A stretch of DNA of 63,417 nucleotides, filler included, from Lenisia limosa (taxonomy: Eukaryota; Protista; Breviatea): assembly GCA_001655205.1 (NCBI GenBank). It is 14 parts of 14 records of this genome, joined end to end, with 100 filler letters (N's around TTAATTAATTAA, not from the genome) between each part and the next. Parts side by side here need not be neighbours in the genome. Positions count along the whole stretch, not along the records: positions 8,674 to 12,561 come from LPNZ01005996.1; positions 12,662 to 13,672 come from LPNZ01000553.1; positions 13,773 to 18,442 come from LPNZ01003021.1; positions 18,543 to 21,871 come from LPNZ01003171.1; positions 21,972 to 23,561 come from LPNZ01001745.1; positions 23,662 to 25,374 come from LPNZ01007641.1; positions 25,475 to 27,980 come from LPNZ01000852.1; positions 28,081 to 34,974 come from LPNZ01000890.1; 6 more parts are not named here. One strand, 5' to 3'. The position numbers and the translations under genes are program-made. This document shows, in pieces, positions 1 through 63,417 of the stretch (position 1 is its first letter; every line of letters begins with the position of its first letter). The notes under the pieces were generated by a model. The model had not been told where the DNA came from and ran no database searches. It saw only the letters and a list, made by a program, of their open reading frames with translations.

Positions 1-69
1 AACGAAAGAATTCTGCAAAACTGTTTACACCGTGAAAAGTTCTTTTGTATAGTCTAATAATCTAGCCTA

Positions 70-1250
70 CCCCCCGGAGGAGCTGGCGGAAGGACCGAAA
101 TGTACCCCGCCATCAACAGACAACGATACTGGTGAGGTGGCAGATGCTTGCACTGGATACTTGCAGATTACCTGGGGCTTTTAGATGTGGCGCTTCCCTC
201 TAGTCCGGAAATAGACCACATATCAAGGCAGTCAGACTTGCTTGACTGGGTATGTTGTTTACAGTCTCTATTCATATCTTTAGAAAGACCCACCAAATTG
301 AGCTCGAAATTGACATCGTTTGCAGGTATATCATAATGTGACCCATCCGTTTGCTCAAACCTAGAGGATGAATGTGTTGAAATGACAGCACTACTTTTTT
401 ATTATTGAAATCACCAAAATACCCCCTTCGACCCCCTTGCGAAGTTAGATCATACAATCAGTAAGATATATCAATACGTTGTATCATAATGTAGTTATCA
501 TAAATATAAATGGACAATATAATAATCCACGATACCTGCAAATGTAGAACTCAGGCGACATCTTTGGCATAATGGACGGGTACAACACATGCGGCTCATC
601 AACAACACGCACCCCGGACACAGCAAGTAGAGCTGGTAAATAAGGACACAACAAGTAGAGGCTGGTAAATAAGGGAAGATATGTATTTCGGTTGCTAATC
701 AGAGTACTGTCAATTGATAGCTAATTTTTAAAATCAAGTACCCATGAAAACAAAATCTCCATGAAACAGGGGTGATAGACACAGTACCTGTATCGAGTGT
801 TGTTATAAGACCATTTAGTAGAATAGGAGAAGTAAGAATTATATTTATCAAAGAAATCAAAATCATAGAAGAGTACATATAAGGCTTGAGCATGGCTCTC
901 CAAACCCCAAATCAATTCAATTTCAAATCACAAATGAGATAGACAAACTGATGTCCAATGAAACCATTTTGGCACCAACCTGGTACAAGTCCTTCCTGGG
1001 CATATCCGAAACTAAAAAGGTCAATAAAATGACAACTGAGGATATAAAATGTGTTCGAAAAAAAAGCCCGTAAGCACACCTCGAAACTTCCAGCGAGTCT
1101 ACTTTTAGAGTATCCACAGCAAGGTGATCAGAGAACCTGGAGTATGACAATGGACTATGACAGCATGAGGGAAGTGGAACAAAAACGCACAACGATAGAT
1201 CGTACACCATGGAGAGCCTACACTTGCACAGATGCCGTGTTAGCCAGAGC
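70..1250 (-). CDS. Possible multi-exon gene fragment, product unidentified
   Basis: Several short open minus-strand segments, some with AG/GT borders (e.g. FSDHLAVDTLKVDSLEVS; VSGVRVVDEPHVLYPSIMPK; CKYPVQASATSPVSLSVDGGVHFGPS). No family recognised and the phases were not fully reconciled. Confidence 0.25.
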
Positions 1251-1898
1251 ACTGGTTATTAATAAAAGTGCTATAGTGAGGGAGATAAGGTCGAGAAAAG
1301 GCATCATAGGACCTGTACGACTTTTTTCCTTGTGTTTTTGGAATAATATATTTATACTGTATTATTATTTATACACTTATACAGTGTATTATCTTCTTCT
1401 CGTTTATCTCCTGCGGATGTTGTTTGCAAAAATGCAAAATGCAAAATGGGCTTTTCCGTAAGACCATGGGGGAGTAGAAGGTTATATCATACCTGTAAAG
1501 ATAGTCCGTCCCGGATAACCTCTAATTTCGTACTGCGCGTTAGCGCAAAATATGGCGTGACGTCACTATGGCTCGGATTCGCGGACTATTTAATTTGCTT
1601 TTTTGTGGTTTCAGCTCCTCTTTTAATCTTTTAAAGCTTTCTGTTATTGTTAATTTATCATTAAATTGATAAATTGATAAATTGAGGGCGAAGTATTACA
1701 ATGACTCGCAACATACAGCAGACTCTTTTCGCTATTCTGCTTCTTGGTTTGTTGGCTGTTGGGCTGTTGGTCTATTGGATTCATGTTGTGTGATTATGAT
1801 TTTTAAAAATTCAGGACAAATGCGAGGAATGTTATGAGTTATAATTCTGCTTTTGATAGGCATCCCATCCTTCCTCTCACACCCAAGCATGTACTGCA

Positions 1899-2037
1899 AT
1901 GGCTGAAGAAGAAAACCAAGATGTGAATGTCTCTGGAATTATTTCCCTGGTAGTCTTCTACCTGATGATTGTTGGCGTTGGACTCTGGGCCGCCAGAAAG
2001 GCTGCTGGTGTGGACACTGAGAACGTTCTTCTCGCCG
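1899..2037 (+). CDS. First exon of a sodium:solute symporter, high-affinity choline transporter (SLC5A7/CHT1)-like
   Basis: [46 protein letters not shown](G), then donor GTATGG. This matches the CHT1 N-terminal pattern (G-x-I-x-x-x-x-FYxxIxxVGxWAA...xxLxGR). The rest is lost at the scaffold end. Confidence 0.72.
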
Positions 2038-2439
2038 GTATGGAGGAAGGCGTAAATAGCCTTTTGGTCTTACATTGATTAAAGAGCTCTTTCCAATTAA
2101 TAAATAGATTAAAAATAAAATTATTGGCCAATTAGTTGGCAATTAATTTAGATGTTCTCAATTGATATAAATTAATTTGTTAACTATTTCGCAATTAATT
2201 TAAATTAATCGGTACATTAATTGCCTTTCAATTGATTTCTTCATCATCTCTCTGCATACTAAATTATTCATCCATATTACTCATTGGGAAAACTGAAGAA
2301 AATTGAGCAATAGTTTCTTATATATGCATATATGGGTCCTCAAAGCTCCGGACATCATTCAAAACTCCCGGACAGCTTGGACACCTTGTATAGGCCATTG
2401 CTAGTGTTTTTTGAAAAAATGCTTCGACAGATACATAGA

Positions 2440-2539
2440 NNNNNNNNNNNNNNNNNNNNNNNNNNNNNNNNNNNNNNNNNNNNTTAATTAATTAANNNNN
2501 NNNNNNNNNNNNNNNNNNNNNNNNNNNNNNNNNNNNNNN
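2440..2539. other. Artificial scaffold-joining linker (N44-TTAATTAATTAA-N44); first of 13
   Basis: Identical 100-bp spacer with stops in all six frames. Other copies: 8574-8673, 12562-12661, 13673-13772, 18443-18542, 21872-21971, 23562-23661, 25375-25474, 27981-28080, 34975-35074, 42575-42674, 47504-47603, 59703-59802. Confidence 0.97.
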
Positions 2540-3044
2540 TTGTGTTATTGTGTTGGTGAGGTATTTTATTGACACGGGGTGTTAATATGGTCACTATATA
2601 TATTATCTCTACTGTATCATATCAAGGGGATTATATATAATATATTATAACAGTGATCGGGATAGTCTTGTCCTTTTTGCTATGGGATATTCCAAGGAAA
2701 ATAGACTTAGACTCCTGGTCACTGTATATCATATTCTAACTTGTACTGCTTGCAGATTTCTCCGCTCACTTACCCTATAGGTGTTTGACAAACATGGCAG
2801 TTGAAGTGGAGGAAGAGAAGGTTTGGTAATGATGATACTGTGGAGGAAGAGTAGTCTCANNNNNNNNNNNNNNNNNNNNNNNNNNNNNNNNNNNNNNNNN
2901 NNNNNNNNNNNNNNNNNNNNNNNNNNNNNNNNNNNNNNNNNNNNNNNNNNNNNNNNNNNNNNNNNNNNNNNNNNNNNNNNNNNNNNNNNNNNNNNNNNNN
3001 NNNNNNNNNNNNNNNCAAACCACCATTTCCCCCCTATTTTCCAG

Positions 3045-6000
3045 GTAAATTGACGGTGTAGTGTGACGCGGCTCTCAAGCCCGACTCATCTCGAAACTGT
3101 AACCTTGGCCAATGCGGTACGTTGGACTTTGTTTTTTGAGTAAAATTCATGTTTCAATCTTTTTGCAGTACAACTTAAAAAACAGAATTTCTTCATCTAA
3201 TAAAAATATGAAATAGGTGTTTTCATTGTATATTCACCCCACCCCATGATCTTGTTTTTTATTGTTTGATTTTTTGGAGTGTCAGATTATTCGGTTGATA
3301 AATAGTAACTTTCCGCCAATATTTTTCATCGAAATATCCTTCGTTTTCATCCCCCCCCCCCCCNNNNNNNNNNNNNNNNNNNNNNNNNNNNNNNNNNNNN
3401 NNNNNNNNNNNNNNNNNNNNNNNNNNNNNNNNNNNNNNNNNNNNNNNNNNNNNNNNNNNNNNNNNNNNNNNNNNNNNNNNNNNGACTGCGGGCCAGGCAC
3501 CAGCACGCGCGTGGTGGCTTGCAAGGACCAAACCGGCAAGGAGGTGGGAAGGGAGTAAGTTGTCTCTGTTTTTTGTTTCATAAATGTTCACCGTTTCATA
3601 TGTTCGTGTTATGTACCTTTACGCCACTATTCTTCATCGAAAATTCCCACATTGTACTTCCCCTCACCTCCCCCCCTCCCCCCGCATCATATCCCCTTCA
3701 TCTCACCAGGTCGCCCCATCCAACTGCGTTTCAACTGAGCCAAAACCCGAATCCAGCAAGTCCTGCAACCTGGGGGCTTGTGGTGGGAGGGGGGCAATAT
3801 GAGTGGTTTTGGCAGATGTAGGGATTTCCTACGCTCCCAAAAAAGATTGAATTTCTTGATGAATCCTCGATAAATATCGATATTTTACCGGTCTTTTTCG
3901 GACCGTAGGGAACCGCTAATCATGTGTGGGAGGAGGATATCATGTGTTCTGGTTGCAATGAGAGTGAATCAAGTCTTAANNNNNNNNNNNNNNNNNNNNN
4001 NNNNNNNNNNNNNNNNNNNNNNNNNNNNNNNNNNNNNNNNNNNNNNNNNNNNNNNNNNNNNNNNNNNNNNNNNNNNNNNNNNNNNNNNNNNNNNNNNNNN
4101 NNNNNNNNNNNNNNNNNNNNNNNNNNNNNNNNNNNNNNNNNNNNNNNNNNNNNNNNNNNNNNCTTTGTTTGTTTTTGTTTCTTAATTTTCTGTTATTCAC
4201 TCCATTCCAGTGACTTACGAGTGGGAGACTGGTCCATGGAGCGCGTGTGGAGCCTCGTGTGGCCCTGGCGTGCAGACACGCGAAGTCGTTTGTAAGACCG
4301 ACCAAGGGCAAACCGTGGGGGTGGTGGGGATAATTGTTATATGATAAGTGTATTTTTGGATCTCGTAAAAAATCATGTATGTGGATATTGTCACGTACTA
4401 GCAACCCTACCCACCAATAACGTCCTCTACTTACCTCCATGCACACCATCAAACACACCAAATAACCCGCAATAGGAGGTAACCGATCCCCTTTATTGTT
4501 TGCAGTAAAGTCTCTATTGAAACTAGGATCATAGAGATTTATTGAAACTAGGATTATAGAGATATATTGAAACTAGGATCATAGAGATATATTGAAACTA
4601 GGATCATAGAGATATATTGAAACTAGGATCATAGAGATCCAGCGGTTGACTACACAAAGAAACATCCATAGAAAACGACAGAAACAGGAGGACTTCATGA
4701 ACATACTAGATGAATCGGTTACCTCCATAATACCACCAATGACACCGCTCCGCCTCACACTCAAAATAACCCTACCATAGGTAACAGACAGCCATTGTGA
4801 CCGAAATACCATGCCCGAGAGCTCACAGAACTGCAATAATGGCGAATGCGGTGGGGTATAGGGTATAATGTAGTTCTTGGAGGGATGGGGGAGGGTATAT
4901 GGGGAAAGGGGCGTCTTTACCAAATGCACAGTCACGTAAACTTTCGAGGTGTTGTATTGGTAACTTATTGCCTCGTTTATTTTTTGCTTTATAGTATGTT
5001 TCTTAGTTTCTTATGTGCACCCTACCCCAACACTAATATACTCTACTATACATAGTCATATGTATATTGTAGTCTTTTTCATTGCACAGTCACGTACACT
5101 TTCGAGGTGTCGGACTGGGGACCGTGCACCCCAGATTGCGGCGACTCTACGAAGGAGCGTGATGTCAAATGCAAGGCCAGTACCGGGCAAGTGCGGGGGG
5201 CGAACATATAATATTACATTATTTTTAAAATAATAAATAAAAAGGGGGGCTTATAAGCAATTATGTATTATCATACCAAAATTCCAAGGGATTTCAATGT
5301 AAAATATGGATATTCCAACGTTTTTACAAGATTTCGAGGTCGATGCACCGTCTAAAAAAAAGGGGGGGTATTTGCAATTATGTCTTATCAAAACAATTGG
5401 GGGTTTCGAAAGGAAATGTGTTGGGGTATAAGCGGTGGAGGGTCTACAATTACATCTCCTTTTCGTACAACACCTTACCCATAATTTTAACTGTAATTGT
5501 TTAGTACGTTACCCTCAGCAAATGCACTGGTGAAGTCCCTGAGACCGAAGAAATTTGCGACTTACCCCCATGCGGTGAGGGGGGAGGGGGGTCACTATTT
5601 CCTTAGCCTGATGATGTGAGCGATTTCTTTCTGTCTCATTTATACGCTGCAAAATGTTCCACTGCAAGGTCTTCTCTAATTTCCTGTTAGCAACATACCA
5701 CTGGAAGGCCGGAGAATGGGGCGGCTGCAGCAAGACATGTGGTGATGGTACCAAAACAAGGACTGTTCGGGGGGAGGGGTGGCCGCTTTTGGTTCAAAAC
5801 AATTTGACTTGAATATATTTCTGGTGAAAATTGAGTGGAAGGAATTGAACTGAACTGTAAGCCGTATTGTTTTAACAAAACAAAGAGTATTTTTCTTGTT
5901 TTGTTTTAGCATCTTTTATCTCTTAACCCTTTTAGCTTGAGTGTCTCAACCACAACAACATCCGTGTCGGTGAGAGGGATAGAGAAATGTGGTTATAATT

Positions 6001-8573
6001 AGTGGTGGCTATTATCATTTTTAATCATCGCAATAACCTGGGGTATTAGTTTGATCTCATCTCCTTTACATCAATATATTTCTTCTACGTTTCCATCTTA
6101 CGCCATAGACGACAGCAACTGTGAAGGAGCCGTGAAGCCAAAAACATCTGAAGCATGTAACCTTGGTGACTGCTGTGAGGGGTACGGTTTTAGCGTTGGC
6201 TCGTGTTTCTTCTTACCTGTTTTTTGTATTGTGTTTGGGGTTTCAGATTATTTGGTTCGTGATCACTACCAATAATTGGCAATTTTTGTTCCAATTATAC
6301 CCAAACCCCCGAAAAACACAATAAAAGGTATAATCTTTAACCTACCTTTTCCCAATCACCCTCTTTTTTTCTAATCCATAAGGCTTCCCTACTGTCCCAA
6401 AAAAGACCGAATTTCCCGAAAAATCCTCGAGAAATATCGACATTTTCACGGTCTTTTTCGGACCTTAGAAAAGCCCTGTTAATACCCCTCCCCCCAGTAA
6501 CGTACCATTGGAAGGCGGGCGAGTGGAGCAAGTGCAGCCCTTCGTGCGGGGTGGGCGTGAAGGTCCGGTCCGTGTTCTGCAATGACCAAGTTAGGGGGGG
6601 GGGAGGGGTTAATATCCATGGGTGGGTTGTTGTATTAATTATATCTTCATAAGGGAGAGATAAGATTGCAATCAAGCCAAAAGAGTTAATTTATAAATTT
6701 TCCAATTATACCACCACCCAGACAGCAACAATACCTCCATATAACCCCACAGGACAACAATCAGGTTGACCATGCTGAATGTGAAGGATTACCGAACAAG
6801 CCCGGAACGGAGGAGGCCTGTACTTTGGGACCCTGCGGTGGGAGTATGGAGAAGGGATATAGGAAACGGCATATTACGAAAAGAATGTTGAGAAGTAGGA
6901 CTTCACTTCGGTTCGAATAATACCGTTAAAATATCGATATTTTTCCAGGATTTTTTTTTTTGAACCGAAGTGAAGCCCTGAGTTGAAGAAAAAGAAGGTT
7001 GAAAGTACCTTTAGAGGTTTTTAATTGTATCGTTAGATTATCAAATGTTCAGCCAACCTTTGGTGTATATTCTCTATATCACCCGTGATTAGTATTTAGG
7101 CTTTTTCATCGAAATTTCCTTCGTTTTACTCCCTCCCCCAGTCAACTACTCATGGAAGACTTCAAACTGGTCCCCCTGCAGCACCAAGTGCGGCCCTGGA
7201 ACCCAGACGAGAACGGTAGGTTGTTACTAGGGCTTCACTTCGATTGGAAAAAAGACTGAAATTCTTTATAATTCCTTGAAAGCTATCGATATTTTACCGG
7301 TATTTTTCGAACCGAATTGAAGCCCTAGTTGTGGCAAATGTTAACCCATGTCCACTATTGATTTGACCACAGCTGACTTCGAGAGGAATACTAAATAGAA
7401 GGCAAACTAAAATTATTAGATTATAAGTATGAAATAACTGATATTTTTAAGAAATAAAAGGACCGAAACGACGCAGGGATAACACCAATATGAAAACTTT
7501 TGTTAACCCTTTTAATAATTTTGTTCGTAATAACCACTTTTTTGACACTTTAAATGCAAAATTGAGCTCAAACCCAAACTGTGACATTACAAATATAAAA
7601 ACCACTAACCCTCCAGGTGTCTTGTGAAGACAGTAACGGAGAGCAAGTAGAACTCGCCCTGTGCAATGGGGGCAAACCAGCAGCGACGTATGACTGCAAT
7701 CTTGGCGCCTGTGGTTTGTGGGATGGGGGTGGACGGTTCGGTCCGCACTTATTATACAAGTCCGCACTATTTTGTTCATTATTTTTCATCGTAATATGTC
7801 TGATTAAATTGCAGCTCCCTCCACACCTTCCAATTTCTTAAATGGCCTTAACATCATTATCACTTACATGTATATTGAAAGAAATTGTAGCGTCCTCGTA
7901 ACTACCCATGTAGTGACCTACCATTGGACCGTTTCACAGTGGTCCGAACCCGAGGAAGAGTGTGGAGAAGGTGTACAGACCCGTGTGGTATGGGGGGGTG
8001 ATAATTATGTATATTATTTGTATATACAATATCGGGATGATTATTGACCTATTTTCTTTGGGAAATCACATAGCAAATCGGTCAAAACTTATCCCAGTTA
8101 CTTCATATATACATACTATATAGAGATGAGAAATACTTTTCGGTGGTACCGTGTCGAAGTCATCAACATCTTCGCGCATATAAGCCGAATACAATTACTT
8201 CAAAAACCATTAAGTAATCCTCCCAAGTTATACTGAGCATACCACTCAGGTTGAATGTAGAGATAGTACCGGGCAGTTACCAACAGACGACAACTGTCAT
8301 CGTTACATAATCACGTACCATGTTTCCCCCATTATGCCAAAGGATTCACTCCGGTTCGAAAAAGACCAGTAAAATATCGGTAGTTTTCGAGGATTTATCG
8401 AGAAATTCAGTCTTTTCGAGTCGAAGTTTAGCCCTAATACACCCCTCAAATATAGACGTTAACATAACCCCCCTCCCCCAGGTGGAGTGCAGAGACAGTG
8501 CCGGAGAGTTGTCAACAGACGAGAACTGTCTGGAAGTTGAAGGAGACAAGCCTGCGACGGAGAAAGAATACAA
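3045..8573 (+). CDS. Secreted/extracellular protein with about 8 tandem ADAMTS-type thrombospondin-1 repeats (partial at both ends)
   Basis: About 15 exons encoding WxxxxWxxCxxxCGxGxxxRxVxC and CxxxxKPxxxxxCNLGxC, e.g. TYEWETGPWSACGASCGPGVQTREVVC (~4211-4317), TYHWKAGEWSKCSPSCGVGVKVRSVFC (~6498-6588), VSCEDSNGEQVELALCNGGKPAATYDCNLGAC (~7616-7712). GT-AG borders throughout. Confidence 0.9.
4514..4638. repeat. 25-bp tandem repeat x5 (TATTGAAACTAGGATCATAGAGATA)
   Basis: Directly visible; lies in an intron of the TSP1 gene. Confidence 0.9.
7098..7141 (+). repeat. Intron-end repeat family B (TTTTTCATCGAAATTTCCTTCGTTTTACTCCC...AG)
   Basis: Similar copies at 3310-3363, 3618-3670, 10058-10092(-) and 23098-23160, mostly just upstream of acceptors. 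Confidence 0.7.
7228..7327. mobile_element. ~100-bp MITE, hAT-like (TIR TAGGGCTTCACTTCGGTTCGAAAAA); type copy of about 13
   Basis: Long imperfect TIRs; flanks gttgttac/gttgtggc resemble an 8-bp TSD. Other copies: 3819-3918, 6379-6478, 6896-6980, 8340-8436, 8953-9050, 20151-20235, 20618-20715, 21019-21117, 21212-21310, 48019-48137 (truncated), 51721-51797, 57172-57259 (flanks gttacaat/gtaacaat). Confidence 0.8.
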
Positions 8574-8691
8574 NNNNNNNNNNNNNNNNNNNNNNNNNNN
8601 NNNNNNNNNNNNNNNNNTTAATTAATTAANNNNNNNNNNNNNNNNNNNNNNNNNNNNNNNNNNNNNNNNNNNNTGTTTTACTCTCCCCCAG

Positions 8692-9601
8692 TCTCTCTTT
8701 TGCCGTCGGTAACCAGGAGGTGAAGAGCTTCCGCATGATTGAGCGCCATTACTTTGGGGATAAACTCATTAAGAGCTTCGACTTCGACCTCGGCTTTTGC
8801 ATCCCAAACTCTTCGAACAAGTGGGGGGTAAACACAGGGATTCATCCCAAACTCTTCGAACAAGGGCATTAAATATCCTAGCTCTTCAACTATGATCAAA
8901 TGGTTGTGGGGGGAGGGGCGTTTGGATTCAAATCGCTTTGGTGGTATATATATAGGGCTTCCCTACGTCCCAAAATATCGATATTTATCGAGGATTTATC
9001 GAGGATTTATCGAGAAATTTAGTCTTTTTTGGGACCGTAGGGAAGCCCTAATGGTATATGGGAACCGTTTAATATGCCATTGTCGTGTCACTGACATTTT
9101 TCAGTTTGGAGGCCATTTACGAAGTGCCGAAAATGTCTTCATCAATGAGTTGGGGAAGGGGGGTAATAACCAATGAATGTATGTTGTGTCCGAATATTGA
9201 GAATATTGTGAAGTACATATACTTGATTAAGATGAGGGAAAAGATGGATTATCTAAATATAGCGTTTTTCATTAGATGGACAATTTGACATAAAGGGGGA
9301 GTTTTAATTTTACAAGAGAACTGAGGTGTGAATTGAGTTGTTGAAGCGATTGGTATCATGATTTTGTTTGACAATGTAGAAAGAGACATGGTTCTGAGAC
9401 CCTACAATACCAGGAGTGACAGCTTCTACTTTGTGAACGATACTCTTATCATGTGGGGGGGAGCGAGGTCACTCTTATGTCATTTGGTTCGACACGTATG
9501 TACGTCAAGGTGTCAAGGGTAGGTCACCTACCAAACTATCATGTAGATTTTGATTCTCAAGGCACCACAAAGCGGAATATGCTTACTCGAAGGAGGAGTA
9601 A
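8692..9601 (+). CDS. UNC119: UNC-119 family lipid-binding ciliary trafficking chaperone (5' partial, 4 exons)
   Basis: Spliced product [94 protein letters not shown]. It carries the hallmark [19 protein letters not shown] and SDSFYFV motifs. Confidence 0.92.
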
Positions 9602-9826
9602 AAACGATGATGTGTGTCAAACCTGTTTCTTTTGTTTTTGTGTACGGTTTTTTTGGAAGTTTTGTGCACTTTTATTGCACTTAATGTATTTATTATCTAT
9701 AATGAGTGGACGGCTTCGGCCAGACACCTATTTTCATTTCATCCATTCAAGTAAAAAGGCTATAGGTTTTGAAGAACAACTCCACCATTTGAGACATATG
9801 ATAATAATAAATAACAGGGTAACGAA

Positions 9827-12400
9827 CTACCAGTGGTTGTGGGCGTCCATGCGGATGTAAAGCTCAACCTTGACCTTGCCGTTCTTGGAGGTGACGGTCA
9901 GGGGGTGGTTTTTGGTCTAAAAGAGATGGTCAGCTGTGAAAATCGCCAAGAAGAGTAGGCATCATTGAAAACTGTCCCCGCTCTTCTGACTCGNNNNNNN
10001 NNNNNNNNNNNNNNNNNNNNNNNNNNNNNNNNNNNNNNNNNNNNNNGGGAAGGGGGAAGAGAACAAAGAAGGAATTGTCGATGAAGAAAATTAGTATAAA
10101 GGTACAACTCAGGAAACAAATATTCTGAAACTTCAAATAAAAAGCAATAATAAGTCCATCATGAGTAAGTAACCCTCCTCTGATCGAAGAAATGAGAAAT
10201 CCGAAAATACTTGAATTCATGCTCTAAATAAAGAATGATTTCGATAAATAATCGATCAACATCCATATGGAACCGAAATGAATCCCTAATAACACGCCAT
10301 GCCCCACTTGTTGAGGAGATCGTACTCAACAGTCTTGAAAGTGAACTTGAAATCATCACCTTCCTTGAGGACGGAGGAGTACATCACTGCAAATGGTCAA
10401 AAAAGGTTTATTATCTGGAAAGGAGATTAAGAGGAGATGTTATGCTGAAACTTTCAACATGAAAGGATACAAACGCACAACAAAATATTCTAAGGTCTTG
10501 GAAAATCCTATCACACGACTGTTTTACCCCAATAAATCATGTTTGCCCCACTTCACGACCCCCTCATACGGACGTGGGGATCGAGGACGAGATCAGAGTC
10601 CTTACGCATGGGGATGTAGCCGCGGGAGGGGAAGCGGCAAATTCTATGGTGTCAATTTGAATCGCATGACTGAATGAATTATCACACCAAGGCACAAACT
10701 GTTTCCACGAATTATCACAGAACACACAAGCTGTTTCACCAGATCTAAAACCGAATCCTTGAACGAAAAGACAGAAAATGACTTGTAAACTGGCTAGTTG
10801 ATGCAAGAATCTCACTTACTCCTTGTTGTTGATCATGCCGAACTCTCCAGCGCGGAAATACCATTGTCCCTTGTCACCAGCATCACCAGATGTCTAACGA
10901 TCATTAGAAGGAGAGAAGGTACCAAGGGGGGCTCAGGAAGACAAGAAAAGTGTCAGTTAAAAAAATAAAAAACAACATTTTGAAACCTTTTCTCAGTTTC
11001 ATTAAATTCTCACAACACAAGACCTACCTGGGTGGAAACGTACTTCATAAAACACTATAACGTTAGAGAAAAAAACTAAATGGGGAATCACAAACTTGGC
11101 AAAGGTACTTCATGATGATGAACTCTTTCTCTCTTTTTCAAGCACAGGATTGGGGATGGGGAAAAAAAGGAAAAAATCAGTAAAAATACTCAAAAATCAT
11201 GGGGTTTCATACAATCAGCGATATGACCGTTTTCCTTTTGTTTTGCTCTATTCATTGTCTATTCAGGCTCTATTTCACAACTATTTCAACTCTATGTTGC
11301 TCTATTTATACTGTATGAATCTATTTATTGCAGATTTATTGCAGATTTGTTGCTCTATCTTGCAAACGGAAAACAAAAATAAGGTAATTGTAATGTCTGA
11401 CCTTTCCATGATGTCGGAATACATATCCTACATTCCTATAAAGTGCAAATTACAAAATAAATATATTAACAGAATATTAAAATAATAACAGGTTTGTTTA
11501 GGTTTAGGCTTCAACATTGACAATAACCTAAAAAAATAATATAAAAACAACTGTGCAAAGCATCGACTGAATATCGAGAGATTCAAAATAATCTTGGCTT
11601 CAATAAAACAAATGCACAAATACCCATGATAAGGAGTTTATGGGTTTTGGAGACAGTTATTAGCGGCACCAGGGTCCCAGCAAACCGTCGTCCGATACGA
11701 AGCAACATCCAAGATCTTCTTGGGGGCGGCATTCATAACCATGTACACCTGGGAATGGTCAATTTTGGTACAATAAAAACATAAAGAGGATTCATTGAGA
11801 ATAACACTTTTACACAGCAGCAGGGGTGGGGCGGAAATTGGAAAATTTATGAAACAAAAAAAAAGCCCAAATCAANNNNNNNNNNNNNNNNNNNNNNNNN
11901 NNNNNNNNNNNNNNNNNNNNNNNNNNNNNNNNNNNNNNNNNNNNNNNNNNNNNNNNNNNNCAAAAATTGGAAAATTTTGTACAAAAAATGTCCAAATCAG
12001 CTCTGTTGTCATACCTGTCCGACGTTGGCAGAGCTTTGGCAAACAGATTTGCCGAAATTGGTTTGCTGCGTAAAGCCGAAGATCTTACCTTGATCGCATT
12101 CTACAAGAGGAAGATGAGAGAGACTATATTATATATTGAGTTACATGTATGTCATCATCATTGTTACGCTCCAGAGTAAACCTGATCCCAGGATAGACCA
12201 TCTCAACCATAGAACACACTCTAATCTCAACCATGGAACACACTCTAATCTCAACCATGGAACAAATACAACCCTTATCCCACCACCACCTATAAAGGAG
12301 ATTAACCCTAACCCTTTACCCCTCCCTTTAGCCCACCGGTGCCGCCAAAGTAGAGGGCTGCATCTTGGGACTTCCAAAAAGTCCGGGCTTTTCCTCCTGC
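9827..12400 (-). CDS. Uncharacterised multi-exon protein (at least 7 exons), convergent with UNC119
   Basis: Mostly phase-compatible GT-AG exons: GGKARTFWKSQDAALYFGGT / ECDQGKIFGFTQQTNFGKSVCQSSANVGQ / VYMVMNAAPKKILDVASYRTT / TSGDAGDKGQWYFRAGEFGMINNK / ICRFPSRGYIPM / LMYSSVLKEGDDFKFTFKTVEYDLLNKWGM / TKNHPLTVTSKNGKVKVELYIRMDAHNHW*. Confidence 0.65.
12201..12264. repeat. 24-bp tandem repeat x~2.7
   Basis: Unit TCTCAACCATRGAACACACTCTAA, intronic. Confidence 0.85.
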
Positions 12401-12661
12401 AATATTCAGAACAGTGAGGTTCAGTCTCTATTGAAATTATGATCATGAAGAGCCAGCGGAATCAACAAGTGGTACACACAAAGAGAGTGGGAATAAAGAG
12501 AAACGGAAATTTTTTTCTAAGAATTCAAGTTTCAAGTTTCACACGCATGATCACCTTAATTNNNNNNNNNNNNNNNNNNNNNNNNNNNNNNNNNNNNNNN
12601 NNNNNTTAATTAATTAANNNNNNNNNNNNNNNNNNNNNNNNNNNNNNNNNNNNNNNNNNNN

Positions 12662-13672
12662 GGAGACAATTTTATTAAATCTAGAGTTGTTTATGGTAAA
12701 CATAGTACCAATGAAATTCAATTACTTTTGGTGAAGAGACATTATGTTCTTGTAGTTAAACCAGTTCCACTTAGTAAACTTCCTAAACCAAATGATTTTG
12801 AAGTTATTATTCAAGATAAAATTCCTTATCCTCTCCCAGATACTGATCTATGTTTGAAACGTTTTAATGAAGTACAAAAAGTTAAAGATCCAAATCCAGA
12901 TTGTTCTTATGTTGGGTTCTATGACTTTGAAACTTTCCAGGACGAAAACAAATATATGCATTTATATAATTGTGGACTTCTTATGCTCCCATTTGATAAA
13001 TTCTATAAAATTGAAAATGTAGATAAACTTAAAGATCAAACAAAAGTCTATTATGGAAAGGATGCTATGAATAAATTTTACTTAGTCTTAAAAGATTATG
13101 TTGATGTTATAGAAAGGAAGATTGAAAAGGAACTGGATGTTATTGCATTTGAAGTAGAAGATGTTAAAGAACTAGTTAATATTGAGAGAGAATTGAGACG
13201 GAAAAATAAAATTATTTTATACGCTCACAACGCAGGAAAATTCGATAGTCATTTCATTTGGAAACATCCTGAATTTGAGTTCAACCAAATAATTGATAAT
13301 AATGGTATCATTGAATTACAAGCCTTTGGTGGTATGGTTAGTTTCAGAGATAGTTATAGATATTTAGCATCATCATTAAGTAAATTGTGTAAGAATTTCA
13401 AATTATCAAAGGAATATTCTAAAACATCATTCCCTCATATGTTTGTTTCATCTGACACTCTAAATTATATTGGTCAAATACCAGAAGCTAAATATTGGCC
13501 AGGTTTTGAAATACCTGATTATATAGAAGACAAATTTAAGGATGGTCAATTATATAATTTAAAGAAAGAAAGTTGTGATTATCAAATTCTTGACTGTGTA
13601 AGTTTATGCTTAATTATGAGTGAATTTTGTAACACTTGTTTCGATGTGGCTGGTCAATATATAACGAGTTTT
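12662..13672 (+). mobile_element. Protein-primed family B DNA polymerase (DNA_pol_B_2) fragment, Polinton/adintovirus/linear-plasmid type
   Basis: The whole 1011-bp scaffold is one open, intronless, AT-rich frame. It has ExoI YDFET, ExoII YAHNAGKFD, FRDSYRYLASSLSKLCKNF, KTSFPH and ExoIII YQILDC. It is truncated at both ends before the polymerase motifs. Confidence 0.87.
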
Positions 13673-14119
13673 NNNNNNNNNNNNNNNNNNNNNNNNNNNN
13701 NNNNNNNNNNNNNNNNTTAATTAATTAANNNNNNNNNNNNNNNNNNNNNNNNNNNNNNNNNNNNNNNNNNNNTTTTTTTTTTCCCTTTTTTCTGTGACTC
13801 TGTGCAATTAATTTTTTAAAACAATTTTAATCAAAAACAATTTTTGAGATATTCAAAATTAATCTGTTATAAAATATTTTCAAAATATTATTGAATGCTT
13901 TCATCATTTGTTAAATGCGTCTTTTTTAAAAAAATTATGACACAATCTTATCAAAATATCTACGTGTATGCACGTATGTATGACGCATCTCATCAATCGC
14001 AACCCTGAAAACCCCCACTCTACAAGTGTTTTCCAATCAAATGAACTTCTAAATATCATATGCATTCACAAAACGTTTCAGATTATCCTTTCGTTTTGAA
14101 CTGGGTGGTGTCCATCAAC

Positions 14120-15735
14120 AGTGAGGGATATATATAGTCCTCGCGTTTTGGTGCCAGAACATGACCTTCGCAAGAGTATCTAAACTCTGGCGACCCGTGG
14201 CAACATGCTGAGAAAAGACGCTCAGCTGGGATTGATGAAGCCTAAACCGAATAATAAATGATGGTAACACAATGTGAATCCAAACTACGTGACTACTTAG
14301 CTTACTGGAACTCAATTTTCTTTTGATGAATCGTGCGAGATGTGGCAAATCAGTGGTTTTGTTGTGAACATGGATGTGGGCATCTTCATGGGACAGGGAC
14401 CCAACCAAGCGGGATTTGCACTTCTTCGTCTATTTGTAGAATTTACAATTACTACACAAACAAGGGACTTATTTCATTCATGGTGACAAAAAGCAGGATG
14501 TGCTATTCTGTACAAACCTCAATGTCTACAATTTCATCGATTGATTCTACTGGCAGCTCCACTTGCATCTTCCAAACCAAAGCCAAGGTCATCATTCTCT
14601 ATTTGAGTTTCCTGAATGCCACTTGTGGCCTGTGTCTCCATTTCGAAAATTGGGTCAGATGTTCGTAAAGGGTCAAAGAAAATTGGAAACTAAATTTGAA
14701 AAAAAAATTGAACATACTGCTGGGTTGATCAGGTTTTTTTTTATTTCTTCCCAGATTTTGTGAATGTTCTGCTCGCTGATAAACTTTCGAAATACATATA
14801 CCTGTCGAAAAAGGATAAAGTAAGGCCATCTTCACATAAGTACAGTTGTAGCTTTGGGGAAAAGAGTGTCGTAGCTCGTGGTAAAGTGCAAATGCAAGTT
14901 ATTCGGGGAGTTGGTAGACATGTAGATACAGAATGTCAGGGAAGCCGCGTTGAGCTCAACACCCTACACAAGTATGAAGAGAAATGCAACATAGCGAATT
15001 GGAAAACGAATCTTAATGAGTAAAAAAACTATTATGAAATATAGAGAAGAGTCTGAGGCAGAGATAATTGACCTGACGATCAACGAATTCTCTCGCCGAG
15101 AACAAGTTGACCTTCAAAAGGGTGAGCTTGGGGATAGAGCCGAGCTTGTCCTTGATTTCTGTTCCGAGGCAATTGAGAGCGTTAATGCTTGAAAAAGCGC
15201 CTCTGACGCCACTAATGAAGACCTCCATGGTCATCTTATCTTCGTAGAGGCCGACCTCCTCCATGAAAAAGTTGATACCACATTTTAGCCATAAAAAAAT
15301 CTACAACTGATGCCTACATTTCCATGGTCGTGAAGAATCGCTGGCTCAAATACAAACTGAAGCCAATTTGACCAGATGGGCCATAGCCATAGGAGACGTC
15401 ATCACTGCAGTAGAAATTTGGGGCGAAATGTGAGATCGAGTTAAAAAAAATATATCTACAGGGTTGTTGTTAGCCAGGGTTTTGGAAGCACATGAGAGAT
15501 GAGGTAGATGAGTGTGGGTAGAAAGTAGAAGAGAACAGCTACAGCTGGGCAACACGGCAACGGGGAAAAGAGATTTCGGACAAAAATCAGGCACACCTTT
15601 CAAAGGATTGTCAAAATGTGCGTTAAACGTAGTAAAATAGACACAAAGAACGGGAACAACTAAAGGAATGAAAATAAACAAGCAAACATGAACATTATAC
15701 ACCATCAAATTTAAAAACAATAAACAGGTTATCAT
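14120..15735 (-). CDS. Possible multi-exon gene or decayed element, unidentified
   Basis: Coding-looking minus-strand segments (e.g. MEEVGLYEDKMTMEVFISGVRGAFSSINALNCLG...) separated by T-rich stretches. No family recognised. Confidence 0.25.
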
Positions 15736-16360
15736 AGTACATCCAAAATGAAGCAGAGCTTACCTCCGAGTTACGGCAAATGTCGTTTGCCCTTCTGAGA
15801 GAAGTCCAAATGAATAAACTATTGTGTCTATATTACTATATTGCAATTTTAAACACTTTTTTTTTTAGTAAAATTTATGTCCTGATGTGGTGTTTCCTGA
15901 TGTGAGTTGATCTGTGAGATCTCTGAAAAAAACTATCAGTCCTGGTCGGCAATGTCAGCGGCCTCCTGATAGAAACACAACTTCCTTAAAAGCTAAGCCT
16001 TGTGCCCAAGGAACTTCCCCCCCCCCCNNNNNNNNNNNNNNNNNNNNNNNNNNNNNNNNNNNNNNNNNNNNNNNNNNNNNNNNNNNNNNNNNNNNNNNNN
16101 NNNNNNNNNNNNNNTTCTGAAAAAAAAATTTTGTTCTAAACATTCCATATTTTATTTTTTTACGTCTCAACTTTCAAAATATATTTTTTGCCAAAATTGA
16201 TTCGCAATTGATTTGCAATTAATTTCGAGAAATTATTTGTTCAAAAAAAATAATTGAAATTAATTTTCTTTTTGAAATTAATTGAAATTAATTACAGTCC
16301 TACTTTTTTTTCCCTTTTTTCTCTTTTTTCCCCTTTTCCCCCTTTTTTTACCTTCTTCAG

Positions 16361-16697
16361 GTGATACATAGGGATGGTGACGTGGCGAAAACTTTCCTCA
16401 TTGTGAAAGCGTAAGGGGGGGGGGGTAAAAATGTCCAGTGACCGGGATAAGTCTTGACCGATTTGCTATGACTTCACAAGGACAATTGGTCAAGACTTAT
16501 CCCGTTCACTGTTTATGAGGAGTGACATGGGAGTGGATGATGTGGGGGGTGAGATGGAAGTTATGCTTGTCGGTCTCGGAGAGGGGGGGGGGGTATTATC
16601 ACCAAAATATGATATGTGACCAATTCAGAGGCAAATGCGAAGCAGTGAAACAGATAGTGGTGTCCTCGTCTGAGAGAAGACTGCTCGGGACTCCCAT
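16361..16697 (+). CDS. Two exons of a cyclic-nucleotide-binding domain protein
   Basis: VIHRDGDVAKTFLIVK(A) spliced to GKCEAVKQIV... resembles the cNMP-binding I.rqGd.gd.fyiv.sG.ceV pattern. Splice phases are compatible. Confidence 0.55.
16436..16511. mobile_element. ~77-bp Tc1/mariner-type MITE (TIR CAGTGACCGGGATAAGTCTTGAC)
   Basis: Inverted termini. A second copy at 61262-61339 is flanked by TA on both sides; a degenerate copy lies at ~8030-8105. Confidence 0.75.
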
Positions 16698-18655
16698 GTA
16701 AGTTTGACATAAATATCCGAAACTATGTCGGCGTGTGCTTTGTGCTATTTCTTAAATCTGCTAGCCCAGTTAATCAAGCCATGCGTGTGTACATACTTTT
16801 CTGACGTTCCATACTAACTTACCTTATTTAGCAGGGATAACTTGCCTTATTTAGCACTGATAACTTATGTAGCATTGCTGGCGATACTGAGGATATTCAT
16901 GAGCTCGTTGTTGCACGATTAGGCCCTTTTTCCTTCTTCGGCTCCCGGGCTTTAGTGCAAGAGGATACCACATCGAGAGTAGGCTTTAGTGTCTATTTGA
17001 ATATCTTGTTTGTCTTTGAGTTTTTTGGTCAGTATTCCAAATTTAGATAACAAACAAATCACTTCAATTGCAATGTTGCGTTTATTCATCTGACAGGTAT
17101 ATGCTGATTTTGTATGCGATNNNNNNNNNNCCTCAGTCATATAATACATGAGGTGGATATGTGGCATATAGAACAGAGTTTGGGCTTTTTTGTTTCATAA
17201 ATTGTCCAATTTTACGGATTCATCTGATGATCTCGTTTAATGATGTCAAGATCTCGTTCTGTTGACTCGTTCACTTTTTCATTTTTTTGTTTTCTGGAAC
17301 CAGTTGTTTTGTCTCGAGTGTTGGTTTTGATGCCGCTTATGCCACACCACTGGATTCTGTTCACCTTGCTGCATTTTTCAGCGTTTTTAATTGTATTTCA
17401 CTCTTATTTCACTCTTATTCATGATATATTATATATTACTCCCACCCCCGCCGGTTAATTTTGCTGCTCCGTAGATCATTACGATAGCGGCCTTCTTTCA
17501 CTGTGGTACAAAACGGTGATTGAAGAATACCTGCTTTGGTTATTGTGCCCAGATAGATTTTATCTAACCTCTGCAGGTACGTGGAGTGATGGGATGCGGT
17601 GCTGCAGAAGCGACTGGGCTTTGTTTGTTTTGCTTTTATCAACCCTTGTGTGTTGTCAGCCAACAGAGTTGNNNNNNNNNNNNNNNNNNNNNNNNNNNNN
17701 NNNNNNNNNNNNNGTCCCTTGTGGCTTCCACCATCAATGCTGCCAAGTCCATTGGATGCAGGTAGGAGGGCTGATTACAGCGGTTGGCAACTCCCTCTCG
17801 GAAGATATTGTCAGGAATTTCAGTCTTTTGGTGCCAAGGGCAACTCATCTGAATATGCTCCTCTCGTTGCTGGGTTGTCATTGACTGTTTTCCTTCACTC
17901 CTTCCTTATTAAAGCCGAGTCCACTTAAATTGCGAAAACAAAGTTTTTTTTTTTGAAATTTCGCCCACTTTTCCGTGGAATATTGCAAGAAATATGCACT
18001 TTTCTGAGTCAACTCCAAGAGAATCGGAAAACAATAATATTTTGTCGTTTTCTAGGTATTAACTTTTCCTGAAATATTGATCAAATCATAGTTTTCAAGT
18101 CTTAAATCACCCATTGAAAGTGCTAAATTCCATTAATATAGATGATGATTTCAGAAAACAGAAACAATACATCCGAGAACAATAAATGTATAATTTTGTA
18201 GACAAAATGTAAGTGGACTCCGGCTTTAAGCCAGCCTTCATCCTAATACTTGTAGTGCTACCCATGGTTCCCTTGAAGCCAACAAGGCTGGTGACTTCTT
18301 GGTGAGGAGGGGGTACCTGGGGATTATAAATGCTAGTTGATGTTTTCGGTTGTTTAGAGTATTGCAAGGTGGAAATCTTCAGCTGTTATTTCCATGACGT
18401 GAACGAATATTTCGCCTATGATAACATGATGGTTATGCTAGTNNNNNNNNNNNNNNNNNNNNNNNNNNNNNNNNNNNNNNNNNNNNTTAATTAATTAANN
18501 NNNNNNNNNNNNNNNNNNNNNNNNNNNNNNNNNNNNNNNNNNGTGATATACTATATCAAATCATATGTACACAATATACTATATCTGGACCCCCTATAAT
18601 ACCTCCAGATATAACTGGACATCTCTATATCAACATGTATCTGCACCCCCTCTAC

Positions 18656-19173
18656 CTCGACAAGATGACGGTACTGTTTCAGGTGGCGATGGGCTCTATT
18701 GTAACGATACACCACCTAGATTATATAAAAATAAAATTAAAATGCATTTTTAGCATTTAGGCATAAAAATGGAAACTGAACTTTCCATGGGTGTTTCAAA
18801 ACATAAGAATTAACATTGTCGGAATATACACTGACCGCAATAAGTCCACAAGTGATTAAACATAAAGCTTCATTTCGCGGTCACTGTAGGTTGCACCAAG
18901 TGGTCCGTGTTCTCAATATGAAAAAAATACACTCAACAACATTTTATCTGATAAAAACAATTGTTTAAAATCTCTCTCATATTTTAACACAATGATTTCA
19001 GCTTCAGTCACCCTCCCACCCCCACACACCTGTTCAATTATTTCAGCTTCAGTCACCCACGCATGGGCCAAAGTTCGCGCGCGAAGAGCAAGGGGAAGAA
19101 TCTCTTCCATGAGATCACATACTGCCTGGGTGTTTGGCGACTTGGGCGTGAGATTCGCCGTTGTTATGAGCAT
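18656..19173 (-). CDS. Two 5' exons of a protein weakly resembling RNase MRP subunit RMP1/NEPRO (DUF4477)
   Basis: Phase-0 join ...LAHAWVTEAEIIEQ|VVYRYNRAHRHLKQYRHLVE resembles the E..IL..+YR....HR motif. The gene is divergent from DZIP1. Family assignment is from recalled motif only. Confidence 0.35.
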
Positions 19174-19490
19174 TTTCTAATTTTCTTGTGCTAGCCCCCC
19201 AGTTAAAGGAGATGAGAACTAGGCGGGAGGCACTGGGTGTTGGTTTAGGGAAAGTGAAAATGACTTTCAGAAATCAGGTGGTTTCTAATTACTTACTAGT
19301 TCAAAATATAATAATACGCAACCACACAACTACACCATCTCGATTTCCAGAAGATTTTTGATTTTCCGATTTTATACAAATAATTAGGTTTCGTGAATCC
19401 CCATTTTAGTATTATATAAAATAGCAAAATTGAAATTGTGTTTGTTGGATTTCGTGATTGGAGGAAACGCTATAATATTGAAGGCTGTCA

Positions 19491-21871
19491 ATGGATACAT
19501 CAGCGTATTGTCGGCAGATGCCAACTGGGGAACCTTCGTCTACCTTTGACGGGGGTTTTTACTTCAGAAAGAGGCGTGATGGACTCGATTGGAGATTATT
19601 GAGCGGAATCGACGTGGAACGAGTCATCAAGGATGTAGGCTCGTAACTGCCGGCTCTGAACTCACGTTTAGGTCGATGTCAACGCTCTCCAAGCGGTGCT
19701 TCAAACTATTACATATTCTGATATTGAGGCTGAAGGTTTGTAGTAGTGTTTTAGGCCTTCCTGAGATCATTTCCTTAGATCGCCTCCACCGTTTGAGCGA
19801 TCCCCATTTCCTCAATGCCTTCCGTCTTGCTCAGCTTGTCATTGAGTATTTGACTCATTCGCAGGTATGTAAGGACTGGGGACCTGTTACACAGCATTAC
19901 TGAGCCCCCCTTTTTTTTTTGTTGCATGAACAACCGTCATATGTGTCTAACTGTATGGCCTCATTTGCCTTCTTTAAACCTCGTTTGTTCTAACTGCTAG
20001 GGCTGATTGACTTTTTAATCCCTCTTTTCTGTGTCTAAACTCTGATGTCTTATTGACCTTCCTTAAGTTATTGTTTGTGGTCTTGTTTAAGCCCGCGTTT
20101 GTGGTTTATCGAGAAATTTAGTCTTTTTAGAACAAGCACTCCCCTCTAACTAGGGCTTCTTCGGTTCGAAAAAGACTGGGTGTTTTCAAGGTTTTCTCGA
20201 GAAATCCAGTCTTTTTTCGAACCGAATGAAGACTGGACTACCTAAAACCTCCTTCCTCATTAACCCCCAGGTATTCCTGATAAGTAGGCGGGAACAAGCT
20301 GAACAAGCTGCGCAAGAAGCCAACGCCAAAGCAGCAGTGGGGGGGGGGTGAGCAAGAATAATATCATATATGATATTCTATTTCAATATTGGGAAACAAT
20401 TAAATACATAAGCATAAACATTATAGTTAGCATTACAGTGTATGCGATATAAAACCACATGATATGAATCTTATATCATGTATGTGTGTATAATTAATTT
20501 TTGTTTTCAAAACTGCCAACACAAGACGTAAGTTAGAAGCAGTTTTCATATTGTAGGAAGCTGAGCGCGTAGCCGAGGGATTGGTTTGCTGGGATAGGGG
20601 AAGAATTGTTGTCCTTATGAGGCTTCACTTCGGTTCGAAAAAGACTGAAATCTTGATAAATTCTCGAAAACTATCGATATTTTAATGGCCTTTTTCGAAC
20701 CAAAGTGAAGCCCTGGACTTATAGACAAATGATTGGGTGAATTTATATTTTTCACTAATTTTCTAATATCCCCGGTCAGACAACCTATTTTTATTCATCA
20801 TCTCTCTCTCAATACATACATGTATATTGCCCAAACTCTACCATCCTGAAGAATTATATTTCGTTTTTATGGAATCTTCCAGAGAGATGAGGCAAATCAC
20901 TATAAGAAGGAAGTTAAGCAGCTTCGAAGATTGGTGGCTGGTAGGGAGAGGAATTTTGTTTTTGATGATCAAGAGGCACTTAAATTAAGGTTTAACACCA
21001 GCCTATTCAAAGGCTCCTTAGGTCTTCACTTCGGTTCAAAAAAAGACTCAATTTCTCGATAAATTCTCGAAAACTATCGATATATTCCAGTATTTTTCGA
21101 ACTGAAGTGAAACCCTAGTTATAGGATTATCTAGGATAATATACATATTAGTATTATTACAAATAGTCTGTCTTACACCAGCCTATTCAATGGCTGATAA
21201 AGGATGGTCATTAGGGCTTCACGTCGGCTCGGAGAAAACGGGAAAATATCGATAGTTTTCGAGGATTTATCGATAAATTCAGTTGTTTTTCGAACCGAAG
21301 TGAAGCCCTAATGATCTATAGTATATTTTATAGTACATAGTTTTATTATATCATCTATTATGAACTGTGTAATACTCCAGCCAGTCGATGGCTAGTTTTT
21401 TTTATATGTGTGTATGTATATTAGCAACGCAATATTCAGCCGCCGGTTCTTTATGATCGTAGAGTCTTTACTGCAAAACAGTAATATAAGATGGTCATAT
21501 GATCTAACCCTCCAGCCTATTCCATGATGGGTGGCCGTGGACTGCCGGCTGCGTCAGGTGTTATTGACAGTTGTTTCGTGGGGGGGTAGAGACAATGTTA
21601 TTGACAGTTGTTTGTTGGTGGTGGTGGGGGGTAAATTGGATCATCTATGAAAAAGTGCACTCTATTCCTTGGATGGCCAATCCCATTATAAATGTATATT
21701 TACCAATTTCGAAGAGATATTTTTCCATTCCTGGAATGACCAATTTCAATTATATATTTCTCTTTCCTGGAGTAATGAGTATAGCGATGCCAGTTCTGCC
21801 CAAAGGTGTTCCAGAGCCGCGAGTTTCTGATCTCGCATCTGGGCCGGCGGCATAGTGATGACGTCACCCAG
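19491..21871 (+). CDS. DZIP1: DZIP1/DZIP1L (Iguana)-like ciliary basal-body protein (3' partial)
   Basis: Dzip-like N domain FYFRKRRDGLDWRLLSGIDVERVIKD/VDVNALQAVLQTITYSDIEAE/DRLHRLSDPHFLNAFRLAQLVIEYLTHSQ, then coiled-coil exons, then the C2H2 finger CQFCPKVFQSREFLISHLGRRH (~21785-21855). Confidence 0.9.
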
Positions 21872-22678
21872 NNNNNNNNNNNNNNNNNNNNNNNNNNNNN
21901 NNNNNNNNNNNNNNNTTAATTAATTAANNNNNNNNNNNNNNNNNNNNNNNNNNNNNNNNNNNNNNNNNNNNCGTCTTAGTTTAAAAAAATATATGTAGCT
22001 ACATGTGTATAAAGTGATAACAGTTCATGAACACAATAAAAAAATATCAGGTTAATTTTTGCAAAAACAGAAAAGAGCCATCCCATATTTCGACAGGAGG
22101 GAGAGGGGTGCTTGTTTCACAAACATTTTGCTGAGGTTTTCTTATATTGATAAATGTCCATTCCATGTCCATACCATACCTATTGGTAATCTCCATGTCA
22201 TATTGATAAATGTCCATTCCATGTCCATGCCATATTGATAATATCGGTATTTTCCCAGAGGTAGTTGTTTTGCTTTCATGAATTTTCATATTTTACCCTC
22301 TCCCTTCTCCCCAGTTATTCTCATGAATTTAGGCTGAGTTTGAGACAGTAAGAGCATTGCAGCAAGGTTAGGGTTGGACCCCATGGCATTTATTGATTTT
22401 TTTTGAAGTGTTTATTGGGACATATTATTTGCCCAAGCCATATTTAGATTCAATTTTACCTTTAGACCTAATACCTTATTTCCCTTCTCGTGGTCTAAAT
22501 CGCTTCCATTTTTTCGTATTGAGGCTTTATTTAGACATGTTATTCCTTTTCATCCATATTTAGACATATTACTAGTTTCACTCATGTTAGACCACTTTTC
22601 ACTCATACTTAACGTAGTATTTCTTTTTCATACTTAGACACATATTTCTTTGATATTTGACGTTTTACTCGTGTTTAG

Positions 22679-23470
22679 ACCTGGTCTGCAACACACTCCC
22701 GTTCATTCCACGCCAACACGAGGCCGTAAACTGCGCGCGGCCGCAAGGTGGAAATGTCACGTGCTTGTACAGCTGCAATAATGTGGGGGGGGTGTATAGT
22801 TGGTTGTATAAATGTGTCTGTGGGGGGTACAATGTATACATATAATATGATACTACTATATAATACACTGTATATTTATATATATGTGTGGGGTGGATTA
22901 CTATTGTATAACTACAGAATATTGTTCCCGATGGGATGCGGTACTGCAAAAGCGACTGGGCTGGGCTTTTTTTACCCTTGCTTGCGTGTTTCCCAAATGC
23001 TTAGCCAACAGGGTTGATTTTGGGGTTTTTTGTTCAAATATATTCAATTCTTACCGGGCTTGTTTTTGTTTTTGTGATTATTCTGTTCGTCATAGCACCT
23101 TTACGCCAATATTTTTCATCGAATTTCCTTCGTTTTACTCTCTCCCCTCACACACACAGTGCACGCCTTACACAGCAAAAGTGGCCTGTAATGTGGCTTC
23201 GGGCTGGGACTCTCTGCCCTCATGTACCCCCTGTGAAGGTGGGGGTTTGTTTTTTATGCGGGATTTTTTTGATTTTATGGGGGAGGGGGGCGCTGTTGTA
23301 GTGTATTTGATTGTTTTATTTTCCATAATTGATTGTTTTTTTTTGTTTTTTTTTCTTCTTATTATTTTTTTATTCCAAAAAAGAAAGAATGATTCCTCCT
23401 GACAGTTTCAGATGACCTCATGATTTGCGGAGATGCGGGTTATCAAGGCATGTCCAGCGTTGATATCTAT
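22679..23470 (+). CDS. Exons of an extracellular protein with a Sushi/CCP-like module, possibly followed by a kelch-like segment
   Basis: LVCNTLPFIPRQHEAVNCARPQGGNVTCLYSCNN and CTPYTAKVACNVASGWDSLPSCT show the C...YSC...C...GW...P.C pattern. The later exon DDLMICGDAGYQGMSSVDIYDT is kelch-like. Confidence 0.45.
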
Positions 23471-23661
23471 GACACCACTCTTCTTTATTCTGGTTTGGCG
23501 GTCTTTGTTTGTTGTTTTTGTTTTCAACCCTTGTAGAGAGTTGTGGAGTTTTTTTGTTATANNNNNNNNNNNNNNNNNNNNNNNNNNNNNNNNNNNNNNN
23601 NNNNNTTAATTAATTAANNNNNNNNNNNNNNNNNNNNNNNNNNNNNNNNNNNNNNNNNNNN

Positions 23662-23728
23662 CACTATATAAACACTATATAAACACTATATAAACACTAT
23701 ATAAACACTATATAAACACTACATAAAC
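23662..23728. repeat. 11-bp tandem repeat x6 (CACTATATAAA)
   Basis: Directly visible at the scaffold start. Confidence 0.9.
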
Positions 23729-23739
23729 CCCCACTTTTT

Positions 23740-25330
23740 GCACGATTTCGTTGCAGTCGTCCACAGCGAACTCGGCCGAGTCCTTCACTACCCGGGCCTG
23801 TCGCTCAGCCGCCGCCTTCTCTTCATTCCGTCTGGGGGGGGGGGGGNNNNNNNNNNNNNNNNNNNNNNNNNNNNNNNNNNNNNNNNNNNNNNNNNNNNNN
23901 NNNNNNNNNNNNNNNNNNNNNNNNNNNNNNNNNNNNNNNNNNNNNNNNNNNNNNNNNNNNNNNNNNNNNNNNNNNNNNNNNNNNNNNNNNNNNNNNNNNN
24001 NNNNNNNNNNNNNNNNNNNNNNNNNNNNNNNNNNNNNNNNNNNNNNNNNNNNNNNNNNNNNNNNNNNNNNNNNNNNNNNNNNNNNNNNNNNNNNNNNNNN
24101 NNNNNNNNNNNNNNNNNNNNNNNNNNNNNNNNNNNNNNNNNNNNNNNNNNNNNNCAGCCAATAGAGTTGATTTTAGGCGTTATTTGTTTCATAAATTTTC
24201 CGATTATACTCCCCTCCCCCTGACTTCCTCTGCAACTCCTCCTCCTTGCGCCTCTGAAGCTGCTGCTCGAGGCGCTGGCGCTCAAGTTCGGCGTGGCGAT
24301 TTGGCGCGGCCTGGGGGGGGGGGGGNNNNNNNNNNNNNNNNNNNNNNNNNNNNNNNNNNNNNNNNNNNNNNNNNNNNNNNNNNNNNNNNNNNNNNNNNNN
24401 NNNNNNNNNNNNNNNNNNNNNNNNNNNNNNNNNNNNGGCTAGCATTTGGGAAGCACACAAGGGTTAAAAACAAAATAAAAACAAAGCCCAGGTCAGTCGC
24501 TTCTGCAGCCCCCTTACAGCTTGAGAAGAAGACGTATTTGAGGCACCAAATTGGGCATTTGACAAGTCCTACATAGTAAAGGAAGAAGGAATTTTAAAAC
24601 AAGGTTGTTTCATTAGGAATAATCTTAGGAAGAAGGGAAAATAAATCAAGACTGTACCAGTATGAGTAGTCTTAGGAAGAAGAAAAACAGAAATGAATAC
24701 TTTAACACAATATTCAAAGGAGCTTAACATAATTTATATACTATATACAGTATATGCATATATATGATATATTATATATGTATCACTACGAACCTGGGTG
24801 GAGAGCTTCATAGCAAGAGTCTGCATGGCCACTTCGTCCCGACGGTCCAGTTCGATTCCGATGAGGCGCGCAAGTTCGCGTGAACTGCGCGTGACTTTCA
24901 CTACTTCCGGTACCACCGTGCCGACTAAGGCATTAAAATTGTGGGTATATATAACAAATTATGTCATATTATATTCCACTAGTTGTATAGTGACATGATA
25001 CCCTGTAGTATATTTATTATAACCCAATATTTCGATGCAATATTCTTGCTCCCAAAATTTGAACTAATCTGTAGTAATGAGAAATAAAACAAAGTTACCT
25101 CAAGATGCCCTCGATTCTTGTATAATACTATTACTCTAAATTCTAATCATTTGTCTGATAATATACAACACAATTCCCCCACTTGACTCCTTGTTGATGG
25201 TGGTGGAAGTGAGGGCCTGGGCTTTGACGATCGCTATGATCTTGCCGAGGGATGTTGTCAGCAGAGTCACGTGACTTTGTGTCTGGCTGTTTGGGTCAGA
25301 AGGATGGACACCCTCGGTATAAATCTTCGA
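23740..25330 (-). CDS. Multi-exon alpha-helical/coiled-coil protein fragment, unidentified
   Basis: Exons such as LTTSLGKIIAIVKAQALTSTTINKES, ALVGTVVPEVVKVTRSSRELARLIGIELDRRDEVAMQTLAMKLSTQ and AAPNRHAELERQRLEQQLQRRKEEELQR, with CCCCCAG acceptors on the minus strand. Confidence 0.55.
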
Positions 25331-25474
25331 TAAATATCCACATTGTTTCATGGTTTTTTCGGACTCGCATTACTNNNNNNNNNNNNNNNNNNNNNNNNNN
25401 NNNNNNNNNNNNNNNNNNTTAATTAATTAANNNNNNNNNNNNNNNNNNNNNNNNNNNNNNNNNNNNNNNNNNNN

Positions 25475-27500
25475 GAAAACAGCCGGCGGCCATCAGGTGA
25501 GGCCGGGTCTTGTGTCGGCACAGCAGGGAGGCCATCAAGGGCGGCGGCAACGGCGAGGTCAGCAGCGGCGGCGGCAGGACTGGCATCGTTGGCAGGGGCA
25601 TCAGGGGCAGCGTCGACGGGGCTGTCAAGGTGGGCAGGTCGCCGGCGGACGGGAATAGGACTGTCTGCGGCGGTTCCGTCGGCCTCCACCCAGGTAACAC
25701 CGTAGTTGGGCCAGACGTTGAGGAAGTTGACAGGCTCGCTGAGGGGGGCGAAGACCTCTGGCTCGTCGCCGGGAAGGAAACGGTCAAGGGCAAGGCCGCG
25801 GTCGCCGGCGGGCAGGCCATTGTTGTCGCTCATAGCGTCAAGACGGGCGCGGAAGAGACTCAGGACGTTCGTGTCGGGGTTGTCACGGCGGAGCATCACC
25901 ACACCGCGATGGCCTCGTTGCCTGCGTTTTACGCGGCGGAAGCCGGCCTCGACAAAGACGTTGTCCGGCAGCTTAAGTCCGGCCATAAGGTCGTCCGTGT
26001 AGACGGCAGCGACGGCGTCGGCAAGGGGGTCTCCGGACTCGCGGGCGTGATGGACAGCGTTGTCGATGATCTCCTTGATTTCTTGGTTGGGCACAATCGG
26101 TACTTGCAAGGCGGATGGCTCGAAACAGGCGCGGACGAGGAGGGCCCTGTCCTGGACTGACAGGCTCTTAGTGCCGTCGGCCTTCTTCTCGTCGATAAGG
26201 ACGGCAATGCAGGTCGAGTTCCGAAGTTGGTAGTCGGCAGACAACTCCTTGAAGAGGTGCGACGACGTGACGTCCGCCGCCTCAAGACGACCAATAAGGC
26301 CGTGGTATGCACGAATGCAGTGAACGGCGGTGTCGCCAGCGCAGGTGGTCATGGCTTCTCCCACGCGGACGTCCATGTCCTCCGCTCGGAGCTTGACGCC
26401 AAAGGGCAGAGGCAGCGTTCGGCGCTCAAAGGGGGCCTTGTCGCAGGTCTGCGATATCGGCATGGGCATGTTTGCAGTGAGTAACACGGTGGCGGTGTCG
26501 TTCTCCCAGGATTTACTCTGGCGGTTCTTGGCGGTGACGGAGGTGGCCTCGCCAACGGAGATCTTCTTCAACACCTCCATGCAGCCGTGCATACTCGGGT
26601 CCGTGCTAAGGTCTGTGTTACTAATAGCAGCAACGTCGTCGGTTACGTGATAAACCTCGCTGGTAGGGTACGCGCGGTCGCCGGACGGGTAATTGGCGAT
26701 GAGGCTCGGGTCAAGGCCGCTGACAAGGGAGGTGTGCACCAGCGACTTGCCGGTGCCACCAAGGCCGAAGCCGTAGTACATCGTCCGGGTGGAGTACAGG
26801 CGGCTGCCAGTCTTCGCAAGGGCAAGCCGCGCCTCCAACGGGAGGTGAAAGAGGCCCAACACGCCGAAAGCGTCCTCCAGAGAGTCGCTCTCGTAGTTTT
26901 GTGCGCGGAGGACGTGCGTCAGGGCGTTGACATTAGGGGTGCGGACGCTGAGGGGGGCGTGGTCGGGAAAAGCTTCGCGGAAGGCTCTGTCGTCGGTGTC
27001 GGTCGCCGGAAATGTAGTCCGGAAGATGCGGACGGGGAGGCATGCAACGGCGTGTGGCTGAACCTGGCGTGACACAACGTTGTAGTCCACGTCGTGGAAG
27101 CGGAATAGGTCCGAAGAAATGCTGAGAGTCAGGTCGGTGCTCATGCGTAAGACCGCAGTGAGGTCACGGTCAAGGCTTGTTTGATTCTAGAAAAACGTCA
27201 GGAGGGGGGGGATAAATAATCGGCGAAAAAGCTACAACTACACAAAACAAACCCGCTTACACGCTTAAGGATGGCATGGACTTCGGGGTCTAACCCGGGG
27301 AGGCAGCGCCAGTGCTGATGCAAATTCTCGGAGGTGACCGCGGTGTTACGGCCGGAAATGACCTTGACTGGCGGCATGCCAGGCGGGCAGTGATAGATTA
27401 CGTTCGCAGGCCCGACTTTGAATCCGTGTCCGCGAAAGACGTCGCGTACAAACTCATACGGCTGAAGAGCGTCACCGACGCCGGCTACCACCTTAAACAT
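25475..27500 (-). CDS. D5-like superfamily-3 helicase (D5_N-like + SF3 ATPase + winged-helix-like region), viral/Polinton-like-virus type; spliced join(27500..27261,27186..25475), 3' partial
   Basis: Walker A GLGGTGKS, Walker B YHVTDD, LKKISVGE, motif C TVLLTAN, arginine finger FERR, and C-terminal GFRRVKRRQRGHRGV. The intron GTAAGC...CTGAC...TTTTCTAG (27260-27187) joins the 100-aa and 573-aa ORFs in frame via NQTSLDRDLTAVLR. Markedly GC-rich by eye. Confidence 0.8.
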
Positions 27501-27546
27501 CGTCTACAACAGTGAGGACCTTCCCACCAAAAACAGAAAGAAACAC

Positions 27547-27574
27547 TTTAGGAATCCTCCGGAGGATTCCTAAA
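27547..27574. other. Perfect 28-bp palindrome TTTAGGAATCCTCC|GGAGGATTCCTAAA
   Basis: Arms are exact reverse complements with no spacer; about 50 bp upstream of the helicase ATG. Confidence 0.92.
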
Positions 27575-27800
27575 ACTCCCCCGTCGCCAACCTGATCGTA
27601 GCAGCAATGGGCAGAAAATAGTTGACGGGCAGCAAGGCAAACTACCTCGGGAAGAGTCTTAATAAGTAAAATGCAACCCAAAAGCAAAGCAGAACTTTGA
27701 ACAACCAACAAAATTGTGCAGCTCACCTTTTCAAGGCACAGGAGTCGAAAAGAGGCCTATTTTTGGAATTTTCGTCTATATAAATGAAATAGGGTGACCA

Positions 27801-27830
27801 GTTCAGTTCAGTTCAGTTCAGTTCAGTTCA
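27801..27830. repeat. (GTTCA)6 microsatellite
   Basis: Directly visible. Confidence 0.92.
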
Positions 27831-27896
27831 TTGCGGCCGGAATTTTGTTTTTTAGATGCGTCCCCGAAGATTTCAGGATCCTCCACGATACCTTCA

Positions 27897-27980
27897 GGAA
27901 GCTTCCTAAAATCTTTGGGAAGCTTCCGGAAATCTTTGGGGAGCTTCCGGAAATCTTTGGGGAGCTTCCGGAAATCTTTG
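27897..27980. repeat. 21-bp tandem repeat x4 (GGRAGCTTCCGGAAATCTTTG) running to the scaffold end
   Basis: Units start at 27897, 27918, 27939 and 27960. The array is cut by the linker. Confidence 0.9.
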
Positions 27981-28170
27981 NNNNNNNNNNNNNNNNNNNN
28001 NNNNNNNNNNNNNNNNNNNNNNNNTTAATTAATTAANNNNNNNNNNNNNNNNNNNNNNNNNNNNNNNNNNNNNNNNNNNNTATATAATATGTATATATCG
28101 ATATATGTATGACAAGGAAATAAAACACCCATTTTATGAAAACAAAAACAATAGTTGTAAATAATAATAC

Positions 28171-28428
28171 TCAGCCATTGGGTAAGAACACCCTCTTCAA
28201 ACCTGTAACATCGTCTATGTGACCATCTACAGTCTGAGCGGCAGTAACCATTCTGAAATTGTCAGCCCAAGAAGGAAAAAAATAAAAAAATAATAATAAT
28301 AATGGACAAGCAGTAAACGTCACCAAGGGGAACATAATAGCAAATAATATTGAAAACAACCCAAGTACAAGAAATAAATAACCAAGCTTACTAAGACAAA
28401 CGAACCCAACGGTCGTAAGCCGTGACAC
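28171..28428 (-). CDS. Possible terminal exon(s) of a membrane protein
   Basis: Hydrophobic ORF (LGYLFLVLGLFSILFAIMFPLV...). No family recognised. Confidence 0.25.
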   Translation of the reverse strand: MSRLTTVGFVCLSKLGYLFLVLGLFSILFAIMFPLVTFTACPLLLLFFYFFPSWADNFRMVTAAQTVDGHIDDVTGLKRVFLPNG

Positions 28429-29610
28429 TAAAATAGTAAAAACAATATTATGGACAGATGCTGCAGATAACGATTCTGTAAATAAAGATCAACATAAATA
28501 GGTGAAGATAAGACGCCAAAAAGAGGGCTAACATCCAGGGTATTCAGCTTAAGTAAGTACATATTCGGGGAACTCTATATTTCTGCAATGAAATATTTCT
28601 TTCCGAACACACCAGTAAAGCATGGTTAGAAAATATTATAATCTCAAACAAGTATTGTTGCAGTGAACATACCAAATACTTCAAGAAGAGGAAGTCCTCA
28701 GAGCCAAGTTAAAGCCAACCAGAGGAACCTAATTTGGGATTAGCTTCACAGAATAAGGTCACAATATTAAAGTTGATCATTTGCTGACGGATAGCAACGC
28801 AACAGCATGTTGGGGTGCCCAAAGGGAAAGATATTTCAACCCACAAAGAAGGATTACCGCTACTGTCCTTCCTTATGAATACAAAATATTAAATAACCTC
28901 TAAAGAGCAAAAAAATTTCGCCTGTGGCGCTTTCTTTTCTTTTAAAACGCAAACAACGATTTCGACGATTTCGACGATTTAAATCGTTGCCAGCTTTTTG
29001 GTCGATAGCCTCCCCTCATAATATTTCTTCAAATGCAGTCTCTCCTGGTTTTATTTAAGGTCTCGCTCAGTTTGATTATCATTAACAATAGTATATCAGT
29101 AGTCTCGAGATCTTTCGCCTCTGACTTCTACAAATTTGTAGAACTATCTCTTTATGGTTGTCTTGAAAACCGCCCCAAATCCTTATATTTTATAAAAATA
29201 CATCAAAACAGACATAATATTACTTGACTTGAACGGCCGTTGTCACGAGTTGAATAGGGAACCGGTCTTCCCGTGGCCCGAGCTACCAAACCTGGCTTTG
29301 GTGAATCCCTTTTCTGAGGGATGCAAGTCTAGAAACTTAAAAATTAGAGGATACAAGACATTATCCAGGACAGCGAAATCCATTTTTCCGTTCTGGTATT
29401 ACCATGCCATTCCCAAATTTCGAGGATGTTCCCTCAGTCCTTCTCGTTGCTGTTATAATATTATTATTAGTAATTGTTGTGAATGTGTCTGCCACTTCAG
29501 CCGCTGTCGCCCTAGGTTCGACTTTCTCTTTGTCTTGTTGCTCCCTGTTTGTTTTTTCCTTGCTGAACCAACTTCCACCACACAGTTAATAAACTGTTTT
29601 AATCAATAGA

Positions 29611-32600
29611 TGAGAAGAATACTGCTGCCGCCAACACTGTCCCTGTTTTTGAGGGTGAGAAGTTCGAGATCTCTAATCGATTCTTCGAAATGACGATCGG
29701 ATTTTACGACTCTTTCAAGGTTGTAAAGCAGCATCGGTATGAGTAATTAGAACTCATGTTTAACAAATTTTCACCATTTCTACTTAGCGCTAAACTTTAA
29801 TTTATATGATATCTGTGTATATTGGATATTGATTATACATTTTCATTGGGCCTTTGTGTTTTGGCACATCTCATAATCTGAAGATACTCCTACAACACTG
29901 GCTTTCACTTCACTGCTACGCCCAAGACTTCTGAGATCAAGAATGGCAAGCACCATTGCAGGTATTTTTCAAGATGTTTAATGAAAATCCTTTTATGTGT
30001 AGCTTCTCCGGTATTGTGTTATACCGTAACAACGAGGTCCAGACTCTCCTCGAGGTTCACGGTGAGGAGAAGGTCAAGAAGTTCACCACCCCTGGTGAGT
30101 TCATCACTGAGGTCAACTCTGTCTGCATTGACGGTAGTCATCATATGGCTTTCTCATCTTTATTCAACTCGGAGCAACTATTCAAAGAATATGTATTGTT
30201 CAATTCCACACAGAAGATACCGGTTAGTTTGGAATATTACTTTTTATTTTATTTTTATTTTTATTTTTTGTTGTCATTTTATTGGTTAATTCTTTTGGTG
30301 ATGAGTATGTTCTTAACCGGACAAGAAGAAGAGAAACATCTTCGTATGTCTTGTTTTTTTTTATCTTTCACACCGGCATATGTTTGTATTATGTGTACCA
30401 GGAATATATCATATATATTATGTATAGATACTGTATATAGATTTTCAAAATCTTGAATATTGCATTAGTATTACTAATATTATTGTAACACAGTTAAACA
30501 TGGCTATTTCTAAAGTGATGACTTTTGATTCCATTAGAACAAGAGTATTCCAAGTTCCAAAAAGCTGTTGGCCTCAAGCTTTCCACCTCTGATGAGCTCA
30601 AGACCAAGCCAGGCATCGTCTACCAGAAGGTTGCTGCCTTCAACATTGACGGTATGATTGTTTCTTGATCTAGACCTCATCACCACCTCTATGAAATTCA
30701 TGCCTTGTCGTGTTGCGCTTTTCTTTTTGGCACACAATGTGACAGTAATGGACACTNNNNNNNNNNAAGAAATGGCTACTTTTCTTCTGTAGTCTGAAGA
30801 GCGGTGCGAAGACCTCTTCAAGAGGCAAACATGCACACCCGGAGGATAATTTGTTGCCCTTCATCAACACGATCACCATGCTCTCCAAGAAAGCCCCAAT
30901 GTCTGTTCAGCTTGTTGAATAACCAGATTATTGAAATATTTGTCCATCTTGGAATTTGTGTCCATCCGAACACCCTGAGACACTATGTCAAAGAGCGCTT
31001 CCTCAATATAGTCGGTGAAATTGAAGCTATTTTCAAGGACAGGCTCCACCTTGCGGTCGAATATGACAACCTTCAGATCTCCTCGGTTTTTTTTGACTTA
31101 TTCAGTACGACATTACTCTCCTGGTAATATACGAAATTACAGGCGTGGATCTAACTCTATCCATTGAACGGCCTATGTTTTACACTAACTCCGGTGTTAA
31201 AGAGGTTTGTCTGATTTTTCATATTTCTTAGATTGATTATTTGGGCGTTACGTTATCAAGCTCACTGTCCAGTCACTCATATCGTCCGCTATCAGACATT
31301 CAATGTCTAAGCTGAACCTTCCAGGGGCTGAAGACACTATCAGTGAGTTGGGAGGAATATTCTGACTTTGTCATCCCTGCGCTTGAGTATTATTTTTTAA
31401 ATAATCGCTGATATTCTAGAATCTGCATACCAACCAATTCCCGACTTATCCAAGTCCGCCACTGTCACTAGAGTGATGCCTCTCATCATGGAGAATGAAG
31501 GAACTTTATCTGGTAAGATACCGAACAACATATCATATCGTATATTATATTATATCGATATTAGTAATAAAATGGAACAAATGACGAAGGAAATAAAATA
31601 TGATATCGATATAGGATACTACAATAAAATACAACTTTTAAAATAGGAGGCAAAATACTACTTTGGGGTAGATTTTGGCATGTACATATTATATGATACT
31701 AATAATAGCATTTCATATATGTGGGTCCTCAAAGCTCCGGACAGCATTCAAAATTTACCGGACACATCAAAACTCCCGAACAGCTTGAAGTTGAACCCTT
31801 GTATGGGTTAACGGTAGTGTTTAATACAAAACTGGTTCGACAGATATAAAGAAAAAATGACCTCTTAATGTTCCCCAACTTGTTTTTTTCAATTGTGAGC
31901 AAGTGTCAAAAATCCGAGAATTTGGTCTCCCGGGGGTGGCCCCTTTTGCCTTTTCACGGGATTATTTTCTAAATCTATCCCTCTTTTAGTGTTAAGAAAC
32001 AAAAATTTGTACCCCTCGGAGTAATTGGTTATGGATTCCCCCTTGCTTGGCTATGTAATGGTGAATTTTGAGAGAAAAATATTCAAAATAGTGCTTTCTA
32101 CAAGTCATATTTATAAGGTTCTGGCAAATTCTGGTCTTTTCGACTTTAGATAGCCTTAATATTCTTCCCAATTAACGTGAGCTCATCCACCCTTTTGCTT
32201 ACCTGTTGCATTCTTTTCTATTTCCTGTTTACTATTTAGGATTTTCAAAATGGTTGCGGGTGGAGATCGGGAAAAGTGGGTATCAAACTCGGAGGAAAAG
32301 GGAAAAGTGAAGTTGACAACTTTCAAGACACGATTCAATGTCCGCTTTCATATACATATATGTATGGTTGGGATGGTTATAACATTTGCTTATAAAGGTT
32401 CTTCTTATTATATTTTCACTGTTAGTATGTATTATTTGTAGTTCTTTTAACGTCGTCAAGATTCAAGTAAGTCAGAACCGGGTNNNNNNNNNNAGTGAGT
32501 GATGCGTCAGTCCCTCACTGTCTCAATCGCTATGAATGGTAGGTAAAATAAGCGAGATGGTTCATCATATATTTTCAAGTATTCATAGGGTACTATAATA

Positions 32601-32770
32601 ATATTTCATGATTATTTTTGGGGTTTACGCATTAGTATAGATAATATCTCAATAAAATGCAATTGCTTTCAGATTACCTTACTCTCAAGGCACAACGAAT
32701 AAACGGGACTCCATCCGCCTTCCAACTTCAATGCTCACCTAAAGGCCGCGCGTGACGCAATGACAGAGTT
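29611..32770 (+). pseudogene. Degenerate intron-containing transposase-like gene (DUF6589-like)
   Basis: IIEIFVHLGICVHPNTLRHYVK...LAVEYDNLQ, RGSNSIH*TAY and VTRVMPLIMENEGTLSG recall the LG+S+S..T...YDN..H.T and PL..+.E.+..G pattern of this family. It has frameshifts and stops. Assignment is from recalled motifs. Confidence 0.4.
31870..32130. repeat. Dispersed repeat, inverted copy at ~40560-40810
   Basis: The segment GGTCTCCCGGGGGTGG...GTGTTAAGAAACAAAAATTT...CCTCGGAGTAATTGGTTA...TAGTGCTTTCTACAAG matches the reverse complement on another scaffold. The adjacent 31716-31850 matches 2325-2439. Confidence 0.8.
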
Positions 32771-33869
32771 GCCTTAATTAATGGTATGTTGGGGTTTGGG
32801 GATAGGAAAGTAGAAAGAAGATCAGGGGGTAAATCCCCATCCCCCTTTTTTGTGGTTATTTCTGTGGTCTCGTTTTTGATGCCACAGGACAGTTTTTTTT
32901 GTCCTAATAATACAACATCATATTTTTATGAGATATCCAGAGATTTCACTCTCAATCAGACATTTTGCCCCCTCTTCTTACATCGTGCTAGATGATACTC
33001 ATGACAACCGAGGCCGTGTTGGCAAACTCGTCCCCTTTCACCGTTCTAGTCTAATATTCAATTACATTGCTGTCAATAAAATTTGGCTTAGGCTGGCATT
33101 TTCTTCAAGTATATTTGACATCATAAGTCGTGATGTAGCGTGTACCGGATAATAGATAATGAGTATATTCTTGATATTATATCTCAGGTAAATGCGCTGG
33201 TAACTCCTCCTTGGCTTGGGAAGTGCGTGGGACTCAGTCAATAGTGGAACTATTAGCAATTTTCTGGAGAAATTATTATAAAAAGGGTAATAATAACATA
33301 TATTAGGTGAAGGTACATAATTGTGTCCAGTCACATTATTGTGTCCACTTTTAAAATGTTATGTATTTTTGACTGGGCGCAAGTATTTAGTTTCTTTTTG
33401 ATCAAAATCTACCCCTTAACACACCCTTTTTAAAAAAGATTTCGAGTATTTTAACTGTAAACTGTCCTTTTCAAAATTAGTTTATTTATGTGCAAGTTTG
33501 ACGACTGCTTTCACAAGCTTCCTGAAAAAGTATGCTGGTTAAATTAAAAAATTAATATCTTTATTCCTTGAATGATATAACATTTACGCTGTATCACGGT
33601 ATGGAGCGAAATCATGATCTACTCTTCAGTTCTTTTCACAATTGAACCAGTATTCAAAATAATCACTTTTTTAGAAGCAACACAAGTATGAGTGGCTTCG
33701 CATTGAGGTCAGAAAACAGAGGACAAGGTTTGATAACCTTGCAAATCATGAAAAAATTGCATTTTGAAGATTATTTGTGATGACGTGGGAAGAGAAGTAC
33801 CTTCATTTAGAGACATTCAGACAATGTTGAATGTTGGAGNNNNNNNNNNGGTTTACCCCATTAGCTTCA

Positions 33870-34860
33870 CACCGAACTTAAACCTGCATTTGTGTCTTCA
33901 CTTTTTGAGTTGATTTTGACAGGCAACCCACCTTCAACTGCTGAATCTTTGGAAATTGTTGGTGGGGTTGGGGGTGAAGGGGTGCACTAAATTGCATATT
34001 CTTTTCACTTATTCAGGCGTCAGACAACATCACAAAACACACTGGGGAAAAGCCAACTTTCAGTAAAAACTGGTTTCCAAGATTTCTGAAACAGTTTCCA
34101 CTTTTAAAATTGATTGTAGGAGGGCTGGATTGGTAAAAAGAACGGTACGTACCGCCCTCCCCATTAATTAATTTAGAGAGCCAATTCCCTTGATAAGACC
34201 AGGTCAACTGCTGGATGCTGCAAGGTATATGCAGCATATCGCTGCTCTCTCCAAGGTCCTTGTCGATCATGAAGTGCATCCAAAATTGATTTACAATTGT
34301 GACGAGACAATGATTGACATATCAGAGNNNNNNNNNNAATCAGGTGAAAGGTTTTGTTACTCTTTCACAGGACTACCTTTGAGAAACATGAATAACATTT
34401 TTAGCACCAACCTCAGCTGTGTCCCTCCTGTTTCACCAACCTCAGGTCTGCTAAAGACGAATTGTCGACTGCCGAGGAAGCAAAGAAAGCGTGGGAAGGT
34501 GTTGCTCATGAGAGAGATGCTCTCACTGAAGATGAGGTCAAGTTCTACCAGCAAATTTCTGGGCGTCTCCCTTGGGAAGGAAATCCTTTAATTGGCACTG
34601 ACCCAAACTTCACTTTTGAGCCATCTCCCAAAGCTCGCAAATCAATCACTCCGAAGACCGAAAAACACTGGGCTGACGTCTTGTTGCAAGAGAAAAAGAA
34701 GGAAATTGCAGATCGAAAAAGTGGGGAGAACTGTTCCTTAGAATCACTATTCTTTCTTCTTCTCTAGCAATATTTAGAAGCCCAAAAGCTCACAATGTTA
34801 GGAGTCAAGAAAAAGAGTGTGTTGAGGCTTAATTACTTTCCTTTATATCACAATTTAGGA
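33870..34860 (+). pseudogene. Pogo/Fot1-like (DDE_1) transposase relic
   Basis: CENP-B-type helix end FSKNWFPRFLKQFPLLK with a downstream stop, and HPKLIYNCDETMID (first catalytic D). The central domain is missing or lies in the N gap at 34328-34337. Confidence 0.65.
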
Positions 34861-35074
34861 GTCAAAAAATGACATCGTGGAAGCAGGCCTCAGCCCAAAA
34901 TAATTTATTATATCAATACATGAATATTTATCTACAATTATCCATACGAATGGTTTTTAAAGCAAAAAATTCAANNNNNNNNNNNNNNNNNNNNNNNNNN
35001 NNNNNNNNNNNNNNNNNNTTAATTAATTAANNNNNNNNNNNNNNNNNNNNNNNNNNNNNNNNNNNNNNNNNNNN

Positions 35075-35877
35075 GTGGACTGATGAATCAAAGTTCCAAT
35101 TGTTCAAGCCTGATGGCAATGCTCGTGTTTGGAGAAAGGTACTGCATGGGATGTTGAGCATATTGTACCAACTGTGAAGCATGGGGGTGGGCGAGTTCTT
35201 GTCTGGGGTGCCATTGGCAAAGGTGGAGTTGGGAAGCTCTACCAAATCAATGGCATTATGAACAAAGAGCACTACCTCCACAAGATCCTTCATCGACAGG
35301 TCAAGCCTTCTTTCGAGGTAAGGTGTTTTAGGTGATGACTGCTGATGGTGACCTTCCTGAAGTACTTTATTTTATCTTTTGTGCAGTTCTATTGAATTAG
35401 CGATTGGAATTAGCTATGATGTTAACTGCCTTGTATGAAATTGAACTTTCAATATTTTGACCATTTCTTTCAGATGTGCTGCAGCCATGTGACCCTCAGG
35501 AATCCGTTTTTCAACAGGACAATGATCCTAAGCAGACTGCTAAGGTCAGTTTGTGTTGAAAAAGATGATCCTACACAGTTTTCAAATGATTTTAATTTTT
35601 TTAGATCTGTTTGAAATACTTCAATGATTCTCCGTATACTCTATTTGAATGGCCGGCTCAAAGTCCCGACCTCAACCCCATTGAGCATGCATGGCAACTG
35701 CTTGATAACAAACTTCGTGCCTCGAATGTTAAACCGAGCTCTGAATCCGATATGATGGAAAAATTGCAAACTGCTTGGTCTCAAATTACCTCAGATGAGA
35801 TAAGAAACCTCATTGATTCATTGCCAAGACGCTGCCAGGCTGTGATCAACGCCAAGGGCGGGCCAACGAAATATTAG
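35075..35877 (+). pseudogene. Tc1 (DD34E) transposase with two introns and a frameshift
   Basis: WTDESKF, TVKHGGG.V.VWGAI, FQQDNDPKQTAK, WPAQSPDLNPIE with a D-34-E spacing, and RRCQAVINAKGGPTKY*. Introns are 35318-35484 and 35545-35604. There is a 1-nt frameshift near 35135. Confidence 0.9.
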
Positions 35878-35998
35878 ACTTGAAACTGGACGTGGAAGTA
35901 TCACAATGGTTCGGAGACAGTTAAAACAGCTTGCAGAACCTTTTAATATAGACAGAAACCGTCAAATGGATACACAGGTATGTTGAAATAGAATCAAA

Positions 35999-36092
35999 AT
36001 TGCAAACTGCTTGGTCTCAAATTACCTCAGATGAGATAAGACGCTGCCAGGCTGTGATCAACGCCAAAGGCGGGCCAACAAAATATTAGACT
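35999..36092 (+). repeat. Duplicate of the Tc1 3' end with a 24-bp internal deletion
   Basis: Copy of ~35762-35880; the deletion lies between two AAGA microhomologies. Confidence 0.85.
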
Positions 36093-36559
36093 TTTCGTCG
36101 TTTTGATGCATTGATTTTTCATGTTTTTCAAAATGGTGTTTTTTATTTCGCTTTAAATGAGTTAAAAATTAATAAATAGTAATAAAGTTTTATAATAGAA
36201 TGAAATATAATTCAAATCCCTACAAAATGACATATTTTTGAGACAAAATGACCNNNNNNNNNNNNNNNNNNNNNNNNNNNNNNNNNNNNNNNNNNNNNNN
36301 NNNNNNNNNNNNNNNNNNNNNNNNNNNNNNNNNNNNNNNNNNNNNNNNNNNNNNNNNCGAATCACTTTTTTTAGGATTGTTTTTAAAAGTTGACACATCT
36401 CTTCAATTGAAACCCCCATTTGTTCTATACAATAACAGAAATCACATACTTTTTCACATTTTCAATGACAATATATGCTATAATAAATAGATACCTGGAT
36501 AATATTAACCATAAAACATATCATATCAACGCTTTGTTGCACAGGTTCCGATGCGGGCT

Positions 36560-37600
36560 TTTTGACGAGGTGCTTTCGCACGTTGAGTCTAAGCCAGTCA
36601 GGTTTTGATAACAAAACAAAATAGTTTCAGAATTGTTCTAACACGCTTCTCATGATTGGAGCCTAACACCTTGGTAGCCTGTCCGCGATGGTTATAGGCG
36701 TTGCTAAGGGCCGCCATTGGGTCAAAGCCAGGGTAAACTGTCTCGGGAGGCAGCACAGCATCCGGCCCGAAAGTGTAAACACGACCTGAATGGTTGCTGT
36801 GAGAATCAAAAGACGGTTGAACATATTGGAGAAAAGTTAACACCTCAGAGCAAAGTGAAGCATACCATCACAAACGTCATTCTTGAAGCGCCCCATTCTA
36901 AAATAAAATTGGCAATGTTTCAGCCTAACATTTTATGGCCAATATTGACATTATAGACTCAACGCAAGACTCGTAAAAAGGCTTTTGTCGAAAAGCCAAA
37001 AACGTTACTTTAAGACATTTTTGAAGGGGTCCCGGAGGATGGGCGGAGGCCATCACCAAAATTACCAAGTACTTCAAGGACATTATAATTTGGCGCCAAA
37101 TTATAATGCACTTAAGTCGGTCTTTTGCTTTTCCTGAGGTCATTTTCGGTGCAGAACTAGGCAAAGGTTCAGGGGGGAGAATTTCGAAAACCTCACCAGT
37201 GGCCCGAAAGTAGACGATGTGCTTCCGCACTGACATCTCATCCACTCTTAATGCTACCACTCTGTCAGCAGCATCCCTACCAATTCACTCAACTGTGTTG
37301 ACAAGGTTTGCCGCAAGGATGCCTTGGTCTCTTATTGGTCGTGTTTTTCTTAAAATTGCTCTTAGAGAAGGCTGATAGGTAGAAGAGATCATTTTTGTGC
37401 CTAAGTTTGTTAAATTGTCTTTTGAGTATGAGGCCAATTGCCTAGTTGCTACTGTGATAGGGAGAATTGCCATAATATTTGAGTTTTTAGTATCGTTAAA
37501 CTGGGTTCCGACTTTGTCACACTTCACGTAAACGTTTTTTGTCAAGTCCATTACTTAAGTCAGGAAAGTTTTCCGCTTCATGAATAACATTTACTGTTTT
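36560..37600 (-). pseudogene. P-element/THAP9-like transposase relic
   Basis: PSLRAILRK...G...VE*IGRDAADRVVALRVDEMSVRKHIVY...IWRQII resembles the P-transposase LPS..TL...C.L..DEM.+K..+.Y...WKQ pattern. In-frame stop present. Confidence 0.55.
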
Positions 37601-39431
37601 ATCTACAAAAGCGCCTTCTTCAACGAGTTGAATAGTTTCGGTAGTGCACTTGTTTTAAAGCCAAAAAATGCTTCATATCTTGTAAGTCAAATGTAACGCC
37701 TTCGAGAATTTGAATTCCCACTTTATAAGACCTTGTGTTGATAACCACATTAACCCAGTTTGGAAGGAGTTCAGGGTAAAAGGCCTCATTTATTTTTCAG
37801 ATATTTGGTCAAAAGACATAGGACCCAGGTAGAATGCTTCTCGTATAGGTTTGGCCACTGTAAGTCACAGTTAGTGTATTGACGGCATCGTGAATGTTGT
37901 AAATGTAGTTAGGAAAGCAGGGTAGTTCACCCCCCCCCCCGGGGGATTCTTGAAAATCGGCTTCCTCCGAAGGAAATGTCAGAAATCGGTTCGGAAACGG
38001 GATGGATATGTTTTAAATACCGTATTAAATATATAAAGCGGGAGAGAGTCGAGCAAAAGTCCTTTTATTGAGGTTGGAAAAGTGGAAATTTTGCATTATT
38101 ACCTTCCTATGCTCCTTTAGTGAAATAGAGCTTTTCAATGAATTCTATGTTAATATTGGGAGGTTTTGGAGTAGTCCTCATCACCTTTTTTTCGACCAGA
38201 ATAGTGATAGAATGGCATAACTCAAAATTTCTTCCTTAACGTACCCCCCTTTTGTTCGGAATTCTCTTGCCCCTCTAACTATTGTTATGGTTGTTTTAAG
38301 TGCAGCTCATCGGAAAACAAGAATTTTTGCTCTGAGATTGTCAGAAAAAACATGGTTGGTACTTCCCTATCGTATTTTGTTGTTAGTTATCAACACTTAG
38401 GTCAGGCTCTTCTCACTCACGATTGTTTCCTTAGTGATCTTTTTTTTCAACCTCATCACACCGCAGGACTTCAATTTGAGGACCCGGTCCCCTTATGCTT
38501 TGATGAAGGTTTTTTAAGGCCAAGACTTCCCCAACTGCATTCTGTAGACCACGAAGGCAAGGGGGGGGGTCTAAACAACGCACATCAACAAATTATAAAA
38601 TCTCATAATTATATGATGATGTAGTAATTTTGTTGTACAACAGACTCGGCTTTCTTTATTAAATGATCAGTAAACTCAAAGTAGTGTTGAGAAATGTCCT
38701 TATGGAACTGTTTTTTGGAACCAAAGTATTTTATTAAAGTGAACAGTGCTAATTTGAAAGGTAGCAAACCCTTTATGCTCCTGGTCACTTGTTAACACAA
38801 GGTCATATTCCTGGAAGAAGCCCTTCCCGCAAACCTTGCTGCTTTCCCTCTTTCCTCTCCAGATCAACTGAGGCTTCATTATCGAGGTTGCCAATCTTCT
38901 TCTGCGACGGAAGTCTGTTGCTGCTGTTCTGCCAACAAGAAGTGGTCAATCGCTGATTCCTGTCATCGTTGCTTTTCAGGTTTGTTGTCTTTATTGTATG
39001 GGCATTGTTGCAGTGATCGGGATGGAGGGGGGTAGTTTTTTTCGGTCATTTTATTGGCTTTTCTGTTTCCCATACACTTAGGGTGTGTACTTCGTCTGCC
39101 TCCCTCTTGTCCCAACAGNNNNNNNNNNNNNNNNNNNNNNNNNNNNNNNNNNNNNNNNTAACCGCCAAGACCGACCTCAGCGACATCACCCTTAGTTTGC
39201 AACAAAGCTTCTGTTGTCGTTATTGACAATTTAGTCTTCTTCCCCTCAGAACAGACAAAGAAAACAATTCAAGCGAGCCAGCAAAGCCGTTTTTGCAGCA
39301 GTTCTGGTACTGGATGGAGCCCGCAGCTTTAGACCCCCCTCCCTGTCACAGGTTCGTAACTGTTTGAAACTTTTTGTTATCTATCTAAGGGTTTTATTTC
39401 TCTCTTTTGTCTATTGTTTCAAAAACAGTAT

Positions 39432-39523
39432 TTCTCAAACCCTCGTATGTTGTGTCAGCCAGCAGAGTTGATTTTGAGCTTTTTTGTTGTTTCATAAATT
39501 GCTCCATTTTACTCTCCCCCTAG
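39432..39523 (+). repeat. Intron-end repeat family A (~130 bp, ends ...TTTTGTTTCATAAATTTTCCAATTTTACTCCCCCCAG); type copy of about 15
   Basis: Other copies: 11818-11875(-), 11962-12006(-), 17171-17215, 17585-17671, 22928-23045, 23495-23560, 24155-24220, 24438-24518(-), 39765-39868, 43895-43998, 49188-49250(-), 53741-53797(-), 60592-60649, 61405-61447. Confidence 0.85.
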
Positions 39524-39975
39524 TGCACGGAAGGCACCGACGACTGCAGCCAGATTTGTACCAACACGGTCGGCTGGTTCATCTGCAGCTGCGACCCAGG
39601 CTACACTCCGCAGGCGACCGGTAGCAGTGCCTGTGTTGACGTCGATGAGTGTTCACAGGGAGGGCATTTAGACTCTGAATGTGGGTGGCCGGGCAAGGGT
39701 TATGTGGGTGGCTTAAAACTTATGTTAGCTTTATTATATGTTTTATGAATGTGTTAACTTATTTTGTTTGTCTTGTTGTTATCAACCCTTGTGTGTTGTC
39801 AGCTAAGAGAGTTGATTTTGGGCTTTTTTTGTTTCATAAATTTACCAAGTTTACTTCCCCCCTCCCAGCCGGCTTAATGATCAACCCTGGTCTTTGTGCG
39901 CACTACTGCAACAACACCCTAGGAAGCTACGAGTGTATTTGTCGCGACGGTTACTACGTCAATGCTCAGGCCTGT
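39524..39975 (+). CDS. Two calcium-binding EGF-like domains (exons of an extracellular protein)
   Basis: CTEGTDDCSQICTNTVGWFICSCDPGYTPQATGSSACVDVDEC and LCAHYCNNTLGSYECICRDGYYVNAQAC fit the cbEGF consensus CxNTxGSYxCxCxxGY. Confidence 0.85.
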
Positions 39976-42675
39976 AGTATGATGGACATAGTGATATTAT
40001 ATTTTTTATCATCCAGCCTTGTTTTTTTTTTCTCTCTCTTTGCTACATGTTTCTTCCCAAATTTAAAAAACAAAAATTGTAAAGCCATTGGCTGTAAGTG
40101 GAGGGAGGTATGAGTTAGCTTTTTTGTTGGTAAATATGATATGTTTAGGTTACTATTTTTTATTTTTATTGTATAATATGATGTCTCAGTGTGTTTCGCT
40201 CTGCAATGCATGAGCCGCTGAAGTTCTAGACGGACGACAAAATATGGCATTGTGACTTCACTTGGTCTTTGACAACTGGCTTGATGAGATATTTGGAACA
40301 AGGACGCCACAATTAAATGAAGTAGTCTCACCTCCAAGAACCAGCTTCATTCAATGTGACAACAAATCAGAATTATCCTCCAGCTCATCGGTTGTTCCTA
40401 TAAACTTCATTGTCTTGTTATTTTCGAAAGTAATTTCAGTCATAATCACAGGATTGAATGCAATTTTTACATATTCTTGACTCACACTCAAATTAAGTCA
40501 CTTGGCTACCCCTTTGCGGCTCTTAAACTGCCAAAAACAACCAAAACCGTTATAATCGGCCACATTCAAGTAATAAATGGCAACTATCCGAGAATGTTTG
40601 ACCTTGTAGAAAGCACTATTTTGAACATTTTTCTCTCAAAATTTACCATTACATTAGCCAAAGCAAGGGGGAATCCTTAACCAATTACTCCGAGGGGTTC
40701 AAATTTTTGTTTCTTAACACTAAAAGAGGGAAAAATTTAGAAAAAAAAACCCGTGAAAAGGCAAAAGGGACCACCCCCGGGAGACCACATTCACGGATTT
40801 TTGACACTTAAAAAAAAAAAAGTTAGAAAAATTATTTATTAGAGTTAACTAACCTTAGTCGCGCCCCTTTCGTCTTCTTCAAGATGGCAAGCCTCAAGTT
40901 CATCACCTTTGACCTTTTTTTACCACATGTATGGAAATAACCGATACCAGCAAACAGCTAATAATTCAGCCAACTGGGGACCCTTCCAATGATCTTACCC
41001 AGCCGCAACGGCGATATGTCTTGCAAGGTTGGTTGTTTCTTCTTACTGCTTATGTTTCTTTAGGTGAAGTTTTCGTTCTTTATTTGATTGCATCGGTGGG
41101 TGGAGAGGTCTTTTGTTCATTTTTGTTGAAGTTGCCTTATTAGACATGGTTACCCCTCTGTAGACAGAGAAATCGGAATGTATCCTGATGCTTGATGACT
41201 TGGTAACTCTCGGATCAAAACGTGGGACTTGGGTTGAGAAGATACAATGTGTTCCACTGGAAATATTATTTTTGAGTTCAATCGAAATCTACCAACATGA
41301 TTCCACCAACATTTTAGAATATTCAGAGTACATTATATCCGATTTAGCTACTTGATCTGGTTTACTATTTAATTTATGTTGATTAAATCATATATATATA
41401 TATATATATACTATATGGTATATGGTAGCTTAGATATTATTTAGAGCATGATGGCTGTCGCTACATAGCAACGACACATACACCGAGGATGTTCCAATAT
41501 CAGCAAGAGTCGTCACCAATTATCAAAGGTTGCAATGCGCGGAGTACTGAACGTATTAACTCTCCAGAGGACATTCCAGGAAGTGTCAATCAACATGCAT
41601 TTAGACTGAGTGAAAATAGTGTTGCTCACAGATTGGCAATTCCAATTTGTAAGTTGTTGCCATCCATTGATAAACATATCCAGCGCTACCACCGCATGAA
41701 TTGTCAACAGAAGGCCTATACCTTGAAGTCACCATTAAGCCTCCCCTGGACCACAGAATATATGACCCGCCGCGACGTTTGTCTTAACTTATCGTGCTAA
41801 CTTCATAGAGTTGGACCGATTGACACGATTGTGGTCCTTGGCAGTTGTGCCGCCGACAGCACAGGATGTCATCACAGTCGAGTCGCCATTGTCCGTCCTT
41901 GACCCCTTGGAGGTGTGTCCTGTCTGCTTGTTTTGACCCATTAGGTGATTTCCACCACTTCCATGGTGTGCAGTGAGTCAATTGTAACTGTGGCCTTAAG
42001 AAACACAATGCCTGATAGTCCGGTTTACATTACATCAGTTACACTCCAAGCTGATGTTATTGACTCGCCACTTTGGCTCTCTGGTGAAAACACGGTTTGT
42101 CTCCCATCCTCTATTATTAGAGCATCAAACGTTTTGGTTACTATCATATTATACCCAGTTTGTACCAATTGGGTGGTTTTATCTAAGGCCGTTTGTCTCT
42201 AAATCTAGAAGCCTTTAAAGCAGGTCATAGTTTGAGAATTGTCCGATATCCGAAAACAAACTTACGGTGACATCATATTTTTACTACTTTTTACGAGAAT
42301 TTTACTCAATTTTGGTCATTATGAAAATCATAATTGTTGTTCTCTTATCTCAATAATAATTACTTTTAATGCACTAAATCAAAAACACACAAGTTACGCT
42401 CCTTTACGGTTCCTTTTGTCCTTCGACTGAGACAGGTTTTGGAACTATAACCTACTTTAAATATGTTTTCACTTCAACTTAAATTGCAAGTCTGCGACTG
42501 CTTCTCACTCTTTAAGGGCAATGGGGCGCAAGAGAGCTCCTCTTTATTTCGAAGCAGATCTGAAAGGCTTGATTNNNNNNNNNNNNNNNNNNNNNNNNNN
42601 NNNNNNNNNNNNNNNNNNTTAATTAATTAANNNNNNNNNNNNNNNNNNNNNNNNNNNNNNNNNNNNNNNNNNNNT

Positions 42676-44367
42676 GAGACTGTGTTACTCGGTCAACTTC
42701 TTATGAAATTCGCCGATATCTCTAACTCCGCAAAAGTGAGTCATTCTGGTACACTTGTCTATCTTTGTTCTACCCTCTGGAATATTCAATGCTGTGATGC
42801 TTTCGGGACATTTAAATAATATTTTGCTTGGTTTATTGCTGGGGAGGCACACAGAAAGCTGTGTACACAGAGTTGTAAGGCAAATGATTGGGTGAATTAA
42901 TAGGAGACAATTATCTAATATCTCTTAGAAGCGTGATGGTGTTGACGGCTTTTGCCAGATACAACCTTATTTTTTATTTCTCACAGCTATATTTATCTTA
43001 GTGGTACTTCTCTATGCCTCGCCAACTAGATACAACCTTGTTTTGTTTCTCATCTCTATGTAGTAATTAAATAATTTACATTATAAATGATTCTATAGCC
43101 CTTCCCTGTTGCCCGTATTTGGTCCTCAAGGTTGCTCAAGGAATTTTTCAGACAGGTAAGAAATGGTGGGGATTGCAAACAAACACTTACAAACCGTACT
43201 GGACAATAGAGTAGTCTTGGTTACATTGTAATAAGATATCTGATTGTTTTAACTCCCCATTGACAATCAAGGGTGATTTGGAGCGACGCCTTGGTCTTGG
43301 AGTTAGTCCACTTGGCGATAGGGAAAAGGTATTCATGCTAAAAAGTACCGGTAATATGGCTTCAATTTTCATTTCCTATTTCACATCAACTCTGTGTCTC
43401 GCCATCTGTTTTTTTTATTATTCATATTATACATTTCTGTTGCGTATTTCCATTCTTCACCCTCCCCCTTTCCCCAGGTAAACCATCCAATTTCACAGAT
43501 TGGATTTGCGCATTTCGTTGTCGAGCCCCTCCTCGAGGCCATGTGTGAATCTGGTTTCTTTGCTGGTCTCGAGCCGTGGCTGGTGCAGGTATGCGATTCC
43601 TCTAGCTAATAACTAATTAGCCAGTTTTTTTAATGACACCCCTCTTCCCTTCCCCTATGATGTAGATCCAAAATACAACCACTTTTTCACTATTTTAGGT
43701 CCGTTCCAACCGGCTGGCATGGGAGGCGATTAAGGATTATGAGTCCAATAAAACTGATGTGTATTCTATAATGGTAAGTTCAGTGAGGGAATATTTGCTG
43801 TGTTCATTTACGCCCCACCACCCAGAAAATGCATATTTATACGTTTACATCAGTTAGACTAATAGAATTTTCATATTATTGATGTTCATTTCACCTTGGT
43901 TTGTTTTGTTGTTATCAATCCTTGTGTATTGTCAGCTAATAGAGTTGATTTGGGCCTTTTTTGTTTATAAATTTCCAATTTTTCACCCCGCCTCCCAGCC
44001 TCCACCCCCGTCCTACCTCATTTCAAATTCGGGAGTCCCGGACACTTTCGCTGAACTTATCAACGCCATCGAGTCAGCACACCACACCCCAAGTAACTCC
44101 TCTCCCCTCCTGCCCACCCCCAAAACACCCATTACTCCGAACCTTCGNNNNNNNNNNNNNNNNNNNNNNNNNNNNNNNNNNNNNNNNNNNNNNNNNNNNN
44201 NNNNNCGGAATTCCTCAACTACTTTTTATTATTATTATTATTGAAAGTTATTTGGAGATGGACACATTTTTGAATCAATTGGGACAGTTGATTGGACTCT
44301 TTTTTAAAAAATGAAGACGACTGGTGGTCCAATTTGTTTACAGGATGTTGTCACTCCTATCAACTGA
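42676..44367 (+). CDS. Class I 3',5'-cyclic nucleotide phosphodiesterase, C-terminal part of the catalytic domain plus tail
   Basis: Spliced LLMKFADISNSAK/PFPVARIWSSRLLKEFFRQ/GDLERRLGLGVSPLGDREK/VNHPISQIGFAHFVVEPLL shows the PDEase_I ADISN, EFF.QGD.E and SQ+GF motifs. The 3' end is uncertain and may extend to ~44747. Confidence 0.9.
42843..42983 (+). repeat. Dispersed intronic repeat family C (~140 bp; GTAAGGCAAATGATTGGGTGAATTAA...GACGGCTTTGGCCAGATACAACC)
   Basis: Near-full copies at 47254-47395 and 59895-60015. Fragments at ~20724, ~52655(-) and ~62290. Confidence 0.82.
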
Positions 44368-45599
44368 GCTATACTGAGTTACCATATTCTTCAGGATCCT
44401 CCGCCTCCCCTTCGAACACCTCGTAGAGTCTCTTTCGATGCTTCAAAGGTGGGCTTTTTTTTTTTGCGATTTACGCTAGCTCTAGCAACCCCATACCTCC
44501 AATAGGGTTGTTTTATCACGTGAGCTCATCATCATTCCCATCNNNNNNNNNNNNNNNNNNNNNNNNNNNNNNNNNNNNNNNNNNNNNNNNNNNNNNNNNN
44601 NNNNNNNNNNNNNNNNNNNNNNNNNNNNNNNNNNNNNNNNNNNNNNNNTCGGAAGGCTCGGTCACGTCGGAAGCTGATGAGCCGCTTCCGCCCCCCGATG
44701 ACAAGGCCCCTTCGCCCCCTACTGATGTTTGTGGGGTTCTAGAGTGAAAGTTTAAAGATGTTCCAATATAATTACCTTTTCACCGTTTTAGTTAAAGGAG
44801 GAGTCCTGACCTGGGTGTATATTGTTCTATGAAATGTTAGGCCTAGATAGTATCTGTTATCTTGTTAGTTTCGGGCACGAGAGGTACCCTCTTTTTATAT
44901 TGATGTATTGTAATCAAATATAGACTTCGTGTTTTCAATCAAGGAATCTGTCATAAATAGATATATCAGATTTACTATACGTAAGTTATATTATTCAGTG
45001 TGACCGTTATTATACCGACATTGACAGATACTTGAACAGCTGGACAGTCGGTAAGCCGGTAGACAAAATTTTTACAAAATTTCAGAAACCAGCTGAAAAC
45101 CCTTCAACTAGAAAACTAGCTGGCGCTGACCAGAGGTTGAAAGTGGTGGCTGAAACGCTCAAAGGCTGTTGCCAAGCTGACCAGCTGACCTGTTCTGGTC
45201 AACTGGTCTTTCGGTAATTCCTGTATCCGGGTCTTCCCAGGTCCTTCCAGCCAAGTTCAATTTACTCCTTTTTGTTTTTTGTTTGAGTGAAAAACAGGGA
45301 GCCTTCACTCATGAAAATGTGAAAATGAATTTCGGAGAGTTGTCGGAGAGTGGTAGTGGATGAAACTCTGGTGGTTTTTTTTTGGGTTTTTACACCCCCA
45401 GAATTTGAAGTACTTAAGTTTCAAAACCAACACAAATTCCCAGGGAGACCCGGGTCTAATGAAATGAGAAGGGACTAATTCTCCGAGAATATACCCGCCG
45501 GCGTCCAGGGAAAACACAAACACACAAACAACATAAAGGAAACCACTGTAATAGAAATAGATACGTAATTAATAATTAAAAAAATACAATGTACCTATA

Positions 45600-46564
45600 C
45601 GAAGACAAGAAGCCACCACAAGTGAACCTCACAGACTTTTTATCAGAAGAGAACAACTTAGAAATAAGTGAGCTCCTCGTCTCTGTACTTCGCTAAGCGG
45701 CATTCTTTCTCACAACTGTAGTTGAAATCCACCGACACGACCCACTAGTCGGGCTCCCTCGATCAAAAGTCAAGGAGTTTTTCTTGAACTGCGCAATGTT
45801 CTCAATCATGAGCGAGGCGGTCATTGATGTGGGCGGTGGTTGGAGGCTGTATTGAAATACAGTTAGTTTGTTGATTTGCCTGTTCTAAGAATGTGTTTCG
45901 AATTAACCATCGAGTATATCCCTGATATAGGGTGTTCTACTCTTGTCCGTTACTTTATCCTTCACTATTATTTGGGCTTCAGTGAAGATAGCACAAATCA
46001 TGTTCTTCATTTTTTCATTGATATTATTTGTTGGGTTTATGTTAAGAAACAGTCAATGAACAAAAAGGTTGCGATTTGCATAGTGGGAGTGCTGGGAGGG
46101 GGGCGAAATGGCAGCTTTTTTTTCTTTTTCCTTTGTCTTGATTGTTCTTTTTCTTTTCTTTTTTCGAAATAATTTACGTTTTTAATTATTTGGGTTTCAA
46201 TAAGAAATTATTGCAAGAGAGATACCATTGGGGGGAGGGGGTTATTATCACTGAGGTGTCAGAACTGCACAATTAGCAAAACAAGATACTTTTTAAGGAA
46301 CAGAATGCGTTTTCCCTCATGCTTATTCTTAAATACATATAGTATACCTTCCAATGATATTTATTTGGACACTTCTGCAAATATGACCAGTACAGTGTGA
46401 GTTTCCGGATTTGAAGGCCAAGCTCATGAACGACCTCGACATTTACAAAGAAAAGGCGGAGAGCATTGCAGCAAGCCAGGGCAAGACCGTGGAGGTTGGG
46501 GGTGAAGAGGAATTCTTGTCTGTTATAGCGGCAGAACCAATGGGATGAAGTCACGGGAAACTGA
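45600..46564 (+). CDS. Unidentified multi-exon gene (3' part)
   Basis: Exons VEIHRHDPLVGLPRSKVKEFFLNCAMFSIMSEAVID, CEFPDLKAKLMNDLDIYKEKAESIAASQGKTVE and RQNQWDEVTGN*, with GT-AG borders. Confidence 0.45.
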
Positions 46565-47689
46565 ATAATGCTGCTTCAAAACACATTTGGGGATTGCATG
46601 ATTCTTTTCTCATGAATGTAAGCACTTACTATTCCTGGTCACAGGATATTGTAGGTGTTATGATAGGGTATCTATTCTGAGATTAAAATAACGATTCTGA
46701 CTGGCTGACGGTCTGAGGATCTGACTATTTAGGAGTTCTTGGCGGCAAGGGGGATGTCGTCCTACTTTAGGGAGTTACATGACCCAGATAATGAACAAGT
46801 GGAAGGAACATTCAAAGGTCTGAGGATGATGGATAAATATTTTGCAATTGTTGCGAAATGAAAGCAAGGTAAACTATTGGGTTTACTCTATTCACTGAAG
46901 GACATCGTCATTGTTGAACTTACATCACAGAATTCCTTGCCTACGGTGCACATTTCCAACAAACCATCCACTTGGCAGAATCGATCATCGGTCACGCTCG
47001 GTCGGAGAACCACAAATACATCCCCTTCATCATGGTGGTCTTATTTGTTTGTGGTGTTTGCTGGGTCAATGTTTTGCCGGAAATAAGGATAGTTTACCAG
47101 TCTTTTGGACCAGGCAGCTCTGCTCAAATGCTTTGTTATCATATTCTGGCACCTCCTGAATCTGTGGCATAAGACGGATTTAGGAGGGCCTACCTGGGTT
47201 ATAATGCAGGGGCTATTGTCCTTATTCATGAATATAATCCTTGAAGGTATGCTGGGAGGCACGCAGAAAGCTGTGTGTACAGAGTTGTAAGGCAAATGAT
47301 TGGGTAAATTAATATTATAATCTATCCAATATCTCTTATAAGTGTGATGGTGTTGACGGCTTTGGCCAGATACAACCTTTTTTATATATCTCATTTCTAT
47401 ATAAAAAAAATGTGTGTGTATCAATATGCAGGTAAAAACAGTATATTGAAAGGTTTGGCGAGATAATCTATCCATATCGATATGTATCACTCAAGGTCCC
47501 TGANNNNNNNNNNNNNNNNNNNNNNNNNNNNNNNNNNNNNNNNNNNNTTAATTAATTAANNNNNNNNNNNNNNNNNNNNNNNNNNNNNNNNNNNNNNNNN
47601 NNNTGGTGATCAACAAGTCTAGGTTGACTGAAAGAGAACACAACTTCATTTCTTGATTAACATAATACCTACTACAATACAATTACACA

Positions 47690-50600
47690 TTAACTTACAC
47701 CCGGAACAATTACCTGAAGTGTGAGAGAAATATCAATTCACAAAACAAGCCATCATAAAGACGCAAACGCACTTGTTCGGCCTGATTGACGACCCTTGGA
47801 GCTCAGTATCAAGACGCTGCTTCAAGGCCCTCAGCTCATGCTCCAGATTCTCAGAGGCAACTACAACATCAGATGATGAGTCCCCCCGAAGAAGTGATAT
47901 GTTTCCTGACAAAGCCCCATCTCGCAGCTCACACGATGCTGTGAAAGGTTGAGTGGCTGAAGGGGTGTGGCGGACGGGTCGGTGCGGGTCTCTGTCCCGA
48001 GTGCTACTGGGGTATCAGTAGGGCTTCACTTCGGTTCGAAAAAAGACTGAATTTCTCGATAAATCCTCGAAAACTATCGAAAAAGAACGTCAAAATATCG
48101 ATGTTTTTCGAGAATTTATTGAGAAATTCAGTCTTTTACATGCAATGATCATTTCATACCCACAAGGCCCTCGTATGTAATGATCATTTCATACCCACAA
48201 GGCCCTCGTATGTAATGATCATCTCATAACCACAAGGCCAACTTTCGTGAAGGATGGGCACTCAGGGCGGATTTGGCCAATGGGCCGTTGTCTGTGTCAG
48301 GATTCTAAGCTGTCAGACAATGTACTACATAGAGTTGGGTACATTGAGGCTTGCTACAACAAAATCGTCAGTTCATTTCTAATCGAGCCCTAATCCCTAC
48401 CGCTGTATTTGTTCGTCTCAAAGACGCAGCTGTCTTGCGAAGCGTTTCGGAAACACCAGCGGCGGCGGTTGGCTTCTGGATGGTAAAGACATGCAAGGAA
48501 ACTTTGAAGATGAATATACAATTCATCCGAAAACTGAAAACAGTTAATATAATAAAAAAAAACAGAGTTCAAGCGCACAATTCAAAGAAAATAACCCAAG
48601 TCAACCTATATTCATTCCACAAAAATATACTATGATATTTGTAACAAATCATAATAAAAATAGCGTAACACTATCCTCACTTTACGTTGGGGGGTGAGTG
48701 GAGCAATGGCGGCGGCAGATGAACGAGTAGCCTATTGCGGTTATTCCCAACACAAGAAGAGAAGAAAGTGGGCAAGAATGCTACGTATCGGCAAAGTACC
48801 AGAGCCAGGTACGTACCTGGGGCTGCTTTGTTGAGGCACGAGGGGAGAAGACCCGGGTTCTCTGACGTTCCTCCTGGGGGGAAGGCTGGGAAGTCACGTG
48901 ACAGCATGGTGAATTATGAGGAGTATACGTATGTTAGAAAATAACCCTGACGACTCACGCTTCTTCTCGATAGCGTTAACAGTGAGTTGGCATGCTCGAT
49001 GCGGGACCTTGCATTTCTCTCGTCACTCATGTCCCTTTCCATTCTTTGGAGCNNNNNNNNNNNNNNNNNNNNNNNNNNNNNNNNNNNNNNNNNNNNNNNN
49101 NNNNNNNNNNNNNNNNNNNNNNNNNNNNNNNNNNNNNNNNNNNNNNNNNNNNNNNNNNNNNNNNNNNNNNNNNNNNNNNNNNNNNNACACTAGGGTTCAA
49201 AACAATAAAATAAACTAAGCCCAGGCCTCTATAGCACCGCGTCCAATCAGCCCACCAGCGTAAGGCCACAGTCTCCACCCACCATTAAGCCTGGTGGAGT
49301 TCAGTTCAGCCCGGGACAGGTTTTCCTCCTGTTGTCTGGCCATGTCTATAGACTGGTGTAGTCTTCTGGGGAGGGGGGTAAGAAGAAAGTCTTGATATAA
49401 TACGGTGAAGTGACCAATATGATGGAGCCAATAATCTGAAAGGCAAAAGTGGCAATAATACAAAACGTACTGGTCCAAGTCCTGATTAGCGGCCTGCATG
49501 GCACGGCATGTGGCTTCAGTGTCGTGCAGCTTTGTCTCTAAGTCACGCTTCTCTGCATCAAAATTCCGGCGGATTTCGGTTAGAATCCGGAGTTCGTCTT
49601 CAAGCCGCCGCACCTGAGGGTTGGTAACTCAGTCTGGCGACCAAGATTATGTCCCAGTTTGGCGTTGGCCTTCATTTTTGATTTTTCATAATTACGTAAA
49701 TTGATATCTTATATGATATATATTTCTTAGTAATTCAGAAAACCACCAACTCAAAATAAATATCTTTAACTACCTCTGCAAAGCACCGGTGGGGTGATGA
49801 GTCTTCATTACCCACCTTGGTGTTGTTGTTGATTCTGTCAGTTTGCGATGCCAATGCGGTCTGAGCCTCTTCACGGCTCTGTCGTTCTTGCTGCAGATTG
49901 TTCTGACAGGTGTGATCATCATGTTGAAAGAATCTAAAAGGCTGGATCTCTATGATCCTAGTTTCAAAAGAGACTTTACTGCAATAAAAGGCGCCACGCA
50001 CCTGCAATCCGGCCACTTGTGACGATGTAGTCTTGCGAACCTCGCGAAGTTCCAACTCCAGTCGTCTGATTCATAAATCGCAATATTCAAGGAGCTTAGC
50101 ATGCCCCCGTTTGATGAAAATAGTAGTACCTTACTTATCCAGCACATCAGCTCGCATATAGGCAAGAACAGTGCTCACCTATTTGCCACTTCAAGTTCAC
50201 TTTTCTGTGCGGCCTCAACATGACGCTCGGCTGACACCTTGTTCAGTGACTCCTCGTACATCTTCGGTGTTAGATTGCTGTTATATGGCTGCTTTGGTTC
50301 TGTGCTAGACTCCTTTACCTTGGTTTTGGCACGCAAATCCCCAATAGTAGTTTCAACCTCCAGGTCCTGAAGAATGAAAGATACTATGAACATTTGCCAA
50401 TTAAACTCAAATAAAGCACCAACTCTTTGTTGCGCAAATTCTTCAAGACGACCAACTTCCGACTTTGTAGACTCCAAATCCGTCTGGGTTTCCTAATACA
50501 GTAAGCTTAGTAATGTGATTCCTAGAAATATTATGCAACAAGCAGTAACAGATAAAACGTCAAGACTCTTCCTCAGTTGAGACAACAGAGAAGTATCAAT

Positions 50601-53600
50601 AACATATTATAATATTCGCACCTGGAGCTTCAGAGTTAGTTCTCTGACAACCACCACTGCTTCAGTCCGGGCTCTGGCCTCTGAATCAAACCTACAAGCG
50701 TTATTGTCTCAAAACAAGTAGGTGATTGTTACGACAAGATTGCCAAAATCTGCCCTCTCCCAGTACCTTTGTTGCCACTGTAAAATGCTCTTATTAGCCT
50801 CCTCTTCTGCCTGGGCCTGGGCATCGCTCTGAGGAGGGTAAACTAAGACCATTTCAACAAAGAATATTGGCGTAAAGGTGAAAATCAAAAATAAAAACAA
50901 AAAATATAAATAAAAACAACTGTGTAAAAAAGCAGTCAAAAAAGGGCTAGAAGGTAGGCACTACCTTCCCGTAATGTTGACAACAAACAAGCGATGACGT
51001 CTACGCATACCTGGTTTACAAGCTGGTTGTGCGTGAGCTGCTTTAAGTGGGCCAAATCTACAAGATAAATGAACATTCACGACCGCCTTGTATCACATCA
51101 CCGGTGCCCCACTGTTATTGGCCGTTTCGAGTTCGTTCTGTAGCCTTGCCTTGTCCTCTTCCGCAACAATGCGGCCACGTGTTTCGCTTTCAAAACCGCG
51201 CTACGAGATGAATACGTCTGTTAATGCTGGAAAGAACATGGGATCCAACTTCATACCTGCCATTCTGCCATTTCCCTTCTGAGCACTTCGTTGGCTTCAT
51301 CCAATTCTAGCGGGTCATACAGGGTTCGGAAGAGTAACACGCCCATGAGTACTTTGAGGACTGGAAGCTATATTCACCCCCACGCACCCTGAGCATGAAG
51401 CGACAGTCGATGTAACTCCGCATGACTCGGTCGATTACGGTCAGCTTCCCCTGGATGTTAGAAGTATCACAACAAACTACTGCCTTTGTGACAATGAGAT
51501 CGATTGTAAATGACCCCCCCCCCCCACTTGCNNNNNNNNNNNNNNNNNNNNNNNNNNNNNNNNNNNNNNNNNNNNNNNNNNNNNNNNNNNNNNNNNNNNN
51601 NNNNNNNNNNNNNNNNNNNNNNNNNNNNNNNCCTTGCTTCATCCTGCATGGCTGCCTCAGCCCTTTTCGATGTTGCTACCGCCTACAGAGGTCAGGACTC
51701 ATGGAGATGATAGCAAGTACGGCTTCTTCGGTTCGGGAAAATATCGATAGTTTTCGAGGATTATCGAGAAATTCAGTATTACCGAAGTGAAGCCCTGATT
51801 GCAAGCGAACAAAACAACGAATAACATACCATATACTACTATTATGTAGCTGTAGCTTCAACCACTCCCGCTACCCCCACCTCATCAGCCATAGCCTCCG
51901 TCTCTTGAACTTGACGCAGTGCTGCGTTCCGCGCTCCTTCAGCCTCCAAGCGAAGCTCTTGTTCGGCTTGCCGCGCCTGCAAAGATGACAACACGGCGGG
52001 GTATCAACTTGGGATTCTTGTGAAAAAGATGGAATTCCTATATTTTACAGGGGGAATCGCATGTCATTTTATGGAAATCTGAATATTTTTTTTTTTTTGG
52101 ATTCTCAAATAATACAAGGGAACAAGTCGATGCGCCGTCGTGAACAGCCCCCTGATTCTCTTTTTGATGGGCCAACCCACTCTTTCCTTGTCGGCGATTC
52201 TCTGTTCCAAAGAAGTGATGTTTTCACGAGCGTGCTGTAGAGCCGTCATGGCTGCGTCAGCCTCCTGAAATGGTCAGAAAACACCCCAAGTCGGCATATA
52301 AGCAGGCCCTGGTACTCTTTGTGCGGTGTCTGCTTTGGCGTTACTCTCACGCGCAATTCGCTCCGCCTCGAATGTCGCATTGCTGCAGGGTGAAAAAGGG
52401 CATTTATTGCGACGAGGCAAAAACACAAAACGAATTGAACGGATGTTACATTTTTCCTGGGGAGTTTTTGAACATTAAACATAATTGCACATTGAGCCTA
52501 TTTGTAGTGGGCGCCAACCGGGCAGCCTGGACGGCAGTTGGACCCTGTTCGGCATCCAAGGCGGCGCGCGTGTCTCGCAGCACACTACTGGCTCCCTGTC
52601 CGTGAGGAAATGTCGAATAAAACAAGGTAATTCTTAAAAAAGCTTTAGGATTATAAATACCAATCACCCAATCATTTGCCTTGTAATAAGAACACCGCCT
52701 ATTTGCTCTTAATTTCTAAAACTTCCAAAACAGTCACCCCCTACATCGAGCTCAGACTCCATGCGGCGGATACGATCCAAAAGTTTAGCATGGTCGTCCT
52801 TGGCCGCTGCCAGTGACCGTTCAGCATTCTCGCGGCTCCGGGCCTCAGATGCTGCATCCCTGGGGGGGGGGGAGGTAACGGGAACAATATTGGCTATAAA
52901 TTGGATATGATACTAATATGTATATGTCTGTATGTACATGTATATCATTCATAATATATATGTATATATGCATATGTTATGAAAATATAGCAATATCGTA
53001 TTTTAAACTACCTTTGCGCCTCAATTGCACGGCGTTCAGCAGACTCCAAACGGTATCGAAGTTCGCTATTGTCGTCTAAAGGTCAGGGAAGAGGGGGGGA
53101 GTAAGACACCAATAGAGTCACGGAAGGAGGTATGAAGAAAGGGAAGGTAGGTACATGGAACACATACCAGTCAAATTGCGGGCCTCCCGACGGGTATCAC
53201 TCAGTTCGTTTGGCAGCGCCTAAATGGTGAAGGCGGGTATCAAGGAAGAAATAATAATAAAGAGTATAAGTATCATATCTACTTTAATATGAGGATTGCC
53301 CACCCTCAGCTCCTCGATCTGAGTTTTGAGGCTGTTGTTTATGGACATGAGTTCCCTGGCAGTCTCCTGGTCACTCTCCATTTGCTGCATCAACGCGTGC
53401 ATTTCTTGCTCATGCCCTATGAGGTGAAGGAAATTACCCGTTATTCCATTCAAATAGGTGTACCCATTGAAATAATAAGACCAGTTCCACGCACCTATTG
53501 AGCGCTGTGTTTCGGCCATTCTCGATTCCGACTGTTCAGTTTCCAGTGCTTGGAGACGAACCATCAAGTCCTACGTAATGATGATCAATATCCGGCAGCC

Positions 53601-55556
53601 CGGGCCAATGGCGTACTCTGTTTTGGTTTTCAGCCTCAACCGCTCGAGACGACAGACGTGTCACTTCATCACTCGTTAGTCGACTCTCCATTTCAGCGTT
53701 GCGACCTGCCTCCTCCGACTGTCGTGCGGTCTCACGAGACCTGGGGGGAGTAAAGTTGGAAAATTTATGAAACAAAAAGAGCCCAAATCAACTCTGTNNN
53801 NNNNNNNNNNNNNNNNNNNNNNNNNNNNNNNNNNNNNNNNNNNNNNNNNNNNNNNNNNNNNNNNNNNNNNNNNNNNNNNNNNNNNNNNNNNNNNNNNNNN
53901 NNNNNNNTTGCTGCTGTGAGCGAGAAACCTAAACCGTCACCTCTGACAGTGTCACGTTGGCCGGATTTGTGTCAACCCAAATTGAATATCCTATTATTGC
54001 TACGACACCTGAGATACGACCCGCCTGATAGAGGACATGAAAAATGTGAGACAATATTCTGGTGAACAAGATCGTACTCAAAAATGGAAATCCCATCACA
54101 CCTCTTCTCTGGCTGAAAGTAGAGACTCCTCAGCTCGCTGCCTCTCTAAGGTAACAGCTAAACTGTTAACAGGCAAATTCACATTTAGCCTTATCATGAC
54201 AAGAAAAAACCAAAGAGATTACACACTTCATCCTACATGAAACTGTATTTTGCACCCTGGTAAGCTGAGTCTTCAAGTCTGAAACCTCAGCCTGGTACTA
54301 AAGGGTAAATAAGATAGAGTGGCCATGAAAAAAGGCACAAAGCATACATCATTGATTTGCCTGAGATAGTCCGAAATTTCACTGTCATGCTGCCGCACCA
54401 TTGCCATAGTTAAGTGAGAGGCCTGCGGGAAGGTCAGGCAAACAAGCGAAAAAGAAGAAAACGAAACTTAAGCTGTCAAGACTACCTCGGGGTTTGTTGC
54501 CTGGGCCTGTCGTGCATTGGCCTGGAGCTGAGCCACCTCGTCCCTCAAGGCTTGTGAGTCGCGGCGTGACCCCTGAATTGTCATATCCTGTTACTGGTCT
54601 GAAAAGGACCAAATAGATCTACAAATTATTCGAGGAATTCAAGTCTTTGCTGCCATGTAGAATCTCAAACAAACTTATGACTGTTGACATAACTGAGAAA
54701 AATGGAGGAATACAAAACGGAAAGCTTGAATAGTAGCAGGAAGTATTTTATATATACAAATAACTCTGTGTCAATCTTTTTTTTACAAGAAGGCACTTAC
54801 CTCCAGCTCAGCCCTTAGTCTCGAGGAGTTTGATGCTTCGTTGTTTAGCCTTTCCTCAAGAGTTGCAATCCGCTCCTGTCGGTCCTAGAGCACCCGTCCA
54901 TTAAAGGAAATAGGGGAGTGATAAAGATAGCCATGTTGGCTTTAATGTAGAATCCCCAAGGCAACAGTACACCCGACCACCGTGTCGCTACTGCTAAACG
55001 TTTGTGGACTTCTCTGGTACTGCTCTAGCCTCTTCTTCAAATCCCCAACTTCTTTGGTCAGTTTCCATTTCTNNNNNNNNNNNNNNNNNNNNNNNNNNNN
55101 NNNNNNNNNNNGACGTCCTGCACAGGGGAATCGTTGTAATTTGGTATTTTGACATTTGGCCCAAAGCCGTTACTCGTCAGACCTGTCTAAGGGCTTCAGA
55201 CCGTGCCTGTGATTGCAGTCTGGCTTCTAGTAAAAGATCACCAAGTTTGGCTTCATAAGCCTGGAGGGAAGGAGCTAAGTTGAGCAACTCAAAAAGATAC
55301 TTCAAGCAAATCATACCGTAATATCGCCAGAAAGTTCTAATTTAATCTGATCCGCTTCTAATAATGCTTCATTCCTTGCATTAGTACGTCCTTCCAATTC
55401 CACAAGTGCATCCTTTGAAGCAGAAAGTTCCTTCTCTAGCTCATCTTTTCTCTTTGTACAAATAGCCAATTCTCTGCGAAGCCTAATATGGTTAAGGATC
55501 CTACATAATTTGGTGAAAGGCACAACCCTCACCGAGCCGTTTCTTCGTCATCCCCT
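47690..55556 (-). CDS. Large coiled-coil protein (about 25 or more exons), possibly centrosomal/cytoskeletal
   Basis: Consecutive heptad-rich exons, e.g. RRLEDELRILTEIRRNFDAEKRDLETKLHDTE, QARQAEQELRLEAEGARNAALRQVQE, IRLRRELAICTKRKDELEKELSASKDALVELE. No diagnostic domain seen; ends are approximate. Confidence 0.7.
48144..48239. repeat. 35-bp tandem repeat x~2.8 directly following a truncated MITE
   Basis: Unit AATGATCATTTCATACCCACAAGGCCCTCGTATGT. Confidence 0.85.
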
Positions 55557-56246
55557 ACTGCGTAATACACAGGATTTGACATAATAAGTGATGCTAGAAC
55601 GCTAAGACTGTGCTATGGTGCTAGGAGGACCACTTGAAACTTGAAAAAAAAAAAATTCTCAGCAAAGTTGGATTGGTTTTGATAAGTCTTTTATTTTGTT
55701 GAAACTTTTTATTTTCTTTTCTCACCCAGTTCTTACCAGCAAACTGCACTCTATCGTTTTTATTAGTTGTATATCATATCGTATTGCTTACTAAAGTCCG
55801 AGAGTCCGATCTTTGCTTTTTATTGCCTTTTTATTTTTTGGCAACTAGCCTGTTCCTTTTTGATCATCCCTTTTGTGCTTAGTTTTACTTCTGAACCTGT
55901 AAGCAGTTAAAGGGAAGAATATAACTAATAAACAAACGAGACAAGAGGGTGATGTTTCCCTGGACTGATTGGGTTTGTTCTGTTCTGGATATGAAGGGCG
56001 TCAATGGAGGGCTTTGTAATTGAACTCAGCCCCCACATTGCCACGGTTGAAGGCTTTATTTTTTGGCTGTTTTCATGATAATTCCACAACATTTTTGTTG
56101 TATCTTTCAGCGTGCTTGTTGGTTAATGGGTTGTGGACATAGTGCTATTCCCATGAAGGCCCTCTTCTCCCTCAGAATGCCCTCCCATAACAAAAACAGA
56201 GTTTTGTTGGGCCCTACACAAAGACCGCTCCGCTACCGCTGCAGCC

Positions 56247-59200
56247 ATGGATGCTCCAGGCATAGACCCAGCAGCTCTTTTGGGAGGTGGAGGGGGGGGG
56301 GCGCTACCATTATTGGCGTTGCTTGGACTTCGCTGACGATTTAGATTCATCATACAGCGATAGCTCAGTTCTTCTTTACCATGATGACCATGCTTCTTTT
56401 GCCACTGTATGCACTGGGTTTAATCTCCCTTTGAAATAACTTTCAATAATTTTACCTTGATTCGGTATTATTTAGAATCTCGCTGTTGACCTTGAATTCA
56501 TCGAAATATAGCACAGTACTCCTCCAAACCCCGGTGTGCAACAACCGACAAAGGCCAGTCTATCACGCAAGAGACGTGTCACACGCAACCTGGACAAATT
56601 CTTTGTCCATGTTTATGACTACTACGTTAACGGAGGGTTTTGGCCGCTTCTTCTCTCAAAATTCTTTAATTTATTGTATGCTGGCAGTGCAGTTCTTTGA
56701 TGTAACCATCTTTAGGACCTTAGCGTTTATCATTTCTTTTACAACATTTCTCCTCGTATGTGTTGATTACCATGTCTTATTCACGGCGTACTCGCTGGGC
56801 GAGGCTGTGGAGCTCGGTAACTTGAAACAGTGGGCTGGCCGATTAATTGGGCCTTTTCCAAATTCCATCAATTTCGATATTCTGTCAGCTTCACCTCTCA
56901 CCTCTCTAGTATGCACTGGGTATTTGTGACTTGCCAAGTGCTATTCTGGCTTTACTATCTCTGGGAGCTGGTTCACTTCATTTCTGATGTCAAAGTAGGT
57001 GTCACCGATATTGATTATAGTAGGGGGAGGCTTTGACATTCTCAGGTGTTTTGGGACATGAAACAGTTCTTCAACAAGGAGCTCCAGATTAATGAGGTAT
57101 TACTCTTGTACGTTGTCTTGAGCATTCAATCACGATATATCAGTCATGATCTTGCTTTATGATGTTACAATAAGGCTTCCCTACGGTCCGAAAAAGACCA
57201 GTAAAACATTGATATTTATCGAGACATTCAGTCTTGTTTGGGACCATAGCGAAGCCCTAGTAACAATTCTTGAACGATCACATTACAAATCCTCACAAAT
57301 ACTACCTGTTGTCTTTTACAAATTACTTTTATTGTACCAGGCTAACTTACCCACAATGGATTGGTGTGATGTTGTGGCTGCCTTAACTTGGTACCAGGTT
57401 GGTTGTCATAACACATTTTTATTTGTTGGATTGGTTTTTAATGCTTGGCTTCTTGTTCAATATTTCAGAGTTACAATCGGATAGTTATTGTGAAAGACAA
57501 CCTCTCCGCCCTTGATGTGACAAATCGCATCATGCGCAAGGATAACTACTTTGTTGCACTCATCAATAAGGTATGTTGCAGGGTTACGTTTATTTGCTTT
57601 TATTGCACATGTCGCTTTAAAGTTCATTTCAGGACATTTTGGATTTCCACATACCGTCACCGTTGGGCCTGCTTTCAAACTTCAAAGTAAGCATTTGTTC
57701 TTCCAAGACATTGCTTGGTTGTTTTATCGCCCTCGGTATGATGCTAACCTAGTAGCCTTTGACGCGATTGTTGGAGTGGATGATCCAGTTCTGCGTGTTC
57801 GGCCACGCGTTTCAGTCCTCACACACTATCAATAAGTCGTACCTTGATAAGTTCCAGAGAGAGAAGACAGCGAAACGTGAGCAGGCCTGAACTCGCTAAT
57901 AGTAGCATGCTGATACTCTGTAATAGTAACGTCTTTAGAACTGAAGCGTCGGTTTTTCATTCTTGGCTTCTTCGGGATCATTTTGGCACCGTTTGTCTTC
58001 GTCTTCCTCTTCGTCTACTTTTTCTTCCGATACGGTAAAGAAATTCATGAGAACGCGTGGGTGGCTTGTAAGGTCATTGTAGTTCTATACATTGCGGTGA
58101 CTTGTTGTTTATGAATGTAGGTCGGAATTCTTTGGACTGCGTAATTGGGCCCAGGTGGGGGTGTATGCTTTCAGCCGATAACACCCATCCAAAGTTGAAT
58201 GATGAGAAAGACTCATTGCTAAATCCCTTCAGACTGCAACCTGGCGCATGAGAGAGTTCAATGAATTACCACACTTCTTCAAGAAACGTCTTTCTTTAGC
58301 CTGCAAGCCTGCGGGCAAGTTCATTGAGGTGATCTTGTGAGACAGCTTTTGTACATTCTCTCTCAAATCAGTACTTACAGTGCAGCAATTCCCTTCGGTT
58401 GCCCTTTCGATAGTAGCACGTTTTATTGCCTTTGTTGTCGGATCCTTTGCCGTCGTCCTCGTGGCCCTCTCAGTTTACGACGACAGCGTCCTCATCAATG
58501 TACACTTGATGCTTGGCCATACTCTTGTATTGTCATTTCTCACTCTCCTCTCAGGTGGAAGTGACGCATGAACGTTCTGTGCTCTGGTACCTTGGAATCC
58601 TTGGTACTGTACTTGCTATATGGTAGGACATTTCTTCTGTATTTCTGAGCAAGGACTTCGGCCCAACTAACGCGGCAGTCGAGCCCTTGTTCCTTCAGAT
58701 TTGACCATTTTCGATCCGAAAACGCACCTTCTTGAGGTAGACTGGGCGAATACTAGAGAAAATTGGGGTTACTATGTATCTATTGTATGTTACCATATAA
58801 GGTACAGTTTCACATTTCAGATGATCAGTTACACACACTATTACCCCAAGCACTGGAGAAATCAAGAAACCACCACTGAGGTACTTGGACTAAGTCAGCT
58901 TGTTGAGCTTTTTGCAGTTATCTTCAAATCATCCGATATTTCATAAGCTGTATCATTTGCTCTAGATTCTGGGGGAAGTTGAGGCTATGTTCAAATTCCG
59001 TATTTTGCTGTTTCTGGAAGAAATGCTCTCACCACTCTCCGCCCCATTGGTTCTTTGGTTCAGCCTTGCTCCAAGATCCTTGGAAATTGTCAATGTAGGA
59101 TAGTAATATTTTCCTTGGCCTGTTCCAAAGTCTCACTTAAACTACAGTTTATTGGAGACAATACCGTCTACATTGAAGGCGTTGGTGGGAGGGGAAGGAA

Positions 59201-59702
59201 TTGTCTTGTCCTTTCTGCCATTCTACAACTCATTCATTATTCTTTCAACTTTTGTAATTTCTGGCAGGTCATGTCTGTTCTTTTGCTCTCTTCGACTTTA
59301 CGGTGAGACAGAGCCATTGTTATCCTCAGAGATATTGGCATTAACCCTCATTAGAACCATGGAAACGCCTCTTTTGGCTCAGGACACACGACAAGTGCTT
59401 CATCTAAGGCCGGCAAAATGGAGAAGAGCTTCATGTCATTTGCGGTGAGACAATTGAGCAGTATTAATGTGGATTGTGAGAGAACCTTATTGACTTGTAT
59501 TCATTCTACAGGCACAGTACCCCTCTTGGAACCCTGACACAAGTGGCCAGGAGTTTCTTGAGCACTTGTCCAGGTATGCTTTGCTTATTGGTTCGCTGAT
59601 AATGGCCATATTGATCGAAGTAGGTTCGGTATCATGGAAAACCCCAGGCCTATAGAGCATAAGGCCGATAAGTCAAAGAAGGAGACAGGTCAGTGCATAT
59701 CA
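56247..59702 (+). CDS. ATG9: Autophagy-related protein 9 (lipid scramblase), multi-exon, 3' partial
   Basis: NLDKFFVHVYDYYVNGGF, FIISFTTFLLVCVDYHVLF, LSALDVTNRIMRKDNYFVALINK, VLVALSVYDD, YTHYYPKHW, TVYIEGVG/HVCSFALFD and GKMEKSFMSF appear in the ATG9 motif order. Start codon uncertain. Confidence 0.92.
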
Positions 59703-59802
59703 NNNNNNNNNNNNNNNNNNNNNNNNNNNNNNNNNNNNNNNNNNNNTTAATTAATTAANNNNNNNNNNNNNNNNNNNNNNNNNNNNNNNNNNNNNNNNNN
59801 NN

Positions 59803-62481
59803 TTGGGCTGGCTCCCGTAACAACTACTTCGTCAAGGGCGATTCCAAGTTTATGAACGGCTGCGAAAACGTTTGAGGGGCGGGGTAGTTCTATATGTCCA
59901 CAGAATTGTAAGGCAAATGATTGGGTGAATTAATTCATATTATACTCTAATCCAATATCTCTTATAAGCGTGACGGTGTGGACGGCTTCAGCCAGATACA
60001 ACCTTGTCTTTTATTTCTCATTACTATATATAATAGGCTTCGTTTTGAGCCAAAAGAGTTTTTTTGTTTTAGCTTTTAGTAATATCGTTTTCTTACCCCC
60101 CTCCCCAGCTCTGCACCAGCTATGTACCCAAGATTCTCGAGGTTCACCAGGCTGTTTCTGAAAACTGTGAGGGGAGGATGTTTGTGGAAGCTCTATGAAA
60201 TGGGGGTCGTGTAAATTTGGGCCAATCTGTTTGTTTTTAATCAATCAAAAAGAGTTCATTTTGACACGATTTACGATCTAGTTGGAATCAAGCCCAAGTA
60301 CACCCTTGTCTATGGCGAGCTTTTCGGAAACCTCTATCTTCCAATCGGTATGCTCTTCATGGCTACTATCATTGTTCTTCTCTAAGTGACTACTCCTTTT
60401 CACTTTTCTTTCTATTCTACCTTAGTTTTCTTTCTCATTGTATATTCTGTGACTAATCTTTTTTACTCCTTTTTATCACTTTTCTTCTCTGCTCCCTCTC
60501 GGATACGGTTCTTAAGTATTTCCATTAGCCTTCGTCATTGCCGCTTTAGCCTCATCCCATTCCATCAATCACCTTGTGTTTCTAGCCAGCAGTGGCTTTT
60601 TTTGTTTCACAAATTTTCCAATTTCGCTCCCCCTTCCGTCCTTTCCCAGTTCATCATCCCCCTCCAGAGCACCCCAAAAAGACCCCTGTCCAGAAGAGGG
60701 TTCAGTACCATCATGAGCTCCAATTCCTTGCTTTTGACATCTGCTATATCCCTGAGGGTTGGTTGGGGATTGGGAAAAAGGTTGTATCTGGCCGCAGCTG
60801 TCGACACCATCACGCTTAAAAGAGATATTAGACTACGCTATTAAAACCAGTTCCCCTTTTTCATTACCGTCACTTTTCAGATGCTGACACCACCGTTGTT
60901 GACGAAGATGATGTTTGCCCCCAGCGAGTTGTTCTCAGCTACAATGAATTCACTGCCATTTGCAAGAACGTTGACATTATGACTGTATGAAGGGTGGATT
61001 CATAGGTGTTATAACCACAAGTTGATTTCCTGTTATTTCATAAATAGTAACTTTCATCGCTCCTCTTCTCATTTACCCCACCTAGCCCCCCGAGATCCAA
61101 GTCGGAACTTATGAGGAATGCATGAACTTCAACCCCTTGTAAGTGGCGAACTTATTTGTTGGGCTCCGTGCAATTTAATTGAAAAATTAAATTCAAAATT
61201 TAAAGTCGGACATTTCACGAGAACCCTATTCCAGACACTTTTTAATTAAATTTAATACATACAGTGACTGGGATAAGCCTTGACTGATTTTCCTTGAGAA
61301 ATCACATAAACAATCAGTCAAGACTTATCCCGGTCACTGTATTGTGCCGTATCCAACGTGTATACACCTTGTTGATACCCCGCTTTCCTTTATTTACTAT
61401 TATTTTGTGTTTTTTGTTTCATAAATTTTCCAATTTCACACCCCCAGCATCCCCTCTCGCATTGCCACCACCCTCTACGGTCTGCCCGAGGTTGACAAGA
61501 ACATTGTTGAAGGAGTTGTGATGCGACCTGTTGACCAGAGGGGCTTCGCTAACCGCACCAAAATCAAGGTATGCTGAGATTTCATTGTTTTTCTGAAAAC
61601 GAATGTGAATCTTTAATTTTCGTTAACTTCTCGTCCCATATATAAACTGTCTTTAATCCCTCGTAGAATGCCATGTTCGAGGAGCTTGTCATCCAGTACA
61701 GCAAGCCGAAATCTGAGGGGCCTAAAGTTGCCAAGTTCAACCCTATGGAGGTGGGGGGGTGTGATTTTCCATGATACAACACTGTCGATTTTGTCCATTT
61801 TTCACATTTCTTTTTGATGAGACTTTTTTTCACAGTTCTTCTATTTTTCACAGTTTAGTTCTTCGCATCAAACTGCAACGAGAACCGCATTTGCTCCCTG
61901 GTCTCTAAGGTAGGAATAGGTTGTTTTATTATACTTTATTCTTTCATTCGCTCACCACCCTACCAAAATATCTCTTTCCTCACCACCCAGGTTGGTCCGG
62001 TTCCTGCCCGCGGTACCCCTGAGTTTGACACCTTCGTCAAAATGGTGATGGGTGTTTTTATGGCAATTTTTGTTTTTGACGCATTACACTTTTTTTGTCA
62101 CGTACTTTTATTAATTCAAACAGATCAGTTGACCTTTTTAATCATTTTATTGTAAAGTATATGATATATTATTTTATTTTTTTATTAATTCAAACAGATC
62201 GTGAAGGACATTGAAGAAGATCTCATTGAAGTCGAGGGCGACAAATACACTGCTGTATGGAGGTATCTTTTATCTCTTTTTAGCGGGATCGTGTGGACGG
62301 CTTTGACCAGATACCCTTGTTTTAAATTACTCACTCATTGCTATATTTTTCAAAAACTGAACATAATAGTATCACATGTCCCCCACCCCAGATTCCTGAG
62401 AAGGGCCGTGCCGGACTGTTAAAGAAGGCCGAAGGGGCTTGTCGAGGCAAGATCATCAAGATCACCGCCAAGGCTGGCTAA
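59803..62481 (+). CDS. RNA ligase of the T4 Rnl2 family (5' partial, about 12 exons)
   Basis: Motif III VYGELFG, PVQKRVQY...FLAFDI (IIIa), motif IV EGVVMRP, motif V KIK/NAMFEE, and the Rnl2 C-terminal-like NENRICSLVSK/VG...VKDIEED. Motif I lies upstream of the scaffold start. Confidence 0.82.
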
Positions 62482-63417
62482 ATTTGTAGGGGGGGCATAT
62501 TTTCTCGCTCTTACTCGATAAATCCGTCTTCTAGTGTTCTTTTTGCCACTATCATTTTTGTCTTTTTCTTGAATGTTCAAAAAAACTGACCTTTCCAGGC
62601 GTAATGGTGAGAGCGAACCCCCACAATAATTATCGGAGACTTTTGTCAACTATGCCTCCCTGCGGCTCCATGGGTACCCCGAAGATGCCCGGGTACCACC
62701 ACGACCACTACGTGAAGAACTTAAAGTGTCACCTCGTTGTTGGCTTTTTTGGCAAAAGTCCAACCATCTTTAAATGGTTTTTTCTCAAATATATTGTATT
62801 TTAGATTCTTTTTGGTGGTGTGAAGAAGGGACTATGGGTTTCACTCCGATATAGCCCGATGCATATTGCGACTGAAATTTATATATTGAGGTATTTCGAT
62901 ATTTGTATGTTGATAGGATATAATATAGTATATCATAAATATTGTCCCAATCTTCGAAACATATAGATGGAATTACAGGTGGATCAAAAAAAAAAAAAAT
63001 CTTCACAAGGGAAATCTCTTCGCTGTAGAATTCTAATTTCAGGGCAAGCACCAAATTCTACTGTAAAATAGCTAGTATCTGGCCAAATATATCAGAGTAT
63101 GATGACAGTAGTATTCCTTTGAAAATACCCCCCATTCACTTTAAACATAAATCAAAACATCGAAACAAATCAAATATAAATAGCTAATCAAGGAGTGACA
63201 CCAGTGTAATAACCTGGGGGAAGCAGGACTCCTATGAGAGGTCAAATTTAGAGCGGAGTGTTTTAGATATCAGCAGGATCATTGTAACTTCATCCCCCCC
63301 CCCCCCACAAAAAAAATAAAATAATAATAATAATATTAATAATATATTTACCATATTCACCCACATATTTCTCCCCAAGGGTTTTGAGCACTGCCTCCTC
63401 CCTCCGATCCTGTAGGG

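Follow-up and report, generated by a model that had tools for sequence, protein, structure and literature searches.

A dispersed repeat of ~140 nt, here called repeat A, places its 3′ end at splice acceptors of unrelated genes in a 63,417-nt stretch of Lenisia limosa DNA (the window). Its distribution is best read, with somewhat better than even confidence, as that of a C-tailed non-autonomous retroelement that chiefly alters acceptors already in place and occasionally gives rise to a new intron. In the window, an nhmmer profile matched 15 copies at E<0.01 on nine of the 14 scaffolds, in agreement with an earlier note that had counted about 15 on at least seven; the best match in a reversed-window control reached only E=2. 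The seed alignment of the profile already contained 14 of the 15 window copies, so independent support comes from extra copies in other contigs and from DNA run X1, 8,194 contigs of which were matched by one repeat A copy. The copy number in the genome is in the thousands, of the order of 10,000. Host genes are non-paralogous (EGF, PDE-like, coiled-coil, RNA-ligase, galactokinase-like and HutI-like), the PDE-like label deriving from the earlier note and from motifs by eye, with a single exon scanned that gave no Pfam match. A homologue search with the RNA-ligase exon returned no match, two pattern scans of JGI metagenomes gave 0 matches, and a GTDB pattern scan gave one, in eukaryote contigs within a bacterial bin. 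L. limosa, to which a 100% protein match assigns the DNA, is a breviate, an amoeboid flagellate with an intron-rich genome.

Repeat A at splice acceptors

Six copies had been described in the earlier note as ending exactly at the acceptor AG:

39436–39523, +: 3′ part of repeat A; acceptor of EGF-gene intron 39352–39523, 45% of the intron
39761–39868, +: 3′ part; acceptor of EGF-gene intron 39681–39868, 50% of the intron
43890–43998, +: 3′ part; acceptor of PDE-like gene intron 43774–43998, 42% of the intron
53741–53797, −: 3′ part; acceptor in the coiled-coil gene, 5′ side within a 110-N gap
60564–60649, +: 3′ part, decayed; RNA-ligase gene, 24 nt from AG 60649
61402–61447, +: short 3′ end; acceptor of RNA-ligase gene intron 61139–61447, 12% of the intron

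All six AGs exist, at 39523, 39868, 43998, 60649 and 61447 (+) and at 53742–53741 (−), but the conserved similarity ends 8–24 nt upstream, at TTTAC, with a variable C-rich tract between. AG 60649 has an in-frame rival of similar score, AG 60667 (8.0 vs 8.8). Summed X1 depth at 53741–53797 was 98,576–258,217, as compared to ~37 on unique DNA. Splicing at an element-supplied AG was detected on contig L009, where an RNA contig spans exactly 5490–5532 and begins after the AG (bin depths), and the reading frame agrees with splicing at the repeat A acceptor in five window cases.

Positions were evaluated on introns curated by hand from the output of an unsupervised gene finder, all A-bearing introns being deliberately included. 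Among the 13 copies whose host intron is fully sequenced, eight have their 3′ end ≤30 nt from the AG, where 1.3 would be expected (P ~2.5e-6), and the bias holds when conditioned on sense orientation (P 4e-4). As a control, MITE B was near an acceptor in 1 of 15 cases (Fisher p 0.004 versus repeat A). Copies within genes are sense in 23 cases and antisense in one (p 3e-6). Together with the acceptor enrichment, this bears out the proposal of a splice-site-donating mobile family; the claim that the family works in both orientations has 1 of 24 copies behind it. The claim that the repeat fills introns was not confirmed, coverage of the host intron being 12–64% in 13/13 cases. Left out of the 13-copy count were copies with one end in N (53797, 24512, 49260 and 17580), copies whose donor falls beyond the end of the scaffold or contig (23500 along with three copies from contigs), copies lacking gene context (3756, 5313 and 5847 on L009, and the L010 copy), and two weak matches (3569 and 6675).

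It is very unlikely that an ordinary repeat inserts at random while selection spares acceptor-coincident copies and purges sense mid-intron copies with a cryptic AG and antisense copies with a cryptic donor. Consistent with such a process, four of the 13 copies are sense and mid-intron, and the antisense strand reads a G-run followed by GTAA (53741–53760 on +); however, selection alone would have to remove most insertions, and the stacked joints at C-runs and C-rich 5′ flank seen in X1 suggest targeting. In favor of the retroelement reading, C-run acceptors occur in 3 of 33 short versus 20 of 51 long introns (p 0.003); the C-tracts may have been present before the inserts or have arrived with them. 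A pairing of intron ends was rejected, since introns with a G-run donor are no more likely than others to have a C-run acceptor (9/31 vs 14/53, p 0.80). A general origin of G-run donors as antisense remnants of repeat A was not supported, the bases after 31 G-runs showing no mirror of TTTTA.

Element ends and head-to-tail stacking

The 5′ end of repeat A is a donor-like GTA(C/T/G)G, and the 3′ end, common to copies whose 5′ ends vary, consists of a branch-like TTTAC, a C-tract and AG. In X1 the 5′ edge is well defined, a single position being the breakpoint of 88 contigs, with a C-rich flank; the preceding base is in plurality C and not the donor-type G. Fifteen of 63 X1 joints were listed, and among these 11 run from TTTAC or a C-run back to varying 5′ starts and two fuse the element end directly to a GTA start. 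The 5′ half of the element has the greater X1 depth (up to 915k, against 223–331k for the 3′ half), so a genome-wide excess of 3′ ends is not demonstrated, although contig depth is not copy number.

As the earlier note had stated, no clear terminal inverted repeats were seen, the two ends agreeing at 7/11 positions by eye only; the search for target-site duplications that it proposed found none clear in 11 of the 12 copies checked and a 9-nt repeat in the remaining one. Fold-back of the element was absent (z-scores 0.45, 0.19, −0.30 and 0.03). It is highly improbable that repeat A is a non-autonomous DNA transposon that favors C-tracts and whose ends (GTA..TGG / CCA..TAC) are degenerate. DDE transposases and MITEs are abundant in the genome and the partial agreement of the ends would suit such an element, but many copies combine varying 5′ ends with an intact 3′ end, neither a hairpin nor a fixed duplication is present, and the true MITE B has no acceptor bias. 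No tRNA-, 7SL- or 5S-like head was found with Rfam, nor any ARAGORN match in contigs L009–L013, and the C-rich tail is unlike the A-rich tail of a tRNA-derived SINE. The 57 ORFs scanned in window and contigs included no reverse transcriptase or GIY-YIG domain, DDE transposases and a type-B polymerase being the only finds. A reverse transcriptase from G001 (C55) is, judged by its sequence and neighbours, of bacterial group II intron type.

A sister family, D, has the same type of end (TTTTAC and a C-tract):

7075–7141, +: family D; at the acceptor of a thrombospondin-repeat intron that has five homologues
3271–3352, 3594–3659, 6226–6300 and 23056–23140, +: other copies of family D
10142–10060, −: other copy of family D

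The six thrombospondin introns lie at one shared position, between exons 53% alike, and family D lies at the acceptor in one, is displaced in one and is absent from four. Its thrombospondin copy is 93% alike over 41 nt to a copy in an unrelated gene. Family D entered thrombospondin introns that already existed; this control for secondary insertion concerns family D, not repeat A.

Further copies of repeat A lie within introns or are weak matches:

22929–23054, +: near full-length, mid-intron, followed head-to-tail by family D up to acceptor 23159
11833–12009, −: two 3′ parts in tandem (12009–11961 and 11875–11833), at distances of 212 and 84 nt to the AG
17172–17215, +: short 3′ part lacking the C-tract, mid-intron
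23500–23543, +: weak internal fragment (profile E 0.13; blastn 1.6e-6)
6675–6711, +: weak, decayed 3′ end in a thrombospondin-gene intron (E 0.002, later profile 0.59)
3569–3593, +: second weak 3′ end (E 0.078, later profile 0.24)

Stacks were seen directly at 22929 (A then D), at 12009 then 11875, and twice in contig L009 (27–83 then 100–226; 5313–5346 then 5348–5478), with their head-to-tail joints at the C-tract. Stacking, and the copies at 22929–23054 and 49262–49187 (−), are absent from the earlier note. Templated repair at the DNA level, in which breaks at G/C runs copy the 3′ end of another intron through microhomology with no reverse transcriptase, would account for the sense bias, the C-tract junctions, the varying 5′ ends, the lack of target-site duplications and the like behavior of several families (A and D), and local duplications adjoin G-runs (8801–8864; L001 275–340). 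Such copying should, however, continue past the edge of the founder, whereas the 88 X1 contigs share a single 5′ breakpoint and have dissimilar flanks, and this origin is considered distinctly unlikely.

Donor-side copies and candidate whole-element introns

Several copies lie on the donor side of their introns:

17577–17713, +: repeat A with full 5′ end, 95 nt visible and the remainder in a 42-N gap; HutI-like amidohydrolase gene
17557–17576, +: short exon or exon end before this copy; gap-free alignment to the HutI profile
17714–17761, +: exon after this copy; HutI/amidohydrolase C-terminal motif, in frame with exon 18256–18301
24154–24222, +: antisense repeat A, the sole case, behind donor GT 24224–24223 of a minus-strand gene
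24437–24512, −: repeat A from element position 25 onward, beginning 5 nt into the intron of donor 24517
49187–49262, −: 5′ half of repeat A, about 20 nt inside probable donor 49282, remainder in a 134-N gap

Homology had been said to start within a few bases of the donor at two loci. At the HutI-like locus the first two bases of the element are GT, with a donor score of 7.7 against a curated median of 5.8. Gene models using this donor score 20.1–22.6 bits with the HutI profile versus 18.5 for those without it, and the GT is probably a real donor, favoured by these 2–4 bits. The preceding exon ends in an acceptor-like sequence (CTAAC..CAG, acceptor score 6.8) and the protein alignment shows no indel at 17577. 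The copy may constitute a whole intron with its 3′ end hidden in the 42-N gap; a duplication of AG would fit, its site falling within the gap. A parse with repeat A behind an internal AG, in which the gene at 17.5 kb was read as PALP-like or WD40-like, is less likely by its lower HutI profile rank (18.5 vs 20.1–22.6 bits). A homologue search with 17459–17578 gave no match, a representative search with 16606–16698 gave one spurious repeat protein only, and a PDB search gave chance matches only.

At the second locus, donor 24517 (−), similarity does start 5 nt into the intron, but that point corresponds to element position 25; the intron ends in C13-AG at 24311, beyond a 111-N gap. This copy is a second candidate for a whole intron, weaker than 17577. 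The antisense copy had been held to form the donor region at 24155–24220: its C-tract (24210–24222) is indeed the G-run behind the minus-strand donor, but the GT itself, at 24224–24223, lies just outside the copy. In the coiled-coil gene, donor 49282 (score 8.4) appears more likely than 49255 (6.4); RNA joints of this gene are crowded out by repeat joints, so both remain candidates.

Introner surveys require the similarity to reach both intron ends, with a tolerance of 5 exonic or 10 intronic nt, as described in the text available (bioRxiv 10.1101/2022.06.06.494994; PMC12130899), and the family criterion used here was at least four whole-intron members. Similarity at both ends was found in 0 of the 13 copies in fully sequenced introns, the smallest 5′ gap from donor to repeat A among sense copies of this set being 19 nt. 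Another two copies come within these limits at the donor side, their 3′ ends falling in N gaps. The 5′ remainders of the eight acceptor-ending introns have no mutual blastn match, and none carries the repeat A 5′ end at its donor; these copies are 3′-end inserts of longer introns whose 5′ parts are unrelated, and for this reason lack similarity at both ends. Whole-intron candidates number at most two (17577 and 24517) in about 90 kb. An origin of each A-ended intron from one repeat A insertion, with its 5′ part later replaced or expanded, is unlikely. The full element does read as an intron from GT to AG, and both candidate loci agree with such an origin, but the both-ends result and the unrelated 5′ remainders speak against it, as does an almost full copy in L009 sitting 267 nt downstream of its donor. 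Of the earlier claim that the family generates introns, one locus (17577) and a weaker candidate (24517) stand, and the eight fully sequenced acceptor cases do not.

Proposed mechanism and relation to known elements

For the favored C-tailed retroelement, the C-rich RNA end of repeat A would prime on the G-strand of C-tracts. New copies would land just upstream of the AG because the interval from branch point to AG would be where most C-tracts of this genome are found, and each would take over the branch point and pyrimidine tract while displacing earlier copies upstream. A full-length copy that inserted within an exon, at a CAG resembling an acceptor, would supply its own GT and thereby a new intron, as may be the case at 17577; rare antisense copies would arise by the same priming on the G-run of a donor. 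In favor of this reading are the position and strand bias, the varying 5′ ends with a common 3′ end, the stacked joints and the RNA-supported acceptor on L009; the outcome of the ORF scan, the scarcity of target-site duplications, the X1 depth profile and the C before the 5′ edge count against it. A doubtful possibility is that introns, once excised, move as RNA in their own right and seek out 3′ splice sites by pairing of the branch-C-tract-AG end with acceptor-like targets. Introns would then grow by stacked copies at the acceptor and arise anew where an exon mimics one, C-run acceptors would be scars, and introner screens would be discarding a process by which introns are gained and splice signals altered.

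Alu elements supply a pyrimidine tract and AG from antisense poly-T, creating new exons. Repeat A is similar in that the homopolymer tail of a retroposon acts as pyrimidine tract, but differs in being sense and poly-C, in serving existing acceptors and in its lack, in the searches above, of a tRNA/7SL-like head. Spliceosome-made intron circles, with reverse splicing into R-loop DNA, have been proposed, and trimmed circles are described in the available text as retaining at least 15–20 nt after the branch (bioRxiv 10.1101/2024.03.26.586863). Such a route would give sense copies and 3′-end-to-donor junctions like the two in X1; unlike trimmed circles, the X1 junctions, which are in DNA, retain 1 nt or none after the branch.

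Chlamys-type Penelope-like elements, including non-autonomous ones such as MRC1, are described as having (C)n insertion, frequent 5′ truncation and head-to-tail copies (PMC8557442). Repeat A shares with MRC1-like elements the varying 5′ truncation, head-to-tail copies and target-site duplications that are hard to see, and its joints and flanks at C-runs recall (C)n insertion, although the run may precede or accompany the insert. It differs in its length of just ~140 nt, its donor-like 5′ end and the absence of an autonomous partner from the 57 ORFs scanned; the portions of PMC8557442 consulted describe no tie of Chlamys elements to splice acceptors.

Like introners as described in the surveys, repeat A is a short non-coding family in introns of unrelated genes that carries splice signals in an aquatic protist. 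Its sense bias and lack of terminal inverted repeats and target-site duplications resemble a fungal introner class read there as RNA-propagated (bioRxiv 10.1101/2022.06.06.494994; PMC12130899). Introners span the intron, whereas repeat A mostly occupies the 3′ part of a longer one, stacked head-to-tail, and partial, non-spanning cases are what one survey filter, as described, was designed to discard (bioRxiv 10.1101/2022.06.06.494994). Breviate introners are not mentioned in the main texts of these surveys (bioRxiv 10.1101/2022.06.06.494994, PMC12130899) or in the literature searched; within that scope, repeat A would be the first introner-like family reported from a breviate. It bridges secondary insertion and intron creation, which surveys keep apart, being mostly the first and probably in part the second, and suggests that mobile elements can rewrite the acceptor signal of a genome. 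The long-standing question whether introns spread by way of RNA becomes testable with a copy number of this order and publicly available DNA and RNA data.

Structure and abundance of repeat A

Repeat A, the introner-like family, is a unit of about 140 nt with a GC-rich head, a T-rich middle, and a terminal TTTAC followed by a C-tract of 8 to 24 nt, often with AG. Fifteen matches at E<0.01 were detected on nine scaffolds of the window and none below E=2 in a reversed control, bearing out the existence of the family as claimed in the earlier note; repeat A is real and non-random. A pattern scan yielded contigs of this eukaryote within a GTDB bacterial bin (G001), at least five in number (C39, C43, C56, C67, and C69, here L009–L013), which belong to the same genome because unique flank matches the DNA run X1 with zero differences.

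Examples of gap-free copies of repeat A on contigs from the bacterial bin
L009 5348–5489, repeat A
L009 100–226, repeat A
L001 497–619, repeat A

Copies are 71 to 97% alike to the profile consensus. One copy is matched by 8,194 X1 contigs, and summed X1 depth on one copy reached 142,000–915,000 versus 22 on its flank, a figure that is not a copy number. Scaling 15 copies in ~60 kb to 49 Mb gives roughly 12,000 copies (the assembly is listed at 49.0 Mb and 39.1% GC in the PMC9860276 supplement; the window, whose 14 scaffolds are separated by N-padded spacers, has 39% GC). The 5′ edge is sharp, with 88 X1 contigs at one place ending TACGCTGG, a C-rich flank, and C as the plurality base; of five 5′ ends resolved one by one, four start with GTA (window 17577, L009 100, and two X1 junctions). 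Repeat A showed no significant fold, no Rfam or tRNA match, and, as previously noted, no convincing TIR. The target-site duplications that the earlier note had proposed to look for were not seen in 11 of 12 copies. That repeat A is a degenerate DNA transposon appears very improbable.

On L009, one repeat A copy appears to be split by a 2.3-kb element (1419–3753) that has inverted ends and carries a gene resembling a transposase. PolyA RNA contigs over L009 5349–5441 cover chiefly the 5′ half of the element, where depth reaches 111 versus 5–17 on the 3′ half; they may stem from retained introns, DNA, or a separate transcript.

Placement within host introns

Genes in the window are highly intron-rich. 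One UNC119 exon matches a transcript-derived protein of Lenisia limosa, a breviate, at 100% identity; this protein also confirmed two predicted introns. Among 84 GT-AG introns curated by hand from unsupervised gene finder output (median length 152 nt), a G-run follows the donor in 31, a C-run precedes AG in 23, and TTAC, TAAC, or TGAC occurs in the last 35 nt of 48. Since the adenosine of this motif commonly lies 10–16 nt upstream of AG in this genome, the TTTAC of repeat A is likely a branch site. C-run acceptors were found in 3/33 short versus 20/51 long introns, an excess that fits C-run targeting and C-run delivery alike. Many assembly gaps, including those at 3364, 10046, 16028, 23847, 24326, and 51532, adjoin G- or C-runs, so the assembly under-represents copies beside long runs, and acceptor counts are probably underestimates.

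Where the host intron is fully sequenced, 8 of 13 copies end in sense orientation within 30 nt of AG (1.3 expected, P 2.5e-6), as compared to 1/15 for MITE B, a ~99-bp palindrome with thousands of copies, many in introns, which served as control (p 0.004). Sense orientation holds for 23 of 24 genic copies. An RNA contig from source X2 covers exactly the exon behind the element's AG in L009, giving one RNA-supported acceptor. The proposal that the repeat supplies 3′ splice sites is supported. Random insertion followed by selection is an improbable account of this placement.

MITE B copies
Window 3820–3917, 6380–6477, 6897–6979, 7229–7326, 8341–8435
Window 8954–9049, 20152–20232, 20619–20714, 21020–21116, 21212–21309
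Window 48019–48137, 51721–51796, 57172–57258

The further claim that the repeat fills introns did not hold: the 13 copies cover 12 to 64% of their introns and start 19–267 nt from the donor, and in none does similarity reach both intron ends to the tolerance set by an introner survey (5 exonic or 10 intronic bases; bioRxiv 10.1101/2022.06.06.494994). The 5′ remainders of the eight acceptor-ending introns had no mutual blastn similarity.

Several mid-intron copies directly abut another element extending toward AG.

Stacked elements
22929–23054, repeat A, then family D
12009–11961, repeat A, then repeat A at 11875–11833
L009, two stacked pairs

Family D, a sister family, has its end and behavior in common with repeat A. 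A thrombospondin gene carries six introns at one repeat-unit position (exons 53% alike), with family D at the acceptor in one, displaced in one, and absent from four; over 41 nt, the copy at the acceptor is 93% alike to family D in an unrelated gene. This pattern indicates that family D entered pre-existing introns, and by extension repeat A may have done the same.

In the single antisense copy among the 24 genic ones, the C-tract forms the G-run that follows donor 24224, whose GT falls immediately outside the element. G-rich donors are general in this genome (e.g., five of the six homologous thrombospondin introns), with no mirrored repeat A end behind them, so this copy looks like an insertion at a pre-existing G-run. 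Of the suggested function in both orientations, the antisense position at a donor stands, against 23/24 sense copies and a GT outside the element.

In the window (8801–8864), the final 21 nt of a UNC119 exon recur 22 nt downstream; the 22-nt spacer opens with the donor's G-run, then TAAAC, and resembles a very small C-tailed insert in antisense, flanked by a long target duplication. A DnaJ gene on L010 (4066–5500; Pfam matches), a contig that also bears repeat A, has introns of only ~21–25 nt, several seemingly without a terminal AG by eye.

Candidate intron creation and classification

The idea of an intron-generating family may apply at 17577, against 0/13 whole-intron copies in fully sequenced introns. 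At 17577 the element's GT lies directly behind CAG, and the exon end at this target itself scores acceptor-like (6.8 versus median 6.15). A C-terminal motif of HutI/amidohydrolase is encoded in the two exons that follow. Three parses using this donor aligned gap-free to a profile built from 24 bacterial HutI proteins at 20.1–22.6 bits, as compared to 18.5 bits for a parse placing repeat A behind an internal AG and 15.4 bits for the downstream exons alone. By score, this donor ranks in the top quarter, and 17577 is fairly probably a genuine donor at the repeat A start. The 42-N gap is compatible with the ~50 nt missing from the element, so repeat A alone may make up the intron. The reported onset of homology near GT donors is exact here and begins 5 nt inside the donor at 24517, in an intron that closes with C13-AG beyond a stretch of 111 N; the copy at 49262 has its full 5′ end ~20 nt inside a better-scoring donor. 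A classic introner that later decayed is an unlikely origin.

Repeat A combines features of known kinds, with introner-like behavior at one or two loci and that of a (C)n-targeting retroposon at the majority. Classing it as an introner family would be premature before a genome-wide count of whole-intron members. Breviates are not mentioned in the main text of either introner survey (bioRxiv 10.1101/2022.06.06.494994, PMC12130899) or in 12 of the 14 supplements of PMC12130899; Lenisia limosa is named at least once, in the assembly list of the 2022 survey supplement (PMC9860276). By title and abstract opening, none of the papers listed for the species dealt with such a family.

A second intron-like repeat, family C (12 matches), has repeat A's first bases (GTATGCTGG at 47247, directly after AAG), shares the ACAGAGTTG motif, and has a T-rich end. 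A whole-intron copy is possible at 47247–47430.

Family C copies
Window 47247–47396, 42838–42987, 59892–60024, 62260–62336, 20723–20772
Window 52686–52633 and 60843–60773, minus strand
L009 5094–5206

Possible routes of insertion

We lean toward repeat A being a non-autonomous retroelement that would prime, by its C-rich RNA end, on the G-strand of C-tracts; C-tracts at acceptors would be its landing sites. Chlamys Penelope-like elements, with (C)n insertion, 5′-truncation, and head-to-tail non-autonomous forms, provide a precedent (PMC8557442). Counting against the retroelement are the lack of a reverse transcriptase partner among 57 ORFs, an X1 depth profile without surplus 3′ ends, and the lack of target-site duplications. 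Of the 15 X1 joints shown, 11 connect TTTAC or the C-run back to 5′ starts that vary. DNA-templated repair between runs is a rather unlikely explanation.

Homing of spliced intron RNA to acceptor-like sites is a tentative alternative. In two X1 junctions the branch region runs straight into a GTA start, one without the adenosine. Loss of the branch adenosine is a signature of lariat read-through, which this junction would resemble. The X1 junctions are unlike trimmed intron circles, described as keeping 15–20 nt (bioRxiv 10.1101/2024.03.26.586863).

Other elements in the window
2651, 8031, 16437, 61263, MITE E (~79-bp palindrome)
12662–13672, fragment of a type-B (organellar/viral) DNA polymerase (E 1.5e-19) on a low-GC scaffold
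25475–27980, open frame of 570 codons on a 55%-GC scaffold, no Pfam match
35075–36100, DDE_3 transposase gene broken up by short introns

The scaffolds at 12662–13672 and 25475–27980 are likely Polinton- or virus-like elements.

Follow-up and report, generated by a model that had tools for sequence, protein, structure and literature searches.

A spliced D5-like SF3 helicase gene of Lenisia limosa and the multi-copy nuclear DNA element to which it likely belongs

A gene of Lenisia limosa (27503–25475, minus strand) encodes a very divergent D5-like SF3 helicase. We consider this spliced helicase, on balance, likely to be the replication gene of a multi-copy selfish nuclear DNA element, in which the helicase and a companion gene are predicted to form a head-to-head unit. 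We could not match an element of this kind to any described virus, transposon or plasmid. A preliminary description of the same DNA had proposed a nuclear-transcribed element of a possibly undescribed family, either an endogenous virus, a self-replicating transposon or a host-captured gene. Among these options, the evidence favors a multi-copy element of selfish type rather than one domesticated gene: the gene has diverged paralogs, its sequencing depth is raised and unequal between paralogs, the family shares non-coding ends, and a companion gene family accompanies it. A strict endogenous-virus reading is not established, because no virion or integration gene was found.

The window, meaning the whole 63,417-nt stretch of DNA that was analyzed, consists of 14 scaffolds joined by N-linkers. 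The helicase gene lies on the ninth, a single scaffold at positions 25475–27980. Its GC content is 0.582, compared with 0.285–0.444 in the other 13 scaffolds, in line with the earlier remark that it is far richer in GC than the host genes. A scan of the 146 longer frames of the window identified short-intron eukaryotic genes on the other scaffolds, including ATG9, a Dzip1-like domain, TSP1 and calcium-binding EGF repeats, which makes a flagellated, single-celled eukaryote the likely host. The helicase genes of the family have GC3 values of 0.60–0.79, and CpG is undepleted, with observed-to-expected ratios of 0.99–1.12 versus 0.65 and 0.75 in two host-type contigs. A Helitron on contig L024, which was binned together with the paralogs described below, is also GC-rich; thus GC content can set mobile DNA apart from host genes here.

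Two minus-strand frames make up the assembled part of the gene, one of 81 codons (27503–27261, with an ATG at 27500) and one of 570 codons (27186–25477). The 74-nt GT-AG stretch between them has the GTAAGC donor, the CTGAC sequence and the in-frame TAG at the acceptor that were previously described for 27260–27187; CTGAC lies 15 nt from its end, and the TAG is read in the frame of the second ORF. The C run mentioned in that description is also present, but it is eight residues long rather than seven; and the proposed resemblance to host introns is compatible with the data but not distinctive, as acceptors with a branch point and a C run occur at just two places in the rest of the window. Because 12 nearby GT-AG pairs would give an open join, the boundaries of this intron are fixed by the paralogs and not by the reading frame alone. 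In all three genes for which DNA is available, the intron interrupts the identical codon boundary, and its lengths (74 nt here, 121 nt in L003 and 98 nt in L004) are never divisible by three. Similarity between the intron sequences beyond composition is missing in two of the three pairs, while the L002/L004 pair scores above 496 of 500 shuffles. Between the flanking exon A and the corresponding exon of L003, identity is 70%, and third codon positions account for 44 of the 73 mismatches; as judged from this substitution pattern (dN/dS about 0.17 between L002 and L003), exon A is under purifying selection. Splicing of the 74-nt intron is therefore supported by comparative evidence rather than by spliced reads, of which none were seen, and the spliceosomal intron of the preliminary description holds on these grounds. 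An RNA run of the same study yielded no assembled contig on the element and 20 on a host scaffold, which is not evidence of silence.

Upstream of the coding region, the second acceptor and the donor expected from the earlier analysis are both in place (TTGTAG at 27504 and GTGAGC at 27726), and reading by eye detects no ATG between them. In L003 and L004, an acidic coding micro-exon of 8–9 residues comes first and is spliced at the place equivalent to the acceptor at 27504. All 12 predicted coding introns in the three genes are in phase 0, each closing an open frame, with the 3′ boundaries chosen by hand. The scaffold itself stops inside exon B, so that the protein of about 650 residues previously proposed is incomplete. 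A contig of 3,969 nt, L002, matches the scaffold identically over 2,501 nt and extends the gene past the scaffold end. In the L002 model a leader intron is followed by exon A (80 aa), exon B (881 aa) and three short 3′ exons, giving four predicted coding introns and a predicted protein of 1,018 aa; the 3′ exon boundaries of the gene models are predictions, set by hand on the basis of donor, branch and acceptor signals. The part of exon B on the scaffold encodes a D5_N-like part, the SF3 ATPase core, a helical and winged-helix-like region and the start of a Pro/Ala-rich linker (Table 1).

Table 1. Features of the helicase scaffold in window coordinates.
Feature	Position	Strand	Basis or remark
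Array of tandem 21-nt repeats, inversely symmetric internally, located at scaffold end; candidate iterons of an origin	27876..27980	.	Predicted role
Promoter block: (TGAAC)6, GGTCACCC, then TATA-like box	27777..27830	-	92% over 36 nt to L004 738-773
Predicted non-coding first exon	27727..27776	-	Lies between TATA-like box and GTGAGC donor, same layout in L004; 5′ end not fixed
Leader intron of 223 nt (predicted), in which a micro-exon may be hidden	27504..27726	-	Donor and acceptor present
Perfect 28-nt palindrome inside leader intron	27547..27574	.	0 of 300 shuffles reach 28 (maximum 26)
Coding exon A, 80 aa from ATG at 27500	27261..27503	-	dN 0.23, dS 1.33 versus L003
Phase-0 spliceosomal intron, 74 nt	27187..27260	-	Introns of L003 (121 nt) and L004 (98 nt) are at this position
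Coding exon B, ended by scaffold edge	25475..27186	-	Continues in L002 to position 3432
Walker A (GLGGTGKS)	26743..26766	-	Aligned to D5 references; kept in all three genes
Walker B region (hhhhN[ST]D), with Asp replacing the Glu of D5 proteins	26611..26631	-	Alignment to D5 references and gene comparison
SF3 motif C (LLTAN)	26470..26484	-	Identical in 3 of 3 genes
Arginine-finger motif (xRR)	26419..26427	-	Alignment to D5 references and gene comparison

The helicase domain belongs to a known family, the D5-like SF3 helicases, as had been proposed. In a single-sequence search with the window frame, Pfam gives only a weak match to DUF5906 (E 0.066). A profile built from three family members, compared with 22 D5 references, gives a probability of 96.3 and an E value of 1.7e-9, and the match spans Walker A, motif B′, motif C and the arginine finger. 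For residues 1–450, the top matches in the Atlas are D5_N/DUF5906/Pox_D5 clusters, with a feature score of 0.96 and, in the structural comparison, TM scores of 0.50–0.58 over an alignment of about 300 residues. The paralog L004 matches PHROG primase-helicases (E 1e-7) and TIGR01613 (E 6e-11, with a score below the cut-off of that model). Searches of PDB sequences gave no meaningful match; the two AlphaFold models have low confidence (mean pLDDT 31 and 38), and Foldseek with the second model gave no hit that reached E 0.001. Walker A, Walker B, motif B′, motif C and the arginine finger are present at the compact spacing of SF3 proteins and are kept in all three genes. The ATPase motifs are intact at the level of sequence, with Asp instead of the usual Glu as the Walker B acid, a point against the proposed role; activity is putative. 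In a tree with 21 prokaryotic references, the L002, L003 and L004 genes share a single branch that is very long, at 4.1 changes per column; the tree left out P0005 and the helicases of eukaryotic viruses, and it does not indicate a donor.

Outside the ATPase core, the protein differs from the D5-like and P4-alpha primase-helicases (D5_N PF08706, DUF5906 PF19263, Pox_D5 PF03288; TIGR01613). It shares with them the SF3 core and its Walker A, B′, C and arginine-finger motifs, and the predicted fold aligns over about 300 residues, but it has no recognizable primase of the AEP, TOPRIM or PolA-like type, its Walker B acid is Asp, and its gene contains spliceosomal introns. In each of the three gene models, exon B is preceded by just 80–90 residues, and these match no Pfam or Prim-Pol profile, in agreement with the earlier observation that no primase is evident upstream of the D5_N-like region. 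Exon A is colinear with the first half of D5_N, but this similarity is not significant (E 0.1–0.34). Also different from the D5-like proteins is the C-terminal part, in which a long Pro/Ala-rich linker leads to a conserved domain of about 170 residues with a CxxC-x18-CxxC zinc ribbon; an acidic tail is present as well. Zinc-ribbon leads for this domain in the Atlas lie under the threshold and those in Pfam are weak (E 0.01–0.06). Assignment of this domain to GIY-YIG had no support, and Prim-Pol likewise found none.

The family has four members, L002, L003, L004 and the protein P0005, with pairwise identities of 35–62%; compared with the scaffold/L002 gene, the helicase of L003 is 62% identical and that of L004 is 35% identical. 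These relatives are diverged, and at least two of them occur in assemblies of matching DNA. L002, L003 and L004 are three loci from a prokaryote genome collection, all placed in one bacterial bin of 96 contigs (G001). The same bin also contains contigs that carry the window's own eukaryotic repeats, plus the Helitron, and it is therefore contaminated with eukaryote DNA; L002–L004 are mis-binned eukaryotic contigs. The bin covers only part of the host DNA, and besides the contigs of the element only six of its contigs share a repeat with the window. An unindexed protein search against 1.84 billion representatives returned four matches, three of which are family members. The other, P0006, is an unrelated repeat protein. 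Word-seeded protein searches found the gene itself or nothing, and no helicase relative was present in IMG/VR, JGI metagenomes or phage records.

To estimate the copy number we used the assembly of one sequencing run, X1, in which the gene is on one unbranched contig of 3,244 nt with a depth of 126. A contig assigned by its loose end to L003 has a depth of 185, and the 8 host-scaffold pieces listed have depths of 24.5–38.4. These values suggest about 3.4 and 5 near-identical copies per host genome, with the reservation that contig depth is a poor measure of copy number and comes from a single run. The raised depth fits episomes as well as identical integrated copies.

The non-coding DNA around the genes is partly shared and partly specific to each variant. 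The promoter block, consisting of (TGAAC)n, GTCACCC and a TATA-like box, is common to L002 and L004. Its pattern is repeated in L004, twice and in mirror orientation; a single further contig has it once but lacks the TGAAC repeat, and the block was not found in the assembled part of L003. Each gene has its own 5′ repeats: 21-nt units and the 28-nt palindrome in the gene studied here, 28-nt units in L003, and a palindrome of 23–25 nt present four times in L004. The 21-nt array has four matches in the window where none is expected, and the corresponding stretch of L002 folds with a z score of −5.3; a palindrome of 28 nt also occurs on another window scaffold. At the 3′ side, 54 of 54 nucleotides behind the stop codon are identical between L002 and L004, whose proteins are only 35% identical. 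These 54 nucleotides are part of a unit of about 150 nt (146–156 nt) that is repeated at least three times at the end of L004. Within the 96 contigs of the bin, only L002 and L004 match this repeat, the L003 contig stopping before the repeat would be reached. The motif is not in IMG/VR and its predicted fold is unremarkable (z −0.2 and −0.5). Rfam detects nothing on the contigs of the element, and no telomere-type repeat was identified in L002–L004.

The left arm of L004 mirrors the promoter, the first donor, the palindrome-bearing intron and the leader exon at 76–86% identity. Taken at face value this arrangement indicates a second, divergent gene, with the caveat that the repeats there could be partly mis-assembled. 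A search of the bin with the leader of the helicase gene identified a candidate for such a gene on contig L173: three tandem copies (94–97%) of the 28-nt palindrome are followed by an intron end and then by an open frame of at least 528 codons. The encoded protein is homologous to a 1,054-codon frame on L039 (24% identity over 367 aa, E 4e-13), and both frames have a GC3 of 0.79, like the helicases. The end of the L173 leader intron closely resembles two intron-end-like sites on scaffold 2 of the window. No match to the companion was found in Pfam, PHROGs, NCBIfam, PDB sequences or IMG/VR. Assignment as a Prim-Pol primase had no support, and GIY-YIG reached a probability of 1.2. A contig carrying both helicase and companion was not seen, and the pairing rests on the 28-nt motif and on the mirror arm of L004.

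The anatomy of these loci suggests how such an element might work. Both genes would be expressed from twin TATA promoters by the host RNA polymerase II and spliceosome. The helicase would form a ring and load onto palindromes or short tandem repeats that adjoin the promoter, and since these are specific to each paralog, every variant would have its own origin. The companion, a protein of about 1,000 aa, may supply maintenance or mobility, and the shared repeat of about 150 nt may be the end of the element, its core or a preferred landing site. Polyomavirus large T and papillomavirus E1 are SF3 helicases without a primase, for which host polymerases carry out synthesis. By analogy, a helicase that comes without primase or polymerase would leave both priming and synthesis to host enzymes. 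The likeness would extend to nuclear spliced transcripts and to palindromic repeats beside a bidirectional promoter, at which the helicase would act here as large T and E1 do; but the helicase described here is of the D5 branch, neither an origin-binding domain of their type nor a capsid gene was identified, and the analogy is one of mechanism only. No recombinase, transposase or nuclease was identified for the element, and neither a junction with host DNA nor a circular join was seen, the ends being unassembled and the contigs ending in repeats. The contigs are short, so that despite the lack of a capsid, integrase or host junction on them, they are compatible with an episome, a transposon or a fragment of a provirus.

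Could the gene instead be one module of a larger Polinton-like or virophage-like provirus, with capsid, ATPase and integrase genes on other contigs and introns gained during long nuclear residence? We regard this as a possibility of limited weight, though the most serious competitor. Stand-alone SF3 helicases occur in Polinton-like viruses (PLVs) as well as in virophages (PMC12220804, PMC3671162, bioRxiv 10.64898/2026.10.13.758929), among them Mavirus and some cryptophyte PLVs, and, like the genes described here, these helicases lack a primase, are multi-copy in protist genomes and differ from the host in GC. Such proviruses also assemble as short separate contigs (PMC10120064), the unannotated companion could be a structural protein, and the window does contain a protein-primed PolB fragment of the Polinton type (12662–13672). 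This fragment, however, is on another scaffold and unlinked to the helicase, and with a GC3 of 0.18 versus 0.74 it probably belongs to another element. According to PMC10120064, these endogenous viruses are free of introns, whereas several introns and a long spliced leader are present in every gene here. Elements of this kind have compact genes and encode a capsid, a packaging ATPase and an integrase, none of which was found here. More specifically, no double jelly-roll major capsid protein or penton was found on L002–L004, though these contigs run out in repeats and the companion lacks annotation, and the bin has neither a Pox_A32 match over the cut-off nor a viral-type PolB, a weak negative given that it is a partial sample of the host. 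No relative was found in IMG/VR. Introns in such elements are not unheard of, since introner insertions have been reported in dinoflagellate proviruses (PMC12166617).

Three further explanations were weighed against a selfish multi-copy element. A helicase family domesticated by the host and amplified in subtelomeric or satellite arrays for the maintenance of chromosome ends, like yeast Y′ or the fungal telomere-linked helicases, would account for the many host-type introns, the purifying selection, and the way the genes run into a shared tandem repeat at contig ends; several identical copies would be expected at chromosome ends too. The yeast and fungal genes are likewise multi-copy helicase genes beside tandem repeats, but they are of the SF2/RecQ type and located at telomeres, whereas the present genes are SF3 and L002–L004 contain no identified telomere-type array. 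Palindromes that differ between paralogs, the mirrored promoter and a companion family that co-varies resemble the anatomy of a replicon, and CpG is undepleted in contrast to the host-type contigs, making domestication unlikely. Slightly more doubtful still is an origin of the contigs from a second co-sequenced eukaryote, or from its virus. The difference in GC (0.58 versus about 0.40) and the absence of an observed junction to host DNA are in keeping with it, as is one intron-rich eukaryotic contig of the bin (L027, GC 0.51) that shares no repeat with the window. But L027 is not diagnostic, because many AT-rich contigs of eukaryotic type in the bin also share no window repeat; the paralogs differ in depth, unlike single-copy genes of one genome; and the L173 leader ends in an intron site much like those on window scaffold 2. 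Finally, the source of L002–L004 in a prokaryote collection, and phage and plasmid primase-helicases as the nearest profiles, might point to a gene from a prophage or plasmid of bacteria. This is already contradicted by the conserved, frame-breaking GT-AG introns, the bin is itself contaminated with eukaryote DNA, and a bacterial origin is therefore highly improbable.

Other nuclear elements resemble the proposed selfish element in part. The yeast 2-micron and Dictyostelium Ddp nuclear plasmids are also small multi-copy selfish replicons with few, host-expressed genes, although an episomal state is hypothetical here. These plasmids are not known to encode an SF3 helicase. Helitrons too are eukaryotic helicase-encoding mobile DNA, and the one in the same bin is of similar GC, but in Helitrons an HUH Rep is joined to a Pif1 (SF1) helicase, and neither has a Pfam match in these genes. 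A spliced, primase-less, multi-copy element with a companion fits no family that we tested, departing from them in its introns and in the lack of a primase. In the literature searched, which left most subscription papers and supplements outside its scope, no description of an intron-bearing D5-like helicase element was found.

A bolder reading, which we put forward tentatively and hold to be clearly less probable than the selfish element as such, is that these loci represent an undescribed class of capsid-less eukaryotic nuclear replicon, either a nuclear plasmid of a third type or a self-replicating DNA transposon that forms a new order. Such a class might be defined by a host-spliced D5-type helicase and a companion of unknown fold, arranged head-to-head; its palindromic origins would differ from variant to variant, and the terminal repeat would be common to all. 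A single protist might then harbor several variants that are compatible with one another, and intronless gene callers would have missed them. Surveys of viral elements in protist genomes, as described in PMC10120064, call genes without introns and start from capsid proteins; because of these assumptions, a spliced and possibly capsid-less SF3 replicon would be invisible to them. The companion would itself constitute a protein family of about 1,000 aa that is unannotated in four libraries. If the element is episomal, it would add to the only two characterized families of nuclear plasmids, 2-micron and Ddp (PMC11962162), and could provide a vector for a non-model protist. If the reading is true, the element would be a natural parallel to the primase-less SF3 helicases of polyomaviruses and papillomaviruses working on host polymerases, reached from the D5 branch.

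The bacterial genome bin G001 is contaminated by eukaryotic contigs, which include the helicase genes, repeats of the host and intron-rich genes (see the table of features). The short dispersed repeats of the window, possibly MITE-like, have a very high read depth that sums to tens of thousands, and the same repeats are present in four G001 contigs (L021, L031, L046 and L048). Another contig of the bin, L027, carries a eukaryotic gene with very short introns, some of which end with a branch point and a C run. No repeats common to L027 and the window were found, and for this reason a second eukaryote may be present in the sample. The ATG9 gene of the host, in the window, has many introns of about 45-70 nt with weak splice signals.

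Features in the window and in contigs (L) of bin G001
Feature	Location	Strand	Remarks
Companion family frame	L039:295-3459	+	without annotation
Companion family frame	L173:295-1878	+	without annotation
Host ATG9 gene	window 56450-59702	+	
Eukaryotic gene, EGF-like and Cys-rich repeats	L027:1-6694	+	GC 0.51
(GAACT)6 run and small exon-like pieces	L021:4300-5100		inside host-type contig
Protein-primed DNA polymerase B (PolB) frame	window 12662-13672	+	PF03175, E 1.5e-19
Helitron Rep-Pif1 frame	L024:1163-7072	+	1,969 codons, no interruption; GC 0.55; bin G001
DDE_3 (Tc1/mariner-type) transposase fragment	window 35605-35874	+	E 8e-6
Short dispersed repeats	window 48019-48080, 51734-51780, 53743-53797, plus many other scaffolds		high read depth

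The PolB scaffold is AT-rich (GC 0.285, GC3 0.18), and a single open frame spans it entirely. It is a Polinton or PLV fragment in the same assembly as the helicase element, to which it is probably unrelated.

The fourth member of the helicase family, the protein P0005, is approximately 40% identical to each of the others. Its frame diverges from the family downstream of motif B', which means that it contains a frameshift, a mis-assembly or another intron. The two proteins of the companion family, judged by eye to be mostly helical, have a Gxx[DN]GQH motif in common. The region of L021 that holds the (GAACT)6 run also has small GC-rich exon-like pieces, accompanied by introns of the C-run and T-run kinds, and is perhaps a decayed relative of the helicase element's leader.
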